Virus record (IMG/VR): IMGVR_UViG_3300009499_000053
Source: a virus
Reading direction: 5' to 3' (one strand)
Length of the DNA stretch: 64,000 nt
This document shows positions 1 through 64,000 of this stretch, one piece after another (position 1 is the first letter of the stretch; each line of letters opens with the position of its first letter). The notes beneath the pieces are model-generated. The model was not told the origin of the DNA, searched no databases, and worked only from the letters and a program-made list of their open reading frames with translations. The position numbers and the translations under genes were made by a program.

Positions 1-1840
1 AGGAATGCCCAGGATCCCCTTGATTAGAGACTGTAGTGGACTCTAGTATCCAGACCCTTCCTGTGTGTCCCCATCCACCAAGGTAAGTCGTATCACCATT
101 GAACGTTCTTCTAAACCTCATCCATGCTGTTGATACTCCCGAACTCCACCACTCAGCCCTTACGTAAGTAAGTCTAACCCTGGTATAGACATCTGGGGCA
201 TCAAATCCTAGACAGTTTACAAGATCTGTATATGTGAGAGCTGTAGTGCAACCAGGACCAGAACCAGTACAGGTATGTAGAACCTCTATAGGATCTGTTG
301 TTATATCATCCCCAGTAGCATCAGGATCTACAGTTGTCCAATCACCAGAACCACCGAATCTATACTGTATCCTTGAGTATCCATCGATTCCAAACCATGT
401 ATTCCTAAATATATCCTTTACATTGGTTAGGGTAATTCTCTCTGTACCAGCACAGGCTACATCAATTGTACAATGACTAACGTAGGACTCAGAGGCAGTT
501 GAGTGTGTAGAAGCATCTAGGGCCCAGGAACCCTCAGTAGGAGCTTCATACGTCTTAAGAAGATCATACATCTGTTCAGCAGGATAAGTTACTAAGTCTC
601 CGGAGGAATCCTCTAGGGTAAATATAACCTCCAACTTTGGGAAAGAGGTTAACTCTGCTCCAGATATAATCCTAGCAGAGAATACTAACTCCTTAAAGGC
701 ATTCTTGGGAGTTAAGTCAACTGTACTTGGGAAGGTAAACTCTAGGTTAAGATCAATTGGTTGTGTCCCTAGGGAGTCATTAGCTATTGAACGAGTCCCA
801 GCTCTTACAGCAAGTGTACTTAGGAACAGAGCTCCCTGTGCAGTGGCCCAATATGTTAGTTTATCAGACCAAGGATCAGGATTATTTGCTGTTGGAACTG
901 GACTTATCTTATTCTGATGACCATAGACATCAACTGTATTTACCAGATTGTCCTCTGTGACCTCATAGTTATAGTCCCAGAAATCATCTATTCCAAAGGT
1001 ATCCTTGACTGGTGTACCTGTTCTAGGGAAGAACTGTAGACGTTTATTCTGATCAACATAGAACTCAGACTGAGTAATAAAGGCTAACTTTCCTAGACAG
1101 TCAAGTAGGGACTCTCCCACAAAGTCAACTGTTCTGGTCTTATTAGAGTTAGTTACCTGACTTAGGTTAATAGCACGTTCATTAGGATATGGGGGATCAT
1201 GAGCAGTATCTATCTCAGCTAGGACTGAGTTTATGATTGAGTTAATGTTAGTTACTGTAGCAAAGGAAGAAGTAATCTTAGTCTCTAGAAGAAGCTTACC
1301 ATAATCTAGGATTGAAAGTCTCAATTTCTGTTCAGCATTTTCCTCTTCCCAGAATCGTTCTACTGAGTCTACTTCCCCTGTAAAGACAAGCTTCTCAAGA
1401 CCAGAGTTCTCTGAACCATAGTAGATCCTAACCTCATCTCCCTCTCTAAAGTCATGAACATCAGAATTATCAAGAAGAACCTCTCCACTACCAACTTCAT
1501 CAGTTAAGGACTTAGTAAACTCCCAGTTCTCTATATCTCCCTGGTCTAGTCCCAGTGTTGCTCCATTTCTCCAGATCTCTATCCTAAAGGTCTCATGTAG
1601 TTCCTGTTTATATTTACTGCACTGATCAACTAGGCTAAGATTCTCTGATAGATTCTTACCCACCTTGAGTATCTTCTCATCCTCTAGAAATAACCATTCA
1701 GAAGTAAAGGACTTTACCCCAGGCTCCTTTTTCTGTGTATCAGATACAGTAAAAGTCTCTTCAAGCTCAAGCTTAGTTTCCTTAGATATCTCATCTGAAA
1801 CAGTTAAGGTCTCAGTCAGATTAATTGTATTATCAGCCAA
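1..1840 (-). CDS. Baseplate hub/Tal-like tail protein (partial, runs off window start; not in ORF track)
   Basis: TTG at 1840 with AGGAGG RBS upstream; manual translation MADNTINLTETLTVSD...FREGDEVRIYYG...VFTGEVDSVE...CLGKLAFITQSEFYVDQNKRLQFFPR...LVNTVDVYG stays open to the window edge; hub-like pattern, downstream of tape measure and Dit. Confidence 0.75.
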   Translation of the reverse strand, partial: MADNTINLTETLTVSDEISKETKLELEETFTVSDTQKKEPGVKSFTSEWLFLEDEKILKVGKNLSENLSLVDQCSKYKQELHETFRIEIWRNGATLGLDQGDIENWEFTKSLTDEVGSGEVLLDNSDVHDFREGDEVRIYYGSENSGLEKLVFTGEVDSVERFWEEENAEQKLRLSILDYGKLLLETKITSSFATVTNINSIINSVLAEIDTAHDPPYPNERAINLSQVTNSNKTRTVDFVGESLLDCLGKLAFITQSEFYVDQNKRLQFFPRTGTPVKDTFGIDDFWDYNYEVTEDNLVNTVDVYGHQNKISPVPTANNPDPWSDKLTYWATAQGALFLSTLAVRAGTRSIANDSLGTQPIDLNLEFTFPSTVDLTPKNAFKELVFSARIISGAELTSFPKLEVIFTLEDSSGDLVTYPAEQMYDLLKTYEAPTEGSWALDASTHSTASESYVSHCTIDVACAGTERITLTNVKDIFRNTWFGIDGYSRIQYRFGGSGDWTTVDPDATGDDITTDPIEVLHTCTGSGPGCTTALTYTDLVNCLGFDAPDVYTRVRLTYVRAEWWSSGVSTAWMRFRRTFNGDTTYLGGWGHTGRVWILESTTVSNQGDPGHS

Positions 1841-1854
1841 GGTGCGACTCCCTC

Positions 1855-2337
1855 CTAATGTCTAACAAGGGATACCCTTCGTAGAGTTAATTGATAGTCA
1901 AACCAGTTTGTCTTAGCTTCTTTCTGAGTAAACTTAGCAGACTCAAAGATTAGATAGACAGTCTCATTGTCCTTAGCCTTAGCTTCTGCAGTCCAATATC
2001 TATAGGAAGCTGCACTAGAGTCAGACGTCTGTTCTGAGTGTGGGGTTAACATATCAGAATTCTGAAGAAGAAACAGTGAGTCTCTCTTAACGTACCATTC
2101 TAATTCTCTTCTTTTTTCCTGTCTACAGGATCCAGAGATCTTAAACTGTATCTTCTCGTTATGTCTGAATCTACCCCTCTCTTCTTTTCTCTTGTAACCA
2201 GGTCTTCTAACACGCCATTTCACGCTAACATCCTTGTTAACAGAAGCAGGTGTAGGTTCAAAGATAAAAGTGTTACCTGATAGAACATAGCCTGTGCTTA
2301 CTCCAGACCAATACTCAACGAGTTGTAAAACAGCCAT
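1855..2337 (-). CDS. Distal tail (Dit)-like protein
   Basis: 160 aa, immediately after tape measure; assigned by synteny. Confidence 0.55.
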   Translation of the reverse strand: MAVLQLVEYWSGVSTGYVLSGNTFIFEPTPASVNKDVSVKWRVRRPGYKRKEERGRFRHNEKIQFKISGSCRQEKRRELEWYVKRDSLFLLQNSDMLTPHSEQTSDSSAASYRYWTAEAKAKDNETVYLIFESAKFTQKEAKTNWFDYQLTLRRVSLVRH

Positions 2338-2349
2338 TTCTCCTCACTC

Positions 2350-4635
2350 CTAATATTCTGATCTCCTATACTTTTTAGCCATTCTCTCTGATATCTGGGA
2401 TACGGAGGCTTCTACCGCTCTCTCTATAATTTCTTCTATACTTGATACCCCTGAGACATCCACTGTTACAGTTAATGGAGGTTCCTTAGGGATGTACCTA
2501 CCTCTTCCTCCTTTTCCTAATGCAGCAGTTGTAGCTGCAGGAAGTACAGTTTCCTCAGCATGTACCATAGCAAGTCCTGGAGCTGTGATTAAACCTCCCT
2601 CACCTAATGAAGGTATCTTAGTAATAGCAGCCATTACAGCTCCCTCTCCGCCGAATGCCCTAATTATTCCTAGAGGAACTACCATGGCCATCAGAGCTGC
2701 AGTTAGAGCGAAGATACCAGCTGCAAAGGTAAGTAGTCCTGTCATACCTAAGAATCCTGCAGCACCTGCAGCAGATAATGCTAGGGCTAGTATTCCTATG
2801 GCTCCTGATAGAGCAAGGACTACTGGAAGTGTAGCTATAACTGAAGCTAAGTTTCCTCCAAGTTGTAGTATAGCATCAGAGGCCATCTTAGCACCTATAC
2901 CAGCTAGTAGGAATCCTGTACCTACCATAAGAGCAGCAGCCCCTATCCCTAGTAACAGGGCCACTACCGGCATAGCCATAGCAGCTGTCACAGAAAGAGA
3001 AGCTAGGACGAAGACAGCAACTACCAAGGCAGCAACTAGTGCAATTACTCCTGCAGTTAGTCCAGCTAGAAGTGTATTTATCTCATCAACCCTAAATCCA
3101 GTTCTAGAAGCAACCTCTAGGAAATGTGTGAATGCAAAGATAAGACCTATCATTACTCCAGCTAATGTTACCACGTAGGCTATTGCCTGTAGATTAACAC
3201 TGTTTAGACCAGCTAGGAATCTAGTAGCCCCAGCAATTACAACCATTAGAAGGCTTACACTTCCTGCTAATGCTACTAAGATTCCAGCAATTCCACCAGC
3301 AGTAAATCCAGTCTCAGAAGCTATCTTAAGGAACCAACCGAAGGCTCCTATTAGGGATAGGACAACAGGAATCATAGCAAGGAAGGCAGCAAAGACCTGC
3401 CAACTCATACTCTTTAATCCATCTAGAACCTTAACTACAACCACAATAATAGCCAATATTGCTCCAAGGTTAGCTACTAAGAGGGCAATTATTGCACCAA
3501 CCTCTGTAATCGTGTAACCAGAGGCAGCAGCTACTCCAATAAAATCCTTAAGTGCAAAGATAACAGGAACCAATGCTACAAGTAGAGCACTAACAGCAAG
3601 AATTGTTTTCCACATTCCTCCGCTTGATTTATCCTGGACAGAGGTCATTCCCTCTGTTACTTTACTTACTCCTTTAATTCTAGAGGAGATACTCCCTAGA
3701 ACTCCACCGAATGCCTTTATTCCAGTTACTAGGAGGGGAAGCATAGCAAGTGCAACTAGTAGGGCTACTACTAATTCCTTGTTATTTCTAATGAACTCAG
3801 CAATCCACTCTATTACTCCAGTCTCCTCTAGAGCATCGAAGACTGACTCAAAGGCATCTCCTAACGCTTCAAAAATGGGGGATAGAGCTTCAAAAAGGGG
3901 ACCTATGGCATACATCAGAAGGCCAAATACAGCGAATGCAGCTACTAGTTTGACTACTCCACCAATAGCACCAAAGAGAGACTTCTTCTGTTTCTTGGCT
4001 ACCCCAGCATCCTTCTTCTTAGCTTGGGTTGCACCGCCCCTAGCAGAGGATTCTAGTGTCATTTGTTTTGTTAGTTGTTTAGAGAGCACAAGTTCCTGGG
4101 TATCCCTAGCGATCTTATCTCTCTGTTCTTTACCGTAACCTAACATTACATTAATCAGGAGTTTGAATGTCTCTACGAGACCAAGTCCAGAAGTCTTAGC
4201 AGAGAGTACAGATCCAACCAATAGTCTCATGAAACCTGCAATCATCATAGTCTTAGCAGCTAAAAGTACAAAGATTCCAGCAATGAACATGGCTCCCATG
4301 GCTAGACCTATAAATGGTATATTCTCAATAGTCTCAGCTAACCACTCAAGAGCATCAACTACCATGTCAAGGAAACCACTAGACTCTAGAACATCTTCTA
4401 GGGAGTACAAAACATCCTGCATAGCATCTTGGAAGATATCAGATGCCTTAAAAACAGCTGTTGCGAATGACATCATCCAAGTACCAGCAGCCTTTAGGGA
4501 ACCTGACATACGCATTAAGTCTCGCCCACCAAGACGCAGGTTGTATCCTAGCTTAGTGATGGCCTTGTCAACAGGATTCAACTTCTTGATTCCTTTGACG
4601 TCAAGGAAGACTAATACTTCCTCCGCTATGGGCAC
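2350..4635 (-). CDS. Tape measure protein
   Basis: 761 aa, Ala/Leu/Gly-rich helical with many hydrophobic segments; C-terminal IPSLGEGGLITAPGLAMVHAEETVLP motif; follows tail chaperone. Confidence 0.85.
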   Translation of the reverse strand: MPIAEEVLVFLDVKGIKKLNPVDKAITKLGYNLRLGGRDLMRMSGSLKAAGTWMMSFATAVFKASDIFQDAMQDVLYSLEDVLESSGFLDMVVDALEWLAETIENIPFIGLAMGAMFIAGIFVLLAAKTMMIAGFMRLLVGSVLSAKTSGLGLVETFKLLINVMLGYGKEQRDKIARDTQELVLSKQLTKQMTLESSARGGATQAKKKDAGVAKKQKKSLFGAIGGVVKLVAAFAVFGLLMYAIGPLFEALSPIFEALGDAFESVFDALEETGVIEWIAEFIRNNKELVVALLVALAMLPLLVTGIKAFGGVLGSISSRIKGVSKVTEGMTSVQDKSSGGMWKTILAVSALLVALVPVIFALKDFIGVAAASGYTITEVGAIIALLVANLGAILAIIVVVVKVLDGLKSMSWQVFAAFLAMIPVVLSLIGAFGWFLKIASETGFTAGGIAGILVALAGSVSLLMVVIAGATRFLAGLNSVNLQAIAYVVTLAGVMIGLIFAFTHFLEVASRTGFRVDEINTLLAGLTAGVIALVAALVVAVFVLASLSVTAAMAMPVVALLLGIGAAALMVGTGFLLAGIGAKMASDAILQLGGNLASVIATLPVVLALSGAIGILALALSAAGAAGFLGMTGLLTFAAGIFALTAALMAMVVPLGIIRAFGGEGAVMAAITKIPSLGEGGLITAPGLAMVHAEETVLPAATTAALGKGGRGRYIPKEPPLTVTVDVSGVSSIEEIIERAVEASVSQISERMAKKYRRSEY

Positions 4636-4641
4636 TTCTTC

Positions 4642-4809
4642 TTACCTCCTTCTTTTTGCAGCTCTTCTTTCTTTCTTCTTTTGTTTCTTTAGTTCTTCAA
4701 CTATCCAATTATATTGACGGATAGAAAGCTTGGTAACATCTTCCAGCGTCCAGTGCATATGGTACATTACCTGGAAGGTAGTGCTTAAGCTTTTGTTGCC
4801 AATAAATTT
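4642..4809 (-). CDS. -1 frameshift extension of tail assembly chaperone (gpGT-like)
   Basis: A_AAT_TTA slippery heptamer (4809-4803) in the frame of 4785..5129; -1 frame open for 55 codons to TAA at 4644-4642, just before the tape measure start. Confidence 0.8.
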   Translation of the reverse strand, partial: KFIGNKSLSTTFQVMYHMHWTLEDVTKLSIRQYNWIVEELKKQKKKERRAAKRRR

Positions 4810-5129
4810 CGGATCTCGTCTACACTGTCCTTATCTAGTTCACTGAACTTCGCTATATGACCGGCTATCTCCATGATAACTTTCATAGGGAGTTTTCTAG
4901 TTTGATCAATGTTGAGTTTGGGTCTCACAAGACCTTTCAAAACAAGAAAGATGAATTGTTGAATATCATCATCTTTTGCAGCCTTAGTAACATCTGCTAG
5001 TTCCCCTATGTTGATCTTCTTTATAGTGACTTTCTTCTTCAGGGTCTTAAGAAAAACTTCCTTTTTCCCTGTAGCAGGAGCCAAAAGATCAGCTGCCTGT
5101 GCGAATTCAGTATTATCTGTTTTAGTCAA
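4785..5129 (-). CDS. Tail assembly chaperone (gpG-like)
   Basis: 114 aa between tail tube and tape measure, with a slippery site near its end. Confidence 0.8.
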   Translation of the reverse strand: MTKTDNTEFAQAADLLAPATGKKEVFLKTLKKKVTIKKINIGELADVTKAAKDDDIQQFIFLVLKGLVRPKLNIDQTRKLPMKVIMEIAGHIAKFSELDKDSVDEIRNLLATKA

Positions 5130-5227
5130 TCGCTTTACCTCCTCTTACTTGAAGACTTTCGAATACCTTACTTGGTTCTTTATTATTGGTTCAAGGTTTA
5201 CTTACCTTAGATCCACAACTGGAAAGC

Positions 5228-5656
5228 TTAGACACTTAACGAAGTGGCTATGCTTATAGCTCTGAAATCATAGTCCTCTGTTAGGAAACCATCTTGTGGA
5301 ACATCTACACTACCAGTTTCGAACTTGCAGCTGTAGACATAGACCCAGGGGCCTGTTTTCGTAGTAGTGGCTCCAACTTTGAAGACAAGATCGAACGCAG
5401 TTAGTGCATTTCCGCCTGCACCCATTAGCGCAAGATAATCGACATTTACCCAAGCTCTGGATAATGTTCCAGTAATCTCTTCATTACCCTCGACAAGTGT
5501 CGCTGGCTGTCTAGAACCGATACCATAGTATGGTTCCACTCCAGTGGCTATCTCAAGAGTAACTGACTCAGCTTGGCCAACTTCTTGCCATGCAGCAGCT
5601 CCAACCCTTATGTAGATCTTGGCATTCCAACCTTTGAATACCCTAGTTTCTGGCAA
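5228..5656 (-). CDS. Tail tube protein
   Basis: 142 aa beta-rich; EPYYGIGSRQPATLVEGNEEITGTL and LTEDYDFRA are typical of tube proteins. Confidence 0.8.
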   Translation of the reverse strand: MPETRVFKGWNAKIYIRVGAAAWQEVGQAESVTLEIATGVEPYYGIGSRQPATLVEGNEEITGTLSRAWVNVDYLALMGAGGNALTAFDLVFKVGATTTKTGPWVYVYSCKFETGSVDVPQDGFLTEDYDFRAISIATSLSV

Positions 5657-5706
5657 TTTCTTTTCACCTACCTATTTATTGTTCTTGTTACTTTTAACCT
5701 TTGCTC

Positions 5707-6198
5707 CTAATATATTCTGAGATGGGTTACCCTTATCCTCACAGTCTTCTGAAATACCTCATGTTCCTCATCATAGGGGTGTGGCATCTCTCCTGTTTTC
5801 TCTACATCTATAATGTCCTCATTAGACTGTGACAATGATGCTCTCTTCGAGAGTACTATATCTACTACCTTATCAGCTAGGTAATCTCTCAGGGCAGTTC
5901 CTCCACGTCTAGGAGATAGTCCTGTTGTCTTATTCTTTCTGTGAACCCATATATCAATATCAAAATCTGTTTCCTCGTAGACTGCCATTGTTCCTCCAGT
6001 ATGACCCATATAACCCCCCACAGCAGCAGGACGTTGAGGGGAACTAGTCTGAGTAATAGAGATTCTGGGCATCGAAGCATCTATTCTTGGGTAGTCTATG
6101 TAGATCCATACAGCAGGAGCACCTATAGCAGTTCGTATAGAACTTAGTTCTTCTCTGAATAGTGTAACTAGGACTCTCTCTAATGCCTCTATTTTCAT
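5707..6198 (-). CDS. Tail terminator/completion protein
   Basis: Synteny; YPRIDASMPRISI and FDIDIWV pattern. Confidence 0.6.
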   Translation of the reverse strand: MKIEALERVLVTLFREELSSIRTAIGAPAVWIYIDYPRIDASMPRISITQTSSPQRPAAVGGYMGHTGGTMAVYEETDFDIDIWVHRKNKTTGLSPRRGGTALRDYLADKVVDIVLSKRASLSQSNEDIIDVEKTGEMPHPYDEEHEVFQKTVRIRVTHLRIY

Positions 6199-6764
6199 TA
6201 AACCTTCACCTTCTTGGTAACTTTCTTTTGCTCATCAAGAGCCTTCGCTAATTGCTGAGGAAACTCCCACTCCATAGCCTCAAAGGTTCTCTTGATCCAG
6301 GGGTTAAAGGTAATCTGTTTTCTTTGTACAACCTTCTTAACAGCAATCTTAGTCTGTCCTGGTTTAGGAACCCTAGCTCCCTGAATTACAGGAAGACCCA
6401 TAGCATGTTTACGGGTAGGTTTTCTCTCGAATGGTAGTCTCTTCCAACCTTCATGAAGTGTCTTAATAATTACCCAAGTTCTCCAGGCCCTAGATCGTCT
6501 AGAGTACTTCCCAGGAACATCAATCTCTGAATAGGAGTAGGGAGGCTTTCTCTTTACCACTAGTTTAATGTGACTCTTAACAAAACCAACAGGAAATCTC
6601 TTAGAGGGATTCTTACTTATTGGAGCCCCAGACTGGACATAACGAAAGACCCTCTCATTCCATCTGGAGTAGGCTTTGTAAACTGAACCAACGGTTCCTC
6701 TCTTAAGTCCCTGGGCATACTGTGTTCGTATCATCTTAAACTTAGCAAAAGGTTCCCTAGGCAT
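6198..6764 (-). CDS. Basic neck/tail-completion protein (HK97 gp10-like position)
   Basis: 188 aa Lys/Arg-rich with LHEG..NPWIKRTFE; between head closure and terminator. Confidence 0.5.
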   Translation of the reverse strand: MPREPFAKFKMIRTQYAQGLKRGTVGSVYKAYSRWNERVFRYVQSGAPISKNPSKRFPVGFVKSHIKLVVKRKPPYSYSEIDVPGKYSRRSRAWRTWVIIKTLHEGWKRLPFERKPTRKHAMGLPVIQGARVPKPGQTKIAVKKVVQRKQITFNPWIKRTFEAMEWEFPQQLAKALDEQKKVTKKVKV

Positions 6765-7156
6765 TATTGACCCACCTGTCTTCTTAGGAGAGCTCTTCTT
6801 ATTACTGACTCCCCACTCATGTATTGATCAATTATCCTAACAACAAGGTACTTAATAGAGTTGAAGGTGATGTAGTCATTCACACCTACTGTGTAAGACT
6901 CTGAGTCTATGGTATAGGATGGTAAGAAATAACCCCATGCATCACCATCTTGTACCTCCCCAGCAGGAAGGTATGTCATCTCCTCTAGGGTAATGCTTTG
7001 AATCTCTGCTAAAATTGTGTAAGTTTCCTCGGACTCTTCAGTCTGACCAAATGGATCTTCTGCTATAAGTTCAGTCTCAGTAACCTTATGAAGGGTGACT
7101 TCTGTCCCTAATGAAGTTAGAATCTTCTTTAGTTTCCAATCTGGTGGTCTCTTCAA
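6764..7156 (-). CDS. Head closure (stopper) protein
   Basis: 130 aa; DPFG motif and D.ITFNSIKYLVVRI; synteny. Confidence 0.65.
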   Translation of the reverse strand: MKRPPDWKLKKILTSLGTEVTLHKVTETELIAEDPFGQTEESEETYTILAEIQSITLEEMTYLPAGEVQDGDAWGYFLPSYTIDSESYTVGVNDYITFNSIKYLVVRIIDQYMSGESVIRRALLRRQVGQ

Positions 7157-7195
7157 GGTTACTTACCTTCTTATTCCCTTACTTGGGTATGTAGC

Positions 7196-7933
7196 TTATC
7201 TACTACGTTTATTGGTCTCAATCTCCGGATCAGCTCTATAGACGCGTCCTCTCTGTCTAAGTTCCTTAGCAGCAGAGCTATCTACCTCAGGGCCTTCTGG
7301 ACCTCTTGGTCTGAAGACGAGCTTTCTATATGTTACCTTGTCCATTGGAAGAGCAATTAACTTATCAACAAGTCTACGGACTTCTATCTCAAACAACTTC
7401 CAGGGTTGTTTCTGAGTAATCCTCTTGTTACCAAATGTATAGCTTTCTGGAACAAGGTACTCTTCCCTCTTAACCCATAACTCAGCAGCCTTCCATGCTG
7501 TGGCTAGGGAGAGAAGCTCCCAGTCAATTCTCTTGGTAAAGTATGAGTAGTCAACTGTAATCCTTCCATAATCATCTTGGGAGGGAGCAGCTGTTAGAAC
7601 TATCTTTCCCCTTAGGGGATCAAAGGTACTTATTGTTAACTCTGCCCTCTTGAATGGATCATACGGGAAGTTCTTTACCCATCCATATACTGAAATATCA
7701 GCTGTAGTTATGAGGGTGTCCCCGGAGATGTCAGCATAGTAGTTATAGTAGGTTGAAAAGGTGTTATTCGTTCCATTGATATTTCCACTTGTTCCACCAT
7801 CCACTATAGAAACTTGGATGTATTTTCTAAGGTAAGACATAGCATAGCCTATGAACTCCTCTAGAACATTGTCAGTTGCAGTATCGATATCTAACCCAAG
7901 AAGGTCTCGAACGTTTTGAGCATTAGTCCACAT
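7196..7933 (-). CDS. Head-tail adaptor with inserted beta domain
   Basis: N-terminal WTNAQNVRDLLG...LEEFIGYAMSYL helix typical of adaptors; directly after MCP. Confidence 0.65.
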   Translation of the reverse strand: MWTNAQNVRDLLGLDIDTATDNVLEEFIGYAMSYLRKYIQVSIVDGGTSGNINGTNNTFSTYYNYYADISGDTLITTADISVYGWVKNFPYDPFKRAELTISTFDPLRGKIVLTAAPSQDDYGRITVDYSYFTKRIDWELLSLATAWKAAELWVKREEYLVPESYTFGNKRITQKQPWKLFEIEVRRLVDKLIALPMDKVTYRKLVFRPRGPEGPEVDSSAAKELRQRGRVYRADPEIETNKRSR

Positions 7934-7964
7934 TTTTGTACCCTACTATAGTAATAGTTCTCGA

Positions 7965-7980
7965 TTTATTTAAGCTCTTC
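7965..7980 (-). promoter_or_regulatory. BRE/TATA promoter (GAAGAG-CTTAAATA) for neck/tail genes
   Basis: Reverse complement GAAGAGCTTAAATAAA about 35 nt upstream of the 7933 start. Confidence 0.55.
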
Positions 7981-8072
7981 GCTAGGGTCTAATAATATAC
8001 AGAAAAATATGTTAGTGGAACTCGACACATAGGACGAGCCCCAAAGATCTTTTACGTCCTTAGGACGGAAGC

Positions 8073-9110
8073 TTACGTAACGGTGATATTTCCACCGCCA
8101 ACCAGCAAACAGACAGCATCCTCATCAGTTACTTGAGCGCCATACTCCATATAGAAGTACAGTTCGATAGAATCAGTAGATGGATTATCCCATCTCTTAA
8201 GGTCCACATGTCTCTTGATAGCAAGCTTAGCTGATCTCTTGGAAGAGATTATCATAGCATTGCCTGTAGTCATATTTGTAGACACAAGTACCCTTATGTT
8301 GGATATTTGTCCGATTTCTCCCCTTAATAGAGGTTCCCTAGCACCGTACTTGGAAGCGTCAATAAATTGACTATTCTTTAGTAACATGTGCATTTGGTCA
8401 GGATGTACTAGCATGAAGTCAGGTTCCCACTTTTTGCCTCTAATTACATTGGCAGTATTGATTATGTCAACATATGCGAATGTACCTTCTGTGGCAGCAT
8501 CAACATAGTTGGTTCTGTCGGACCAATAGTATGAGACAGTGAAAGCGTTAGCTGTATCTCCAGCCACAACTACACCATTGTAATAGTCCACTGTAAGTGT
8601 TTGTCCGCCTGTAGTCAATTCCAAGTAAGTTACTGGGGAGTGACCAAGACTTGTTGTTCCACCATCTACGGCGGAGACAGCTTCAATGGTTATTGTGCTT
8701 TCCTCTCCGATTAAGCAGTCCAATATTACATTGTCCTCTTTATCGGCAAGTGCAATTCCAGCTTCTTTGATAGTATCTCGGATCAAATCCAAGTTGCTAC
8801 CATCGATAGCCTCTTGCGTAATCTTAGCACAAACTGCATATTTGCTAACAGTTAAAGTGTATGGCGAGTATGTGATCGTATTTCCACCAGGAGTGGCACC
8901 CTCTTGTACTGCCGCAGCAGTAAGAGTTCCACGTCTGTAGAATACAATGCTTCGACCTTTAGTTCTAACAAGGTCTTCATTTATTGAGACCAAGCTTCGA
9001 CCAAAACGTCTAGCTCTAGCAGCTTCCTCGACTTCCGTTAATATCACCTGAGTTAACAGGGATGGAAGGTCGGTAGAGCTCCAATTTGCAAGCTCTTCTA
9101 GACTTTTCAT
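8073..9110 (-). CDS. Major capsid protein, HK97 fold
   Basis: 345 aa; AAAVQEGA, LTVSKYAVCAKITQEAID, ALADKEDNVIL, FMLVHPDQ and GEIGQISNIRVLVS patterns. Confidence 0.9.
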   Translation of the reverse strand: MKSLEELANWSSTDLPSLLTQVILTEVEEAARARRFGRSLVSINEDLVRTKGRSIVFYRRGTLTAAAVQEGATPGGNTITYSPYTLTVSKYAVCAKITQEAIDGSNLDLIRDTIKEAGIALADKEDNVILDCLIGEESTITIEAVSAVDGGTTSLGHSPVTYLELTTGGQTLTVDYYNGVVVAGDTANAFTVSYYWSDRTNYVDAATEGTFAYVDIINTANVIRGKKWEPDFMLVHPDQMHMLLKNSQFIDASKYGAREPLLRGEIGQISNIRVLVSTNMTTGNAMIISSKRSAKLAIKRHVDLKRWDNPSTDSIELYFYMEYGAQVTDEDAVCLLVGGGNITVT

Positions 9111-9184
9111 GGTTATCTTATTCTCCTTTTGAGTTTCTAATATAAAAATAGGTTTGGTTACTATTAAGCATTGCCCCTTGGAGA

Positions 9185-9577
9185 CTAGTCTTCGTAGACC
9201 TTTATCTGCCCTTTGGCAGAGACCTTAGAAGATTCTTTGCCTGTAGGAAGCATTCTATGCTTAAGAGCGAAACGAGCAAGTTCTCCAAAAGAGAAGTTAT
9301 TCTTGAGGTCCTTAATTGTCGTATTAGTCCTTTGGGCCCTTTCTTGAGTAACCTCTGTATGAGCTACCTTTTCTCTTGCCTTCTGAACGAGTAGTCTTGC
9401 AAGTCTATCCTTTGGAAGTGGACCCCACTCAGGATGTTCCTTCTTAGGTTGACGTCCTCGGTTATCTTGGAGTTTCTGTATGATCTGATCTCGTTCATCA
9501 ATCTTATTCTCTAAGTTTTCTACTTTGCTAACTAGTTTCTTAAGTAGCTCTTTCTCTTCTGAATCCAATTTACTCAC
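9185..9577 (-). CDS. Coiled-coil protein, possible scaffold
   Basis: 130 aa with N-terminal coiled coil, directly upstream of MCP. Confidence 0.45.
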   Translation of the reverse strand: MSKLDSEEKELLKKLVSKVENLENKIDERDQIIQKLQDNRGRQPKKEHPEWGPLPKDRLARLLVQKAREKVAHTEVTQERAQRTNTTIKDLKNNFSFGELARFALKHRMLPTGKESSKVSAKGQIKVYED

Positions 9578-10087
9578 TTACTTCGTTTTCTTTTCTTCAA
9601 ACAGTTTAGCCAGGAACTGATTCTTATCCTTTTCAGGTAGTTCCTTAAACCCTGCTGTGACCTCGTCAACAGTCAAAGGCTTATCCACAGGTTTTTCAAC
9701 CGGCTTCTCAACTGGTTTCTCTTCTGCAGGCTTAACTGGCTTTTCAACAGCTGGCTTCTCGACAGGTTTCTCAACCGGTTTCTCTTCAGCTGGTTTCTCT
9801 ACTGGCTTAACTGCAGGTGTCTCTGTGGGCTTCTCTACTGGTTTCTCTTGAGGCTTCTCAATAGGTTTCTCAACTGGAGTTTCCTCCGGCTTTTCCTCAG
9901 AAGCAACCTCTTGATCTTCCTTCTTAGGTACCCTTGCAGGTATAGTAACATGCTCATGCACATACTTACCTAAAACAGGAACTTCCATTTCTGGTTCCTC
10001 AACAGTAGCAGAAGACTCAACCACTACCTCTATAGGCTTTTCTGTGGGTTTCTCTACTGGCTTTTCAACTGGTTTCTCTTCCACCAT
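9578..10087 (-). CDS. Low-complexity EKPV-repeat protein (scaffold-like)
   Basis: 169 aa with many (V/A)EKP repeats; GGAGG RBS; between protease and MCP. Confidence 0.6.
9674..10080. repeat. Imperfect 12-nt coding repeats encoding EKPV units
   Basis: Repeated ggtttctc/ggcttctc-a-ac units with synonymous variation. Confidence 0.7.
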
Positions 10088-10113
10088 TCCAAATTCCTCC
10101 TTTGTAGTTAATT

Positions 10114-11796
10114 TTACTCTTTCTTATACTTCTTGTAATACTTCCCATCCTTGTAGCGGTAGGGATAGTAGTTACCATTCAACTTGAAGTAGTAGTAGAC
10201 TCCGGACTTCTCTTCAGGGGTTTTATATCCTCTCTTCAAAGGTCCAAACTTCTCCTGATGAACCTCTTGCCAATGCTTAGCTAGTTCTTTCTCAGACTTA
10301 AACTTCTTCTTGCAAGCTGGACAAACAACTTCTCCATTAGGTTTTTCCTCAGGTTCCTCATCGGTTTTCTTTTTAATAGGAACACACTTTTCTGTCTTAA
10401 TGTCCCAGTTCTCCTTACCTGCGATACAACCATGTTTATCCTTCTCTGGTTCACCATAAGCATTCTCTGTTGGTTTCTTCAGGGCATTTGCAGCCTCAAT
10501 CTTAGTAGCAAAGTTTCCTATTAGCTTCCACTGACCAATACCTGTCTTACCAGTATCAACCATAGCCATGAAACGACCGTTCTTCATCTTAATAATCTTG
10601 GTGTTTCCCTTAGAGAGGTTAACTACCTGGCCAAGGACAGCAAGGATTGTCATGGTTTCATTGAATCCACCATACTTCTCTTTATGCTCACCTTCCCAAT
10701 GTGAAAGAAACTTATCCTCATCTTCGAATTGGGTATCACAGACTGGGCATGTAGCCTTCTGGCATTGCTCAGGGTTAGGAGCACCAGTTTGATTAGGCAT
10801 AAGTTTACCAGCTATAGATTCCTGATCGCCTTTCTCACGAGGGTGGGTGAACTCCTTAAGTATGGCCTCGAGGTCTGCCTTAAACTCTGCTAGATCTCCT
10901 TTGGATAATCGCTGAGGTTGATCGCCATAGTAGGCATGTCTTATCTTATAGGTTTCCTTAAGTATATCAAGCTCCTCCCTGGAGTTAAGCTCAACAACAC
11001 ACAGAAGAACCTTCTCATTTGCGTTCTTCTCGTTCTCCTTCCTCTTGTAAGGATACTTATTTTTACCTAAGTTTCCATAGAAATAAGAAACTACCTTTCT
11101 GTCAGTCTTTAGACTGGTTAAGGTTTCCTCATCAGGAAGCTCTAGAACAGCAAACAGTTTAGGAGCTACTAACTTAAGTTCCTCTTCCTCTATCTCAGAA
11201 AGGGACTCTATTTCTTCTTCAAGCTCGTGCATATTTTCCACTTCTAATATATTTGTCTCTTTAATCTCTTTTAAGTCTTTCCCCTTAGACAACATTGATA
11301 GTTGTTCCTTATGGAATATGAAACATCGGTCACATGCTGGGACACGAACTAGTGATAACTCAGAGAAGTTATAGTCTGAACCGATTCGTATTTGTTCATT
11401 AATGGCCTTCTTCTCCATCCAGGTAGAACAGGAAACAGCAGGCAGAACCTCCTTCTTGACTAGTCTCTTAGCCAAAGGATCAGTTACCTCTGCCTGGAAA
11501 ACAATTCCCTTTAGGGACTCCTCGTAGTATGAGGAGGTTACTGCACCTACATGACGACCCTCGAACTCTTTAGTCTTACCGTGTTCAACTAGGAGAGGTT
11601 TACCAATTAAGGACTTAGCTACTCTCTTAATCTCTTGTGCAGAATAGATGACATTCTTCCATACACCCTCGGTAAGAGCAACACCAGTAATAAGTACTGC
11701 ATTGTCCTTTTCACCTAAGATTTCATACGGAATATAGAGTATCTCTAGTTCCTTTGTAGAAGCAATATCCTCTATTTCTATACCTGTATTATCCAA
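10114..11796 (-). CDS. Prohead maturation protease fused to C2H2 Zn fingers
   Basis: N-terminal [38 protein letters not shown] resembles HK97/U35-type proteases; two CxxC-x12-H-x3-H fingers near the C-terminus. Confidence 0.75.
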
Positions 11797-11854
11797 TTAG
11801 TTACTCACTATCCATGTCTTCTGTGATATACTGATACTATCTTTCTCAGATTAA

Positions 11855-11869
11855 TATTTAAGGCTTACC
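11855..11869 (-). promoter_or_regulatory. TATA promoter (CTTAAATA) for protease-capsid genes
   Basis: Reverse complement GTAAGCCTTAAATATTAAT in the gap upstream of 11796. Confidence 0.5.
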
Positions 11870-11873
11870 TTAC

Positions 11874-13700
11874 CTACTCAGTTTGAGGTGTCTTAGACCT
11901 CATGAATATCTCTGTTCCATTACTCTTTTTCCAGACAAAGTATCCCTTTAACTTACCATGAAGTTTCAAAGAGATAAATGTAGGACTCTTCTCAAGGATC
12001 TCAGCTTTACCTGCATCTATGGGATCAACAATCGTAGAGAGTGGTCCAACCTTAACAACCTTCTTCTTGTCAATCTCCATCCATGATGCCATCTTTTCAG
12101 GTGTTTGGTCCTTTCTCTTAACCTTGGTACTCTTAACTAGTAGTGGATCCTTATAGAGACTGAACTCTATACCATCACTAAGTCTAATGTCCCAGTGATA
12201 GACAAAGTCATTAAGATAGTGTTTAGGTGTTGGTCTCGTAGGAATCCAGTGTTTCTGTAGGACAAAGGATAGACCAGAGGATCTACTAAGTTTCTCAAAG
12301 GTATATGTCTTAGCCTTCTTCTCCTCTTGAACCAGTCTCCACTTACCCTTAAGTTTCTTTCCATTGAACTTGAGATCAATTATCTCAATACCTTTCTCTA
12401 CCTTTGACTCTATCGATACTGTTCCCCTATCCACAATCTTCATTGTAGCAGGGAGTTTCTTGTTAGGATTATACTTGGTACGAGGGGATATCTTACCCTC
12501 AAAGTCTAACCACTTCCTATCAACCCTTCCCTCCTCCTCAGCACTTGTAGGTCTGTAGTAGAGAGGGTCTCTTGGGAAGAAGAAAGAACGTACACCACCT
12601 ACTCCCTTATCATCTATTCTCAGGTACCATTCTCGTTTAGGTACTCCTCTAACTACAAACTGACCCATCCATGAGTTAAACTGGAGTGTAAACTTAGGAG
12701 TAGATAACTTCTCTCCTGCCTTCCTAGCCACAAAGGCACAGTATGCATTAGGATTCTTCTTGTCCTGGTTCTTTCTTACACAGTCAGCAAAGTTCTTATA
12801 CTCGGCGAAGGGTAGTGACTCAAAGGCTCTAACTAGGTATGCAGGGGCCCATGTGTCACAACCTGGTATATCAGGATTAGCTAGACACTCTGAGTTCTTA
12901 CAGGCTGTAAATCCTGCACAGGTTCTACAGGTCTTTACTTCCTTCTCAGGACCTGTCTTCCAATCCTCCCACTTCTTCATCTGATCTGGGAAGTTCTTAA
13001 GTGCCCATGCCTTGGGGAATGGATATGGATTACTCTTGGGAGGCTTATAATCTCTTTTCCTTGCTCGGGTAGAAATAGTGTAAGGTTCTTGTGTACCAGG
13101 AATGAGAACTCTCCACATGGTCTCACGTTTCTTTAGGGGTTTCTTAGTCTCAGGATCTAAGACAGGAACACCTACTCTCCTGACTACTATTCTAAACCAT
13201 TGTTCCTTAGGGAAGAAAGTCCCTGTACTTGATTTAACAAAATACTCATGGAAGTAAGGCTTCTGAACACCAAAGATACAGACGCCCCTTTCAAAGGCAT
13301 AGAGGACCCCAATATTCTCCCTTGTAGCTCCGGGATCTCCTGGTTTAGTAACTCCATGTACCTTCATCCACTGAATGGGTTGCCTAGCCTTAGTCTCTGC
13401 TCTTCTTCCCTTATTAGTACTTGTATGTCTAAATATGAATGGAACTGACGTTAGGGCCTTCTTAGCCTCTGCTACTGAATCTACCTCTGGAGTTCCCTTA
13501 GGATTATCTAGGACTGTCCATCCCACTAGGAAACCATTAGCCTTCATTCTCCAGTCTACGTGTACTGATCTTCCTCTCCAATGGTGTTGCATGACAAAGG
13601 GGTGTTCACCTGTAGGCATCTCTTGATAAGGAGCTAGAGCTAACTCTACAATATCCTTAGGAAAACTTAGGTAATTTATCATATCTCTTGTTATTTTCAT
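11874..13700 (-). CDS. Protein with three LigD-type 3'-phosphoesterase (PE)-like domains
   Basis: FVMQHHWRGRSVHVDWRM and FVLQKHW..YHWDIRL match PE motif FVVQxH..HYDFRL; D.G....I.LK(F/L).G.KLKG tails; the middle copy lacks the His/Asp ligands. Confidence 0.75.
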   Translation of the reverse strand: MKITRDMINYLSFPKDIVELALAPYQEMPTGEHPFVMQHHWRGRSVHVDWRMKANGFLVGWTVLDNPKGTPEVDSVAEAKKALTSVPFIFRHTSTNKGRRAETKARQPIQWMKVHGVTKPGDPGATRENIGVLYAFERGVCIFGVQKPYFHEYFVKSSTGTFFPKEQWFRIVVRRVGVPVLDPETKKPLKKRETMWRVLIPGTQEPYTISTRARKRDYKPPKSNPYPFPKAWALKNFPDQMKKWEDWKTGPEKEVKTCRTCAGFTACKNSECLANPDIPGCDTWAPAYLVRAFESLPFAEYKNFADCVRKNQDKKNPNAYCAFVARKAGEKLSTPKFTLQFNSWMGQFVVRGVPKREWYLRIDDKGVGGVRSFFFPRDPLYYRPTSAEEEGRVDRKWLDFEGKISPRTKYNPNKKLPATMKIVDRGTVSIESKVEKGIEIIDLKFNGKKLKGKWRLVQEEKKAKTYTFEKLSRSSGLSFVLQKHWIPTRPTPKHYLNDFVYHWDIRLSDGIEFSLYKDPLLVKSTKVKRKDQTPEKMASWMEIDKKKVVKVGPLSTIVDPIDAGKAEILEKSPTFISLKLHGKLKGYFVWKKSNGTEIFMRSKTPQTE

Positions 13701-16159
13701 TGGTCCTCCCCCATTTCCTTAATATCCTCTTCCTTTGGTTCATCCCTAGGTCTTAGTTCATAGTAGTAGTCCTTCACAAAGTGACACTTAAACCTATTAG
13801 CAAGTTTACACTTGATAGGATACTTTAAGACCTGTTCCATAGCTGACGTCTTCTCCTTAGGAACATAGAACCTCTCCCTTAGTGAACAGACCTTAGTGTC
13901 ATTCCAGTAAGCACACTCTGGAAGCTTAATCACCTTAGCTAGGTTCTCAGAAAGTGGTGCAGTTCCAGCCTTGACTATCTTTCTAACTGTATCTAGGGTG
14001 TCAGGTTCCTTCTTAGTGGCATGCTTAGCTTCGAATAGTGGAAACATCCAACTCCACCATATCTTTCCTGTCTTAGGGTGTTTGTTCTCTACTATCTGTA
14101 CAGGTCTTACAGTGATAATGTCTCCTCTGGCTGCTCTTTCCTTAGTACCATAGACTCTACCAATCTTAGCATAACACTTTCCCTTGTGATCTATTACCTG
14201 GTTCTTTCTGATCTTATCTCTCATTCCGCAGGGTACCTTGAATACTGGGTAGTAGATCCATTGGTTAAGCTTCTTACCTGCCTTGGTCTGTTTCTGTATC
14301 TCATCCCAGACCATTACATCGATCTCTTTAAGGTTCTTTAACTTAGCCCATTCAGAAGTTCTTCCAGTAGTCTTATAGACTGAGTCCTTAACCTTTACAA
14401 CTACTCCCTCAGAACCAGGAACCTTTCTCTCCTTCTGTACTGCCCTAAAGAATGCACGTACTGAATTTGCAGGTATACTGTCTATCCTTCTCCAGTGTTT
14501 CATACCACTAGGGATGCACTTGTTAATGGTATTCCATCTTTCAACATAGCCCTTGTCATGGATATCCTCACCATTATAATAGAGACAGTCATGAATATGG
14601 AAGACTATTCCCTCATCATCCAGAACCTTCTTTGTTGCTGTTACCCAAGCAATCATCTTCTCCCTCTTAAGTTGATCACAGACCTGTTCCATATCACTTA
14701 CGGTTTTACCACGACAGTTGTACTCAACCATCTCTGCATCTAGGACACAGTCCTTGGCCTTCATCTTAGATAATAGTTCCTTTACAGACTTCTTGAATAC
14801 ATGAGCTCTATCTCTCTGCTTATCCTCCGTTATAATCTTAACTGTGTCACCTTCAATATGAACTTGGAATCTCATACCATCGTACTTCTTCTGTACAACT
14901 AGGCCCCTGTCAATATACCTGGAAGCCCACTTGTCCCAGAACTCCTGTACATCAAAGAATTCATGTTTGTGGAAACCTGACTTAGGTTTTAATTGTCTAA
15001 ATGGTCTCATTATTTTTATCCATCCTTTTAAATGCTCATAGGGGGAAGTCCTCTTCATCTCTTCAATAGATACTTTCTTAAAAGCTAATCTGTAGAGAGG
15101 GACAGAATAACCGATCTGAGGACCTTCTTTATCCCAGACAAAATGCAGTCTTCTACCGAGGTCTTTGTTACTTTCAGAAATATCATCCACAAAGGATGAA
15201 ACTATTCCCTTATCAGAGTGACCTTGTTTGAACAAAATGTCTACATCGTGCCCTTTAGGGCTATTGCCTTGGTTGACTATCCTGCCACATAAGTGGACGT
15301 GTATTGGGTTATCGTCTAGAACAATTAAGTCCGGGAAGGAAGAGAGTGCATTTCCCAGGTCAAGTTTTGCACCTAGGTCATCTTTAAGAATGATTGGTAT
15401 TGTCTCGGTAGCTCCCTCTGGTTTAGGATACTCGACTACTTCGAGACGAGTCTCCTTATCTAATTTATCTCCTATAAGTCTGAATTTAACATTTCTCTTC
15501 TTCAGTTCTTTCCATACAAAGACATGAGCGTTGTGAAGAGGTTCTGTAATTCTCCTAAGTTTATTGTGGTAGATCCAGTGTAGTCTCTTATAGGCTACTT
15601 TGAGTTGTTTATCACTTAGACCTTCTACGTATAGGTTATCTACCTGTTCTAAGTCCTGTACTCTGATCTTAGAGGGTGTGATACTTAGGTTGGACATTGA
15701 CAGTGGAGTTCTGTGTTTCCATCCAAGCTTACTAAAAACATCGATAATCTTCTTGTGAAGTTCCTTAATGATCTTCTTCTGTTCAACTAAGGAATAGTCT
15801 TTGAATTGGGAAGACTTCATTGCATTACCTTTTCTTAGTCTATTCCACCAGGTATGAACTATCCGGTGATCATCTGCTAAGATTCTCTTCCCCTCAGCAG
15901 TCTTAACAAGTTTAACAGCGTTATATTTCTTCCAGTTACCAATTAGCTCCTCCTTACTTAGGCTACTTATTGGTAGGATCTTCTTCCAACCCTTCCATTC
16001 CTTGGGATGTTTAGATTCAAGGTGAGCTATAAGGATCTTAATAGAGTCAAAGATCTTACTACAGAAAGGGCACTGCTTTTCCATTATCTTTCCCACTATT
16101 ACTTTAGTCTGCGCTGGAAGATTTTCTGTGGTAAACTGTAACTTTTCCATTCTTACCAT
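13697..16159 (-). CDS. lig: Multidomain ATP-dependent DNA ligase
   Basis: Motifs QKKYDGMR (I), LDAEMV (III), FHIHDCLY (IIIa), EGVVVK (IV), WAKLK (V) plus OB domain; about 380 aa N-terminal extension. Confidence 0.9.
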   Translation of the reverse strand: MVRMEKLQFTTENLPAQTKVIVGKIMEKQCPFCSKIFDSIKILIAHLESKHPKEWKGWKKILPISSLSKEELIGNWKKYNAVKLVKTAEGKRILADDHRIVHTWWNRLRKGNAMKSSQFKDYSLVEQKKIIKELHKKIIDVFSKLGWKHRTPLSMSNLSITPSKIRVQDLEQVDNLYVEGLSDKQLKVAYKRLHWIYHNKLRRITEPLHNAHVFVWKELKKRNVKFRLIGDKLDKETRLEVVEYPKPEGATETIPIILKDDLGAKLDLGNALSSFPDLIVLDDNPIHVHLCGRIVNQGNSPKGHDVDILFKQGHSDKGIVSSFVDDISESNKDLGRRLHFVWDKEGPQIGYSVPLYRLAFKKVSIEEMKRTSPYEHLKGWIKIMRPFRQLKPKSGFHKHEFFDVQEFWDKWASRYIDRGLVVQKKYDGMRFQVHIEGDTVKIITEDKQRDRAHVFKKSVKELLSKMKAKDCVLDAEMVEYNCRGKTVSDMEQVCDQLKREKMIAWVTATKKVLDDEGIVFHIHDCLYYNGEDIHDKGYVERWNTINKCIPSGMKHWRRIDSIPANSVRAFFRAVQKERKVPGSEGVVVKVKDSVYKTTGRTSEWAKLKNLKEIDVMVWDEIQKQTKAGKKLNQWIYYPVFKVPCGMRDKIRKNQVIDHKGKCYAKIGRVYGTKERAARGDIITVRPVQIVENKHPKTGKIWWSWMFPLFEAKHATKKEPDTLDTVRKIVKAGTAPLSENLAKVIKLPECAYWNDTKVCSLRERFYVPKEKTSAMEQVLKYPIKCKLANRFKCHFVKDYYYELRPRDEPKEEDIKEMGEDQ

Positions 16160-16165
16160 CCCTAC

Positions 16166-16486
16166 TTAGGATACATATGTACTTGACTTCTTAGTTTGAG
16201 GTTTCTTTGCTAGGACAGCCTTGGACATCTTAATATCTAGGTCTGTGAATGAGATAGCTAGACTCCTAAATGTATCAAATACCTCTTTAAGTTCGACCTC
16301 TGATAATTGATCTAGAACAGCAGGATTCTTAAGCCAAACTGCCCAACCAGATAGTGATCTGAGAATAGCCAGATGAAGTATCAGAATTGAGGAACAGGTT
16401 TTTAGTCGATCATCTGTCCTAAGTTTCATAAGTCTCTTCTTTGAGGCTTCTAAATCCTTTATCCATTTCTTTAATTGACTCGACAT
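16166..16486 (-). CDS. DUF2153-like archaeal protein
   Basis: DRL...SLSGWAVWLKNPAVLDQLSEVELKE...F..LD pattern recalled for DUF2153. Confidence 0.6.
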   Translation of the reverse strand: MSSQLKKWIKDLEASKKRLMKLRTDDRLKTCSSILILHLAILRSLSGWAVWLKNPAVLDQLSEVELKEVFDTFRSLAISFTDLDIKMSKAVLAKKPQTKKSSTYVS

Positions 16487-16490
16487 TCTA

Positions 16491-16811
16491 TCACCTTGGT
16501 AAGTCCTTTAGGATCTTAACGTAGATATTAGGGGCAGTAAGTATCTTACCAGACTGCCATCGTATCTCAAGTTCAGCATGATATTCTCCATTAACGTTCT
16601 GGAGTTCACTAGCAATTAGAACCTGACAGATACCAGAGGCTCCTGTGACTACATAACCTGGTTTATCGAGGCCAAGGGTAGATAGACCATACTTCTGCAT
16701 CTTAAATCCGATACTACAACCAGTAATATCCACTATATCCCCATCTGCATCCCTTACTTCAAACTCAAGAATGTAGTTTACATCCCCTCGAACTAATGTT
16801 AGAGTTGGCAA
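16491..16811 (-). CDS. BppU N-terminal-like virion protein
   Basis: RGDVNYILEFEVRDADGDIVDITG..F.M and GEYHAELEIRW..GKILTAP. Confidence 0.65.
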   Translation of the reverse strand: MPTLTLVRGDVNYILEFEVRDADGDIVDITGCSIGFKMQKYGLSTLGLDKPGYVVTGASGICQVLIASELQNVNGEYHAELEIRWQSGKILTAPNIYVKILKDLPR

Positions 16812-16863
16812 TACAATTTCCTCTCTATCTTACAGAGGGACTTGAAAATATAAAAGGGTTTGC

Positions 16864-17043
16864 CTAACACTTCTCAATCCTTTCCTTTAGGTATGCTATC
16901 GTTTTCCGTCTAGGAAGACGAACTGTTCTACTTAATGTACCAATGAAGACTGTAATCAAATGAAGGATTGGGAACTTTACTGTTTTTGTTATTTCCCCTT
17001 CTAAGACTAAGTTTTCTAGGAGGGTCTTCTCATAAAGGGTCAA
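16864..17043 (-). CDS. Small protein (59 aa) with one L.E.L repeat unit (not in track)
   Basis: TTG start after GGAGG; MTLYEKTLLENLVLEGEITKTVKF...; resembles the C-termini of the neighbouring fibre proteins. Confidence 0.5.
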   Translation of the reverse strand: MTLYEKTLLENLVLEGEITKTVKFPILHLITVFIGTLSRTVRLPRRKTIAYLKERIEKC

Positions 17044-17044
17044 A

Positions 17045-19492
17045 TTAAGTACCTCCTCTTCTCCTTACTCGTATCTTATACCTAACCTTCTTGACTAGAT
17101 TGACTACAACCTTGTACCCAACGTCTAGGAGAGATTCACAATGTCGATAGGTTAGACTAGGACTAAACTGTAGGGTTTCATATAAGGAGAGTAGTATGAG
17201 TGGAATAATATACTCTCCTATGAGGGCAAGATCAGAAGTTAAGGTCACTTCTCTGGTTCTATCTGAGGGACCATCAGACCATTTAGACCAGTCATAGGTT
17301 GCATCTACTGTGGCTGGCATAACAACATCAATTGTTTCTCCAGTAAGAATGTCTGACTGAGTCCAGGGAGTAGAACGGGAGACTCCATCCCATGTGAAAG
17401 TTATCTTATCGATTTCTAGGACTTTACATCTGATTGTTCTTGGGCTATTTCCACCCATAACCATGACCATGACCTTATTGTCTATTACTCGTCTTGACAC
17501 AGATAGGCAGCCATCTGAACCCTCTGTGGGGTCATATCCAATGCCTATATCTGACATGTTAAGGAAGTCTGTCCATTCACTGTCCCAGACCCAATTGATA
17601 CGCTTGAGCATGTAGATATGGTCATCATCTTCGGCACAGAAGACGTATAAGTTACCAGTGTCGTAGTCTATTGACATTGATGGGGTTGAGAAATCATGTG
17701 CAGCCTTTAATACGGTTTCATCCATCCATGTTCCAGAATTTCTGTCTCTCCTAACGTAGACTATGTTATTATCTTCATCAGAGAAAACAATGTGTATGTC
17801 ATCTCTCGCATCTACAACGGCTGATACTGCCCATGATTCCAATGCATCACCATTATATGTGGTTAAATAGTTTCGAGCACTAAGGGTTTCAACAGCACCC
17901 CAACTATCTCCTGATTGAGTATAGAATCGTCCTTTGGGTGTAGCTCCACCTCTAAGTATGAAGAGATACATATTTCTGTTTGCCAGTGCAATGAAGTATG
18001 GTACTCTATAATTATTGGAAGTTATGACTTTTGGATAGCCAGCTAGGTCTAGCCACGTCCCATCATTGTTTTGGGAACCATTAACATAGATTTCCATATC
18101 AAGATATCCACCACCACTAGTTGCAAAGCACCAAGCAACCCATGGGTAGCCACTTGAATCTACAGCTCCAGAGTGGTCTGCAACTGTTGAGGGGAAAGAG
18201 GCAGTATAACAAGTTTGTAGAACAGCATCCCAAGTTATTGTTCCATCGGATTCAGGTGTTCCTTTACGATACTTTAATAGTGGAGTGTTCTTTGTGAACA
18301 TATGAACTTTACTTCCATCAAACCAGATATGGGCAGCTTCTCCATACCTGTATATAGTAGTTTGTATTTCGGTTTCATCTGACCAAGTTAATCCATCTGA
18401 ACTTGTTCTATAATAGAATCTATTAGTTGACTTCACATAGAAAGCCCAGAATAATCCGTTGTGAATGAATGATTTTCTGAGGTATCTGATTCCCATTTCT
18501 GTGCTTCCATATGTAAGTTCACTTGGCGAATAAGTGTCAGGAACATCTGCACCAATTTCTAACTGGTATCTGGATGTGTCAGTTTCTTGCCAGCCTTCAG
18601 CAAAGTGGAGTTGTGATAATTCATAGGCACATCCACGGTAGTCACATGCTACATTAACTCTACAAAAGCCTATGCCTCGCTGTGTTCCATAAGAGAAACC
18701 ACTTCCGCCAGAGGGTCCAATACCCTCATTGTAGGCTGCTGGATACAAACTGATGAAGGCAAAGTCAACATTGTTAGTATCGAACTTTCCTGTCAAGCTT
18801 ACATCTTGCCAGATTTTAGGTGCAGGTAGGGTTGTCTGAATCTTGTTTGTGAGGAAATGTATTGGTGCAACGAAGTAACCCATTAGATATATTGTCGAGT
18901 TTGACCTATACAGCTCAACTTTCCTGTCCCCATCAACTCCACAGGCAAGCCATTTCGTTGAGCGATGAACAGTTGCGTAGTATCCATTGGTGCTTCCGTT
19001 CTCTCGTGCACCATTACTTTGGACAGATGCTAAATTGTTTACAATGTAGAAATATGCCCCTGTTGCCCCTACTGGTATGTAGGCACTTAAGTCAGTTTCA
19101 ACCCAGCCACTACTAACAGGAGTCACATCAACTCTCGTAGTAAGATAATGGATTGAGCCGTCAGCCCAACCTGAAAGTGCTACGGTGATATTAGCATTTG
19201 ACCGTCTTATATCAAATTGTTTACTAGAATCAAGCTTTACAATAATGAATTTTTGATGGGTTTGGTAGACCCTTGGAGCGTGACCTGTATCTGGTTCATC
19301 ATTATACCCACTTCCTGTTGGACGGACATTAAAGTAGTACTGAGCACTTGCTGTATTCTTTATGTATAGAAGAGCATACTCTGCCTGTGGGGGAACATAG
19401 TCAGAAATATCTACAGTCTGCCATGTATCATCTACTGCTCCACAAAGAGAAGCAATATTAATGTAATGTTGGAATCCATGAATAGCACCCAT
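17045..19492 (-). CDS. Fibre/receptor-binding protein: three N-terminal beta repeats plus Asp-box beta-propeller
   Basis: Repeats WQTVDISDYVP / WVETDLSAYIP / WQDVSLTGKF; SSDGLTW Asp-box; start reassigned to ATG 19492 (TAATG coupling). Confidence 0.65.
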   Translation of the reverse strand: MGAIHGFQHYINIASLCGAVDDTWQTVDISDYVPPQAEYALLYIKNTASAQYYFNVRPTGSGYNDEPDTGHAPRVYQTHQKFIIVKLDSSKQFDIRRSNANITVALSGWADGSIHYLTTRVDVTPVSSGWVETDLSAYIPVGATGAYFYIVNNLASVQSNGARENGSTNGYYATVHRSTKWLACGVDGDRKVELYRSNSTIYLMGYFVAPIHFLTNKIQTTLPAPKIWQDVSLTGKFDTNNVDFAFISLYPAAYNEGIGPSGGSGFSYGTQRGIGFCRVNVACDYRGCAYELSQLHFAEGWQETDTSRYQLEIGADVPDTYSPSELTYGSTEMGIRYLRKSFIHNGLFWAFYVKSTNRFYYRTSSDGLTWSDETEIQTTIYRYGEAAHIWFDGSKVHMFTKNTPLLKYRKGTPESDGTITWDAVLQTCYTASFPSTVADHSGAVDSSGYPWVAWCFATSGGGYLDMEIYVNGSQNNDGTWLDLAGYPKVITSNNYRVPYFIALANRNMYLFILRGGATPKGRFYTQSGDSWGAVETLSARNYLTTYNGDALESWAVSAVVDARDDIHIVFSDEDNNIVYVRRDRNSGTWMDETVLKAAHDFSTPSMSIDYDTGNLYVFCAEDDDHIYMLKRINWVWDSEWTDFLNMSDIGIGYDPTEGSDGCLSVSRRVIDNKVMVMVMGGNSPRTIRCKVLEIDKITFTWDGVSRSTPWTQSDILTGETIDVVMPATVDATYDWSKWSDGPSDRTREVTLTSDLALIGEYIIPLILLSLYETLQFSPSLTYRHCESLLDVGYKVVVNLVKKVRYKIRVRRRGGT

Positions 19493-21240
19493 TAGTCTCC
19501 GCCCTCCGTTACCTTCCATATCTTCTTTACTAGGAGTCTTACTACCTTAAAGATCTTAGTGAGACAGTAAGGATATATTATAGTAGAAAGAATAAGTGTT
19601 TCAGTGAGATTAAGACCTACTCTGAGTATAGGACTGCCCTCTAGTCCCAGAGTTTCAGTAAAAGTAAGGAATATCATTTTAATGAAACTAAATAATACAC
19701 TAGATGAAAGAGATTCATATAGTTTCTTAAGAACTCTAAAACTTATGTCTCCTGCAAAGGATAGACTCCCACTTAGGACCTTTCTTATTTCCTTTGGAAG
19801 GATATCTGTTAGAAGCAAGCTTTCATTTAGGATCCTCTTTACACTCTTCAAGAGATTATCTATAGAGGACAGAGACTCACTAAGAACTTTCTTGATACTC
19901 CTCCAATAACTATCAGTAAAGGACAGGTTTTCTCCTAAAGTCTTTCCAACATTCTTCCGGGGACTATCAGAGAGGAAGAGGGTTTCGTAGATCCAGAAGG
20001 GAACCCTAATATTATTTAAGGAAATCTGGTCAGAAAATAAAAATGTATCAAACAAATGAAAGCCTATTTCTTTAGTAAGATCCTCCTGGAAACTTAGAGT
20101 CTCAAAGAGATCCTGTGATAATGGTCCTCCGCCCTCACATGTTACTACACCATCAGCAAAATCTATGGAGAAAGGAAGTGCGCCGTTAGCAGATTGATAT
20201 CCTCTCTGAACTTCGTTCTCTGAAGTATTATAAAATATCTGACACTGTAATCTATAAGCTGTATCATTCAGAACTGCCGTTACTACTGTTGTACTTATAT
20301 CATAGCTCCACACTTTATGGTCAGCATTAATTTGGTCAGTAAAACCAATATAAATCTTATCATCGTAGAGACATATTGCAGTATTCATAGGATTACATCT
20401 ATCTCCTACCATTGCGTCTATTGTTACTCGACCAGCAGCCCATCCAACGCCATGAGTCCAAATACCCATATAGACAGGCTGACTAGTAATATATTGACTA
20501 TGAAAGAGATAGATTTTTGAGTCATAATAATGCGCACATACTCTACCATACCCACTAACTTTTGCGTATGGTGTATTCACCCATCCAATCCATGCACCTG
20601 CATTATTATCCCAAATATTATAGGCGTGTCGACTCGAACCATATTGACTTACAATAAGCATTATGGAGTCAACGTCATTGTAATCTGGGTATGGAACTAT
20701 GCTAATTCCAGCAATTAAGCCACCACCAGCAGGGGGAGTGTTAATATTCATTATCTGAGTCCAAGTTGTCAAGTCTGCTACTGTTGAATACTGAACTTTG
20801 ATTCTATAATTTGACCCATCATAAACTATCATTACATTGTAGATTCTATTAGCCGTGACACAGGCTGTTTCATGCCCAGCCGTAGAGTAGTGAGTTGCAT
20901 CAACAATAATCTCTGAACCAAAGCTTAGTGAGCCGTCTCCCTGCACTGTTCCAACTTTACAAACATGGTCATTGCTACCAGTGGTGACACCATAGAATAC
21001 GATTATTTTACCATCATAGACTTGTGCATGAAGCTTCGTAGCGACATCAACATTGGCTATCTGAATATCCTGGTGAGCAGACCAAGAAGCCCCATCATCA
21101 GATGAAAAGGAATAACTGACATCTGTTCCAGTATTATCTATAAAGAAGGCGTAGAGGTAGCCATCAAGTTCAAGTATCCATCTTGAGTTACCACATGCTG
21201 CTCCAGAAACCCCTTTCATATCAGTTGATATAGTGGTCAA
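19492..21240 (-). CDS. Fibre/receptor-binding protein: Asp-box propeller plus C-terminal ~19-aa repeats
   Basis: SSDDGASWS Asp-box; about 10 repeats of L.E(T/S)L...D...K. Confidence 0.65.
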   Translation of the reverse strand: MTTISTDMKGVSGAACGNSRWILELDGYLYAFFIDNTGTDVSYSFSSDDGASWSAHQDIQIANVDVATKLHAQVYDGKIIVFYGVTTGSNDHVCKVGTVQGDGSLSFGSEIIVDATHYSTAGHETACVTANRIYNVMIVYDGSNYRIKVQYSTVADLTTWTQIMNINTPPAGGGLIAGISIVPYPDYNDVDSIMLIVSQYGSSRHAYNIWDNNAGAWIGWVNTPYAKVSGYGRVCAHYYDSKIYLFHSQYITSQPVYMGIWTHGVGWAAGRVTIDAMVGDRCNPMNTAICLYDDKIYIGFTDQINADHKVWSYDISTTVVTAVLNDTAYRLQCQIFYNTSENEVQRGYQSANGALPFSIDFADGVVTCEGGGPLSQDLFETLSFQEDLTKEIGFHLFDTFLFSDQISLNNIRVPFWIYETLFLSDSPRKNVGKTLGENLSFTDSYWRSIKKVLSESLSSIDNLLKSVKRILNESLLLTDILPKEIRKVLSGSLSFAGDISFRVLKKLYESLSSSVLFSFIKMIFLTFTETLGLEGSPILRVGLNLTETLILSTIIYPYCLTKIFKVVRLLVKKIWKVTEGGD

Positions 21241-21299
21241 TTACTTCCCTCCAAAAGATGTTCGGGTCTTTGGAATGTTTAAAAAGGTGCGATCAAGGA

Positions 21300-21458
21300 T
21301 CAACCAGGTTCTTCCTCCATTGCCTCTAACAAAAAACTAAGGACTTTGTCGATTCTTGATTTGGGTTTCTTCTTTGGAGAACCTACCTTAAGGTGACCAT
21401 TCTTGTCATAAAGTTTCAGAGTTACCTTGCCCTGTACCTTAAGGCCTTCTTTACCCAT
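21300..21458 (-). CDS. Small protein (52 aa) resembling the N-terminus of 21486..21950 (not in track)
   Basis: MGKEGLKVQGKVTLKLYDKNGHLK vs LIGEVEARLYGKDGLLK; GGAG RBS. Confidence 0.55.
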   Translation of the reverse strand: MGKEGLKVQGKVTLKLYDKNGHLKVGSPKKKPKSRIDKVLSFLLEAMEEEPG

Positions 21459-21485
21459 ATTTTAGTCTCCTAAGAAAGGATTTTA

Positions 21486-21950
21486 TTAGCTCAGTGTATA
21501 TTGCCAGGTGACAACCAAAGTGTCTGAAACACCCTTAGTTATGGCACCGAATGTCTGTCTACAAAGCATAGTCTGCGAGTTCTTGCCTGAGTTATTGAAT
21601 AATCCAGACTCAGTAATGGTACCTGTTCCGGTAGCAGCACCGAATGTGGCATCATTCTTCCAGATAGTGTTAGCTGTTCTGTTGTATCCACCCTGTACAC
21701 GGGCAGTCTCAGAAGCCAATATTGTGTTTGATAATGCAGGTGCATCAGTACCTATACCGATCTCACAATAGTCAAATCCTAATGGTTGACCAGAGGACTG
21801 ACCCATCATGTCACAGATTGCTTGGAAACCAGCAGTTACAGTTAGGTTCTTGGACTTCCTGAATTCCTTCAAAAGACCATCTTTGCCGTAGAGTCGAGCT
21901 TCGACCTCTCCTATTAGAGCTCTTTTCTCTAAACTTATCATATTTTCCAC
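21486..21950 (-). CDS. Virion structural protein (fibre-base/collar-like)
   Basis: NLTVTAG..IGIGTDAP..L.SE..R..ATF....GTITESGLFN..K...DTLVVTW pattern is common in tailed-virus fibre attachment proteins. Confidence 0.6.
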   Translation of the reverse strand: MENMISLEKRALIGEVEARLYGKDGLLKEFRKSKNLTVTAGFQAICDMMGQSSGQPLGFDYCEIGIGTDAPALSNTILASETARVQGGYNRTANTIWKNDATFGAATGTGTITESGLFNNSGKNSQTMLCRQTFGAITKGVSDTLVVTWQYTLS

Positions 21951-21976
21951 TCTACCTTAATAGTGAAGATCCTGCC

Positions 21977-23230
21977 CTAAAAGTGTTCCGCCTTCATCCA
22001 ATCTTTGGGTAACTTTATCTCAAGGGTCTTGGCGTCCTCTCCACCCTCTCCAAGTTCCCTCTCCTTTTCCTTTAGGAAGGGTTCCCACAGGTTAGTAATA
22101 AGTCTGTCCCACTCATACTTCTTAGCAAAGTTTCTACTAAGTTTCCCGTATTGTAGTCTCTTCTTTGAATTAAAGTATGCCTCTTCCAGTTTCTTTGCTA
22201 TATCATCCTGATCGGGAACAGCACACTTACCATTTAGGGGGGTGTACATCCAATCCCTAGATTTAACTAACCAACCATGACCCTTAATTAGTTCAGGCAT
22301 TGAGGAGAATTTCGTACCTATGACAGGTACACCACAAGCCATTGCTTCTAGCATACATAGGCCAAATCCCTCTCTTCTGGCGCAGTTCATAAGTAAGTCA
22401 AATGAAGAGTAGAGCATAGCCATCTCACTCTCAGGTAGACCTACAAGCTCAGTCATTCTATCTGGGAAGAAGACGTTCTTATCAACCCCAATACTCTGAG
22501 CAAGACCAGGAAGATCAAATCCACGAAGATGTTGGGACTTAGTGTAGGCGAATACAAACACTTCTTTCTCTAGTTTAGGGTGTTCCTCAAAGAAGATCTT
22601 AAGACCCATGAACATCTTATCCCAACCTTTCCTAGGTTCTGGATCATTATTGGCAGCTACCATTCCTATTATGAACTTATCATTTCTGAATCCGAAGTGT
22701 TCTCTACAGGTACTTCTGTTGAGGGGTTTGAAGACCTGAGTATCAACTCCATGGGGAATCATTCGTGTCATTCTACCATACTTCTGGGCTTCTCTTCTAC
22801 CAAACTTAGAGATTGTGATAAACTCATTATACCTCTTCAAGGTCTTCTGGTGTTGTAGACCATACTCACTGTGATCTATTGGACCATAGAATGTAGAGTT
22901 CCTTAGCTTTGGGAACCAGGAAAATCTCCAGAAGTCTGAGAAGAGAATAGGAAGATCAATGTTGAAGGCCTTTACATAGTATGGAACTGCCTTCCTACCA
23001 TACTCCTTCTCTCCGTTATAGATTGGAAAGATAGGTACTCCACCTAGTTTTAACATTCCACCCTCAGAAATACCATAGTAGGCTGCTATGATTATAGGCC
23101 AACCCCTCTGGTGTAACCTAAAGACTATATTCTTAGTAACATTCCCATAGCCAGAACGACAGTGAGGACTAACACTAAGCCATAGAATATTTAGTTTATG
23201 CTTTTTTGTCCTCTTCTTCTTTTCCATCAC
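21977..23230 (-). CDS. Glycosyltransferase family 4 (GT-B)
   Basis: SGYG, IPHGVD, RKG and EGFGLCMLEAMACGVPVI motifs. Confidence 0.9.
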   Translation of the reverse strand: MMEKKKRTKKHKLNILWLSVSPHCRSGYGNVTKNIVFRLHQRGWPIIIAAYYGISEGGMLKLGGVPIFPIYNGEKEYGRKAVPYYVKAFNIDLPILFSDFWRFSWFPKLRNSTFYGPIDHSEYGLQHQKTLKRYNEFITISKFGRREAQKYGRMTRMIPHGVDTQVFKPLNRSTCREHFGFRNDKFIIGMVAANNDPEPRKGWDKMFMGLKIFFEEHPKLEKEVFVFAYTKSQHLRGFDLPGLAQSIGVDKNVFFPDRMTELVGLPESEMAMLYSSFDLLMNCARREGFGLCMLEAMACGVPVIGTKFSSMPELIKGHGWLVKSRDWMYTPLNGKCAVPDQDDIAKKLEEAYFNSKKRLQYGKLSRNFAKKYEWDRLITNLWEPFLKEKERELGEGGEDAKTLEIKLPKDWMKAEHF

Positions 23231-25445
23231 TTACCAAGATCTCCTTCAAATAATCATCCAATCTCTTTCCAGAAATGACCTTTATCTTGTAGTCTCTCTC
23301 ATCTATGGAGTGAACAAAGTTCTTGTGTGGAATTATTACCTTATTGAAGCCCCAGCGTTCAGCAGCCTTGATCTTCTCATAAAGTCCACCTACAGCAGTA
23401 ACCTCTATTTTATCTGTTGCTGAGATGTTTATCTCTCCGGTAACTGCTATATCCTGTCTTATAGCCTTCTTCTCTAGTAGGGAACAAAGTAATATGGCCA
23501 TTGTGACACCAGCACTGGGTCCATCTACTCCATAGGCTTGTGAGAAGTCTACATGGGTACAGTAGTCCTGTGCAATATCAACCTTGTACTTCTTAAGGAT
23601 AACTGTTCTTACCTTGTCAACTGAGTCCTGTATGAATTTACCCTTCTTATTTATTCCAGAAACTTTAAGGTAACCACGCTTTCTCTTTCCCCTTGGTAAC
23701 ATAGTAGCCTTTACCCTAAGGACATTGCCAGTCATCTCCTGTGAGAAGGGATCCGTCACAACTGCTAGTCCATAATTAACTCCTGTCTTTTTTCCAACTG
23801 GTTCTATCTCCAAGAGTTTACCTCTCTCCTGGATTAGATGTTCTAGGATCTGTTTCTGTATAGTCTTGCAGTGTACTTCAATTGCTTCTATTACATGCCT
23901 TTTTTCAACAAAAAGAGTATCTTTCCCTTCTAGGATAATTGATACATTTGCATTTTCTACTGGTATTCTTTCGTCTTTTTTTCTGCTCTCATTCTCTGCA
24001 AGGATAGCAGCAGTCCTTATGATAGAGATAAGTGGTCTAAACTTTGTGGATAGACAATCAGTTTTATTAGACTTTCTTCTTCCTTCGTGACAGATCTCTA
24101 TACAGGCTTCTCTAGTAAAGGGTTTAAGGTGGAATCTCTTTGATTCCTGAGCTATAAATTGTACATACTTTCTTCTATTTGCAACTGTGTTAGGCATGTC
24201 ATTACTCATTCTAACTACTCTACCATAACCATAAATTCTGTCCATTAATGCTGGGTGTATCATAGTGATACTGTCAAAGTTTCCAGCTCCTACTAGGAAT
24301 GTTAGACATGGTACAGGTTCAGTTGCTACAGCCATAGCTGAGGTTCCACTAGCAGACCACTTAGATCTTAGGGTAATTGGAAGTTGTCCTTCCTCAAGGA
24401 CTGTAAGTAAAGTAACAGCCTCATCTGGATGAAGGTTCTTAATCTCATCGATATAGAGAATGCCTAAGTTTGCCTTGTGAACATCTCCTGCAGTAGTTCT
24501 CTGGTGTTCAGGTGTTCCTAGACCTCCAGTTTGTAGAGGATCCCAAGCAATAGAACCAAAGAGTTGTGCACTCTTGTGACCTGTAGCATCAATAAAGGGA
24601 GCTACTTTCCCAGTGTTGTCTACTAGAAGCTTTGGGGCATCTGTTTGTTCAGATCCTGAGATTCCCTTAGAACCACCCATCATACCTGATCGTCCCATGA
24701 ATATAATTAGTATCAGGAAGATCATCATCATTCCAGCAGGTAGGAATGTTATAGAACCTACCTCTATGAAGCTAGAGAGCATATAGTTAAAAAGATTACC
24801 TTCCCAGACAGTTTGTAATGGACCATACATAGTCATTGCATTAGCAAACCATACCATAAGTTTATCCCATAGCAGATATATTCCTGCAGAAATAAAGGCC
24901 ATTCCCACTGTAGCCATAAAATAGGTCATACCCTTGATGAAAAGTTTCTTAAGTCTTGACTTCTTTTCATGTTTACGTTTCTCTCTCAGGACTTGTTTTC
25001 TACCTTCTCCAGCCCTTCTACATGAAATCTTAGGTTCACTTGGGACTATTGCGTTCATCCAACAGATGACATCTTGAAGTTTAATCTGATGTTTCAGGTA
25101 TAGCTGAGTAAGATGTGAAGCAAGGGCTCTACCAATAAGAGATTTACCAGTACCAGGATCTCCCATTAACATTAAGTATGGACCTGGTGGAATCAACTTC
25201 TTCATAGTAGGCTTTTCAGAGTTAGGATCTGTCCAGATATCAAACCACTTCTCTCTCTCCATCCAGTTTAATTTATGGACCCATTCATCCAAACACAAGT
25301 AACATTCAGCAAGGGCTTGCTTCTGACCTATTACCCAGTCAAGCAATTCCTCAGAGACTGGAAAGTCTTTTATGTTCTGAAAGTTCTTCCAATCCCAGAT
25401 CTTCTCTCCAATTTTCTCTTTTCCTTTACCAAAATAAGATGTCAT
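23196..25445 (-). CDS. lonB: Archaeal-type membrane-anchored Lon protease
   Basis: Walker A GDPGTGKS, two TM segments inserted in the AAA+ domain, Walker B LYIDEI, catalytic VDGPSAG and KIKAA Ser-Lys dyad. Confidence 0.92.
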   Translation of the reverse strand: MTSYFGKGKEKIGEKIWDWKNFQNIKDFPVSEELLDWVIGQKQALAECYLCLDEWVHKLNWMEREKWFDIWTDPNSEKPTMKKLIPPGPYLMLMGDPGTGKSLIGRALASHLTQLYLKHQIKLQDVICWMNAIVPSEPKISCRRAGEGRKQVLREKRKHEKKSRLKKLFIKGMTYFMATVGMAFISAGIYLLWDKLMVWFANAMTMYGPLQTVWEGNLFNYMLSSFIEVGSITFLPAGMMMIFLILIIFMGRSGMMGGSKGISGSEQTDAPKLLVDNTGKVAPFIDATGHKSAQLFGSIAWDPLQTGGLGTPEHQRTTAGDVHKANLGILYIDEIKNLHPDEAVTLLTVLEEGQLPITLRSKWSASGTSAMAVATEPVPCLTFLVGAGNFDSITMIHPALMDRIYGYGRVVRMSNDMPNTVANRRKYVQFIAQESKRFHLKPFTREACIEICHEGRRKSNKTDCLSTKFRPLISIIRTAAILAENESRKKDERIPVENANVSIILEGKDTLFVEKRHVIEAIEVHCKTIQKQILEHLIQERGKLLEIEPVGKKTGVNYGLAVVTDPFSQEMTGNVLRVKATMLPRGKRKRGYLKVSGINKKGKFIQDSVDKVRTVILKKYKVDIAQDYCTHVDFSQAYGVDGPSAGVTMAILLCSLLEKKAIRQDIAVTGEINISATDKIEVTAVGGLYEKIKAAERWGFNKVIIPHKNFVHSIDERDYKIKVISGKRLDDYLKEILVSDGKEEEDKKA

Positions 25446-25639
25446 TATTGTTTACTCCCCATACAGTGTTTCATTAGGCAAGAGGGGCAATATCTTAGGA
25501 TCTCAAAGTATCCTTTCTTCTTACCTGATCTTTCATCCATTATTATAATATAGTCTTTGTCCTCACACCTGTAACCTGTGTAGATTACAAGGGTTCCTGC
25601 AATTAGTGTATTGTTCCCACAGAAGCTGCAATCATGCAC
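25445..25639 (-). CDS. Small Cys-rich protein
   Basis: Two CxxC pairs; fills the gap between portal and LonB. Confidence 0.5.
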   Translation of the reverse strand: MHDCSFCGNNTLIAGTLVIYTGYRCEDKDYIIIMDERSGKKKGYFEILRYCPSCLMKHCMGSKQ

Positions 25640-27076
25640 CTATACTTCCTCTCCCGGAACTTCCTCTTCTACCACGTCCACTTCCTCTTCTACGTCCACT
25701 AAGGCCTTATCTCCTTTCCTATTCTTGTTGCAGCTAGCACAGAACTTAGCCAACTTCTCTAGTGGAACCTTAGAGGTCTTTCTTACTGGACAAGAACCCA
25801 TTCCAAAGACACAGGTTTCCGAAGGCTTAACCTTCATTCTAGGTGAAAGACCCTCTAACTTTCGGATATCATCTTCCATTATATCATCAGCAGTTAGTAG
25901 GTTATACTTAGCATACTGAGCTAGTCTTCTAGACTTGAACATCATAGTCTCCTCGCTATACTCAGTGAATCTTAGGTTTGGATAAGGATACTCTAACTTA
26001 ACCTCTTTTCTGTATTGAGAAAATAGTTGTTCATTTACCTGATTCATCAGAACTGCTTGCATTGTCTTAATGGTCTTCTCAAAGTCCATTGTCTCCTGGT
26101 TAACATTAGCCTGGATGTTCTGTGTGGTAGTACCGTATACCTTTGGTACTTCAAGACCAGCCATTATCTCAGCAGATAGGTACTGTAAGAAGTCAGAGAT
26201 GTCACCTATTTGAGACTTAGCATCAAGTCTTCCAGGTGTGATCCACCAAGGCAAGACTAGTTCACTAGCTGTAGATAGGTCCTCTAGGTACTCTTTAGCC
26301 TCTTTCACCTTATCAGGAGTTACTTCAAATCCCTTTTCTAGGGCCTCAGAACTTCCTAATCTGTAGTAGTAGATTGGATAACCATGTCGATAGACTGCCT
26401 CACCAAGAGCTTCTTCTAGGTTAAGCTTAATCCATGCAGATTTGTAGACAGGTTCTAGGGGAGTTAGTCCTAAGCATTCCTCACCAAGGACATAGAGCTT
26501 TAGAAGTACTACATCTTCTGGTTTGAACTTCTTAGATTCGTGACCTGTAATAGTCTGAACATAGCCCTTTATTGAGCCATCACTATTCCTGGCTATGTAC
26601 TCACTACCCTCAACTCTCTGGTAATCAAAGGTCTTAGGATCTATTTGTGCTAGACGAGTTATCTTCTTCTTCTCTCGTATTACCTCTGCAACACCATAAC
26701 CATAGATGAAGATATCCTTGATCATGAAAGGAAGGATTGTTTTAAAACCGATCCTATCTACGAACATCTCCATTATGACCACATCATCCTCACTCTTACC
26801 AGTAAAGAAGACCTTAGGTGATGCTACTAGTCTAGTAATCTTATTAACTCCTGCCCAGACTAAGGGATCAAGACGATAGAGAACCTCATTTCTCTTCATT
26901 AAAATTTCACTACGAGGGATTCTCTCCTCAAGTGCTAGGGACTTTCTCTTTGTAAGAGCAACTAGTTGTTCAAGAGAGTACTTAGAACCCAAAGCAACTT
27001 TCTTTGCAGGTTCCCTTTTTCCTCTAAGATTCCTAACTGCTTTAGCTATCTTCTTTAAACTAGATTCCTTTGCCAT
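25640..27076 (-). CDS. Portal protein
   Basis: 478 aa after TerL; IFIYGYGVAE, IDPKT, GLTPLE, IMAGLEVPKVYG, IRKLEGL; Cys-rich tail. Confidence 0.85.
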   Translation of the reverse strand: MAKESSLKKIAKAVRNLRGKREPAKKVALGSKYSLEQLVALTKRKSLALEERIPRSEILMKRNEVLYRLDPLVWAGVNKITRLVASPKVFFTGKSEDDVVIMEMFVDRIGFKTILPFMIKDIFIYGYGVAEVIREKKKITRLAQIDPKTFDYQRVEGSEYIARNSDGSIKGYVQTITGHESKKFKPEDVVLLKLYVLGEECLGLTPLEPVYKSAWIKLNLEEALGEAVYRHGYPIYYYRLGSSEALEKGFEVTPDKVKEAKEYLEDLSTASELVLPWWITPGRLDAKSQIGDISDFLQYLSAEIMAGLEVPKVYGTTTQNIQANVNQETMDFEKTIKTMQAVLMNQVNEQLFSQYRKEVKLEYPYPNLRFTEYSEETMMFKSRRLAQYAKYNLLTADDIMEDDIRKLEGLSPRMKVKPSETCVFGMGSCPVRKTSKVPLEKLAKFCASCNKNRKGDKALVDVEEEVDVVEEEVPGEEV

Positions 27077-27390
27077 TACTTACCACCTACATAACCCTGA
27101 ATGAAACGTCTAACTATTTCACTTGCACTCTTACCTTCCTTTCTTCTACAGGCAGCTTGGAAAGCCTTCCAGAGGGATTCATCAATCCTTATTGTCTGTC
27201 TGGGAGTCACTGTCCCCTTCTTTCTACCTCTAATCTTCATATCCTTTGTAGAGGTAGGCAGACCCTTAAGTGATTCAATTTCCTCTTCAGAAAGTTCTGA
27301 TTGGTCTATTTCCGTTCCACGACCAGATATCTGTTTACCAGATAAGTAACGCTTGAGTGCTTTATCCCTAGTCTCTTGATCTTTGTCCAC
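27076..27390 (-). CDS. Ribbon-helix-helix DNA-binding protein
   Basis: C-terminal QTIRIDESLWKAFQAAC...SASEIVRRFIQGYV. Confidence 0.75.
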   Translation of the reverse strand: MDKDQETRDKALKRYLSGKQISGRGTEIDQSELSEEEIESLKGLPTSTKDMKIRGRKKGTVTPRQTIRIDESLWKAFQAACRRKEGKSASEIVRRFIQGYVGGK

Positions 27391-27425
27391 TTAAAACACT
27401 ACCACTCTAGTATTATGTCATGCTC

Positions 27426-27440
27426 TTATATAAGTTTTCT
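27426..27440 (-). promoter_or_regulatory. BRE/TATA promoter (GAAAA-CTTATATAA)
   Basis: Lies about 36 nt upstream of the 27390 start. Confidence 0.55.
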
Positions 27441-27441
27441 C

Positions 27442-28953
27442 TTAGGATCCTTCCCGTGCCTTCCTATTCCTCTCCTTAATCCTAGTCCATTTCTCTCTCT
27501 CTAACTTGGTAACCAACTCATCAGGTTTCATATTTCTACGATTCATCTGATGTTTGATATCTAATTGTCTTCCTGGACCCCTCTTTTTTCTCCTCTTGAT
27601 AATGATGTAGTCCTTAAGGTTCCACTTTAGAGGCATAATACCCTTGGCTCCCTTAACTGCAAGCATACAAGCATCCACATAGTCGTCTCCCTTCTTAGAG
27701 TCATACCTATAGTCACGTAATTGAGCAACTAGGGGATAGTCCTTAGCTCCATCTATCTGGATAAGCTCATTCTCTACTAGAGCTCTAAGGTTTGAAATCA
27801 TGGATGCCTTCTGACTCTTAAACTTAACTGGAAGAACTGGAAGACCCCTCCCTGCTAGTCTCTGGTTCTCACCTATGTCACTAGAGTCTGTATAGAGACG
27901 AGAAACTTGGTATGATCTAGCTATTAGTTCAACCTTATCAAGGACATGCTCAAAGTTCTGTTTTAGGTACTCTTCAGTATGCAGGACCTTCCAACTAATA
28001 GGCCCCTTTTTATTGTCGTTCCTCTCTACAATTATAATAACTGTAGGAGCAGGATAGTGACCCCAGTCGACCCCACCAAACTTATCACCTTCTGACTCAA
28101 TAAGGTTCCTATGTTTAACACAATCCTTAAGCTTCTGAAGTGGAAAGACCTTACCAGCAAAGGAGTATGGAATACCTAGGTACTCAACCATATAGTTACC
28201 TCTATCAACTAACTTCTTTTGGTTATCTAGGAACCCCTTGCTAACTATAGGACAATCCTCGGCGGACCAATTGAATCTTAGGAACTGGGGGAAGTCCTTG
28301 TCTTTGGAGAATATGTTTACGAATAGAGAAAAGAACTTATCTGGGGTAGAGGACAGAATTAGACGGGGATATCGAGAAGTTCCAATCATGGGCATAGCAG
28401 CAGTTAATAGGTCATCATCTGCTTGACATGCCTCGTCTACCACTAACATATCAGGGTGTGGTCCCCTTACTGACTTCTCAGAGGCTGTTAGTGGTTTGAT
28501 GGAGGAACCATCTATAAAGAGAATCTCATCCTTTGTAGGATCCTTAGCCAGACTATTCTGAAGGAAGGGAATCTTAGAGATAAATCCCATAATGTAACCA
28601 TAACAGATTCTAGCCTGTTTCTCTGAACCAGCTAAGATGACTACCTGCATAGGTGTTCCAGGGTGAGTAATTGGAAGAACATAAACGTACCATAGGGCCA
28701 ATACAGCCAAGCACTGTGTCTTTCCTGTACCCCTACCTGCAGAAAGCACAGCATATTCATTCTTTAGGTTCTGCATCTTCCTTAGAAAGATTGATTGGTA
28801 AGGGTATGGTTTCTGACCAGTTACTGCTTCGAAGAATAGTGGAAGGTTATATCTCCAGGTAAAGATATTCCTAGCTTCGCCTACTACTCCAGTAAAGTGT
28901 CTTGAGGAAGGATTACACTGATCAGGTAAATCCCTTGGATCTAAGTCTTTCAT
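27442..28953 (-). CDS. terL: Terminase large subunit
   Basis: PYPYQ, Walker A AGRGTGKT, Walker B LVVDEA, SSTP, RNase H-like GVDWG and DDYVDA. Confidence 0.93.
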   Translation of the reverse strand: MKDLDPRDLPDQCNPSSRHFTGVVGEARNIFTWRYNLPLFFEAVTGQKPYPYQSIFLRKMQNLKNEYAVLSAGRGTGKTQCLAVLALWYVYVLPITHPGTPMQVVILAGSEKQARICYGYIMGFISKIPFLQNSLAKDPTKDEILFIDGSSIKPLTASEKSVRGPHPDMLVVDEACQADDDLLTAAMPMIGTSRYPRLILSSTPDKFFSLFVNIFSKDKDFPQFLRFNWSAEDCPIVSKGFLDNQKKLVDRGNYMVEYLGIPYSFAGKVFPLQKLKDCVKHRNLIESEGDKFGGVDWGHYPAPTVIIIVERNDNKKGPISWKVLHTEEYLKQNFEHVLDKVELIARSYQVSRLYTDSSDIGENQRLAGRGLPVLPVKFKSQKASMISNLRALVENELIQIDGAKDYPLVAQLRDYRYDSKKGDDYVDACMLAVKGAKGIMPLKWNLKDYIIIKRRKKRGPGRQLDIKHQMNRRNMKPDELVTKLEREKWTRIKERNRKAREGS

Positions 28954-29455
28954 CTAGTTTCACCCAGAACTTATCTCTACATTTGGGACATAACTGAGAA
29001 CAGGCCCAGTAAATCTCCCTATACAGTTCAGCCCTAGTCATAGAGGTACTAGCAGATAGTTTGTTTCTTAATCTCTCAACGTCCTGGAGAGTAAGTCTAT
29101 GTTCTCTATATACTGCTACAACATCACTAAGGTTTTTAGCTTGCTTAGCATTGCCAATTAGTCCCTTTAATCCGGTAAGATTCCTCTTGATCTCATTTAG
29201 AATGTTAATAGTCTCCATCTTAGACTCTTCTACCTTAGCATCAACTGTTCCCCTATTAAGGATCTCTTGAATTCTGTGAGGTTTATAGTGATTCTGGAAA
29301 TGGTTCTTAAAGGACTTTCTTCCTATTACCTCATTCTTCTGTCTAGCTAGTTTCTCTAGCTGCATCATGGCAATACGTCCCTTAGTCTGATAGTAACGAG
29401 TCTCATAAATATTCAAAAGAGGTGAATTACATACCTTACACGTACTCTTTACCAT
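28922..29455 (-). CDS. Putative terminase small subunit
   Basis: CKVC...H...H helical protein directly upstream of and overlapping TerL. Confidence 0.6.
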   Translation of the reverse strand: MVKSTCKVCNSPLLNIYETRYYQTKGRIAMMQLEKLARQKNEVIGRKSFKNHFQNHYKPHRIQEILNRGTVDAKVEESKMETINILNEIKRNLTGLKGLIGNAKQAKNLSDVVAVYREHRLTLQDVERLRNKLSASTSMTRAELYREIYWACSQLCPKCRDKFWVKLDERLRSKGFT

Positions 29456-29790
29456 TCTCCTTCCCTAATAGAATATGGATAGATACGATATATTAACCTT
29501 CCGTCTACCCTCCACAAACGTCCATACTCATAGGAAGGTAATCAGAATCAATCTTATTTCAGGTATCCGGATTGGCCTGCTATCACATACGGGGACTATT
29601 GGGGTTACGGGGATTGTAGGGAGGATGTCCTTCTTTCTCTAAGGTAATCAGTACTCAGGGATATTCTACATTCCAGTATTCCCCTAGGTAACACATCCAC
29701 ATCTGGGGTGTTCATCAAAAGAAGGATTGGGTCCCCTTCGAGTTAGTTCGAGTCATGGTAATTTCCCATGCTAAAACCCGAAGCTAGACC

Positions 29791-29812
29791 GAAGCACAGG
29801 TTTATATATACA
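29791..29812 (+). promoter_or_regulatory. TATA promoter for the right arm
   Basis: GAAGCACAGG-TTTATATATA about 35 nt upstream of the first plus-strand ORF. Confidence 0.55.
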
Positions 29813-29842
29813 TTTAACCTTATATAAATTGAGGTTAAAAAA

Positions 29843-29995
29843 GTGACAACCCAAACCCAAGAGCTAAGGGCAAGACGGCTAAAGTGGACTTTTGAAGCCT
29901 TCAAAGCAAGTGTAGCGGAAACTAAAGCCAAAATTCAAGACTTCAAACTGTTCATGCGAACAACAGATAAACACAAAACGGGGTATATAGTATAA
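29843..29995 (+). CDS. Hypothetical 50 aa protein (not in track)
   Basis: GAGGT RBS, GTG start, TAATG coupling to the next ORF. Confidence 0.5.
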   Translation: MTTQTQELRARRLKWTFEAFKASVAETKAKIQDFKLFMRTTDKHKTGYIV

Positions 29996-30375
29996 TGAAA
30001 GGGAAAATAGACACACGAAATAGATGGCAAAGAATGAATGACGCTAGATATGAGAAAACAGCATACACACAGGGAGAGTTAATGACGCTAAAGAACAGAG
30101 CTAAAGAGAATAACATTCAGCACTTCAATAGATTAAGTGATGAACATGGTCACACTTTAAAACACCCAAGAACTTCAGAGTTAATACGAATGAAAACAAG
30201 TGATGTAGTCAGTCCTAAACTAATACCTAGAGTTTACAGAAAGGTAGCCCAACCGATACAATTCATAAAGGTAACTAGAAATAAGGACGGTATTACAGGG
30301 ATAATTCACACAGGGAAGAACAGGAAAAAGTCATGGAGAAGCATCTGGTATAGCTCACAGAGTCGGAGGAAATAG
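29995..30375 (+). CDS. Basic hypothetical protein
   Basis: 126 aa ORF coupled to the upstream ORF. Confidence 0.55.
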   Translation: MKGKIDTRNRWQRMNDARYEKTAYTQGELMTLKNRAKENNIQHFNRLSDEHGHTLKHPRTSELIRMKTSDVVSPKLIPRVYRKVAQPIQFIKVTRNKDGITGIIHTGKNRKKSWRSIWYSSQSRRK

Positions 30376-30410
30376 TCCTAGAAGTCATGACACTACCCAA
30401 AAGTGGGTAG

Positions 30411-30423
30411 GAAGTCTTAAATA
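30411..30423 (+). promoter_or_regulatory. TATA promoter (GAAGT-CTTAAATA) upstream of the structured region
   Basis: Same CTTAAATA box as the structural-gene promoters at 7974 and 11862. Confidence 0.5.
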
Positions 30424-31224
30424 CCCTAAGGGGTATAGGTAGTTAAAACCTAAACCCAACCTTTAGGAGTTGGGCAGTAGGAGAATAAAGCTCTCAATGG
30501 AGAGTAGCCATAGAGTAAGCTACGCACTAGCTAGTCTTACCGATGGCTACCCCATCACGGGGTATAGAAACCCCTTCACGATAGGAGTATAACATCGTAG
30601 GCGAGAGGCTTAACTGCACCCGCAAGGGAAGCAAGAGATTAAGCCTTCCTACTCTCCTAGTAATAGGAGTGCATAAGTGTGTAGATGAACGTAGCACACA
30701 TATCAATGGGTGGAAGCTTAGGCTTGACCTAACACGCCCTTTCATGGTTACACCTTTAGGAGTGTAAAAGCCAACCTGTCAGAGGGATGTCCCAAACGTC
30801 CCGATGAGGGAACGGTTGCAGTAGACCGAGCAGGGACTTGCCTCCCCTGTGTCGCAGAAGAACATACAACGTTCTCTGCTAGAACTCCCACCGCAAGGTG
30901 AGAAGCATTATTCGCTAGCGTTATTGAGCTAGAGATTTGTATGAAGCCAAGTGCCTAGTGGGAATCCGTGCTAGTGGACTATAGCGTATGTCATGACTCG
31001 TACTCGGTCATCTCTTTTGGTTGGCTTGTGGGGCGTAGGGCGGTAAGCTACTATCGCACGAGGCAAAGGACACTTGTGTCACTGAGGTCATTCTGTTTGG
31101 GCAGAAGGCGTAGGAGCATGAGTTAGGCAAATTAGCGAACTATGCAACAAAAACCTTCCCGAGTGAACTAAATCAGAAGCTCGGGAAACACTAAGCGAAC
31201 ATGGTTCGAAAGGACATTAACCCC

Positions 31225-31328
31225 GAAAGAGAGCTTGAGCGAGCCTAAAACTTCAACTGAAGTATTTGAGAGATGTAGCTATCTTGAAGTATGGATAGAA
31301 GTCATGGTTTCAAATCCGTTCTCTTTCA
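31225..31328 (+). ncRNA. tRNA-like element 1 (non-canonical)
   Basis: GAAAGAGA/TCTCTTTC acceptor-like stem, ATGG-TTTCAAAT-CCGT T-arm, discriminator A, then a T-run; no encoded CCA. Confidence 0.45.
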
Positions 31329-31340
31329 CTTTTTTCTACT
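31329..31340 (+). terminator. Possible oligo-T archaeal terminator or processing site
   Basis: CTTTTTCTACTT immediately after tRNA-like element 1. Confidence 0.3.
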
Positions 31341-31546
31341 TATCAGTTCACATATCATGGTCACACTAGTGACTGCAAACCTCGGTAGGATTAGTTACAC
31401 ATCGAGTATGCCACCGAGCAATATACGGGGTACCAAAGAACGCCCTGTAGTGTCAGGAGATTGGAGGATAACATCCCACCCAAGCCTGCAACACTCAGAG
31501 AGGGTTAGCCCTATACTTGGGCATATACAGGTCATTCATTAAAGTA

Positions 31547-31625
31547 CCCCTTATGGTGATTGGACACACAAGGTATGAGTGCACCTTTAAAGCACGAATC
31601 GTAGGTGAAAGACCTACTGGGGGGA
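31547..31625 (+). ncRNA. tRNA-like element 2 (non-canonical)
   Basis: CCCCTTA/TGGGGGG 7-bp stem, GTG-ATTGGACA-CAC D-arm, GTAGG-TGAAAGA-CCTAC T-arm, discriminator A; no CCA. Confidence 0.5.
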
Positions 31626-31647
31626 CTTCCTCCCTAGAGGGATTAGA

Positions 31648-31875
31648 ATGAAGGGTTCATACTACAACTGTATAGCTCTTATAAGCATAAGGAATGAGAA
31701 TGACTTTAGAACTGAACTGCTCTTCTATGTGGAATGTCCAGATGAATGGAAGAGTAAGAAGCTAATGACATACACTCAGATGAGTCACTGGGTTCAAACA
31801 GGTGAGGTAGAGGAATTCGTGCCTCTAGGTCTTAAGTATGTAGTGCCTGTAAGAAAACGAGCAAGCCTATACTGA
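31648..31875 (+). CDS. Hypothetical protein
   Basis: 75 aa, GAGGG RBS. Confidence 0.55.
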   Translation: MKGSYYNCIALISIRNENDFRTELLFYVECPDEWKSKKLMTYTQMSHWVQTGEVEEFVPLGLKYVVPVRKRASLY

Positions 31876-31975
31876 AAATAGAGCAAAGTCCTGTCTATGC
31901 CGGAAGGAGTTAACTGTATTGGCACTCCTAGTGAATGGTGTATAGGAGGCATAAAACTAATGGAGGTGGTTTGTT

Positions 31976-32224
31976 ATGGGTAAAATAATCTACCCGATAG
32001 ATGAATGGGAAGAAGATGAACGAGATAATGAACGCGGTCACCCAAGGAGATTGAAGAAACCAAGCCACATAGTAGACAGAGACTACATAGGCTTCGGACA
32101 TTGGTTACTAAACTATTCTGACGGAACTAGTGAACTAATACGTGAACCAAACAACACGTTTACTGACCTCTTCTATAAAGTTGGGAATTATGATGACAAA
32201 GGACACCCAGTATATCCCAAGTAA
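31976..32224 (+). CDS. Hypothetical protein
   Basis: 82 aa, GGAGGTGG RBS. Confidence 0.6.
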   Translation: MGKIIYPIDEWEEDERDNERGHPRRLKKPSHIVDRDYIGFGHWLLNYSDGTSELIREPNNTFTDLFYKVGNYDDKGHPVYPK

Positions 32225-33251
32225 AGCAGAAGAACTGCATCTAACTGAGGTACTAAGGAAACTTGGAGAAAACCTCAGTGGACTGGAACTTAAGGACGTA
32301 GGTAGCACTGCTAAAGGAACATGGTTAGCTGGTGCAAGTGACATAGACATCTATGTAGTCTGTGACAACATCCAAGAAACACATAAACGTATCAAGGGAC
32401 TATTCCCTAACGGACACGACAAGAAAGGACAATTAACCATCTGGAACTTCCTATTAGACGGATATGATGTTGACCTAGTTATAGTCACCAAGAACTTCCA
32501 TAAGAGGGAAGATACTTTGTTACATGCAAGTTACTTTAATCGAATTCTAACTCAAGACATGAAGAATGAGGTCCGAAAGGCTAAGGCTTTCTTCAAAACG
32601 CATGGAGTCTACGGAGCAGAGAACGGAGGCATAGTAGGAGTGGCACTTGAAGCCCTCATGATTCAAGCACATAACCTAGAAACCCTATGTGGTTATCTTA
32701 AATGGGGAAAACAACTCTTCGTGCAAGACCCAACAATGACAGAGAAAAGGAATCTCCTAGCAAGTGTCAATGATAAGAGGTGGAAACAGATTCAAAGAGT
32801 ATGCAAGGACTACCTAAATGATAAACCCTTTAGTTTTAAACCTATGTCAACAAATGAATTCCATGACCAGTATAAGTGGACTCACTGCACAATGATGTTC
32901 TATAGGAAGTATGACAAGGGACTAGACTATCAGACAATAACAAGCACAGCTAACAAAATAAGTAGAATGCTAAGGAACCAAGATAGGGACATCACAATCG
33001 ACATAGATGCATTCGTAGACAATGAACACATAATACTTTGCTACAGAGTTAGACCACTACAACTAAGCTCTCTTAAGGAAGTCTGCGTAGGACTTCAGTA
33101 TGCTAAGGCATTCAAAGATGCACACCCAAATGCAATCGTCAGAGATGACAAGGTATGTGCAGATGTAAGACGTCCAGTAGTCTTTCCAGATACAGCTTTC
33201 ATAACAATGGTAGTAGAGGCAATGGAACTAAAAGGATACACGAGATTCTAA
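32190..33251 (+). CDS. cca: Class I (archaeal) CCA-adding tRNA nucleotidyltransferase
   Basis: VGSTAKGTWL..SDIDIYV, DVDLV, EDTLLH, EVRKAKAFFK..GVYGAE; start probably ATG about 32190. Confidence 0.85.
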   Translation: MMTKDTQYIPSKAEELHLTEVLRKLGENLSGLELKDVGSTAKGTWLAGASDIDIYVVCDNIQETHKRIKGLFPNGHDKKGQLTIWNFLLDGYDVDLVIVTKNFHKREDTLLHASYFNRILTQDMKNEVRKAKAFFKTHGVYGAENGGIVGVALEALMIQAHNLETLCGYLKWGKQLFVQDPTMTEKRNLLASVNDKRWKQIQRVCKDYLNDKPFSFKPMSTNEFHDQYKWTHCTMMFYRKYDKGLDYQTITSTANKISRMLRNQDRDITIDIDAFVDNEHIILCYRVRPLQLSSLKEVCVGLQYAKAFKDAHPNAIVRDDKVCADVRRPVVFPDTAFITMVVEAMELKGYTRF

Positions 33252-36200
33252 TGAAGAAATACAGAGTACTAGAGGACAATCGCATTCTTCTAGAAACAGA
33301 CGACAAGGAACACGCTCTTATGATGATGGGTATATCCCACATTAACAGACCAAACTACTACCATGAGTTACATGAGTGGTGGAATGGTCAGTATAATGGC
33401 ATACGTCAGTATAAACCAGGAGATAAAGTTACTAGGAAGTAATCGCATGAACGCACAAAAAGACAAGGAGAACTTAGACAGTATTCAAGTGGACACAGTC
33501 ATCAGAAATGACCTCGATTTGTTAGAGGCCTTTGGTGAACCCACAGAGACAGCTGTCTGGTCACTTGCTTGTCTATTCGAGCACTTCGCATAAATCATTG
33601 GAGGTGATGTGGATGAAGTGTAAAAAATGTGGCTCTCCAACAGCAAGGTATGTGGAAAGCCGTAAGAAATTCTGGAGAGGAAGAGCAGGGGGAGAACATG
33701 GAAGATTCGAATCTCGTACTGACTTCCGTGTAAAGTGCCACAAATGTGGTGCAGAGTACGAGAACAACTAGGAGGTGGGATAATGCAGTTTAAACCCAAA
33801 CCTAAGAGGAAAGAGGTTTTCCTTGGAATGCTTCGTGCAGAAGTAGACGAGGAGACTAAGAACTTCCTGAGACCTAATGCCTTGGTGAAAAGGAAACTTA
33901 TTGACGGAATATTCTTCTTCCACTATGCTGATGGCAAAGTAGAAGTAAAGAGTTTCCACGAAGTGGTAGACCCAATAATAAAAGAAATAAATGAGAGGAA
34001 GGAAAATGGAAACGCACATGTACGTGCCAAAAGGATATGAAGCATACAAAAGAATAAGGAGAGCGATTGCTAAGAGACGTGCTGACTTCGAGAAAGAAAC
34101 TGAGTCAAAGACTAAAGCCTACATAGCCTAGGAGTAGAGAACATGAACTATCTATATTTCCTACTTGAATACTATGAGTTATGGAGAAACTTTGCAGCAA
34201 TAGCTACCCTTGTTGGAATCCCAGTAGCCATTCTCTTCATCTACCTACTACTTACTTATTATCGTAGCAAGGAAGAAGAATAAGATGAATTGTCCTGAAT
34301 GTAATCAGGAAATGATTAAGGAACCAATTGGTAACGAAGTATACTTCTGCCATACAGAAGACTGTGGCGTAAACTTTATAGAAGTAACTCGGAGATAATT
34401 TAATGACTTATGCCTATATAGAAAAGAGAACGAAGGCAATAGAAGCACTTGACAAAATCTATGAGTCACCCCAGATAAGGGCTATAGGAAGACTGATGCT
34501 TACAAACTATGACTACCTTAGCCCAAGAGCACAGCAGATTGGAGGCATGGTCTTGAAGTCCCTAATCGATGTAGGAGTTGACCTATCGTGGGTATCAGGA
34601 GAGGTGAAAGATGAGATTCAAAAAGGCTAGGAAACTTAGAGATAGTGAGATAGCTGAGATAAATGACATACTCAAGGTACAAGGTCTTAATCGACAGGAG
34701 AGAAGAACATGGATAAAAAAGATCAAAAAGGAAGCGAGGATAAAAGACTCCATCCAGCTGCGAAAGTAGGACTCTGTATTGCTTCGTGGATCGAAGCTGC
34801 ATATCTTATACCATTTCAACTGGCTATGTTACCGGAACATCTACATGCACTCCTCATAGTGTTCTTAGTCTGGTTCTTTATAGGAATGCCAGCAACAATA
34901 GTATACCTATCACATAAGAAGATGATATGACAATGAAATATTACATGGTAAAAGTTTCCACTAAAGATGGATTTGAAAATCGCAAAGTCTCTGAGAAAGA
35001 ACTAAAAGAATTAGAAAAACATACTACTATTCTTGTTTGTACATACATTGGAAGATGTTATTAGTATGGACCTAGAAACAGCTCATCACTATGAACGAAG
35101 CCTTGAGAAGACTCTAAAAGAGTTAGATCCAAAACATAAGGCTCTGAAACGTATCTATCACTCAACATGGTATGCAATAGATGTCTACCAACAAGCTATC
35201 ATCAAGGCGAGAGGAATACAGAAGAGACTTGAGAGGAAGCAGAACACCGATTAGAATTAGAAGGAAGGAGGTTTGATAGAATGAAAAGATTTACTAAATT
35301 GAAAATAAAGATTGTTGCTAACGTTCTTGCTGGACTTGGTTGCTCTCTAGGAGTCGTAGTAAATGAAAACCTTATTATCAAAGGATTCTTTATCCTTCTT
35401 GGTATTTTGGCTTTCAGCATGGCATATGCTGACTTCGAGAAATACCCAACTGAGGACTAAACATATGGAAATGGAGCAGGCAAGAGGGAGATAGATAAGA
35501 CTTGACAGAGTACACACTTAGAAGAGGTCATAACGAAAGACAGAGCCCAGGTGGACACCCAGTTCACCATATGGAATACTGGGTAGCTGGAACTGAGATT
35601 ACTGGAGAGTTTCTATCAGTACCATGTAGGGCAAGACTACATCATCTCATAACAGGACTCTTCTATAACTGGGACTGGAAGGATGAGAAGATAAAGATGA
35701 TAACAGAGAAAGAAGCATTCATGCTAAAGCATATATTCACCAGTCAAACAGAGTATGGAATCTGGAAGAAAGGTCTTGAGAAGATTAAGGAAGTTGGAGA
35801 AGAGGAAACCAAGAAATGGTTAATGGAACAAGTAAAGGTCCTCGCACTTAGGAATGTAATGAAAGAGGGTTCTGATCGTAACTCACAGGGAATCTTAGGA
35901 CAAGGTTAGAGAAAACATGAGAAATTTAGAACAAGATGTAAAGGACTTTGGAGTTTTAGGAACAGAGAAGAAACATAGAATCAAATTATGTGGAACCTGT
36001 AAGTTCTTTGAAGAAAGCTGTCAGACCAACACAGATAAACATGATTTAGCTTGTAAGAAATATAGGAAATGGTCTTCATTGGTTAAAGCTCTTTATAAGC
36101 TAGCTGAATTCTTTTCCATTTAATATAGGTGAGGTGAAAAGATGCAAATTCATTCATTCAAGTTTGTCGTAACAAAGAAACAAGCAGCACATCTATCAAA

Positions 36201-36699
36201 GCTCTTAGCGGAAGCGTCCGATGATTCAGTCTATGAATCAAACATAGTAGGGATTGAAGTATCTCCCATAGATGTCCAAATAACGGTAGTCGATAATGAT
36301 GGAAGAAAAATACAACTCATGTCATAGATGTAAGTTCAAAAAACCAGATGTTAAATCTCGATTTAGCACTTATGGTATCTACGAGAAACCAAGAGAGTTT
36401 ATAATCTGTAACGATTGCCATGATATTCTAACGGAATTACAGAAACAACATAATCCTTCAAGTTTGATAGAGGTGATAAAATGTTTGGAAGAATAGTAGG
36501 AGCAATAGTAGGAGCAGTAATGTCATTTGCCAGTGCCTTTAGCCTATGGAAACTAATTGAGTTAATACTATCAGGAGCAGTCGCAGGTAACTGGATTGCA
36601 GTCATAGCTGGAGGAATACTAGTCTGGATATTCGGTGGACTCTTGATACTAGGACTCTTTGCTGGTGGTATTGTAATCATCTTATCTATATTCGATTAG
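33251..36699 (+). other. Cluster of about 18 small hypothetical ORFs (several Zn-ribbon or TM), e.g. 33251-33442, 33447-33593, 33607-33771, 33783-34040, 34403-34630, 34709-34930, 35033-35254, 35502-35909, 35917-36123, 36142-36327, 36296-36496, 36481-36699
   Basis: Tightly packed same-strand ORFs with GGAG/GAGGTGA RBS; no recognisable family. Confidence 0.6.
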
Positions 36700-37032
36700 G
36701 GTGATAACATGCAAGTATTTGAAGAACCACTTATAAGAATGGAAATAAAAATCAGACAATTACGATGGAAGAAAAGACATTGGATATACCTAATCCAAAC
36801 ACAGGCAATGTGAGGTGAATTACACTGAATATATTTAAGAGGTTCCGTTATAACCATCCAACTATTTCTTGGGCTCTATTGATGTTAGGAAACTTTGTCT
36901 ATACAACAAGCTTTGCTCGTTTGATTATAGGAGATACTTTTAGTATAACCTGGATTGCTACCATTGCTCTTGGACTTCCTCTCTACTTAATGGTAAGTGA
37001 GAAAATAGATAAGATGTTTGGAAGGTAATAGA

Positions 37033-37464
37033 ATGTCAGAAATAGTATTACATGCATTAGTCTTTGCAAAGAAGAAACATGGTTCTCAGAAGGATGACTG
37101 TGGTAAGGACTACTTTACAGCCCACATTCATCAAGTGGTAAGAATACTAACGAAAGTCACATCAGACTATGAAGTCATTGCAACGGCATTTCTCCATGAT
37201 ACATTGGAGGATACCAATACTACTGAGGCAGAACTTCGAAAGGAGTTTGGTGATACAATAACAGACCTTGTACTAGAGGTTACACATGAGGGTTCTAAGG
37301 AGAAGGGTTACTACTTCCCAAGACTACACAGTGAGAAGGCAATCCTAGTCAAGTTTGCTGATAGACTCTCTAACCTATCTCGTATGAATGCATGGAACAA
37401 GAAACGTAGGGACCATTACCTACTCAAGTCTCAGTTCTGGAGGATAGCGGAGGTGAAAGGATGA
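37033..37464 (+). CDS. HD-domain hydrolase, RelA/SpoT (Mesh1/SAH)-like
   Basis: FAKKKHGSQ..G.DY..H, AFLHDTLEDT and VKFADRLSNL. Confidence 0.85.
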   Translation: MSEIVLHALVFAKKKHGSQKDDCGKDYFTAHIHQVVRILTKVTSDYEVIATAFLHDTLEDTNTTEAELRKEFGDTITDLVLEVTHEGSKEKGYYFPRLHSEKAILVKFADRLSNLSRMNAWNKKRRDHYLLKSQFWRIAEVKG

Positions 37465-37634
37465 AAACTATATACGTTACAGATAAGAATGATGTTTGTT
37501 GTCCTAACTGTTACAACGAGATTACACATGACGAACTAGCAAAAGCAACAAAGATTACTCCTTTGGGTAATTTAACTCGTAGTAAGATGAACTGCCCTCA
37601 CTGCGAAACAGAACTAGAACTGAGAAGTCCTTAA
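37461..37634 (+). CDS. Zn-ribbon protein, paralog of 43870..44070 (not in track)
   Basis: IYVTDKNDVCCPNCYNEIT..GNLTRSKMNCPHC. Confidence 0.65.
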   Translation: MKTIYVTDKNDVCCPNCYNEITHDELAKATKITPLGNLTRSKMNCPHCETELELRSP

Positions 37635-37647
37635 GAGGTGAGAAGTA

Positions 37648-37947
37648 ATGGGAAAGAAATTCTGGAGCGGTATAAAGATCTTCTGCCCAGGAAACTTCGT
37701 CTCAGTTGATATTACCAAACTGAAGGGTGACTATATATTAGTCAACAAGACAGATTTGCTCTCTGTATTCTTCAATGTAACCCAGCAAACTCCTTACTCA
37801 ATGCCTAAGATCAAAGAGAAACCCCAATTCAAGGGAAAGTTCATAGAGATCCAATTTGAGAGGATAAGTAAGAAAAAAGAATACAGGGCTATAGGTTACA
37901 GAGAAATCAAGAAAGTGGAGACAAAAGGAACAATACACACAATATAA
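37648..37947 (+). CDS. Hypothetical protein
   Basis: 99 aa, GAGGTGA RBS. Confidence 0.55.
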   Translation: MGKKFWSGIKIFCPGNFVSVDITKLKGDYILVNKTDLLSVFFNVTQQTPYSMPKIKEKPQFKGKFIEIQFERISKKKEYRAIGYREIKKVETKGTIHTI

Positions 37948-37961
37948 GGAGAAGTTAGTAA

Positions 37962-38228
37962 ATGAGATTTAAAGAAGCTACCCCAGAGACATCTGGTTGT
38001 AATTCACGAGGAAAGGTATACTACAAGAGAACATCTATGATACATGTCAGAGAAGGCTGTGCTAATGGTAAGCTACGATGTTGTTCATTCTGTGACACGA
38101 GCTGTGAGGGACGTTGTGAACTATCAGAGACTATAGAACATCAGTCAGAGGGGTTCAAAAATAGATTTGACTGTGAGAACTTGAGACCTTCATTAGAGAT
38201 GGCATGGAAATGGCTAGGAAGTGAATAG
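37962..38228 (+). CDS. Cys-rich protein (CCxxC family)
   Basis: CCSFCDTSCEGRC; similar to 46353, 49908 and 57820. Confidence 0.55.
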   Translation: MRFKEATPETSGCNSRGKVYYKRTSMIHVREGCANGKLRCCSFCDTSCEGRCELSETIEHQSEGFKNRFDCENLRPSLEMAWKWLGSE

Positions 38229-38325
38229 AGTGTGGAATGTAGTTTTAGCAATCCTATTAGATTTAGGAGTTTTTATCCTTTGGATTCGTATCTACAAAAA
38301 GTTTGCAGACATAGGGCGTGAGTAA

Positions 38326-38610
38326 ATGAAACTAAAACTCTACAAGGATTTTGATCAAGTCACTATCTTATGCTTCGATCTACGTAAGGGAGACCATTTT
38401 CATGAGATTACTTATGGTTTCTCCGTTCTTGGCTATGCAACCGAAAGAGAAATAGGTCTAAATCGAGATCAGATAACACATCGGAAGAATCTTCTTGTCT
38501 TCCCTCAAACGGTAATACATGAGATGTTACACTATTTGTTTATCAAACATGTAGAGATTCATAAGATAATACATAGAATCCACAGATTCTCTAGGAGGCT
38601 GATTCTGTAA
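38326..38610 (+). CDS. Small protein with HExxH motif
   Basis: TVIHEMLHYLF; possible minimal zincin. Confidence 0.45.
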   Translation: MKLKLYKDFDQVTILCFDLRKGDHFHEITYGFSVLGYATEREIGLNRDQITHRKNLLVFPQTVIHEMLHYLFIKHVEIHKIIHRIHRFSRRLIL

Positions 38611-38743
38611 TGGATCTTCTAATAGCAGGACTCTTGATAATAGTACCCACTCTCATAGACTTGGGAGTGCAATATATAATCCATAAGAGGACTGTTACAT
38701 ACATCAAAGCTTGTCCATACTGTCCACACACGGAGGAATAGGA

Positions 38744-39196
38744 ATGATAAGTTGGATAACCAAGAAAGTAGCGATCGGGGAATACAACGATGCTGTTAAC
38801 GAGGAACTACTTTTAACAGAGAGAGTTGATTGCATACTAAATATGAGAGGAGGACAAAACGAGTCAAGTATTGTTGAACAGACCATAGAGATGTCCCTTG
38901 GTATCAACTACTTCCACTTAAAGGTTGGAAGTCATCAAGGTATTGACCCAATCAAAATAGAACTAAGAACAGCTATCTATATGCTTGGTCTACTTACCAA
39001 ACGATATAGACGAATCCTAGTTCATTGCACTTCAGGAATAGATAGGGCACCATTCGTGGTTGCCTACTGGTTAGCAAGTCAGAGTTGTAAAGAGATGCAG
39101 AAGACTGGGAAGGGATGTAGGAAATGTATAGAAGGTACATACCACATCATTAGACAGAAACGATCCCAGATAATGGAACATATGGAATGGATATGA
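38744..39196 (+). CDS. Dual-specificity (CX5R) phosphatase
   Basis: ILVHCTSGIDRAP P-loop; ISWITKKVAIG N-terminus. Confidence 0.85.
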   Translation: MISWITKKVAIGEYNDAVNEELLLTERVDCILNMRGGQNESSIVEQTIEMSLGINYFHLKVGSHQGIDPIKIELRTAIYMLGLLTKRYRRILVHCTSGIDRAPFVVAYWLASQSCKEMQKTGKGCRKCIEGTYHIIRQKRSQIMEHMEWI

Positions 39197-39206
39197 GGGA
39201 ATTAAC

Positions 39207-39530
39207 ATGAGTGTTATGAAAGCACCACCAAAGAAAAGAAAGAGGAAAGCACCTAAGGTAGTCGATCGTACTCAAAGGGCTAAGAGAACTAAGAAACCTC
39301 CGAAGTTTCCAGGACTAACCCCAGATAAAATACCAGAGTTCAGTATCAAACATCAGAATGCCTTCGATGGAATGCAGGAGAACTGCTTCAATCATCTTCA
39401 TAAACCAAGCAAGATTAGGATTAGGGGTTTCCAGGATACTGGTCTGTACTACATCTGTCAGGACTGCCTAGAGGCATACATCAAAAAGAATAAGAAGTTG
39501 AAGAAAATTGTCATCAGGTTTGGCCACTAA
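39207..39530 (+). CDS. Basic Zn-binding hypothetical protein
   Basis: CxxH..CxxC; Lys-rich N-terminus. Confidence 0.5.
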   Translation: MSVMKAPPKKRKRKAPKVVDRTQRAKRTKKPPKFPGLTPDKIPEFSIKHQNAFDGMQENCFNHLHKPSKIRIRGFQDTGLYYICQDCLEAYIKKNKKLKKIVIRFGH

Positions 39531-39816
39531 TCAACAACTGAAGAACTTAATGAATGCAGTCAATAAGATGCCCTATATGAAAGGGATAACTTACGTGAAA
39601 GCAGTGTGGCTCCTCAAGCCTGATATTAAACTACAACTACAACTAAGTGAACTGAAGGAAGTGAGAGCCTTTGCTAAAAAATGGTTTCAATATATCAGTC
39701 ATATTCCGATGGAAACATACGATCAAAAGTTCTCAGATGCCTATGAAACAGCTAAGGAATTACATTCATCTGGAACAATAGAGAAGTTCTGGAAGAAACA
39801 TGTGGAGGGAAAGTAA
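39508..39816 (+). CDS. Hypothetical protein
   Basis: 102 aa ORF in operon. Confidence 0.5.
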   Translation: MSSGLATNQQLKNLMNAVNKMPYMKGITYVKAVWLLKPDIKLQLQLSELKEVRAFAKKWFQYISHIPMETYDQKFSDAYETAKELHSSGTIEKFWKKHVEGK

Positions 39817-40035
39817 TTGAAGAAAGAACTAATCAGTAGGAATTTTAGAATCGCTCTACCAGAAGAACATAAGTTCTGTAAGAAGTGCACTAATGCAATG
39901 ACTGTCAGAATGCATCTCTATGCATTTGCTAAGAAAGGGATATTCAAGAAACGCTACTTTGCTATTTTCAAATGTCTAGTCTGTGACTTCAAGGTAAAGA
40001 TCCCAATGGAGGGTCTTGTAACTGAGGAAATGTAG
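39817..40035 (+). CDS. Zn-ribbon protein
   Basis: Two CxxC pairs. Confidence 0.5.
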   Translation: MKKELISRNFRIALPEEHKFCKKCTNAMTVRMHLYAFAKKGIFKKRYFAIFKCLVCDFKVKIPMEGLVTEEM

Positions 40036-40107
40036 TATTATCTGGCTAGACGAACTTGTTGTCTTTGCACCAGATGAGGTAACAAGAGCAATACAAAATA
40101 TGTTAGA

Positions 40108-40431
40108 ATGGAGGTTAAGACTTTGGAAATGGAGAGTACGCAGTTTATTGTAACTCAGAAGAACTCCAAACAACTATGGAATAAACTCTTTGGTATAGAC
40201 TACACTGTAGAGTCTATGGACGATCTCCGTAGGAGTGCAGGTACTAAGTACACGGTTAGACACAAAGGCGATGACACCTGGGTATGTGACTGCAAGTCAT
40301 TCATATTCGATACAGGTACACAGAGTGTCACAATGAAGGATACTCGACAAAAGCATGAGAAGACATGCAAACACATCCGTTCTGTAATGAAGAAAGAGAA
40401 ACTACCATTCATGGCAACTGGATTCAGGTGA
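40108..40431 (+). CDS. SWIM Zn-finger protein with N-terminal LWNKLFG tag
   Basis: YTV....WVCDCKSF...CKHI. Confidence 0.7.
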   Translation: MEVKTLEMESTQFIVTQKNSKQLWNKLFGIDYTVESMDDLRRSAGTKYTVRHKGDDTWVCDCKSFIFDTGTQSVTMKDTRQKHEKTCKHIRSVMKKEKLPFMATGFR

Positions 40432-40506
40432 TATACATGATAGAGAAACAACTAACAAAGTTGAAGGAGACTTACAGCTTTGTTATATTCCTATTTGGAA
40501 TAGTAA

Positions 40507-40746
40507 GTGAGGACAATGTTAAAGGGACTAAACGGCTTAAAGCTAGACTTTCGTGAGAACCACTTCTGGCTAAAGGTCTGTCGTTCTCCAGATGACTCCT
40601 TCAAGTACGAAAATAGGAACCAGTATGAGTTCACTAGGAAAGAAATGATGAAGAGCTCATCCTTTAATCAGACCTTTACAGCACACTTTAATCATGATAA
40701 GATGATAATCTACATTTGGAGACTAGATAAGAGGTTACCAACATGA
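40507..40746 (+). CDS. Hypothetical protein
   Basis: 79 aa ORF coupled to the next ORF. Confidence 0.45.
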   Translation: MRTMLKGLNGLKLDFRENHFWLKVCRSPDDSFKYENRNQYEFTRKEMMKSSSFNQTFTAHFNHDKMIIYIWRLDKRLPT

Positions 40747-41021
40747 AAAGAAACGGTAGAGTAGCCCTAGTAGTAGATACCTCTGGATCAATGGGATTCG
40801 TGGATTACTTCTCACTAGGGATGAAACTCCAGTCAATTCAGGCGATTCACCTTGATAACTTCTGTAATACGAAAGAACTAGAGGCACTAGCAGAGAAGTA
40901 TGAGGAAGTTGTATTCGTAACAGATGGAGTTATTGAACCATCTTGGACAATCATACTAAATACTTACAGTAATATAAAAGTGGTCCGTGTTGGAAACTAT
41001 TTCTTCAAGGCCACATCATAG
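40743..41021 (+). CDS. Miniature VWA-like protein
   Basis: VALVVDTSGSM MIDAS and VVFVTDG in only 92 aa. Confidence 0.6.
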   Translation: MKRNGRVALVVDTSGSMGFVDYFSLGMKLQSIQAIHLDNFCNTKELEALAEKYEEVVFVTDGVIEPSWTIILNTYSNIKVVRVGNYFFKATS

Positions 41022-41081
41022 TCATTAGGAGTGACCGAGTAACCCACGTTACGGGTGTAATAAACTATAGGAGAAAATAGA

Positions 41082-42227
41082 ATGAAAACCAAAAACAACG
41101 TAATTGAGAAAATGAGTCAGGTTGCTATCAAGGTAACACACGCTCAGCTTGAGGATACAATAGTCAAATACTACAAAGCCAAACGTGCCATGTTTTGTTG
41201 GGGCACTATGGGGATAGGTAAATCCCACAAGGTACGCGATGCTGCAAGAAGACTAGCTAAGATACTCGGCAAGAAAGTAGATGAGGAAAACCTAATCCAT
41301 GGCTCACTGGAACATATCAATGACCCTGAGTACTTCATCGTTATTGATATCCGTCTCTCACAATGTGACCCTTCTGACCTGAGGGGAATACCAGTATGGG
41401 AGAAAGAGAAGTCCGCAACGCAATGGCTTCCACCCTCGACATTCCCTAGAAAGGGATTCGGAATCATCTTCTTCGACGAGCTAAACTTAGCACCAAACCT
41501 AGTTCAGGCTTCTGCTTACCAGTTCATTCTGGATAGGGGTCTAGGAACGTACATGGTACCAGAGGGTTACGCAGTTCTAGCTGCAGGTAACAGACTTGAG
41601 GACAGAGCTAATGTCTTTGAGATGGCTGCACCACTGAGTAACAGAATGGGACACGTACAGTTAGACCCACCTTCGGTAGAAGATTGGACATCTTGGGCAG
41701 CTAAACATGACATAGACGCACGAGTAGTAGGGTATCTGAACTTCATGCAAGGCTCACTATTCCAGTTCGACTCTCGTATGAAAGAGAAAGCCTTTGGCAC
41801 TCCTCGTACATGGGAGTTCGTCTCTGACCTAATCAAGGATATACCAACAGCTGACTATGCCAACCTAAAGCTATACGTAGGTAGCTTAGTAGGAGAGGGA
41901 GAGGCTAACCAGTTCGTAGGCTTCCTGAAACTTAGGGATCATCTGAGACCTATCAAAGAATACTTCGAGAAAGCTAAGACTGTAGTCCTACCAGAAAAGG
42001 TAGACCTTCAATGGGCTCTCGTCACCTCGGTGGTCGAGTACTTCAAAGTCCACAATACACAGGCGGTACTAAAACAGTACATTGCACTACTGAAAAGGTT
42101 CTCAGAGGAATATGCTGTCTTCACACTGAAAATGACATATGCCTTCGATCCAAGCATTCAGTCCAAGCTACAGAAAATACCAGATGCAACTCCACTCGCT
42201 CAGAAACTCTGGAAATTTATCATGTAG
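41082..42227 (+). CDS. MoxR-like AAA+ ATPase
   Basis: GTMGIGKS, DLRGIP, IIFFDELN, AAGNR, PLSNR and TPRTWE. Confidence 0.88.
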   Translation: MKTKNNVIEKMSQVAIKVTHAQLEDTIVKYYKAKRAMFCWGTMGIGKSHKVRDAARRLAKILGKKVDEENLIHGSLEHINDPEYFIVIDIRLSQCDPSDLRGIPVWEKEKSATQWLPPSTFPRKGFGIIFFDELNLAPNLVQASAYQFILDRGLGTYMVPEGYAVLAAGNRLEDRANVFEMAAPLSNRMGHVQLDPPSVEDWTSWAAKHDIDARVVGYLNFMQGSLFQFDSRMKEKAFGTPRTWEFVSDLIKDIPTADYANLKLYVGSLVGEGEANQFVGFLKLRDHLRPIKEYFEKAKTVVLPEKVDLQWALVTSVVEYFKVHNTQAVLKQYIALLKRFSEEYAVFTLKMTYAFDPSIQSKLQKIPDATPLAQKLWKFIM

Positions 42228-42297
42228 AGGAACCTTCCTCTCATGAGTGAACATTTAAGAGGTGATTAAGTTGACAATGAGAAGACGAGCAATAAAC

Positions 42298-43518
42298 ATG
42301 ACACCAAGGGAAAAGATAATCCAAGCTAGAATATCTCTACTTAGACTAATGCCCTTCTGGGGTACAATGGCAATGCATCTTAAACCGATTGGGCTGAATA
42401 AAGAGGAAGCTCAAAAGGCTATGGGAATGAAGGTTCCTACTATGGGAGTAGACGTCTATGGTAACATGCCCTACTGTGATGAGTGGGTAGCAGGTCTCAA
42501 TCAAGAAGACCTTATGATGGTAATAGCTCATGAAACTATGCACTTAGCCCTAATGCACTTGATACGAAAGGGTTCAAGACAGATTAGACTATGGAACGTA
42601 GCTACTGATGAGGCAATTAATAACCTACTGAAACATGAGATGCGTATCTGGAAAGGAGCACTATGCTCTGCTCAGTTCGATAACAAGGCAGCAGAGGAAA
42701 TCTATGATGAGCTTCTGAAGGATATAACTATTAACAATGTCTATGGAGGTAATTGTCCGAATTCATTTGATGCGCACTTCTACGATGAAACAAAAGACCC
42801 TAATGAGAAGGGAAGTCCACTTCAGTCTCCTGGACAAGAGAAGCTAGATCCATCACGTTTGATCAAGGATGCTGCTTCCTTTGCTAAGAGTCAAGGAAAG
42901 ATGCCTGCTGGTATGGCTAGGCTATTCAAGGAATTACTTGAACCTAAGATGAATTGGAAGGAACTTCTACAGAAGTATATCATGTCTGTCTTACCACAAG
43001 ACTGGACTTACACTCGACCATCCAAGAGAGCACAGGCAGCTGGGTTCTACATGCCTAGCATAGTCAAAGAAACTGTAGAAATCATAGTAGGAGTAGACTC
43101 TTCGGGGTCAATCTCTGACCATGAGTATCAACAGTTCTTATCAGAAATCTTTGGTATGACTAGAGCGGTAAGTAACCTTAAGGCTACCATATTAATCTGT
43201 GACGCAGCAATATCTCAAGTTGTGGAGATAGATAACTCATTCAATCCAGCTATGGATATTGAGGGAAGAGGTTACGGAGGTACTTCTTGTCTACCAGTAT
43301 TCGATTGGATACACAATGAGAGAAGGGAGAACGTAAGACTATTGGTATACCTGACAGACGGGTACATAGATGAACCAATTGCTATGACATACACAACTGG
43401 ATATCCTGTTCTATGGATAGTAACTCCAAGGGGTTCTGATACATTCCTGAACAAGAACATAGGTAATCAAACCATAATAAAAATGCTCGGAGCTGTGAAA
43501 GGGGAGGAGGACTACTAA
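42298..43518 (+). CDS. Metallopeptidase-like plus VWA protein (DUF2201 type)
   Basis: HETMHLALMH..R, WNVATDEAIN, VDSSGSI, GYGGTS, YLTDGY; usual partner of the upstream ATPase. Confidence 0.85.
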   Translation: MTPREKIIQARISLLRLMPFWGTMAMHLKPIGLNKEEAQKAMGMKVPTMGVDVYGNMPYCDEWVAGLNQEDLMMVIAHETMHLALMHLIRKGSRQIRLWNVATDEAINNLLKHEMRIWKGALCSAQFDNKAAEEIYDELLKDITINNVYGGNCPNSFDAHFYDETKDPNEKGSPLQSPGQEKLDPSRLIKDAASFAKSQGKMPAGMARLFKELLEPKMNWKELLQKYIMSVLPQDWTYTRPSKRAQAAGFYMPSIVKETVEIIVGVDSSGSISDHEYQQFLSEIFGMTRAVSNLKATILICDAAISQVVEIDNSFNPAMDIEGRGYGGTSCLPVFDWIHNERRENVRLLVYLTDGYIDEPIAMTYTTGYPVLWIVTPRGSDTFLNKNIGNQTIIKMLGAVKGEEDY

Positions 43519-43886
43519 TGACAGTAGTCTTCAAAGTCCCCGTAAAGCCTAAACCAAAGACAACGCGGAAGAGGAGAAAGAGGAAGACCAAGGAAAAACC
43601 ACCAAAACCTATGATAGGTGCAGTAATGGATCCAACACAGGACTTCTTCCAGAGAGAAAGAGTAATGAAACGTGTTACTCTTTGGAAGTGGAGAATGGCG
43701 AAGTTCATTCGAGATATGAATAAGGAACAATGTGGTAGCTGTCAAATGAATAGTAGATGTAACAGAGTACCACTTGACTCAAAGACTACAAGGAGAATCA
43801 TATCTGGGAAAAAGTGTGAAGACCATCGATCGGTATGGAAGAAGATTATTGGGAACGAGGAAGACAAACATGACTGGGGATTCTAA
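43518..43886 (+). CDS. Cys-rich protein, paralog of 45191..45451, C-terminal VWKKII tag
   Basis: WR...CxxC....C...C....W.KI. Confidence 0.55.
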   Translation: MTVVFKVPVKPKPKTTRKRRKRKTKEKPPKPMIGAVMDPTQDFFQRERVMKRVTLWKWRMAKFIRDMNKEQCGSCQMNSRCNRVPLDSKTTRRIISGKKCEDHRSVWKKIIGNEEDKHDWGF

Positions 43887-44070
43887 ACAAAGACAAGTTA
43901 TCTATGTAATAGACAAAAGAGATGTTTGTTGCCCTAACTGCTACGAAGAAATCACTGTATCAGAGATAGACAATGCACAACAACTACCAAGGTTTGGTAA
44001 CCTAGAAAGGTCAGAAATGACATGTTCTAGTTGTCAGACTATAATTGAACTTAGAGAACCTAGGGTGTAA
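43870..44070 (+). CDS. Zn-ribbon protein, paralog of 37461..37634
   Basis: IYVIDKRDVCCPNCYEEIT..GNLERSEMTCSSC. Confidence 0.65.
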   Translation: MTGDSKQRQVIYVIDKRDVCCPNCYEEITVSEIDNAQQLPRFGNLERSEMTCSSCQTIIELREPRV

Positions 44071-44252
44071 ACTTGACTTTACTAAAGAACACTCCACTAT
44101 TCAGACGACTAGACAATTGGAGATATCGGATTATTCTATGGTCAGCTGGCATGGCAGACAAGACTAATGATTGGGATTCCTACTTCGATACATGTGACTC
44201 ACTTAAGAAACTGAATGAGAAACTACATGGAGCTGATTAGGAGGAATAACCA

Positions 44253-44993
44253 GTGGAAAAAGCAACTAAAGGCTTGAAAAAGAGAGCAGAGAACCTCTGT
44301 AAATGGCTAGAGGACATGGAAGATGATATTGATTGGATTCATGCAGCAGACCTATATACGTGGTTAATGTGGAACGAACATGAACTTCCAGAGGATGAAA
44401 TTCAAAGACTACAACTTGTAAAGGAAAGATGTGAAACTTGTGGAAATAGGTTCTGGGTGACGAGAGGTATGAGATCAAATGTTAATGCTTGCCCGTTTTG
44501 CAACCGACAAACTTAGGAGAAAGTAGAATGAAATTCCAGATAGACATCACCATTAGGAAGATAGTCAAAGAAGGTGGACTAAAGATAATCCACTGTGATA
44601 AACCTAGAGCACTTGGTGAGATCATCAGGCATAACTACAACATTCCTTCTGTTGCCATTCGTGTTTGGGGACATGGGGTAACTCTATTTGATACTGACTT
44701 CCAACAAATCAAACATCTGTTCAAGGGGTTCAAGATTGAGAACCCAAAGTTAAAGTCTAAAAGACCAAGGAGATAAAGTAATGCCTACAGATTTAGACAG
44801 TCTAGATATAGATAAGATACCAGTGGAGTCACTAGGTGTAGCCTTACCTTGGCTTTCTAACTACTACAACTGTCCTAAGTGTAAGGGTTCTGTTGAACAA
44901 GGACTCTTCGGTAAGAAAGATAGTAAGGGAGTAGCTTGGTCAATAAGTGAGTGTGAGGACTGTGGCTACATCTACAAAGTCAAAGCTTTCTAA
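44253..44993 (+). other. Three small ORFs (44253-44516 Zn ribbon, 44489-44776, 44781-44993 Zn ribbon)
   Basis: CxxC pairs, RBS, tight packing. Confidence 0.55.
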
Positions 44994-46360
44994 GAATCAG
45001 GCTAAGGGTCTCTGGAATTCCCTATTCTGTCAGTACTATGGAGTCATAAGACCACATGAATTTAGTATAGAGAAATGTGACACATGTGAACAAGTGAAAC
45101 CCTGTAGACGGAAATACCTACGATTGCTCAAGAAGGCAGCTGAGAGATATGGAGCTCTAGGCAATATACCAATGGAAGTGTTAGAAGGACATGTCAAGCT
45201 CATCGGGAAGCTTATCACCAAAACAAATACGGATTCTACTCACTAGAGAGACAGAGTATATCCAGATAGCAGTAAGAAGACTAGCATGGAGACAAGCATA
45301 CTTCAGAAGTCATCGACCAGTTTACTGTTCTATCTGTACTCGTCTAGATTACTGTAGGAGACTAGATGTTAACGGAATAACACAGAATATAGTCCTTCAA
45401 GGAGGGACATGCCCTGATGTATGGACAATCTGGAATAAGATTTTCAACTAGGGAAGCACTTAATACGCCCTTCATCTGTCTTAATGAGAAACTTAGACCT
45501 CAATCAGCATGGAAGGTTCGTATCCTCTTAGATGGATTCTGTGGACTTCTGTCTTACAAACATAAGAAGCCAACAAAGTGTATGTACTGTGAAGTAGATA
45601 ATCCATACAAGTGTATGTTCCGTGACTCAGCACAGAAAATACTCTTTGAGAAGTTGTTTACCAATGGATATAAGAATAGAAGTGTTTAGTAAGGTCTTCA
45701 GACCAGCATGTTATGGTGATAGCGTTCATTGTCCTGTTCTATTCACAGATGAAATGTATAACTGTAAGCACTTTGATGAGTGTGAACAGAAGACAATAGA
45801 GAACTTCAACAAGAGTATCAAGAAGGATGTTAATCAGATTATGAGAGATTTAGGAATGGAAAGAAATGAAACTAGTTAGACTAACGTCAAGTGGAGTTGG
45901 AGCAAGGATTAATGGCTTTGATGTAGGGATTAAATTCTACCCATACTCATGGACTCTAACCCATTGTATTGAAGTGAGTAAGAGAAACTTTATACCCATT
46001 CAAGTCTATGCGAATCTTGGAGCCACCAATGAAATTATAGAAAGGCTGAATGCTGGTGGAAAGGAAACTCAGAAGATGTGGTTAGTTCTCCGTTTCATAA
46101 ATAACCTAAGCTATAGGGTGAAGAACTATAGATTGATGGATTATCTTCTCAGGGACGACTTTAATAAACTCCTGAAGAGTATCTTCTACTCCCTATGTAT
46201 CAGAAAGTATAAAAAGGTACGTCGTGTGGAAATCATACGTATAGTGAAGAGCTTCATTCGTCTAGGTAAAGTTAAGTCCAGTAATAAATGGGCTCAGAAG
46301 ATAATAAACATAGAGAAGTCCATCTTCTGGAAGAAGGTGTTTGGAACTGCTAATGAATGA
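44947..46360 (+). other. Five small tag-bearing ORFs (44947-45246, 45191-45451, 45417-45689, 45664-45879, 45866-46360)
   Basis: LWNSLF (N), IWNKIF (C), LFEKLF (C), VFSKVF (N), FWKKVF (C). Confidence 0.6.
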
Positions 46361-46727
46361 TAAGGAAGTCTGGTGTCAAGTTAAAAGTTCTACTAACAAA
46401 CGAGAAAACTTCAGAGAGTGTCATAAGTGCTGCATATTCTGTGGGGATATCAAGACCTGCGAAGTAAACACATGTGAGAAAAAGGATGAAGATGAACTCT
46501 GTTGCTGGCAGGCAAGTCCGTCCGAATGGATGATGGGTCGATTGGATAAGAGAGCAGAGGAATTTACTTGGAAACGTAGACAGAGGGAACACTTCATGAG
46601 GAATGGTCACACACCATACGATGGTTCTTGGGAAGGGGAACGCCTTGCTGAATGGCAGAGGAACTATCCTGAAGATTATGAAGAGATGTTTGTGGAGTTC
46701 CATAGCTATGAAGAGAGTAGAAAGTAA
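46353..46727 (+). CDS. Cys-rich protein (CCxxC family)
   Basis: CHKCCIFCGDIKTC. Confidence 0.55.
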   Translation: MNDKEVWCQVKSSTNKRENFRECHKCCIFCGDIKTCEVNTCEKKDEDELCCWQASPSEWMMGRLDKRAEEFTWKRRQREHFMRNGHTPYDGSWEGERLAEWQRNYPEDYEEMFVEFHSYEESRK

Positions 46728-48054
46728 GAACGAACAGTTCTGGAGAAAACTATTCTACACACCACCTACAACATGGGCAGGATTAAAGGAACATTGTTCA
46801 AGAAACTGTGTGATGGAACGTCCTGATATTAAAGAAGACCTCTGCCAGAGATGTAGTGCTATGGAGGGCTGGTTAGGAAGAGACCATTCACTCTTTAGGG
46901 TGATTGAAGGGATTTCTGAAATTAAAGAGAAGTTGAAGGAATATGCAACAAGAAAAAGCAAATAGACTTTGGAGGAAACTCTTCGGGTGGAGAGTAGGGG
47001 ACAGAGTCCAAGTGCACGGTAAGACAAAGATTATGTATGGAATGATAGAGAAGTTTATTACCGTTGCTGAGATTAATGGAAACGATAGAAGGGTGGACAT
47101 TCCATCTGCCATAGTCTGCTATGATGGGAAGATACGGAGGACACAAGTTATTTCAATTGATGTGTTGGAGATAGAGGGTGAAAATACTCCTCCCAAGGTA
47201 GACTTTGAGAAGGTCTTTTCACCATATGCATTCATATCACTCGAAGATAATGTTATCATTAGGGCAAGTAAAGCAAATCGTTACCTTAGGAGGAAAGCTC
47301 TTGAAAAGAGTTGAGCCCCTGAAGGAATTCTGGAGAAGACTCTTCATTGGACTGGATGTTGAGCAGAGGGAACTAGTTAAGCTAGCACCAATACTCCTTG
47401 AGGCTTCTAAGGAAGACGCAGATCTAGTAGGAGCTTTGGTATGGAGTCACTTCACCAACAATACCGAATGGAAAGGAACATTCAGACATACAGGTGCGGT
47501 GTTAGCTGATATCTTCAACAAACGTTTTGGTGGGAAGACATTCACTTACATGGACTTCTACTGCGCCAACTTAAGATTCATCACTCACACCAAAAAGAAA
47601 ATGGTAAGCTCTTATAAGGATAAACTAAAGGAGATGCAGAGGAAGTATAATACCAAAGTCTGCGTCAACTGCACATGAGTCGGAGGTGTATGTTTGAAGA
47701 GCACTGAGGAAAGGATTGAGGAAATCAAGAAAATAGCTAAGAAATTAGGTATCAAGAAGATAGACATGGTCGACCCAGAGACGCAAGAAGTAGAGGTGGA
47801 GATTGATGTCGAGGAAGACTAACAAGGTCTGGAGTGAACTCTTCAGTCCGCCTTGTCCCAATTGTGGGTCTACTAAGACTAAAGAGGAACTTTTGGACAT
47901 TCCCGCAATAGGTAGTGCGAGTGAGATACTAGAACGATTGAAAAGACAAATGGAAGGAAAACATAATTCTGTAATCAGAACTTGGAAATGCTTTGACTGT
48001 GAAACAGTTTATGATGAGAAAGGGAGATACATAACCCATGAAGGTAGAGTATAG
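46708..48054 (+). other. Tag-bearing ORFs 46708-46965, 46943-47314 (KOW/SH3-like), 47301-47678, 47803-48054 (Zn ribbon)
   Basis: FWRKLF, LWRKLFGWRVGDRVQV, FWRRLF, VWSELF near each N-terminus. Confidence 0.65.
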
Positions 48055-48370
48055 AATAGAGAAACTTAGTCTAAACAATGAAAACTATGTCCTCTGGAAA
48101 AGACTGAAGGGGATAGATAGTTGGGTATTTAAGGAAAGGGTGGGGACTACATTCGAAGAAGTCATTGGATATGTTAGGAGGAATAAGAATGGAATGTTCA
48201 AGATGTAAGATGATTACAAATGGACAAGCCCACTTAATGCTCTTTGGGAAGTATCGTAATCTTCCTCTCTGTGAGAGTTGTTACTTACACCAGTGTTACA
48301 GTAAACTTCACAACCTAAGATGTAGTGTTGATAGATTCTTCACTAGAATATTGTTCTACATGGGATTGTA

Positions 48371-48760
48371 ATGCCTGTTATATACAAACGTAAGTTCCAA
48401 GTTCCTGGAGATACCATCAAGAATTGCTGGAACTTCAGGAAGAAGTGTGACAGAAAGTATGGTTATGTCCCAAATAAGAAACCGTGTATGGTTGAACAAC
48501 CCCCTCCACGTAGGACTTACTTACCAAGAATGCGACGGGAGGAGTCTAGGTGTCCATTCCCCATTAACCAACCCAGTAAGTATATTGTGTCGGAGATGGA
48601 TGATGGCACATGGAGATGCTCCTGTCCCGTATGGAAGTTCCGTAGACAACAGTGTCACCATATAGGTAAGGCACAGAGAAATCCGGAGGAGTATGAGATT
48701 GCAAAGGAACACACGCAGAGGACAACAGAAACCCTCAGGAAAATCTTCGAAGGAGCTTAG
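48371..48760 (+). CDS. SWIM Zn-finger protein
   Basis: YIVSEMDDGTWRCSCPVWKFRRQQCHHI. Confidence 0.75.
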   Translation: MPVIYKRKFQVPGDTIKNCWNFRKKCDRKYGYVPNKKPCMVEQPPPRRTYLPRMRREESRCPFPINQPSKYIVSEMDDGTWRCSCPVWKFRRQQCHHIGKAQRNPEEYEIAKEHTQRTTETLRKIFEGA

Positions 48761-50132
48761 ACTCTTCTGGGATAAGCTCTTTGGATTCAAGATAGGGGAT
48801 GTAGTGCGTGTCAAGTATGGCAAGGTTAGTTGGGAGATATGGAATCTCTTCATGTATAATAAGAGACTCTACCTCAAAGTAAGACGTTTCAGGAGAGATA
48901 GAAATGGTCGTTTGCAAGATACTGTCCACTCATACTTCTACGCAAGTGAAGTTATCAAAGTCCAAGCAAAAGAAGACGTGGACACTCCTTTTCCCTCCAA
49001 CGTGTTTCGGTGATAGGTTTAAAGTAGCTCGGTGTATTATCAAACGTATCAAGGAAGAAACACCAAAAGGTAAGATACCAGAATGTCCTATACATGATGA
49101 GTGTATTTCAGAGAGCATACGTAGAGAGGTAGTAGAGATTGACAGAGAGAGTAAAACTCACAAAGTATAAAGCGAAGAAGTTATGGAAGAAACTCTTTCG
49201 TCCCAAGTGTTTCGGTGAGAGAGATACCCTCCTTTCATGTATGAAGATATACTACATGCACTCTACAGTAGAGGAAAGAGCACTTCCATGTAACTATTTT
49301 GATGACTGTATTGATGAAGCCCTAAAAGAGCAGAGGCAGAAAAGGAATGAAGAGAAATCTTAGGAAACTTTGGAGTATACTGCTACCACCATACTGCTTT
49401 GGAAACCCATACCACATGCAATGCTCAGCAAGATACTCCCCAGAGTTCTGTTCTGTATGTTGGGAATGCACAAAGGAGTGCAGAAGGAAGGAGAAACTTT
49501 AATTGAAGAAGTTAGCAAAGAAAGCCCTGTTTAGGGAACTCTTCAAACCCTGTGTAGTAAAGGAAACCCTTACCAAACGTAGAATTGGACTTTGTGCTGG
49601 GGTTTACTCACAAAAGGATAGATGTAAACAAGGTTGTAAGTTCTGCCCCAATTTCATTCCTAACGCAGAAGGTTGGAGTAAGAGTGAATACCCAAAGTGT
49701 TAAACTTACCCAGCAAGAAAGTAGTCAGCTATTCAGAAGACTCTTCAAACCCTGCGGGGTAAAGGACTACATAACCCAATACTTAGAGGGACAACCACCT
49801 ATCTGTTCAGGTTTTGAAACACCGAGAGGAAGAAACAGAGAAGGTTGTAGGTTCTGCAGCCTATTCGTTCCAAACATAGAGAACTGGGATAAGGAGGATT
49901 ATCCAGAGTGTTAGATGAGAAGGTAACCCTAAACAAACATGAAGTAGATAGAGTCTTCAGACATGTCTTCTCCTGCCCAAGAGTTACTAGGGTAATTAAA
50001 AGATACGCATCATGTTGTATCATGTATCCCCTCTGTAAAAAGGGCTGTTGTGATAAATGTGATAACCAGAAGTGTAGAAGACGATGTATCAGAAACATAG
50101 TAGACTTTAAGAATGGTGAGTCAAGAATATGA
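48693..50132 (+). other. Tag-bearing ORFs 48693-49013 (KOW-like), 48946-49170, 49139-49363, 49347-49502, 49503-49703, 49684-49914, 49908-50132 (Cys-rich)
   Basis: FWDKLF, TWTLLF, LWKKLF, LWSILL, LFRELF, LFRRLF, VFRHVF. Confidence 0.65.
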
Positions 50133-50617
50133 AGTTAGTAGTCACTCCAAACAAAGAGGTAATAGACAGGGCTCTACAGCAGGGCTTTGATAGTAGACAT
50201 ATTAAAGACAAGTGTTACTATGGTAAAGACAGAACAATAGCACTAATGGAAAGCAGGTTGTTTGAGCCTGTCCAATATCTCGGAACAGCAACCATACTAA
50301 GACACAAACTTAAATCTTACATGAGGTACACCCTTACCTATAGTGGACCTAGCTTTGCAGGAGACCTTATCAAGTTAGCCCTTATGGTTCTGAAGCAGAG
50401 GAGAGTAAGAATCTTCATACATCAGAAGGACAGTGATAAACAATTCAAAGTCCTAATGTTGGGAACTAAGGAGGGGACAGTAGCTATTGCACCAAGGGTG
50501 TGGGAAGGAGATGACCACCCTGCTAGTATCCTTGATGACATCACATTTCTTCTCTCTGACTATTGGAGATATCCCACCAGTAAACTTGTAAGGGGAGTAT
50601 TGTTTGGAATCCTTTAG
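50129..50617 (+). CDS. Hypothetical protein
   Basis: 162 aa; ends ..VAIAPR..; ATGA coupling. Confidence 0.6.
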   Translation: MKLVVTPNKEVIDRALQQGFDSRHIKDKCYYGKDRTIALMESRLFEPVQYLGTATILRHKLKSYMRYTLTYSGPSFAGDLIKLALMVLKQRRVRIFIHQKDSDKQFKVLMLGTKEGTVAIAPRVWEGDDHPASILDDITFLLSDYWRYPTSKLVRGVLFGIL

Positions 50618-52998
50618 TCAAGAGAAGCTCTTTGGAGCATTACTAGGATTCCGAGAAGGAGACAGGGTTAAGGTTCGAAGAAAGGTTAGAGAATGGAGAC
50701 AGGGCAGACCTTCTACATTCCACTACTACTGGAAGTATGGAACGGTAGTAGGAGTAGTGAAGGTACGAAACTGGCTCTTAGAAGTAGATGAGGAGAGAAT
50801 TGCAGTAGACTTCGAGGGATTTCCCTATCATCTGAAACCACAAGACTTGATAAGGTGTAGGAAGTATGTATCAAAGAATCAGTGATGAAGAGTTACTCTC
50901 ACTACCACCACCAACTGGTTTTATTCTGTGTAGCCTCCTCAATATCCCTACTAAGAAGGGAGAGAATGGTTACCTCAAGTGTAAAAGATGTCAAGACCAC
51001 ATACCGTGTGTTAGGTATATAGAAGCTACTCAAAGGAGAGGAGGATATGCCTGTAAAACAAGAAGTGTCTTTGATAAAGAAGAAGAAAGTAAGCAAATGG
51101 AAAGATATCTGGACTCTGTTGGATATACCTCCCAGTAAACGAACTGCGAAGGAGAACAAGAGGGTAAAGGTATACCTCAAAGGTCTAAAGAGACTTAACG
51201 ATATACCACAGGAGGCGTGTAAGAACTGTGGAAAGAAGTGGCCAGCACCCAGTACATTTTGTGGGTCTGTCTGCAAGGAAAAGTACGAGGAGAAGAATAA
51301 TGGTAAGAAAGAGAGACAGATTACCAAAGATGAGCACAAGAGAGTTAAGAAAACTCTATTCAAAACTCAGAGCAACTAGCCACCATGTTGGTAGGGCAAG
51401 GACTGACGCATGGAAACACCTACAAAGTACAATCACCTCTGAGAAGAATGTCTGGCGCTTACAGAATAGAGCACTGTACTGGATAGGTAAAAAGAGAGCT
51501 GAGAACTGCCCAGCGTTTAAACCTAGTGGTTCTCACTCCGCCAAGTGTATGGTTCATCAACCTGAATACGCCTCTTCACTTAAGAATGTCTACCACTATA
51601 GGTGTAGTGACTGTAGGTTACACAGGAAGACACGAATGAAGGTAGGGACATTCAATGGGGTGTTTGTAAATCCATCACCGTAGGGGATTGTAATGGGACT
51701 AGATATAGGATGTAGCTGTGGGGCTACATACATCTCATGCAGTTACTCTGGTTTTAATACTTGGCGCACAGAACTTGCAAAGTATGTTAAGATAGACCTA
51801 ACTAAGATGAATGGCTTTGGTAAAGTTGCTATCCCTTGGACAAAGAAGGAACGCTTCTACTACCTACTATACCACTCAGATTGTGATGGTCACTTAAACT
51901 ACCGTCAGTGTAGGAAGTTACTACATGACTTCGATTGGTTACATCAGAAACTTAGGAATCCTACTACCAAGGAGTTCTGGCATTATCTCTTGCAACCTGT
52001 ACCTGAAGACTGGTTTCTTGAATACTTTGACATGTGGTATGATGCAGTTAAACACTCAGTAAGTAACCAGTGTTGGTTACAATTTCATTAGAGGAGAAGA
52101 TAGGTAGGTGATAACATGATAAGAATACCAAATAGTCTGTTTGTACCTAAGATTCATAATGGTAGGGTAGGTAGGGTGTTCGTCTATGCCCTTAATGCCT
52201 TCACCATAGGAATAAGTCCTGAACTATGCCCAGACTGGGACAAGGAAGCCCTCTGGAAAAAGACATGGCAGGCATGGAGACGGGGGAGTAACTGGATAAT
52301 TAACCTTCCCAGTCGCGTAACAAGGTTCTACTTACTACGTGAATCTGGGACTAAGATGGTAACTACTGCCAGCAGTGGTAGTTTACTCGTTACAGTTACG
52401 AGGGAATATGAATGAACGAAAAGAAAAAGAAAGAGATTGCTCTGGAGTATATTAAAGGACTTATGTATGGTGATTGGGATGAAGAGATGTTGTCTGTTCA
52501 CCAGATGAGGAAGTACAAGCTTACTCCAGAAAAGTATGTGGAAGTCACAACGTGGCTTAATAAGAAAATAAAGGAGATGTTTGGAGAATGATATACGAAT
52601 TCTACAAATATGAGAAAGAACACGGTAAGTCCTCTGTCGCCCTAGATGTAAACTTTGGGGGAGCAGGACGCAAGTGGGTGTTCTGTAATGACCCACCAAA
52701 CCAGAGAATGTGTAAGTGCCATAAATGTAAGATAAAGATACTTCGAGAAGTTCCAAGAATTCAGTTGGATGCGTCTTACCACTATGGTGCTGGGTTCTAC
52801 TGCCTAAGTTGTGGTACAGATATGCTAATCGACAAACAAACAAGTCTCAAGACTTCAGTCGATGCCATTAACAATGAGGTAAAGAACCTAGGGAAAATCG
52901 TGACTATAGCAGAGGAAGTGATGCAGGATGAATTCTATGCTCAGAAGATGGCACTTGGAAAGCTTTGTCAGGTGATAGGAAGGGAGGACAGACGATAA
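50604..52998 (+). other. Small ORFs 50604-50885 (tag + KOW-like), 50866-51138, 51047-51379, 51300-51683, 51693-52091, 52116-52415, 52412-52591, 52588-52998
   Basis: Same-strand packed ORFs, several Cys-rich; 51693 has the MGLDI..SYSGFNTWR..L.HSDCDG pattern seen in phage hypotheticals. Confidence 0.55.
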
Positions 52999-53265
52999 TA
53001 CCTGCTGCTGGAGATATATTAACTCATAATTTACCCCCAGTATCCATGGGATAACTTTTACTTGGGAATAGTCTATGGTTAGACTACTGTTAGACTATCT
53101 AGTAGGAGTTAATGTTACCAGCGTGGTATTAAGTCAGGTGTTAAATGTCATGCAGGGAACTCTAATGTCAAACTTAGTCACTGGGCGGGAATGGCTAACT
53201 CAAGAGATGAACTGGGATGACGGATCACCTAACTTCATAGTTAAGATAAGGAGGATGTAATAAGA

Positions 53266-54792
53266 ATGGCTGGAAATATAATCGTAAAACAGATAGAGAA
53301 GAGGAATTGGAATCAACTAAAGGAAGGCGTCCTAATATATGAACTGAAGATACCTGCTGTTTCAACTGCTAAGAAATATAAGGCAGAGGTTGAAGAGTGG
53401 GCTATCTTACCCAAGGAAAGACAGAGAAGTTACTATGGTTCTGATAAGGATAATGTGATGATTCTGAGGGTATCAGCTGCTTGGTCAAATGCTAAGGGAA
53501 CAGTAAAGGTAATTCTAGCTGGTAAGGACTACACTGCTGTCTTCTCACGGGAAAAGAACGTTGATGGATATATTGGAATCAAGACACCGAGTAGCTATGA
53601 GAAGAACTCATGTGATGTCTTTGACCACATAGACGTGGGGACATGGCTAGTATGCCCTAAGAAGTATGATGGGTCAGCTTATGAGATGGAAGTAGCGTTC
53701 ATCTCTAATGAGTCAAGTATAGACAATGTCAAGGAAATCTTAGAGACTGTCTGGTATATGCACAGAAGACATTCACTGAATAGGTCATTCCAATGGGAAC
53801 AGGAGTACCAGATAGAGTCCCTTGGAACTATTACCCTGAAGGAAGTATTACTTCAGAAGATAGTCTTTAACAGGACACTCAGACATTTCAAGTGGGTAAA
53901 ACGTAAGGAACAATGGGATCAATGGAACTCTATTAAGGCAAACATTAGCTTCGTAGATAATGGAACAACCTTTAAGACTAAGGTGAAAGCACTTGATGGA
54001 AACACTTGGTCATTTGAGTCAGCATCAAAGAAAGTACTAGACAGACTACCTGAAGAACCACTGTCCTTTGATACTGGGATATACAGGAAAGAGTGGTGGG
54101 TACCCTTTGTCTACCGTAAACGAGGTAACCGCTTCCTACAACAACCAAATGCTGAGAAGACTAACCAGTTAATGCAATACTTCCTACAGGCAATGCACCG
54201 ATTAAAGGCAAGGGAAGTGACCTTTGGATTCAACAAAAAGACTGTCATTATGACACAGAAGACAACTGGAAACAAGGCTCGACTATTCTACTTAGATGGA
54301 AAGATAGTCAAAGCAGACAACATAAGGGAGAAGGTGAAGGACTACTTCATAAACAGCAAACCAATAGTTGAAGAGAAGGTAGAGGTGGAACTATCGAATG
54401 GAAGGTCTGTAGCAAGAGCTACTCTCTCAGTTGAAGCACAAAAGCTAATAGAAGAAGGACTCAATGGAAAGATGCGGGACTTAGAGGGAGAATTCCCCTT
54501 CCACTTGAACATTATTTACAAGAAGGAGGAACGTAAGTGGTATATCGAGTGCGCTGGAAAGCTCTTCTATGTGAAGGGAGGGTATGGTGCACTTAAGAAG
54601 ATCCAATCAGCAGCACGAGGGACAGCAGTCCTTGACTGGGACAAGTATAAAGACAATGCCTTTGGGAAGTCCGGAACACGAGTTATTAGGAACAGACTAG
54701 CTGAGTTGGTAGGACCTAAGGATGCACTGTGGATAGTGGTGAACGTAAAGAAGATGGGAGCACTGATGAAGGCAATAGGACCTTCCGTATAG
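53266..54792 (+). CDS. Large hypothetical protein (508 aa)
   Basis: Long ORF with AGGAGG RBS; no motif recognised. Confidence 0.75.
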   Translation: MAGNIIVKQIEKRNWNQLKEGVLIYELKIPAVSTAKKYKAEVEEWAILPKERQRSYYGSDKDNVMILRVSAAWSNAKGTVKVILAGKDYTAVFSREKNVDGYIGIKTPSSYEKNSCDVFDHIDVGTWLVCPKKYDGSAYEMEVAFISNESSIDNVKEILETVWYMHRRHSLNRSFQWEQEYQIESLGTITLKEVLLQKIVFNRTLRHFKWVKRKEQWDQWNSIKANISFVDNGTTFKTKVKALDGNTWSFESASKKVLDRLPEEPLSFDTGIYRKEWWVPFVYRKRGNRFLQQPNAEKTNQLMQYFLQAMHRLKAREVTFGFNKKTVIMTQKTTGNKARLFYLDGKIVKADNIREKVKDYFINSKPIVEEKVEVELSNGRSVARATLSVEAQKLIEEGLNGKMRDLEGEFPFHLNIIYKKEERKWYIECAGKLFYVKGGYGALKKIQSAARGTAVLDWDKYKDNAFGKSGTRVIRNRLAELVGPKDALWIVVNVKKMGALMKAIGPSV

Positions 54793-54907
54793 GCCTAGAT
54801 GGGATAACTGGTGACTTATAACTGATGAGACGTACTAACTGTGAGGTTAAGAGTACCTAGGGGTAAACTGTAAGTTGAGAGTTAATACGGGGTCTCATGG
54901 ACTAACT

Positions 54908-55559
54908 ATGAAATTAACACCAAGGGCCCAGGAGGACCTGTGGTCAAAGGTATTCACTAAGAACTGTAGGAACTGTCATCACCCAATACGAACTAACCGA
55001 GACCGAGGAATACCGGTTAATCCGGACAAGGCCTTTCACTGGATAGAGGATTATGGTTCAAAGATGTGTCCTTGTTATGAGTGCTCCTGCAACAGACCAG
55101 AACCTTAAGACGGACAGCCTGATGCTAACTCTAACGATAACCTCGAACCGTGGGACTAACTCATAGGTTAATATTTGATCCAGGGCCCAGGAGGAAACTT
55201 AGATGAAGATAACCAGGAAAGAGAAGAAAGTACTATTCAATAGACTATTCAAGGGTCTAGAGTTAAAGCAGGGCGATGTGATTATATTCACTCAACGTGG
55301 AAAGAAACTCTGGCGTGTAGAGTGGAAAACAGATAAGGGTGCCTCTCTCATCTCACTAGGCACCAAGTGGTCCACACGATACATCTACCCAAAGGACCAT
55401 AGGAGAGTCCGAAAGGTCGAAGGGGCTGAACTGGTCCAGTGGATACTACGTAATAGACCAGGATATCTACCTAAGATTATAAAGGACCAAAAGAAGAGAA
55501 TTAAACTACTACGTAAGCTAATCCCCAAACCCGAAGGGTTAGAGGATATAGAGATATGA
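54908..55559 (+). other. Tag-bearing ORFs 54908-55108 (Zn-binding) and 55203-55559
   Basis: MKLTPRAQEDLWSKVF and MKITRKEKKVLFNRLF. Confidence 0.6.
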
Positions 55560-55853
55560 GGACGAGGTGTTACCTCACATATATACCAGTGGTCAGTAGA
55601 ACAGTTAGACAGTTGGACATATATACACATCTGCGCTATACTCTCTTTTCCCTTTCTCCTCTCCGATAGATGGAAGAGTAACACATACTGTATGATGTTT
55701 ATAGGGAGAAAGGTGGTATATACGTTTAAGTATGGAGTGTATAATGGAGGGAAATGCTGTAACTCAGTGGAGGGTAGTGGAAGGTATGGAGGGTTACTCA
55801 TTAATGGGTAGGAATATTTATAAGACAAGAAACCATATATCAGGTGAACGTAA

Positions 55854-56468
55854 ATGTCCACGGTTCTGAATCAGAAAAGACCATTATTAACGTATGGTAA
55901 TCTCAAACTTTCTAAGCGTCAAGCTATCTGGACACTTCCTTCAGGCATTACCTGTATTGGAGCAGGGGAATGTGCAAAGTGGTGTTATTCCAGAAAAGCA
56001 GAACGATGTTATAAACGGGCAAGAGCTTCTAGGGAATGGAAATTAGAGGTAAGTAAGAAAGCTAATTTCGTTCTAGTTATGGTAAATGCCATTCTCAACT
56101 CTAAGAGAAAGATAGTCAGGGTTCATCAAGACGGAGATTTCTACTCTCAGGATTATTTGGAGAAGTGGAAGAATATAGCAAGGTTACTTCCAAACGTGAC
56201 CTTATACGCATTCACTAAGTCTTTTGAGTTAGACCTATGGGTAGGACTTCCTAAGAACTTTATCATCATTCAATCGTTTGGTTCAAGGTATGATGGGAAG
56301 ATAGACACCAAAAGGAATACCGCAAGAGTAGTAGATACTCAGGCAGAAATTGGGAAGAAAGAATACACTTGTCCTTACCACGAAGAAACTTTCACTAAGT
56401 GTGGTGAGTATTGCACTTACTGCATGACTAGAGGGAAGATAAAACACGTTGCCTTTCTCAAACACTAA
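55854..56468 (+). CDS. Phage gp88-like protein (Cys-cluster, radical-SAM-like fold suspected)
   Basis: GNLKL..WTLPSGITCIGAGECAKWCYS, VRVHQDGDFYS, YAFTKS; TTTATAA promoter about 35 nt upstream. Confidence 0.7.
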   Translation: MSTVLNQKRPLLTYGNLKLSKRQAIWTLPSGITCIGAGECAKWCYSRKAERCYKRARASREWKLEVSKKANFVLVMVNAILNSKRKIVRVHQDGDFYSQDYLEKWKNIARLLPNVTLYAFTKSFELDLWVGLPKNFIIIQSFGSRYDGKIDTKRNTARVVDTQAEIGKKEYTCPYHEETFTKCGEYCTYCMTRGKIKHVAFLKH

Positions 56469-56700
56469 ATTCTGGAAAGCTCTCTTTGGAACAAGGAGAG
56501 TTTGTGCAAGTGTTAAATGTAAAAAGGTTACCTTCTACTGTTCTGGAAAGTGTCCACCTGATAGATGGGCATATTCAAAGAAACGTAGTAAAGTCGATGG
56601 AAAGTCATGTTTCTGTCCTAAATGTGTGCGAACTGCTAGAAGATGGGGGTTTGAGAGAAAGGAAGAGAGATTCAAATACTGTTTTGGAGAACAACTCTGA
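56449..56700 (+). CDS. Tag-bearing Cys-rich protein
   Basis: FWKALFG followed by a Cys cluster. Confidence 0.55.
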   Translation: MPFSNTKFWKALFGTRRVCASVKCKKVTFYCSGKCPPDRWAYSKKRSKVDGKSCFCPKCVRTARRWGFERKEERFKYCFGEQL

Positions 56701-57287
56701 TGGAAAAGACCAAACAAATGAAGTTCAAGAACTATCCTAAAGTCTACCGTATTCCTATTCCAGAGTTCCCTCTGACTAGGGGAAAACACTATCTCACAGA
56801 AGAGGAAACAGAGAAACTATGTAGTGGAAGGGTAGTCATAGAGGAAAAGGTAGATGGTAAGATAGGTTCAGAGTATCATTCAGGTTACCCAGAAAGCTAT
56901 CTCTTCTACGAGTTTGCTAAATGGAAACATACAATACCCTACATAAAACTTCCACAGTGGAAGATATACTTTGATATGTGGCTTCTCTACGAAGAGGAAT
57001 TCGCAGACATGGGAATTAAGAAGTTTACATTCGATAAGATGGGTGTTCCTATGGTTCAGACATTATATGATGGACAGATGTCTGGATTCAAGGAGCTACA
57101 CCATCATCTCAAAAGAATCTTAGGTTTCCCTAGTGCTTATGGAGACAATCCAATAGAGGGAATTGTAGTCAAGAACTACCCTAGACAACTACTAGGTAAG
57201 ATAGTTAATCCAATGTTTGAAGAGGATATGGATAGCGCAGGTCATTGGATGAAGAGAAAGAAGGAGAGAAATAGACTTGCAATTTAG
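56700..57287 (+). CDS. RNA ligase (compact ATP-dependent nucleotidyltransferase domain, Rnl2/Rnl5-like)
   Basis: YPK.., EEKVDG (motif I), FYE, YFDMW, EGIVVK (motif IV), GKIV; no OB domain. Confidence 0.75.
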   Translation: MEKTKQMKFKNYPKVYRIPIPEFPLTRGKHYLTEEETEKLCSGRVVIEEKVDGKIGSEYHSGYPESYLFYEFAKWKHTIPYIKLPQWKIYFDMWLLYEEEFADMGIKKFTFDKMGVPMVQTLYDGQMSGFKELHHHLKRILGFPSAYGDNPIEGIVVKNYPRQLLGKIVNPMFEEDMDSAGHWMKRKKERNRLAI

Positions 57288-58391
57288 TGTTGAAGAAAGG
57301 AAGAAAGCTCTTAGACTCTGGATAGAACTGTTCGGAACGCTTAAGTGTAAATCTACCTGTCGATACAGTAGGAATGGTATCTGCACAGATGACCCCAACA
57401 AACATACATGGGGAATGGACTGTATTGATAGAGAATGCTATACAGTTAGGCAGATTCTATTCTCAGGAGATAAACGGAATGGTTAAACCTTGGGCATCTA
57501 TTGGAACTGAGGAAGAAAACTTCTGGAAGAGATTCTACCAAGTCTACATTCGAGGAGACCTGATAGAGTATCCTGAGAATCCAATTATCTATGGAGACAA
57601 TAACACTGGTAGAGGAATCTACTACACTCACTACAAGATAGGAACAGAAGTTCATCTTATAGTGGCTTACAATGCCTCAATAGGTGGAAAGATTCAGATA
57701 GGAGACTGTTTTCTAACTGAGAACGAATGGAACAGAGTGAAGATACTTAAGAAGGCAGAGAATTTCAAACATCTTATAGAAGCAATACAATACTACAGAG
57801 ATGAAAGGTTGCGTTTGAATTGGTAACCTACTCAACTAAGCCTAATATTCCAAGAGATGAACCTAGACTCTGTCGTGTGTCTTTCACCGAAGGTAATTGT
57901 GATAAGGGAATAGCAAAAGACTGTAATGGACTTTGTTGTAAGTCTTGTAATAAATCTTATTGTAACAGGAAATGTCCTCAGTCATATCTCCTTAACTGTT
58001 TTAGAGAAGTTACACTTAGAGAAGTAGCATTTGAGAGGTTATTCAGGTGAGTTACATAACAGTGGATTGTGATACCACAAGACGATTTAATACATCTGTC
58101 TTATGGCAGAGACTCTTTAAGCGCTTTGCAAAGGGAGACATTATTCGGTTTGGTACACTGTCTTTTTTTACGAGGACAGGTATCTTCTACAATACCTACA
58201 AAATGACAAATGAACAGATCCATGTTCAAGTGATTGTGGGATGGGGAGATAGTCCCAACACGATTAAAGTAGCAGAGCTTCTTCTCTGGGAACATGAATG
58301 GAAGGATGCAAAGTTAATTAGGGGTTGTGAAGAGTTTAACAGTTTATATGATGTAATGGATTGGTGGAAGAATAAACGTGAAAGAACTTAA
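57277..58391 (+). other. Tag-bearing ORFs 57277-57486, 57479-57826, 57820-58050, 58047-58391
   Basis: LWIELF, FWKRFY, AFERLF (C), LWQRLF; 57479 and 58047 are paralogs. Confidence 0.6.
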
Positions 58392-58965
58392 GAAAAGAGC
58401 AGAGAAACTATACAAGGAATGTAAGGCTCTCCGTAAACAGATGGAGGATGTAGGAGAGCTTAGAAAGAAAGCAATGGAGAGACTAGGATCTTTGGAAGAG
58501 AAAATGAAACAGTTTGAGAGTGTCTTCACACGCAAAGATAGATATGAGTTCCTAGAACACACAGCAGACCAATACATTAGAGCATTTGGAAAGACCTTAG
58601 AGGAAGCATTTGAGAATGGTGGTCTTGCACTCTTCGATACAATGACAGATATAACCAAAGTTCATCCTCTGGAATATGCAAAGATTCTCATTTCCAGAGA
58701 AGACCACGACCTACAAGCTCTCCTTTATGACTTCATAGAGGAACTTCTAGTTAAGTGGGAATTAACAAACATACTCTTCTCAGACATCAAAGTTCAGATA
58801 AAGAAGACAAAGAAGGGTTACGAGGTCTTTGCACAACTCAAAGGAGAAGAGTTCGACAATCAGAAGCATGAACAGAAAGTAGGAGTAAAGGCTATGACCT
58901 ACTGTCTAATGAGGATAGATAACACTCCTCCTAATGTGATAATAGAGTTTGTGGTGGATATATGA
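58378..58965 (+). CDS. Archease with N-terminal coiled-coil extension
   Basis: YEFLEHTAD..I.AFGKTLEEAFEN, LLYDFIEELL, VKAMTY, C-terminal VVDI. Confidence 0.9.
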   Translation: MKELKKRAEKLYKECKALRKQMEDVGELRKKAMERLGSLEEKMKQFESVFTRKDRYEFLEHTADQYIRAFGKTLEEAFENGGLALFDTMTDITKVHPLEYAKILISREDHDLQALLYDFIEELLVKWELTNILFSDIKVQIKKTKKGYEVFAQLKGEEFDNQKHEQKVGVKAMTYCLMRIDNTPPNVIIEFVVDI

Positions 58966-59581
58966 AAATAGGATTCAGAGCAAGGTTTAAAGATTCAGAG
59001 AAAAGAACACCTATCTATAATGAGGAGAGACTTAGTGACTCATTTCTGGTGTTTCTTCCTAGTAGAATAGAGATCATTCCTATAAAGGATGTTGAACAAC
59101 ATTCATATAACTCTGGGAGACTCTATGAAATAAAGATGGAAGTAAGTAAACTAATTACAATGGAAGAGCTTAAGGAGAAACTCCTCAAGATGGATATAAG
59201 TATTAAGAGTATCTCTAACATCAAAAGAGAGTTTACAAAGGAAGAACTAGAAGAAGTAGAGAAGTTAGTCTGTTTCAAGGAGATCTTTGAACCTACAGAG
59301 GTTGTAGTTAAGTGATTCCAATGCTCTTCGTAATAATCATAGGAATAGGAGTAGCTGTTCTTATAGGGAAGTCTGTTGTTACGAAGATACTAGCTAAGAC
59401 AAATGCGATAGAGAGGAGAGAAAGTCTAGAACGAATTAGAAAGCTAGAAGGAAGACTTAAGCAGGCAGTGGAACTATTACCACACGAAGACGATGTGATA
59501 GATGGATCTGAGGAAACAAGTGAGGCAGAAGGACTTCCATGTAGTGCAGTAATGGATGCTGAGGATAATGAAGAAGAGTGA
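58962..59581 (+). other. ORFs 58962-59315 (C-terminal CFKEIF) and 59312-59581 (N-terminal TM helix plus coiled coil)
   Basis: Coupled ORFs. Confidence 0.55.
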
Positions 59582-62500
59582 AACTAGGGAACTTTGGAGA
59601 GAGCTATTCGGATGGCACAAGGGAGATAAGTGTAGAATGCCTAAGTTTCCATTACTAGAATGTTATGGAAAGATTGTTACCTTCGCCACAATGGCGAATA
59701 ATGACTTATATGCAGTGGTTGAGTATAAGAATAGAAACTGGATTGGTACACGTAGAGGAGTCTTTCCTGTGAAAGATCTTTTAGAGGATGATAGAGATTG
59801 AAACTAAGTAAAGCAAATAAGCTCTGGCGGAAGCTATTTGGAATGATAGGAAGAGAGGTAGTACTAAAGAAACGTTTTCAAAAACAGCATCCATATATGT
59901 ATGTCTGGTATTCTCCTTCATCATTATGTATCAAGATTCCAGTGGAGAAGTTCGTAGGAGTTATAGTTTCAAAGAGGATATGGAGTCAAGGACAAGCTTA
60001 TGACGTTAGATGGATTGCTGATAGAAGGTCACCTAGTCAAGCTAGGTCTTTCATTTGGCGGAGACACAAATTCGACATACTAGGGGAGAAAGAAACTGGG
60101 TAAGAAAGGAAGGATCTTCATTTCAAGGAACAAGTTCTTTGAAAGACTATTCAAAGGTCGTTGTTGCTTTACCTGTCTTCACTTCCAGAGAGCTACTAAA
60201 CACTGTTGGCAACCTTCTAAGTCTGAAGCATTCCGAGGAGTTAGCCCTCCTTTTGATTTCACCGAATACTTTGATATTCCATTGGAAGATTATCTAGTAG
60301 GTCAAGCCTGTGAATATTGGAGCTAAGAAGAGAAATGCTAAAGAATAAGCAAAAGAAGTTCTGGACTAAGTTCTTTAATCCACTTGAAGTTGGAAGTCAT
60401 ATTAGAATTAGATCTAAGTTTGCTCCTACTCCTGCTTGGATTTACAATGGTTACCTAGGTGAGATTGTAGCCATTAATTCAGATAAGTACGGTGTATTCT
60501 ATGAAATCCATATTCAAAGAAAAGATAATCCTCGTATGTTAGATGACGATGATGTCGTAACATACAGAAAGAAATACTTGGAGTTGATTGTATGACTGAT
60601 ACAAGACCTATCTGTTTCCAAGATGAGTGTTCTATGGTAGCTGTGAAGAATGGAATAGTGGTTCGATACTCAAAGGATATGAGACAGAATGGAGATGTCT
60701 ATGAGTGTCCCATATGCAAGAATGCTATTGTTATAGGCTTCGGGGATAAATACCACTCAACAGATAAGACAGATATCCGAAGGAGAGTATGTTAGAGTGA
60801 AGAACACGGGTAGTGATAGAAGGATACCAAAGGCAAGTCAAGTGTGGAGAGAACTTCTCCCTCCTTGTAGAGGATCGTGGGTACAGTTCGAGGCTCAGTT
60901 TCAAGGGGTACATAGAAAAATGATAGGCTTCATTAAAGCAGTAGAGATTAATGATAATGGTATTCCTTGGTATACTATCCGTGTAACAAGTATGCATCCA
61001 ATGGGTGATTGGGTTAAACCACACAACCTTGGAATCAAAGGCAATTCGAGGTTAAAGGTGATTGAAGAACCTTAGTAGGAAGCAGTCTAATTCCTTCTGG
61101 AACTTCTTCTTTGGAGTGGATCTGGGAGATATTGTAGAGATTGATGTGCAGAGTCATTCACATGATGACTGGCATAGGGTTCATGTGGAGATTATAGTAA
61201 CATATCCAGACCCTTGTAATGTAATTAATAGACGAGGACAATTACGAGGAAGAGTCATTAAAGACTTCGACAATGTTGGTCTCCGTAATAGCAGATACAC
61301 CTTCCATGCATCTAGGATAAAGAGGTTAGTGAAGAAATGGAAACGATAGTCTGTGAGAACCTTCCTTCTAAGAAGAAAGCAGATGTTGTATTCAGAGAAA
61401 TCTTTACCGACTTTCCTTATGCAGTAGGAGATAAGGTAACCTTTAATTACTCGTTTATGAGAGAAGAAGGAAAGATTACCCACATAGATCAGAGAGGTAA
61501 GTGGTTCTACGTCTGTATGGATGTTAACTTCGGTAAGTATAAGAGACTCTGTTTGAAAGGAAAAAGAAAAGACTACACAAACGATATGAGGATAGTTGCC
61601 TAGAATGAAATTACCCTTCAAAGAGACGGATGTTATTTGGTGGGAACTTATGCCTATCAAATTAGGAAATACAGTCAAGGTTCTCAAGACAGGGAGGATA
61701 GGTTGGGTAACTGGGATGACTATTCCCTGCTCTCACTCAGGAAAGATGAATATAGTGGTGGAGTACTACCTAAAGACCACTTGGGAAATACTCATAGGAA
61801 ATGCTTTAGGGGGTAAAGAAAGTGACTTTGTTTCCTGTAGGAGATGGGAAATTGAGAAGGTTAATGAGAAGCAATAGACTGACTAAGGAAGAGACAAAGG
61901 AACTCTGGGAGAATCTTTTTCCTCTTCTAACACACACAAGGGTTAAATTCCTAAGTGGATCTTGGAAAGGAAGAAAAGGGTGGATACTTAGTCAACGTTG
62001 GGATTATACCCTTAAAACAAATTTCTATATGGTTAGATTTGAGGATGGGATAGAGGTTGGTTACTACACAAGGAAAGAAATTGAACCCACTAAGTAGTCA
62101 GAAGGAGAAGAGACTCTGGGAAAAACTCTTTCCTATTCCTGTGGAATCGACGGTTAGGATCATGTCTAAGGGAGTCTATGAAGGACGACTTGGTCGGATA
62201 GTAAATCATAGGTGGGATGAGATCCTCAAAATGAATACTTACACAGTCATAATAAAAACAGCAGGCGGAGAAGAACTTGTCGGATACTGGACAGAAGAGA
62301 AACTCAAAGTCATTAAGTAGAAAGGATAGGAAGAGGTTTTGGGAGAGACTCTTCGAATTTAAGGTGGGAGATTTAGTCAGGGTTATCGGTGTTTGGGATG
62401 GAACTCTTAAAGATATTCGTCCTGATTTAATAGGGAGGCTAGGCACTATAATAAAAAAGGTAACTAGTTACCACGAAATGAATAGGACTACTCTTTTTCC

Positions 62501-63789
62501 TACTAACCATCTTAAAGATCGGATTCCTATCCAAACTTGGATAGTTAACTTTGGGAGATCTGAATGTTGGCATATGACATCTGAAGACTTGGAGTTAGAA
62601 CTAGATGGATAAAGATGAGAAGAGAAAGTTCTGGAGAAAGCTTCTAGGGTACAAGATTGGTGAAAAGGTCACCATAACTTATGAGATTCCCTCGACCTAT
62701 GAGGTTCCCAGAAGGAAAACAGACGGTAATATTGTGGACGTAAAGATGATTGGTGTAGCAGAGGTCTTTCTATCAGGAACAATAGTAGGATTTAAAAGAG
62801 ACACTCTAGTGCTTCAGACTGCTGACAAGGTAAGAATCAACCTAGATGAGAAGAGAATACTAGATGCCCGTGTTGCTTCGAAAGAGGATCAAAAAGATCT
62901 TAGATTACGTTGGGGAGAGAGTCTTGAAAGTTACCTCAAAAGAACGTACAAAAGCAAATAAGGTTTGGACTCGTGTCTTCGGTCTGAGGGTAGGAGACAA
63001 GGTTAGAGTACACAGAGGATTTGACACTCCTTTTGGGTTGACAGGGAAAACACGAGAGGGAGTAATTAGAGCTTTCGTAACTGAGGGTCTAGGAAGTCAT
63101 TGGGGTCCTTACATAGTTAGTATTAGAGGAGAAACATTCAATGGAGATATGTTCTGTAGGGAAGAGGAATTAGAGAAGATTGAAGATTCTAAAGAAGATT
63201 AGAGAACACTTTGCTTGGAAGGTAAGTAAGGAGGAAAATAAGAACTTCTGGAATCAGTTCTTTGCTTCTGAGAACCATAAAGAGTACATAGAAGAAATGC
63301 ATCGGTTGGAAGAGTATTTCCAGCAATTACGACTAAAGTATGAACAAGATTTTACTGAGGCAAAGGAAACTCTCCTTGCTACAACTAAGACTGTGGATAA
63401 AGTCAAGTACAGGATTCTTAGGAAGAGAGCTAGAGACACGAAGGAGAGAATGTTTAAACTCCGACAGCTTATATTCTCTAGAAGGGTTGAGTACAAGGAG
63501 AAGGTTAGACTTGAGTAAACAAGATCCATTAACAATACCATTAATCAGAGACTTCTGGAGAGAAGTATTCGGTATAGAATATACTATTTCCATACACACA
63601 GCAGTTTCTCCAATAAGCACAAGGACTTCCTATGGTGGATGGAGAAGAAAACCAGGGATTTATGTTTGGAGGGTATTGGAGATAAGTCCGAGTGGAAGTA
63701 GAATTGTGGCAGAGGGAGAGATCGCTAGGAAGGCTTCAGCAGAAGCTATGGCAACAGCTAGGTTGAGGGATATATTAGATGGCATCTAA
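59568..63789 (+). other. Run of 15 tag-bearing ORFs, mostly KOW/SH3-like: 59568-59801, 59798-60103, 60096-60326, 60317-60595, 60797-61075, 61062-61349, 61337-61603, 61596-61877, 61864-62097, 62081-62320, 62277-62612, 62605-62961, 62924-63202, 63180-63518, 63511-63789 (plus untagged Zn ribbon 60592-60795)
   Basis: LWRELF, LWRKLF, FFERLF, FWTKFF, VWRELL, FWNFFF, VFREIF, IWWELM, LWENLF, LWEKLF, FWERLF, FWRKLL, VWTRVF, FWNQFF, FWREVF, each within about 25 aa of the start. Confidence 0.7.
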
Positions 63790-64000
63790 ACAGGTCATAT
63801 GGTTAATTTGGGAAATGCAGATAGTAGATATTGGAACGACTAAGTACCAATATCAAAATCTCAGGGTAATTGCTAGTACCAAAGAGCTAGCTGAGATATA
63901 CTTAGAAATGTTTGAGAGAGACAGAAAGAATCGTCCAACTTGTGCAACAAAGGAAACATGGTTCAATGTTGAAGAGAGAGAGGTTGACCATGCCCTAGGG
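63779..64000 (+). CDS. Hypothetical protein (partial)
   Basis: ATG at 63779 overlapping the previous stop; open to the window end. Confidence 0.45.
   Translation, partial: MASKQVIWLIWEMQIVDIGTTKYQYQNLRVIASTKELAEIYLEMFERDRKNRPTCATKETWFNVEEREVDHALG

What the first reader, a model, noticed from the sequence alone, without database searches (positions are those of the whole stretch)
30445..31630. About 1.2 kb highly structured RNA region at the start of the right arm
Seen: the only long stretch without a convincing ORF. Nested and long-range helices include GTAGCCAT 30504-11/ATGGCTAC 30543-50; AGGCTTAA 30606-13/TTAAGCCT 30639-46; ACGCCC 30734-39/GGGCGT 31031-36 enclosing AAGCCAACC 30768-76/GGTTGGCTT 31019-27 (a ~250-nt multibranch domain); TTCCCGAG 31156-63/CTCGGGAA 31180-87; GGGGTAC 31427-33/GTACCCC 31544-50; and CACC-GCAA-GGTG 30889-900. 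It is preceded by the same CTTAAATA box as the capsid and tail operons. Known: large phage ncRNAs (GOLLD, ROOL) are often tRNA-associated, but I cannot match this to any of them, or to group I/II introns. Inference: a new large viral RNA, possibly late-expressed (structural, packaging, decoy or catalytic).
Basis: partly seen in the sequence, partly recalled or inferred. Interest (0 to 1): 0.82.

Follow-up and report, generated by a model that had tools for sequence, protein, structure and literature searches.

The report
New large structured RNA in virus
An uncultivated, probably archaeal, tailed virus and at least eight relatives carry a conserved gene for a roughly 950-base folded RNA that matches no described RNA family; its function is unknown.

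Summary
The finding is real, and its core reading holds. Window 30384-31335 (+) encodes a large non-coding RNA.

- **Not coding:** all six frames are full of all three stop codons.
- **Composition and folding:** GC is 0.47-0.51 against 0.40 nearby. The fold is far more stable than shuffles (z = -5.7; coding controls 0 to +1.5).
- **Not a known family:** Rfam 15 gives nothing, even at E <= 10.
- **Conservation:** homologous ORF-free stretches lie at the same place in at least 8 other distinct metagenomic viral contigs. They are as conserved as the flanking genes.
- **Covariation:** it is strong in both modelled parts. The 3' domain has 93% of cells paired and 29 of 40 pairs changed on both sides. 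The core has 91% and 16 of 21. Slid controls give 35-50%. G-U outnumbers A-C 53 to 6, which fixes the strand as +.

- The RNA ends at a conserved helix, then A, then oligo-T at 31335.
- 31340-31560 is an unconserved spacer.
- 31572-31647 is a separate conserved leader of the next gene.
- The CTTAAATA box sits in a window-specific insertion.
- Perfect stems alone are no commoner than chance.

Function is inferred only. The RNA follows a conserved basic-protein gene and lies upstream of a viral class I CCA-adding enzyme, in a genome with no tRNA genes. The scan had also flagged the 3' part as tRNA-like (note e1-5724780).

The parts
29801..29829 (+). Two TATA-like boxes (TTTATATATA, TTATATAAAT) ahead of the first right-arm operon. 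This is the likely promoter of the transcript that carries the RNA.
   Evidence: Read from the sequence. Window 29801-29828 is 89% identical to L003:95-122. The promoter function is inferred.
29843..29995 (+). ORF50, whose stop overlaps the start of ORF126 (TAATG).
29995..30375 (+). ORF126, a small and very basic protein of no known family. It is the conserved neighbour immediately upstream of the RNA.
   Evidence: Homologs end just before the RNA in L005, L003 and L071/L072, and about 370 nt before it in L009. It has no Pfam, PHROG or NCBIfam hit. The AlphaFold model is poor (pLDDT 60).
30384..31335 (+). The large structured non-coding RNA gene. The 5' end is approximate.
   Evidence: It has no ORF and folds at z = -5.7. 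nhmmer and covariance-model homologs were found. Covariation is strong and G-U outnumbers A-C 53 to 6.
30384..30391 (+). The 5' copy of the palindrome GUCAUGAC. RNAalifold pairs it with the second copy at 30990-30997.
   Evidence: It is conserved right after the ORF126 stop in win, L071, L003 and L005. These are the only two copies in the 133-kb genome. Because it is a palindrome, the pairing cannot be tested by covariation.
30394..30450 (+). A window-specific insertion of two small hairpins. It contains the CTTAAATA box (30416-30423).
   Evidence: It is absent from L071, L003 and L005 in the alignments. The box is not enriched in the window.
30455..30474 (+). Hairpin hp1, with the conserved loop CCUU(U/C)AGGAG and a covarying stem.
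   Evidence: The exact motif occurs only twice in the window and in the whole genome, both times in this RNA.
30504..30646 (+).
   Evidence: The same positions form helices of different sequence in L071, L003 and L005.
30747..30768 (+). Hairpin hp2, the second copy of the CCUUUAGGAG loop.
   Evidence: The stem covaries: ACAC/GUGU, ACGU/ACGU and UCAU/AUGA.
30768..31027 (+). The central multibranch domain. It is closed by long-range helix L1 (30768-30776 with 31019-31027) and contains L2 (30824-30830 with 31003-31009).
   Evidence: L1 is kept in five sequences, with a C>U / G>A compensation in L009. The pair flanking L2 is G:C, A:U, C:G or U:A in four of five sequences and a U-U mismatch in L071. 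The local hairpins covary.
31156..31187 (+). Connector hairpin (UUCCCGAG/CUCGGGAA).
   Evidence: It shows compensatory changes in L005 and L009.
31195..31335 (+). The 3' rod domain. It starts with a GAAA-tetraloop hairpin. A 10-bp closing helix P1 (31225-31234 with 31318-31327) then leads into P2 to P6, followed by A31328, C31329 and the T-run 31330-31335.
   Evidence: Model R1 hits 11 loci, 9 of them distinct besides the window, all on the + strand. 93.4% of cells are paired and 29 of 40 pairs changed on both sides. Every member ends in the helix, then (C)A, then oligo-T.
31340..31560 (.). Unconserved spacer. It is absent from L003 and unrelated in L005.
   Evidence: Local folding z-scores here are only -1 to -2 on both strands.
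31572..31647 (+). A separate conserved leader of three hairpins, ending in a Shine-Dalgarno-like GAGG just before the ATG of ORF75.
   Evidence: 17 pairs, 8 with compensatory change, across win, L005, L003 and L021. A similar layout is seen in L004.
31648..31875 (+). ORF75, a small protein of unknown function.
   Evidence: L005 encodes a 61%-identical homolog.
32142..33251 (+). A compact archaeal-type (class I) CCA-adding-enzyme-like nucleotidyltransferase.
   Evidence: It hits PF01909 and PF09249 and TIGR03671 at 83.9 bits, below the 281-bit cut-off. The AlphaFold model (pLDDT 93) matches A. fulgidus CCA-adding enzyme at TM 0.77.

Best explanation
**What is shown.** Window 30384-31335 (+) is the gene of a previously undescribed family of large structured non-coding RNAs. 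Family members run from about 0.65 to 1.1 kb. They are carried by a clade of uncultivated tailed viruses that look archaeal. The RNA has four parts:
- a variable 5' domain;
- a central multibranch domain closed by two long-range helices;
- a connector;
- a highly conserved 3' rod. Its 10-bp closing helix is followed in every member by an unpaired A and an oligo-U tract, which marks the 3' end.

**What is inferred.**
- The RNA is made as the tail of the first right-arm transcript (ORF50-ORF126-RNA).
- It accumulates as a stable RNA, or as an RNA-protein particle with the basic protein ORF126 encoded immediately upstream.
- In the closer relatives, the twin hairpins with the loop CCUU(U/C)AGGAG are the likeliest protein-binding sites.
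- Its helix-plus-A 3' end would be handled by tRNA 3'-end enzymes, including the virus's own CCA-adding enzyme encoded 0.8 kb downstream.
- It would then act in trans on host tRNA or translation metabolism, as a decoy or scaffold. This resembles what is suspected for the phage RNAs GOLLD and ROOL.
For: **Not coding, and not a known family**
- stops in every frame; no Rfam or tRNA hit.

**Folding and composition**
- z = -5.7 against about 0 to +1.5 for coding controls. GC is raised.

**Homologs**
- Full-length homologs by nhmmer: L005, L009, L002, L003 and L071.
- Both covariance models hit L021 and L037 in the same order and strand, about 500-600 nt apart.
- Partial copies occur in L013 and L038.
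- A reduced version with a different but still complementary P1 occurs in L004 and L011.
- Nucleotide identity of the RNA is 68-74%, equal to that of the flanking genes at 66-72%.

**Covariation**
- 3' domain: 93.4% paired, 29 of 40 pairs changed on both sides, 0 of 500 shuffles as high, slid controls 35-48%.
- Core: 91.0% paired, 16 of 21 pairs, slid controls 36-50%.
- The long-range helices L1 and L2 show compensation.

**Strand and 3' end**
- G-U outnumbers A-C 53 to 6.
- The end is a helix, then A, then T5-T7, in all aligned members.

**Context**
- An ORF126 homolog lies directly upstream in 5 of 6 full-length members.
- The CCA-adding enzyme downstream has a confident class I fold.
- The 133-kb genome has no tRNA genes.
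- The last 26 nt fit a pattern that, in prokaryotic genomes, falls on the 3' ends of tRNA genes in 39 of 126 matches.
Against: - Neither end of the transcript is mapped.
- Most homologs were found by looking next to the CCA-enzyme gene, so that linkage is partly an ascertainment effect. L071 has the RNA but no CCA gene within 1.6 kb downstream. Several CCA-gene relatives show no detectable RNA.
- The tRNA-like reading is weak:
  - ARAGORN and the Rfam tRNA models find nothing.
  - A T-arm pairing is broken in L002, whereas P1 and P3 covary.
  - The UUCAAAU motif is missing in L021, L034/L037, L038 and L004.
- The CCUUUAGGAG loops are also missing in L021 and L037.
- ORF126 gave no confident fold, and L073 has an ORF126 homolog with no RNA after it.
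- The covariation counts were made on alignments fitted to the models, which favours the models.
Confidence: 0.6

Rival explanations
1. It is a cis-acting element rather than a trans-acting RNA: a long structured 3' UTR and terminator of the ORF50-ORF126 operon. On this reading it stabilises that mRNA and gates read-through into the next unit (leader, ORF75 and onward to the CCA enzyme).
For: - The RNA begins within about 15 nt of the ORF126 stop, with no room for a promoter of its own.
- The one feature shared by every member is a closing helix followed by oligo-T.
- The motif TTTTTTCTACTTAT is conserved beyond the T-run, and in L003 it lies about 30 nt before the leader. It could therefore double as a TATA-like element.
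- In 4 of 5 sequences CCAACC has two possible partners, a local GUUGGU and a distal GGUUGG, as in a switch.
Against: - About 950 nt of multi-domain structure is far more than a terminator or mRNA stabiliser needs. It has conserved internal loops, a GAAA tetraloop and long-range helices.
- If the host is archaeal, termination at oligo-T needs no hairpin (established knowledge).
- The window itself lacks the local GUUGGU partner.
Confidence: 0.2
2. It is an RNA-only machine: either a self-assembling multimer (a cage or ring, as ROOL and GOLLD form) or a new ribozyme. It would need no dedicated protein partner.
For: - Its size, viral origin, tRNA-related neighbourhood and pattern of a conserved 3' region with a variable 5' region parallel GOLLD (PMC12286853).
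- The two conserved copies of the palindrome GUCAUGAC could pair between molecules.
- The GNRA-type GAAA tetraloop is nearly invariant.
Against: - No homology to GOLLD, ROOL or any ribozyme model was found.
- No cleavage-site or exon context is present.
- Multimerisation cannot be judged from sequence.
- L009 lacks the 5' palindrome.
Confidence: 0.12
3. It is not an RNA gene. It could instead be a DNA-level element next to the terminase genes (a packaging site or origin), or decayed remains of tRNA or protein genes.
For: - It lies 0.9 kb from the small and large terminase genes, at the strand-switch region.
- Its last 26 nt resemble the 3' end of a tRNA gene.
Against: - Compensatory changes that keep pairing, together with a 53 to 6 excess of G-U over A-C, point to a single-stranded + strand RNA.
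- Conservation equals that of coding genes.
- Stops fill every frame, and peptide-level matches occur in all frames alike.
Confidence: 0.03

Closest known systems
GOLLD RNA (Rfam RF01998) and ROOL RNA (RF03087), the large ornate RNAs of phages
   Same: - They are large (over 500-800 nt), ORF-free, multi-domain RNAs whose structure is supported by covariation.
- They are encoded by viruses of prokaryotes, in a tRNA-related neighbourhood, and their function is unknown.
- Like GOLLD, this RNA has a strongly conserved 3' region and a variable 5' region (PMC12286853).
   Different: - There is no detectable sequence or structure homology: no Rfam hit even at E <= 10.
- The host virus looks archaeal, not bacterial.
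- The neighbour is a CCA-adding enzyme, in a genome with no tRNA genes, rather than a tRNA array.
- A conserved small basic-protein gene abuts its 5' end.
tRNA-like 3' modules of long RNAs: mascRNA of MALAT1 and MEN-beta, and t-elements
   Same: - A helix followed by an unpaired A lies at the 3' end.
- In the closer clade a UUCAAAU motif sits exactly 12 nt before that A, followed by oligo-T, as at the end of an archaeal tRNA gene. 39 of 126 genome matches to this pattern are tRNA 3' ends.
- Class I CCA-adding enzyme has been crystallised with a MEN-beta minihelix (PDB 4x4u, listed).
   Different: - There is no cloverleaf.
- A T-arm is contradicted by covariation, which supports a continuous 10+2 bp helix capped by a long rod.
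- The T-loop-like motif is absent from distant members.
- Processing and CCA addition are untested.
RNA-protein gene pairs in which the RNA starts at the end of the protein gene (for example TnpB with its reRNA, IscB with its omega RNA)
   Same: The RNA begins within about 15 nt of the stop codon of a conserved small protein gene and is probably co-transcribed with it.
   Different: - ORF126 is a 126-aa basic protein with no nuclease or other known domain.
- No transposon ends are present.
- The RNA is several times larger than those guide RNAs.
- The association rests on synteny alone.

Membership tests
GOLLD (RF01998) / ROOL (RF03087) | A match to the family covariance model. | tested here: not met
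   cmscan against all 4227 Rfam 15 families gave no hit at gathering score. It gave none at E <= 10 on window 29900-32200, window 30376-31345 or homolog L005:1700-2820.
Large ornate viral ncRNA (a kind of RNA, not a homology family) | More than 500 nt, no ORF, a multi-domain secondary structure supported by covariation, and virus-encoded. | tested here: met
   The viral context includes terminase, portal and major capsid genes.
tRNA / tRNA-like structure | A cloverleaf recognised by tRNA detectors. | tested here: not met
   ARAGORN finds no tRNA or tmRNA in the window or in the 133-kb genome. No Rfam tRNA hit appears at E <= 10.
tRNA / tRNA-like structure | A T-arm: a 5-bp stem closing a 7-nt T-loop, kept by covariation. 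| tested here: not met
   The candidate AUGG/CCGU pairing fails in L002. The alternative helices P1 (10 bp) and P3 carry the compensatory changes.
tRNA / tRNA-like structure | The 3'-terminal signature: T-loop sequence, then 5+7 nt, then a discriminator, with no encoded CCA, then oligo-T. | tested here: inconclusive
   It is met in win, L071, L003, L005, L009, L002 and L013, and the pattern finds real tRNA 3' ends in 39 of 126 genome matches. The UUCAAAU motif is missing in L021, L034/L037, L038 and L004.
Group I / group II introns, RNase P RNA, SRP RNA, tmRNA, small ribozymes | A match to the family model. For introns, also flanking exons of an interrupted gene. | tested here: not met
   No Rfam hit. 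ORF126 ends at a conserved natural C-terminus (...NR(R/K)K), and the next ORF has its own Shine-Dalgarno sequence and ATG.
Class I (archaeal) CCA-adding enzyme (the neighbouring gene 32142-33251) | The NTase motif GS...SD.D, and a head-neck-body-tail fold like the A. fulgidus enzyme. | tested here: met
   G37, S38, D50 and D52 are invariant in 26 homologs. The model (pLDDT 93) matches 3ova, 1r89 and 4x4u at TM 0.73-0.77. The TIGR03671 score is below the family cut-off, 83.9 against 281 bits. Activity is untested.

The most novel reading that the evidence does not exclude
This is the first class of giant ornate RNA from archaeal viruses. The RNA, about 0.9 kb long, would be released from the end of an early mRNA and assembled into a particle, either with the basic protein ORF126 or as an RNA-only multimer through its two GUCAUGAC palindromes. 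Its acceptor-stem-like 3' end would be trimmed and CCA-tagged by the virus's own CCA-adding enzyme. The tRNA-processing machinery would thus be used to build or mark a viral RNA device that acts on host translation or tRNA-targeting defence.
Probability: 0.2. Interest if true: 0.9.

Novelty: new variant of a known kind. Interest (0 to 1): 0.78.

Why it matters
- **Rarity.** Very few RNA classes are this large and structured without being ribosomal RNA, introns or RNase P RNA. Examples are GOLLD, ROOL, OLE, HEARO and raiA. Each has opened new biology, and GOLLD and ROOL were recently shown to form RNA cages (PMC12286853).
- **New territory.** None of those I know of comes from an archaeal virus. 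This family shows that such RNAs also exist in a deeply divergent viral lineage, one that looks archaeal. Its terminase is only 23-26% identical to that of any cultured phage.
- **A testable context.** The RNA sits between a conserved basic-protein gene and a viral CCA-adding enzyme, in a genome that has no tRNA genes. That gives concrete hypotheses about what these RNAs do.
- **Ready for experiment.** The covariation-supported helices and exact domain borders make the RNA suitable for in vitro transcription, SHAPE, cryo-EM and enzyme assays.

Tried and rejected
**Known RNA families and tRNAs**
- Rfam at gathering score and at E <= 10 gave only chance hits below threshold.
- ARAGORN found no tRNA or tmRNA.

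**Coding explanations**
- Alternative genetic codes are rejected, since every stop codon is frequent in every frame.
- A hidden small peptide is rejected. tblastn matches of stop-to-stop pieces occur in all frames and on both strands over the same conserved bases.

**Searches that found nothing**
- blastn of the region against 50,697 phage records: no match.
- The CCA enzyme against phage records: no match.
- Single-protein and profile scans of IMG/VR: no relative.
- A strict pattern for the 3' domain in viral and genome collections: no match.
- A looser 3'-end pattern found mostly the 3' ends of tRNA genes and chance sites. None matched the 3'-domain model R1 or the full-length nhmmer profile.
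- Two 2026 preprints on mining non-coding elements do not mention the search terms CCA-adding, archaeal virus, nucleotidyltransferase or tRNA-like.

**Tests that could not be done or gave nothing usable**
- The ORF126 structure model was too poor to search with.
- The Atlas gave no usable look-alike.

- Counting perfect stems is at chance level.
- CTTAAATA as a shared promoter is not enriched and not conserved.
Full report
**Setting**

The window is the right 64 kb of a 133-kb IMG/VR virus record.
- The left arm (- strand) holds the major capsid, portal and large terminase genes.
- Transcription switches to the + strand near 29.5-29.8 kb.
- The virus is far from any cultured phage. Its terminase is 23-26% identical to that of Thermus phages at best.
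- Several features look archaeal:
  - a class I CCA-adding-enzyme homolog;
  - a LonB of the archaeal type, TIGR00764 at 385 bits;
  - TATA-box-like promoters;
  - oligo-T after the RNA, as at archaeal terminators.
- The host is not established.

**Checking the observation**

The stretch is truly ORF-free: each of the three stop codons is frequent in all six frames. GC rises to 0.47-0.51 against about 0.40 nearby.

A list of perfect 6-9 bp complements is, however, not evidence by itself. The region holds 34, 8 and 2 such stems of at least 7, 8 and 9 bp. Shuffles give 33.8, 8.6 and 2.0, and coding controls give as many.

What does exceed chance is the thermodynamic stability of the whole fold. 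The + strand gives z = -5.7, against -0.1 to +1.5 for coding controls. Above all, the comparison with relatives exceeds chance.

**Relatives**

The gene downstream (32142-33251) has 48 homologs in metagenomes. I fetched their contigs and searched them.

| Search | Result |
|---|---|
| nhmmer with the window region | Full-length homology in L005, L009, L002 and L003 |
| Homologs of the upstream ORF126 | A sixth full-length copy, L071 (= L072) |
| Model R1 (3' domain) | Also L034 (= L037), L013, L021 and L038 |
| Model R2 (5' half of the core) | L003, L021 and L037, about 500-600 nt upstream of their R1 hits |
| Closer look at L004 and L011 | A reduced 3' domain whose P1 differs in sequence but stays complementary |

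All hits lie on the + strand. The two-domain architecture is therefore shared by distant members. L004 also has a noncoding stretch of about 650 nt and the same downstream leader.

The RNA is 68-74% identical between contigs. The neighbouring protein genes are 66-72% identical.

**Structure**

- **3' domain.** 93.4% of cells form standard pairs, and 29 of 40 pairs show changes on both sides. No shuffle reached these values, and partners slid by 1-3 columns give 35-48%.
- **Core.** The figures are 91.0% and 16 of 21 pairs, with slid controls at 36-50%.
- **Caveat.** Both alignments were fitted to the models, which favours them. The first RNAalifold runs on plain MAFFT alignments already showed the same compensations.
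- **Long-range helices.** These were checked by anchoring on conserved words.
  - L1 (30768-30776 with 31019-31027) is kept in five sequences, with a C>U / G>A double change in L009.
  - The pair flanking L2 (30824-30830 with 31003-31009) is G:C, A:U, C:G or U:A in four of the five sequences and a U-U mismatch in L071.
- **Strand.** G-U pairs outnumber A-C 53 to 6, so the folded strand is +.
Four of seven are supported in this way, one is inconclusive and two are not.

**Borders**

Every member ends with the 10-bp helix P1, then (C)A and a run of 5-7 T. In the window these are P1 31225-31234/31318-31327, A31328 and T 31330-31335.

Downstream, 31340-31560 has no counterpart in L003 and none recognisable in L005.

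A separate element occupies 31572-31647. It is three covarying hairpins that end at a GAGG and the ATG of ORF75.

At the 5' side, a conserved GUCAUGAC follows the ORF126 stop within about 15 nt in win, L071, L003 and L005. Its second copy lies in the core, and RNAalifold pairs the two.

The CTTAAATA box lies in a 57-nt insertion peculiar to this genome and is not enriched in the window. The likelier promoter is the TATA pair at 29801-29829, ahead of ORF50-ORF126. That pair is conserved in L003.

**What it is not**

- It matches no Rfam family, on the window or on a homolog.
- It contains no tRNA or tmRNA.
- It is not a recoded or hidden peptide gene.
- It has no intron context.

**The tRNA-like lead**

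Another first-stage note (e1-5724780) called 31225-31625 two tRNA-like folds.

- **For.** In the closer clade the last 26 nt read UUCAAAU, then 5+7 nt, then A, then oligo-T. The same pattern in prokaryotic genomes falls on the 3' ends of ARAGORN tRNAs in 39 of 126 matches. P1 plus P2 make 12 bp, the length of an acceptor/T-arm stack.
- **Against.** There is no cloverleaf. The T-arm pairing fails in L002, while P1 and P3 covary. The motif is also absent from distant members.

I keep it as a lead for how the 3' end is processed, not as a classification.

**Context and likely working**

- ORF126 is a small basic protein with invariant Arg, His and Trp motifs and no known family. It precedes the RNA in 5 of 6 full-length members.
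- The enzyme downstream has a confident class I CCA-adding fold: pLDDT 93, and TM 0.77 to the A. fulgidus enzyme. The matched entries include complexes with tRNA minihelices and a MEN-beta minihelix.
- The 133-kb genome has no tRNA genes.
- In the closer clade two hairpins carry the loop CCUU(U/C)AGGAG on covarying stems. In the window's genome that motif occurs nowhere else.

My best reading has these steps:
1. The RNA is co-transcribed with ORF126.
2. It ends at P1 and the oligo-U tract.
3. It accumulates as a stable RNA or RNA-protein particle.
4. It acts in trans on host tRNA or translation metabolism.

Only the existence, strand, structure and borders of the RNA are shown. The rest is inferred from synteny.

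**Rivals**

- A cis-acting 3' UTR and terminator switch. CCAACC has an alternative local partner in 4 of 5 sequences.
- An RNA-only assembly or ribozyme.
- A DNA-level element, which I consider unlikely.

**Comparison and novelty**

The closest known things are GOLLD and ROOL. They too are large, viral, tRNA-associated RNAs of unknown function, and GOLLD also has a conserved 3' region and a variable 5' region (PMC12286853). No homology to either was detected, and the likely host domain differs.

An archaeal virus with a CCA-adding enzyme is known (HGTV-1, PMC8651126). That virus has 36 tRNA genes, whereas this one has none.

I found no description of this RNA in the papers searched.

Noticed in passing
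window 31572-31647: A conserved three-hairpin leader lies directly before the Shine-Dalgarno sequence and ATG of ORF75. The third hairpin's CCUCCC could pair either with the upstream GGGGGG or, as UCCCU, with the downstream AGGGA of the Shine-Dalgarno region, which would give a translational switch. In L021 the middle hairpin is a canonical T-arm (GAAGG-UUCAAGU-CCUUC).
   Followed up: partly
window 37018-37464: A 148-aa protein matches the N-terminal HD hydrolase region of RelA/SpoT (TIGR00691, 72 bits). This looks like a virus-encoded small (p)ppGpp hydrolase.
   Followed up: no
whole 133-kb genome (G000): ARAGORN finds no tRNA gene, although the virus encodes a CCA-adding-enzyme homolog. A relative, L004, also encodes an RNA ligase (PF09414).
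   Followed up: partly
window 30771-30776; L071, L005, L009 and L002 equivalents: CCAACC can pair with a distal GGUUGG in all five sequences, with compensation in L009. In four of five it can also pair with a local GUUGGU about 45 nt downstream. The window has lost the local partner. This could be a conformational switch.
   Followed up: partly
window 30659-30664 against the loops at 30758-30762 and 30465-30469: A conserved CUCCU(A) in the 5' domain is complementary to the AGGAG of the twin hairpin loops. L005 has UUCCU together with AGGAA in its second hairpin (alignment). In L003 and L071 the strand reads CACCUCCUA, like the 3' end of 16S rRNA. This could be a pseudoknot or an anti-Shine-Dalgarno mimic.
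   Followed up: no
L002:400-600: In this relative a small zinc-ribbon-like ORF (CxxC...CxxC) sits between the first hairpin and the rest of the RNA. The 5' hairpin module can therefore be separated from the core.
   Followed up: no
window 23196-25445: An archaeal-type LonB protease (TIGR00764, 385 bits; Lon_C domain) lies among the head and packaging genes. This agrees with the scan's note e1-5724784.
   Followed up: partly
window 30677-30715: A second window-specific insertion lies inside the 5' domain. It is a hairpin, GUGUGUAG...GCACACAU, absent from the relatives. The variable 5' domain evidently tolerates insertions.
   Followed up: no

Follow-up and report, generated by a model that had tools for sequence, protein, structure and literature searches.

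A Trp-containing helical motif at the termini of about fifty proteins of an uncultured archaeal virus is a candidate docking label

About fifty proteins, mostly small, of an uncultured virus of archaea (IMG/VR record IMGVR_UViG_3300009499_000053; circular genome of ~156.9 kb) carry one Trp-containing short helix at one terminus, which may serve as a modular helical address or docking label; we assign this reading a probability of about 0.45. Between 40.1 and 63.8 kb of the window, the 64,000-nucleotide stretch that was analyzed, 34 ORFs of 51–125 aa, all on the + strand and spanning 40129-63789, share the N-terminal consensus h-[ST]-x-x-[EK]-x-x-x-[LFV]-[WF]-x-x-[LVF]-[FL]-[GP], and six further proteins have the core hexapeptide near the C-terminus, at most 11 residues from the stop codon. 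The initial annotation had counted 36 N-terminal and about 7 C-terminal copies. The peptides that it quoted, N-terminal (at 46943, 49139, 59798, 61864, and 62277) and C-terminal (at 45191, 45417, 45866, 57820, and the end of a MoxR-like ATPase), are all present as given, and the observation itself is confirmed as real, whereas its interpretation is partly supported. The array runs 24 kb beyond the window, with 48 profile matches across the whole genome, and its carriers are products of the non-structural arm.

The strict core, [LFVI]W..[LVIF]F, was observed 17 times in a rough set of 64 right-arm proteins, as compared with 0.6 on average and never more than 4 in 1000 shuffles that preserve composition, and 3 times in the 179 proteins elsewhere in the genome, where 1.7 are expected. 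A chance origin of the motif is excluded. With a profile built on the 18-residue tag, strong matches (9 bits or more) were confined to + strand ORFs in the right arm and the stretch that continues it; on the - strand, the best match reached 6.2 bits. As had been noted from the sequence earlier, the CCA enzyme, HD, phosphatase, RNA ligase, archease, and virion genes gave no profile match.

The tag starts 6–22 codons past the nearest start codon, most commonly 8. This near-fixed distance would be compatible with a nucleic-acid element near the beginning of genes, such as a promoter, a ribosome-binding context, or a recombination linker, that is merely translated. However, the third codon positions of the core vary (CTA, CTC, CTT, CTG, and TTA for Leu; TTC and TTT for Phe), whereas codon positions one and two of these four residues do not, indicating conservation at the peptide level, as the initial annotation had proposed. 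In addition, the motif is specific to the frame and to the + strand, C-terminal copies exist, and distant relatives conserve the peptide rather than the DNA. A translated DNA or RNA signal is effectively refuted by the codon analysis, and such an element is a most improbable explanation. The gene calls of two public assemblies recovered 27 of the 34 tagged ORFs, 22 with an identical start; the remaining seven are absent from these calls.

The tag extends further than the motif as first described, since position -8 is also conserved as hydrophobic (Leu or the initiator Met) and position -7 as Ser/Thr, forming a helix N-cap pattern. Such extended capping is typical of an autonomous helix. A Gly directly follows the core in only about a third of the copies, and the Trp is almost invariant in an alignment of 38 barrel-type members drawn from many sources.

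The attached bodies had been described as unrelated. For 17 of the 34 N-tagged ORFs this does not hold, as they belong to one SH3/Tudor-like barrel family, which has two more members just outside the window. All of them match the profile: 46943..47314 (123 aa; LWRKLF then GWRVGDRV; 21.6 bits), 48699..49013 (104 aa; FWDKLF then GFKIGDVV), 50604..50885 (93 aa; LFGALL then GFREGDRV), 55203..55559 (118 aa; LFNRLF), 58062..58391 (109 aa; LWQRLF), 59568..59801 (77 aa; LWRELF then GWHKGD; 22.1 bits), the SH3-like 59798..60103 (101 aa; LWRKLF), 60335..60595 (86 aa; FWTKFF), 60797..61075 (92 aa; VWRELL), 61062..61349 (95 aa; FWNFFF), 61337..61603 (88 aa; VFREIF), 61605..61877 (90 aa; IWWELM), 61864..62097 (77 aa; LWENLF), 62081..62320 (79 aa; LWEKLF), 62277..62612 (111 aa; FWERLF then EFKVGDLV), 62605..62961 (118 aa; FWRKLL), and 62924..63202 (92 aa; VWTRVF then GLRVGDKV).

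Cys-rich bodies account for 13 of the 34, again all with profile matches: 44962..45246 (94 aa; LWNSLF), 45664..45879 (71 aa; VFSKVF then RPACYG), 46708..46965 (85 aa; FWRKLF), the zinc-ribbon-like 47806..48054 (82 aa; VWSELF then SPPCPNC), 48946..49170 (74 aa; a divergent TWTLLF then PPTCFG; 9.4 bits), 49139..49363 (74 aa; LWKKLF then RPKCFG), 49347..49502 (51 aa; LWSILL then PPYCFG), 49503..49703 (66 aa; LFRELF) and its paralogue 49684..49914 (76 aa; LFRRLF), 49908..50132 (74 aa; VFRHVF), 54908..55108 (66 aa; LWSKVF), 56449..56700 (83 aa; FWKALF), and 57277..57486 (69 aa; LWIELF). The few bodies of other classes are a Cys/His body at 40129..40431 (100 aa; LWNKLF; 19.7 bits; with a tagged orthologue in the related contig L039), 47301..47678 (125 aa; FWRRLF), which is neither barrel-type nor Cys-rich, 63180..63518 (112 aa; FWNQFF), charged and coiled-coil-like by eye, and 63511..63789 (92 aa; FWREVF), the last three being profile matches as well. 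By sequence, the tagged bodies formed 3 small clusters and 26 singletons, and none matched a Pfam or PHROG family.

For the barrel-type ORF at 59568..59801, the AF2 model (pLDDT 84) consists of a tag helix at residues 3–14 and a barrel, and its Tudor/SH3 structural matches begin at about residue 14, past the tag. For the ORF at 62924..63202, the Atlas structural neighbors (KOW and FeThRed_A) likewise align from residues 13–20, after the tag. The AF2 model of 49139..49363, the sole Cys-type member modeled, has three helices, of which the tag (residues 9–19) is the first. The models thus agree with the amphipathic helix suggested in the initial annotation, and the tag is carried by at least two predicted folds, the SH3/Tudor-like barrel and a helical Cys-containing body, so that the claim of differing bodies stands in this reduced form, with the other bodies in addition.

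These models also bear on the possibility that the tag is an inherited structural helix, namely helix 1 in the fold core of a few ancestral small-protein families, with no common reader. The tag helix continues directly into strand 1 in the barrel family, which makes up half of the carriers, and could thus be part of the domain there; in about 35 tag-bearing homologues from other metagenomes, the helix and the barrel occur as a unit with an acidic EELE tail. The tag being helix 1 of the Cys-type body points in the same direction, as does the fairly high pLDDT of the tag helix (80–87 in AF2), which may reflect packing of the helix on the body. However, the same motif is found on a beta-barrel, on helical Cys bodies, on the charged and possibly coiled-coil protein, and on others, and a helix-free version of the barrel type exists (the SH3_15/Mib repeats). 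One ORF of the related contig L041 has two tags in tandem. Together with the C-terminal copies described below, these points render a purely structural origin unlikely, with a chance of about one in five.

One of the C-terminal copies is that of a 381-aa AAA+ ATPase (41082..42227, + strand; end ...AQKLWKFIM-stop), the MoxR assignment of which is based on the initial annotation and on its pairing with a DUF2201 gene, with no Pfam match at E 0.01. Its close L039 orthologue ends alike, whereas the distant homologues in G001 and L023, which have no tag arrays, lack the tag; with two homologues bearing it and two not, the tag on MoxR is present solely in the tag-bearing clade. The other copies, all on the + strand, are those of a 122-aa protein (43518..43886; VWKKII 11 residues before the stop; kept in the L039 and L041 orthologues), an 86-aa Cys-rich protein (45191..45451; end IWNKIFN-stop), a 90-aa protein (45417..45689; LFEKLF 9 residues before the stop), a 164-aa protein (45866..46360; end FWKKVFGTANE-stop; a profile match kept in the L039 and L036 orthologues), and a 76-aa Cys-rich protein (57820..58050; end AFERLFR-stop). 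A 244-aa weakly radical-SAM-like protein also bears a C-terminal tag. A helix of an ancestral fold core would not readily account for C-terminal copies on the ATPase and the 122-, 164-, and 244-aa proteins, the first three of which are conserved in orthologues.

The arrangement as a whole recurs in related viruses: in five related contigs (L033, L035, L036, L039, and L041), barrels, Cys-type proteins, and other bodies bear the tag, and distant relatives keep the peptide but not the DNA. In 19 orthologue pairs, identity was 47% in the tag region versus 39% in the body, a slight excess only. The tag-bearing clade consists of tailed viruses, with Thermoproteota (TACK) archaea as the probable hosts. 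Several translation genes (S26e, eRF1-like, PTH2, uL16, and S17e) are present in the virus and its relatives. The genome also has a further terminal tag unlike the first, [FYW]NP[ST]xR-stop, on another set of small ORFs, which fits a labeling strategy.

MinD, FtsA, MreB, and SepF have short terminal amphipathic membrane helices, and the E. coli MinD tail, which ends in ...FLKRLFGG, is close to the tag consensus. The tag might accordingly lie flat in a membrane interface, in which case the "hub" would be the host membrane itself, with MoxR and the small proteins gathering on it. Like those helices, the tag is short and amphipathic, occurs at either terminus, and combines a Leu/Phe face with basic flanks and a following Gly. 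Its own face bears Trp and Phe between Lys/Arg flanks, and a Gly/Pro hinge comes next; the net charge averages +2, with 27 of the 34 tags positive. The seven others are neutral or acidic (for example TKEETKELWENLF, net -2), which does not suit a membrane helix. Moreover, dozens of proteins are labeled here, as opposed to one helix on each such cytoskeletal or ATPase protein, the near-invariant Trp is unusual for purely physicochemical anchors, and the hydrophobic face comprises four residues only. The MinD membrane-targeting sequence is a C-terminal amphipathic helix, and a single short helix of this kind was reported to be too weak to bind alone (PMC8155659). For the viral tags a membrane role is improbable, to much the same degree as a structural helix.

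The N-terminal position and the Gly/Pro right after the core would also be expected of a leader or targeting sequence removed by a viral protease (DUF2201, LonB, or a prohead protease), possibly from capsid cargo. The T4 capsid-targeting sequence is a strictly N-terminal peptide on three internal proteins that is cleaved by the prohead protease, and RiPP precursor families combine one conserved leader with variable cores. The array resembles the former in placing one short N-terminal address peptide on otherwise different small viral proteins, and the latter in that the products are variable, often Cys-rich, and encoded in arrays; furthermore, a DUF2201 metallopeptidase-like gene stands at the array head, with a LonB gene in the head module. 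In contrast to T4, the archaeal virus has about 50 carriers, the peptide sequence is different, and some copies are C-terminal, including that on an ATPase, a misfit for a cleaved leader. Packaging or processing of some fifty different cargoes would have no precedent, a conserved cleavage motif was not observed, and homologues of DUF2201 and MoxR are also present in viruses that lack tags. Unlike RiPP cores, the bodies are predicted folded domains of 50–110 aa, in many cases barrels; the array has no linked maturase, and the one weak radical-SAM-like protein itself bears the tag. A cleaved leader is therefore a rather remote explanation.

The docking label, the preferred reading, has parallels in PIP-box-type and other clamp- or hub-binding short helical motifs, by which many clients with one short hydrophobic/aromatic motif plug into one hub, and in the F-box/PRANC adaptors of large viruses, whose adaptor end stays constant while the ends fused to it vary; here too, a short motif or constant end is shared by many variable proteins. 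As the initial annotation recognized, the tag is not a canonical PIP box (Q-x-x-h-x-x-a-a), since its spacing is h-W-x-x-L-F; it is also mostly N-terminal, and no PCNA gene was found in the virus genome. [quoted passage not shown] Both are short helices ending in hydrophobic-x-x-L-F-G, that of aP1 being a universal docking peptide in archaea, whereas the viral tag is mostly N-terminal and chain-internal, has the Gly in about a third of copies, and has Trp in place of Leu103. The stalk resemblance is a lead only.

A common reader of the tag, which the initial annotation had postulated, was not identified in the analysis of the virus and its relatives. The MoxR-like ATPase is followed by its untagged partner, a DUF2201 metallopeptidase-like and VWA-like protein (42262..43518, + strand), which is syntenic in relatives. 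Because MoxR is itself tagged, and MoxR/DUF2201 homologues are present in two distant viruses without tag arrays, this pair is disfavored as a dedicated reader. Two other + strand genes lie inside the array, one for a GP88-family protein (55854..56468), syntenic in relatives, and one for a 508-aa protein with no assigned family (53266..54792), whose own family is confined to the tag-bearing clade. Candidate readers include a host machine and viral proteins particular to the clade, of which the 508-aa family is one example.

As a docking label, the tag would be a self-contained amphipathic helix of ~14 residues that opens with a hydrophobic staple (-8) and a Ser/Thr N-cap (-7), continues through charged residues to the [LFV]-W-x-x-L-F face, and ends at a Gly/Pro helix stop. 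The viruses mostly place it at the N-terminus, on small proteins that are SH3/Tudor-like barrels, Cys-rich, or in a few cases of other kinds, and also end some larger proteins with it, the MoxR-like ATPase among them. We infer that the four conserved hydrophobic side chains may lie on a single face, through which all carriers would bind the same partner or site. Such common binding would bring effector-like small proteins and the ATPase alike to one place.

All of the terminal peptides quoted in the initial annotation were found in the sequence at the coordinates assigned to them. Between 40129 and 63789, 34 plus-strand ORFs of 51–125 aa carried the motif near the N-terminus, and in six proteins the core hexapeptide lay at most 11 residues before the stop codon, namely the MoxR-like ATPase (41082–42227), which ends in LWKFIM, and the products of 43518–43886, 45191–45451, 45417–45689, 45866–46360, and 57820–58050. 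Both kinds of copy were present as had been described, in numbers that differ from the 36 N-terminal and about 7 C-terminal copies first counted, and N-terminal copies account for 34 of the 40 in the window. Between 43.9 and 63.8 kb, a stretch of 20 kb, about two-thirds of the genes are tagged, according to our own count, which combines public gene calls with uncalled tagged ORFs. The gene calls of the public assemblies independently recovered 27 of the 34 tagged ORFs, 22 of them with an identical start. An 80-codon open frame at 60084–60326, in which the core FFERLF is followed by KG, has no in-frame upstream ATG, GTG, or TTG and represents either a decayed copy or an unusual start.

The motif was found to extend beyond its earlier description, as shown by 33 aligned sites (compiled before the copy at 48976 was included). 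Position –8 is occupied by Leu (16) or Met (4) and position –7 by Ser or Thr (14), positions –6 to –1 are mainly Lys, Arg, or Glu, with Ala common at –3, and the core consists of [LFV], Trp (26) or Phe (7), two variable residues, a position that is mostly Leu (24), and a final position that is mostly Phe (28), with Gly or Pro at +6/+7. Gly follows the core in 12 of the 34 tags. The hydrophobic residue at –8, the Ser/Thr at –7, and the Gly or Pro after the core suggest a capped, self-terminating helix. The residue at –8 is the initiator codon where the protein begins there, and is otherwise Leu encoded by CTT, CTC, CTA, CTG, or TTA, a pattern that makes it part of the peptide rather than a start signal. 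In addition, the third codon positions of the core varied (A/C/G/T counts of 6/17/4/6, 8/19/2/4, and 3/17/1/12), while the first and second positions are fixed; therefore, the conserved object is the peptide, in agreement with the protein-level conservation and synonymous codon variation originally reported. This variation also rules out a DNA-level element, and the reading of the tag as a nucleic-acid signal is thereby essentially excluded.

The strict core, [LFVI]-W-x-x-[LVIF]-F, occurred 17 times in 64 right-arm proteins, compared with 0.6 expected (maximum 4) in 1000 shuffles of this rough protein set, and 3 times in the 179 remaining proteins of the genome, compared with 1.7 expected. The motif is thus commoner than in composition-matched shuffles. 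A six-frame count yielded 31 strict matches in the three plus frames of the right arm and 1 on the coding (minus) strand of the 30-kb left arm. Over the full 157-kb genome, the tag profile gave 48 plus-strand matches of at least 6 bits and a single 6.2-bit match on the minus strand.

The window makes up the final 64 kb of a single 133,079-bp IMG/VR record, and public assemblies contain the same sequence on two contigs, one of 157,032 bp (ENA) and one of 55.9 kb (JGI), with 0–2 differences over 20 kb. A walk along the ENA contig showed that 23,812 bp separate the window end from the beginning of the IMG/VR record. Together, the record and this gap amount to 156,891 bp, which is 141 bp, the length of the assembly k-mer, below the k141 ENA contig, which indicates that the virus genome is probably about 156.9 kb and circular or circularly permuted. 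The "provirus" trim in IMG/VR therefore probably took away viral DNA. The array runs on past the window end: the next 24 kb contain further N-terminal copies (VWDEIF, LWKRLF, LWRELF, FWRRVF, LWSHLF, FWNRFF, and LWTKLF) and a C-terminal copy, LWNKLF, which ends a protein of 244 aa whose match to radical SAM is weak, and the opening 9 kb of the IMG/VR record contain FWKKLF, LWKKLF, VWERVF, and a C-terminal FWTRVF. Two public runs, of DNA or unlabelled type, contain the stretch, and one of them, a subsurface metagenome, is probably its source; no RNA run containing it is listed among the public runs.

Relatives of the tagged proteins were found in several related contigs. A word-index search with one tagged protein returned only itself, and a related-locus search with one alignment (A6) returned three loci in metagenome contigs and none in viral contigs or genome contigs. 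The related loci lie on a 125-kb NCBI contig (JABAOC010000279.1; L033), a 29-kb Logan contig (SRR29324583; L035), a JGI contig (L036), the JGI contigs of 3300033156 and 3300033149 (L039/L040), and a 27-kb Logan contig (ERR12264628; L041), all five of which carry tagged ORFs in arrays along the coding strand. The last of these has about 45 profile matches in 20 kb, with barrel-type, Cys-type (IF-x-P-P-C-[FY]-G), and other bodies. One of its ORFs (L041, 3173–3508) contains two tandem tags, the first with a short Cys segment and the second with a barrel, and looks like a fusion of two adjacent tagged genes. Homologues in the related loci (E < 1e-5) were found for 19 of the 34 window ORFs, with identities of 39% for the bodies and 47% for the region of the tag, indicating that these tagged ORFs are conserved genes and not noise. 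The gene order is also kept in the relatives, running from MoxR and the metallopeptidase-like/VWA-like DUF2201 protein (42262–43518 in the window) through the array, a homologue of the 508-aa protein, the array again, and GP88 to a final stretch of array. Orthologues of about 135 aa at 51693–52091 and in L035 (421–840) have a tag-like core (FWHYLL and VWKKIF, respectively) in their last third, in a non-terminal position.

No meaningful Pfam or PHROG match was obtained for any of the 34 proteins, and an all-against-all phmmer comparison of the bodies alone gave three small clusters and 26 singletons. Judged by sequence pattern, the bodies nevertheless fall into several classes, as had been proposed; "unrelated", the term first applied to them, is too strong, as about half are of one barrel type. 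In the barrel-type proteins, 17 in the window and 2 just past it, the tag is followed by G-x-[KR]-x-G-D-x-V-x-V and strand-like blocks. For the product of 59568–59801, an AF2 model built with a paralogue alignment (pLDDT 84) has a helix at residues 3–14, corresponding to the tag, and a small five-stranded barrel. Its nearest solved structures are Tudor, chromo, and Mib-repeat SH3 domains (Z 6.1–7.7, residues 14–69), the best of which start to match at residues 12–15, beyond the tag, and the KOW and FeThRed_A neighbours of the ESM Atlas model of 62924–63202 were likewise aligned from residues 13–20. These models suggest that the barrel-type bodies are SH3/Tudor-like small beta-barrels, with moderate scores that support the fold class only; Foldseek found no match to the barrel model in the PDB at E ≤ 0.001. 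The Sm/Lsm fold consists of an N-terminal helix and a bent five-stranded sheet, with Sm1 and Sm2 motifs and ring assembly; the comparison yielded only weak Foldseek matches, to Hfq and SmAP1 (E of about 0.1, rmsd 6–7 Å), and none of the tagged proteins matched Pfam LSM.

For the 13 Cys-rich proteins, in several of which the tag is followed by x-P-x-C-[FY]-G, the AF2 model of 49139–49363 (pLDDT 74) shows three helices, the first of which is the tag, and would thus differ in fold from the barrel. The remaining four bodies comprise one Cys/His protein, one 125-aa protein, one charged protein that appears coiled-coil-like by eye, and one unclassed protein. Given the barrel and the helical Cys-rich models, the bodies do not all share one fold. 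When the barrel-type alignment was used for an exhaustive HMMER search, 81 proteins were obtained at E ≤ 0.001. About 50 of them are small proteins of 70–118 aa, which besides the virus's own come from other metagenome contigs and share an N-terminal K-x-x-[KR]-[LVF]-W-x-[KR]-[LIV]-F-[GP]-x-K-x-G-D-x-V-x-V, the barrel, and an acidic EELE-x-h-E tail; the Trp is invariant in the 38-sequence barrel-type alignment. The other matches are long repeat proteins aligned over the barrel alone (Pfam SH3_15, "Mind bomb SH3 repeat"), showing that the barrel exists without the helix. An inherited structural helix that has no reader, i.e., no tag-binding partner, would be plausible for the barrel family taken alone, but fits poorly with the differing folds and with copies at the C-terminus, and we consider it rather unlikely as an explanation of the tag. 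These results indicate that the tag is a capped amphipathic helix conserved as a peptide, that it is modular as to fold and terminus, and that it is kept across a virus clade.

The C-terminal copies bear on which proteins carry the tag. AQKLWKFIM is the end of the window MoxR as well as of its L039 orthologue (76% identity), and the MoxRs of two distant viruses have different ends. Orthologues of the 122-aa and 164-aa proteins also keep the C-terminal tag. The distant viruses, a 128-kb contig whose capsid protein is 30% identical (G001) and a 159-kb contig (L023), encode MoxR and DUF2201 homologues of 33–35% identity. The tag array is absent from G001, which has one 11-bit profile match in 128 kb, and no profile match was found within 10 kb of the pair in L023. 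The MoxR–VWA/peptidase pair, one of the candidate hubs initially put forward, therefore occurs without the array, and its MoxR is itself tagged, so that MoxR looks like a label carrier rather than the reader. It also appears to have gained the label within the array-bearing clade, both suggestions being drawn from a small sample of two MoxRs against two. For the 508-aa protein (53266–54792, plus strand), 24 close homologues (31–52% identical) and one marginal one were found, all unannotated, several of them on contigs that also encode tagged proteins and none in G001 or L023. The family has a nearly invariant C-terminal block, …EGLNG-x-MRDLEGEFPFHLN…, and the protein matched nothing in Pfam or, by sequence, in the PDB; its Atlas model is poor (pLDDT 0.34) and has no meaningful structural neighbours. 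By co-occurrence, which amounts to clade specificity only, the 508-aa protein is a candidate reader. A complex prediction for it (25-row alignment) with the product of 62924–63202 (38-row alignment) gave no verdict for or against (score 0.00), the fold of the partner being uncertain in at least one run.

As to mechanism, the hydrophobic side chains at positions i, i+1, i+4, and i+5, four in all, would form one face of the helix that touches a common surface. Because the Trp is near-invariant, the tag is found on an ATPase and on enzyme-like proteins, and acidic or neutral variants exist, a protein-docking or address function is ranked as the most likely reading, with a probability of about 0.45. 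The main rival is a membrane-interface anchor. Membrane-targeting helices of the MinD type are short, terminal, and net positively charged, with a hydrophobic face; the consensus resembles the MinD tail, the tag helix works at either end, and the tag, predicted as a helix in the AF2 models, has a mean net charge of +2. The charge ranges from –2 to +6, 7 of the 34 tags are not positive, and an anchor is considered rather unlikely. The capsid-targeting sequence of T4 is an N-terminal peptide that the prohead protease cuts off at a defined site, and its cargo is found in capsids. The C-terminal copies speak against a strict form of such targeting, and a cleaved leader or capsid-targeting peptide is highly improbable.

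Other described peptides also differ from the tag. The PIP box, Q-x-x-[LIM]-x-x-[FYW]-[FYWL], is usually C-terminal and binds the sliding clamp. As the initial annotation held, the tag is not a canonical PIP box: the spacing of [LFV]-W-x-x-[LV]-F is off, there is no conserved Gln, and the position –3 from the Trp is K, N, R, or E. The virus has no PCNA gene. The W-x-x-L of the LIR/AIM motif is present, but the context of the tag is helical and basic, and no Atg8 is known in archaea. Among known kinds, the tag comes closest to terminal peptides shared for addressing or docking, such as T4 capsid-targeting sequences, PIP boxes, membrane-targeting helices, and RiPP leaders, and none matches the tag in sequence, spacing, position, and scale together. 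No description of the tag motif or of the virus group was found in the literature. The observation itself is robust.

The virus is tailed, with genes for an HK97-type capsid protein, a large terminase, a LonB-like protease, an ATP-dependent ligase, and glycosyltransferases on the minus strand of the left arm; exact look-up of TerL and of one ORF near the window end gave no match. About 1.2 kb at the switch between the two arms (30445–31630) holds no convincing ORF. Elsewhere the genome encodes an archaeal CCA enzyme, two RNA ligases, archease, Ro60/TROVE, RadA, XPF/ERCC4, a family B polymerase, RNR, two MoxR-like ATPases, Alba, topoisomerase IB, ribosomal protein S26e, an eRF1-like protein, and PTH2. 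The nearest cellular homologues of Alba, about 50% identical, come from Caldarchaeum, Thermoprotei, and Bathyarchaeia MAGs, a weak indication that the host is probably a Thermoproteota (TACK) archaeon. The translation-related genes (S26e, the eRF1-like factor, and PTH2), Alba, and the eukaryote-type topoisomerase IB lie on stretches of the genome from the window end onward (L027, 14342–14635; L032, 16893–18440; L056, 14069–15037 and 15427–15735), and the relatives also encode uL16/L10e, S17e, and an Elf1-like zinc ribbon (translation-related genes of L035 at 8260–8781 and 12550–12867).

In archaea, the stalk protein aP1 binds translation GTPases via a C-terminal docking helix with L100, L103, L106, F107, and G108 (PMC4267659). 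The tag is similar in its hydrophobic-x-x-L-F-G tail, and translation genes are plentiful in the virus and its relatives. However, the motif of the stalk is an extreme C-terminal L-x-x-L-x-x-L-F-G whose free carboxylate touches the GTPase, whereas the tag is mainly N-terminal; with 34 of the 40 window copies at that end and Gly after the core in only 12 of 34, the tag is not a stalk docking helix, and the resemblance may serve as a speculative lead.

A second terminal label was observed on the plus strand of the IMG/VR record, where about 35 copies of [FYW]NP[ST]xR occur, mostly at about 14,000–25,500 and scattered to 66,000, 16 of them immediately before the stop codon of small ORFs (e.g., FNPSER-stop and WNPTER-stop). 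These ORFs lie downstream of the second MoxR-like ATPase (10092–11678), and no protein carries both this label and the Trp-helix tag. In the boldest reading, the clade has a true peptide-address system, in which the Trp helix would be recognised by a reader of its own (the clade-specific 508-aa protein, or a machine of the host, e.g., its translation apparatus) that brings about 50 small effectors and the MoxR chaperone together at one site, while the orthogonal C-terminal [FYW]NP[ST]xR-stop on other small proteins would address a second site. Such a two-label sorting scheme, taken as a whole, seems rather unlikely.

Most genes of archaeal viruses are small orphans that offer no handle for study. 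Here, one peptide joins about two-thirds of the genes along 20 kb and about 50 genome-wide, and is conserved across a clade of uncultured viruses. If the tag is an address or docking label, one pull-down would reveal the partner or compartment targeted by much of the early gene set, and the label could flag effector genes in related metagenomic viruses.
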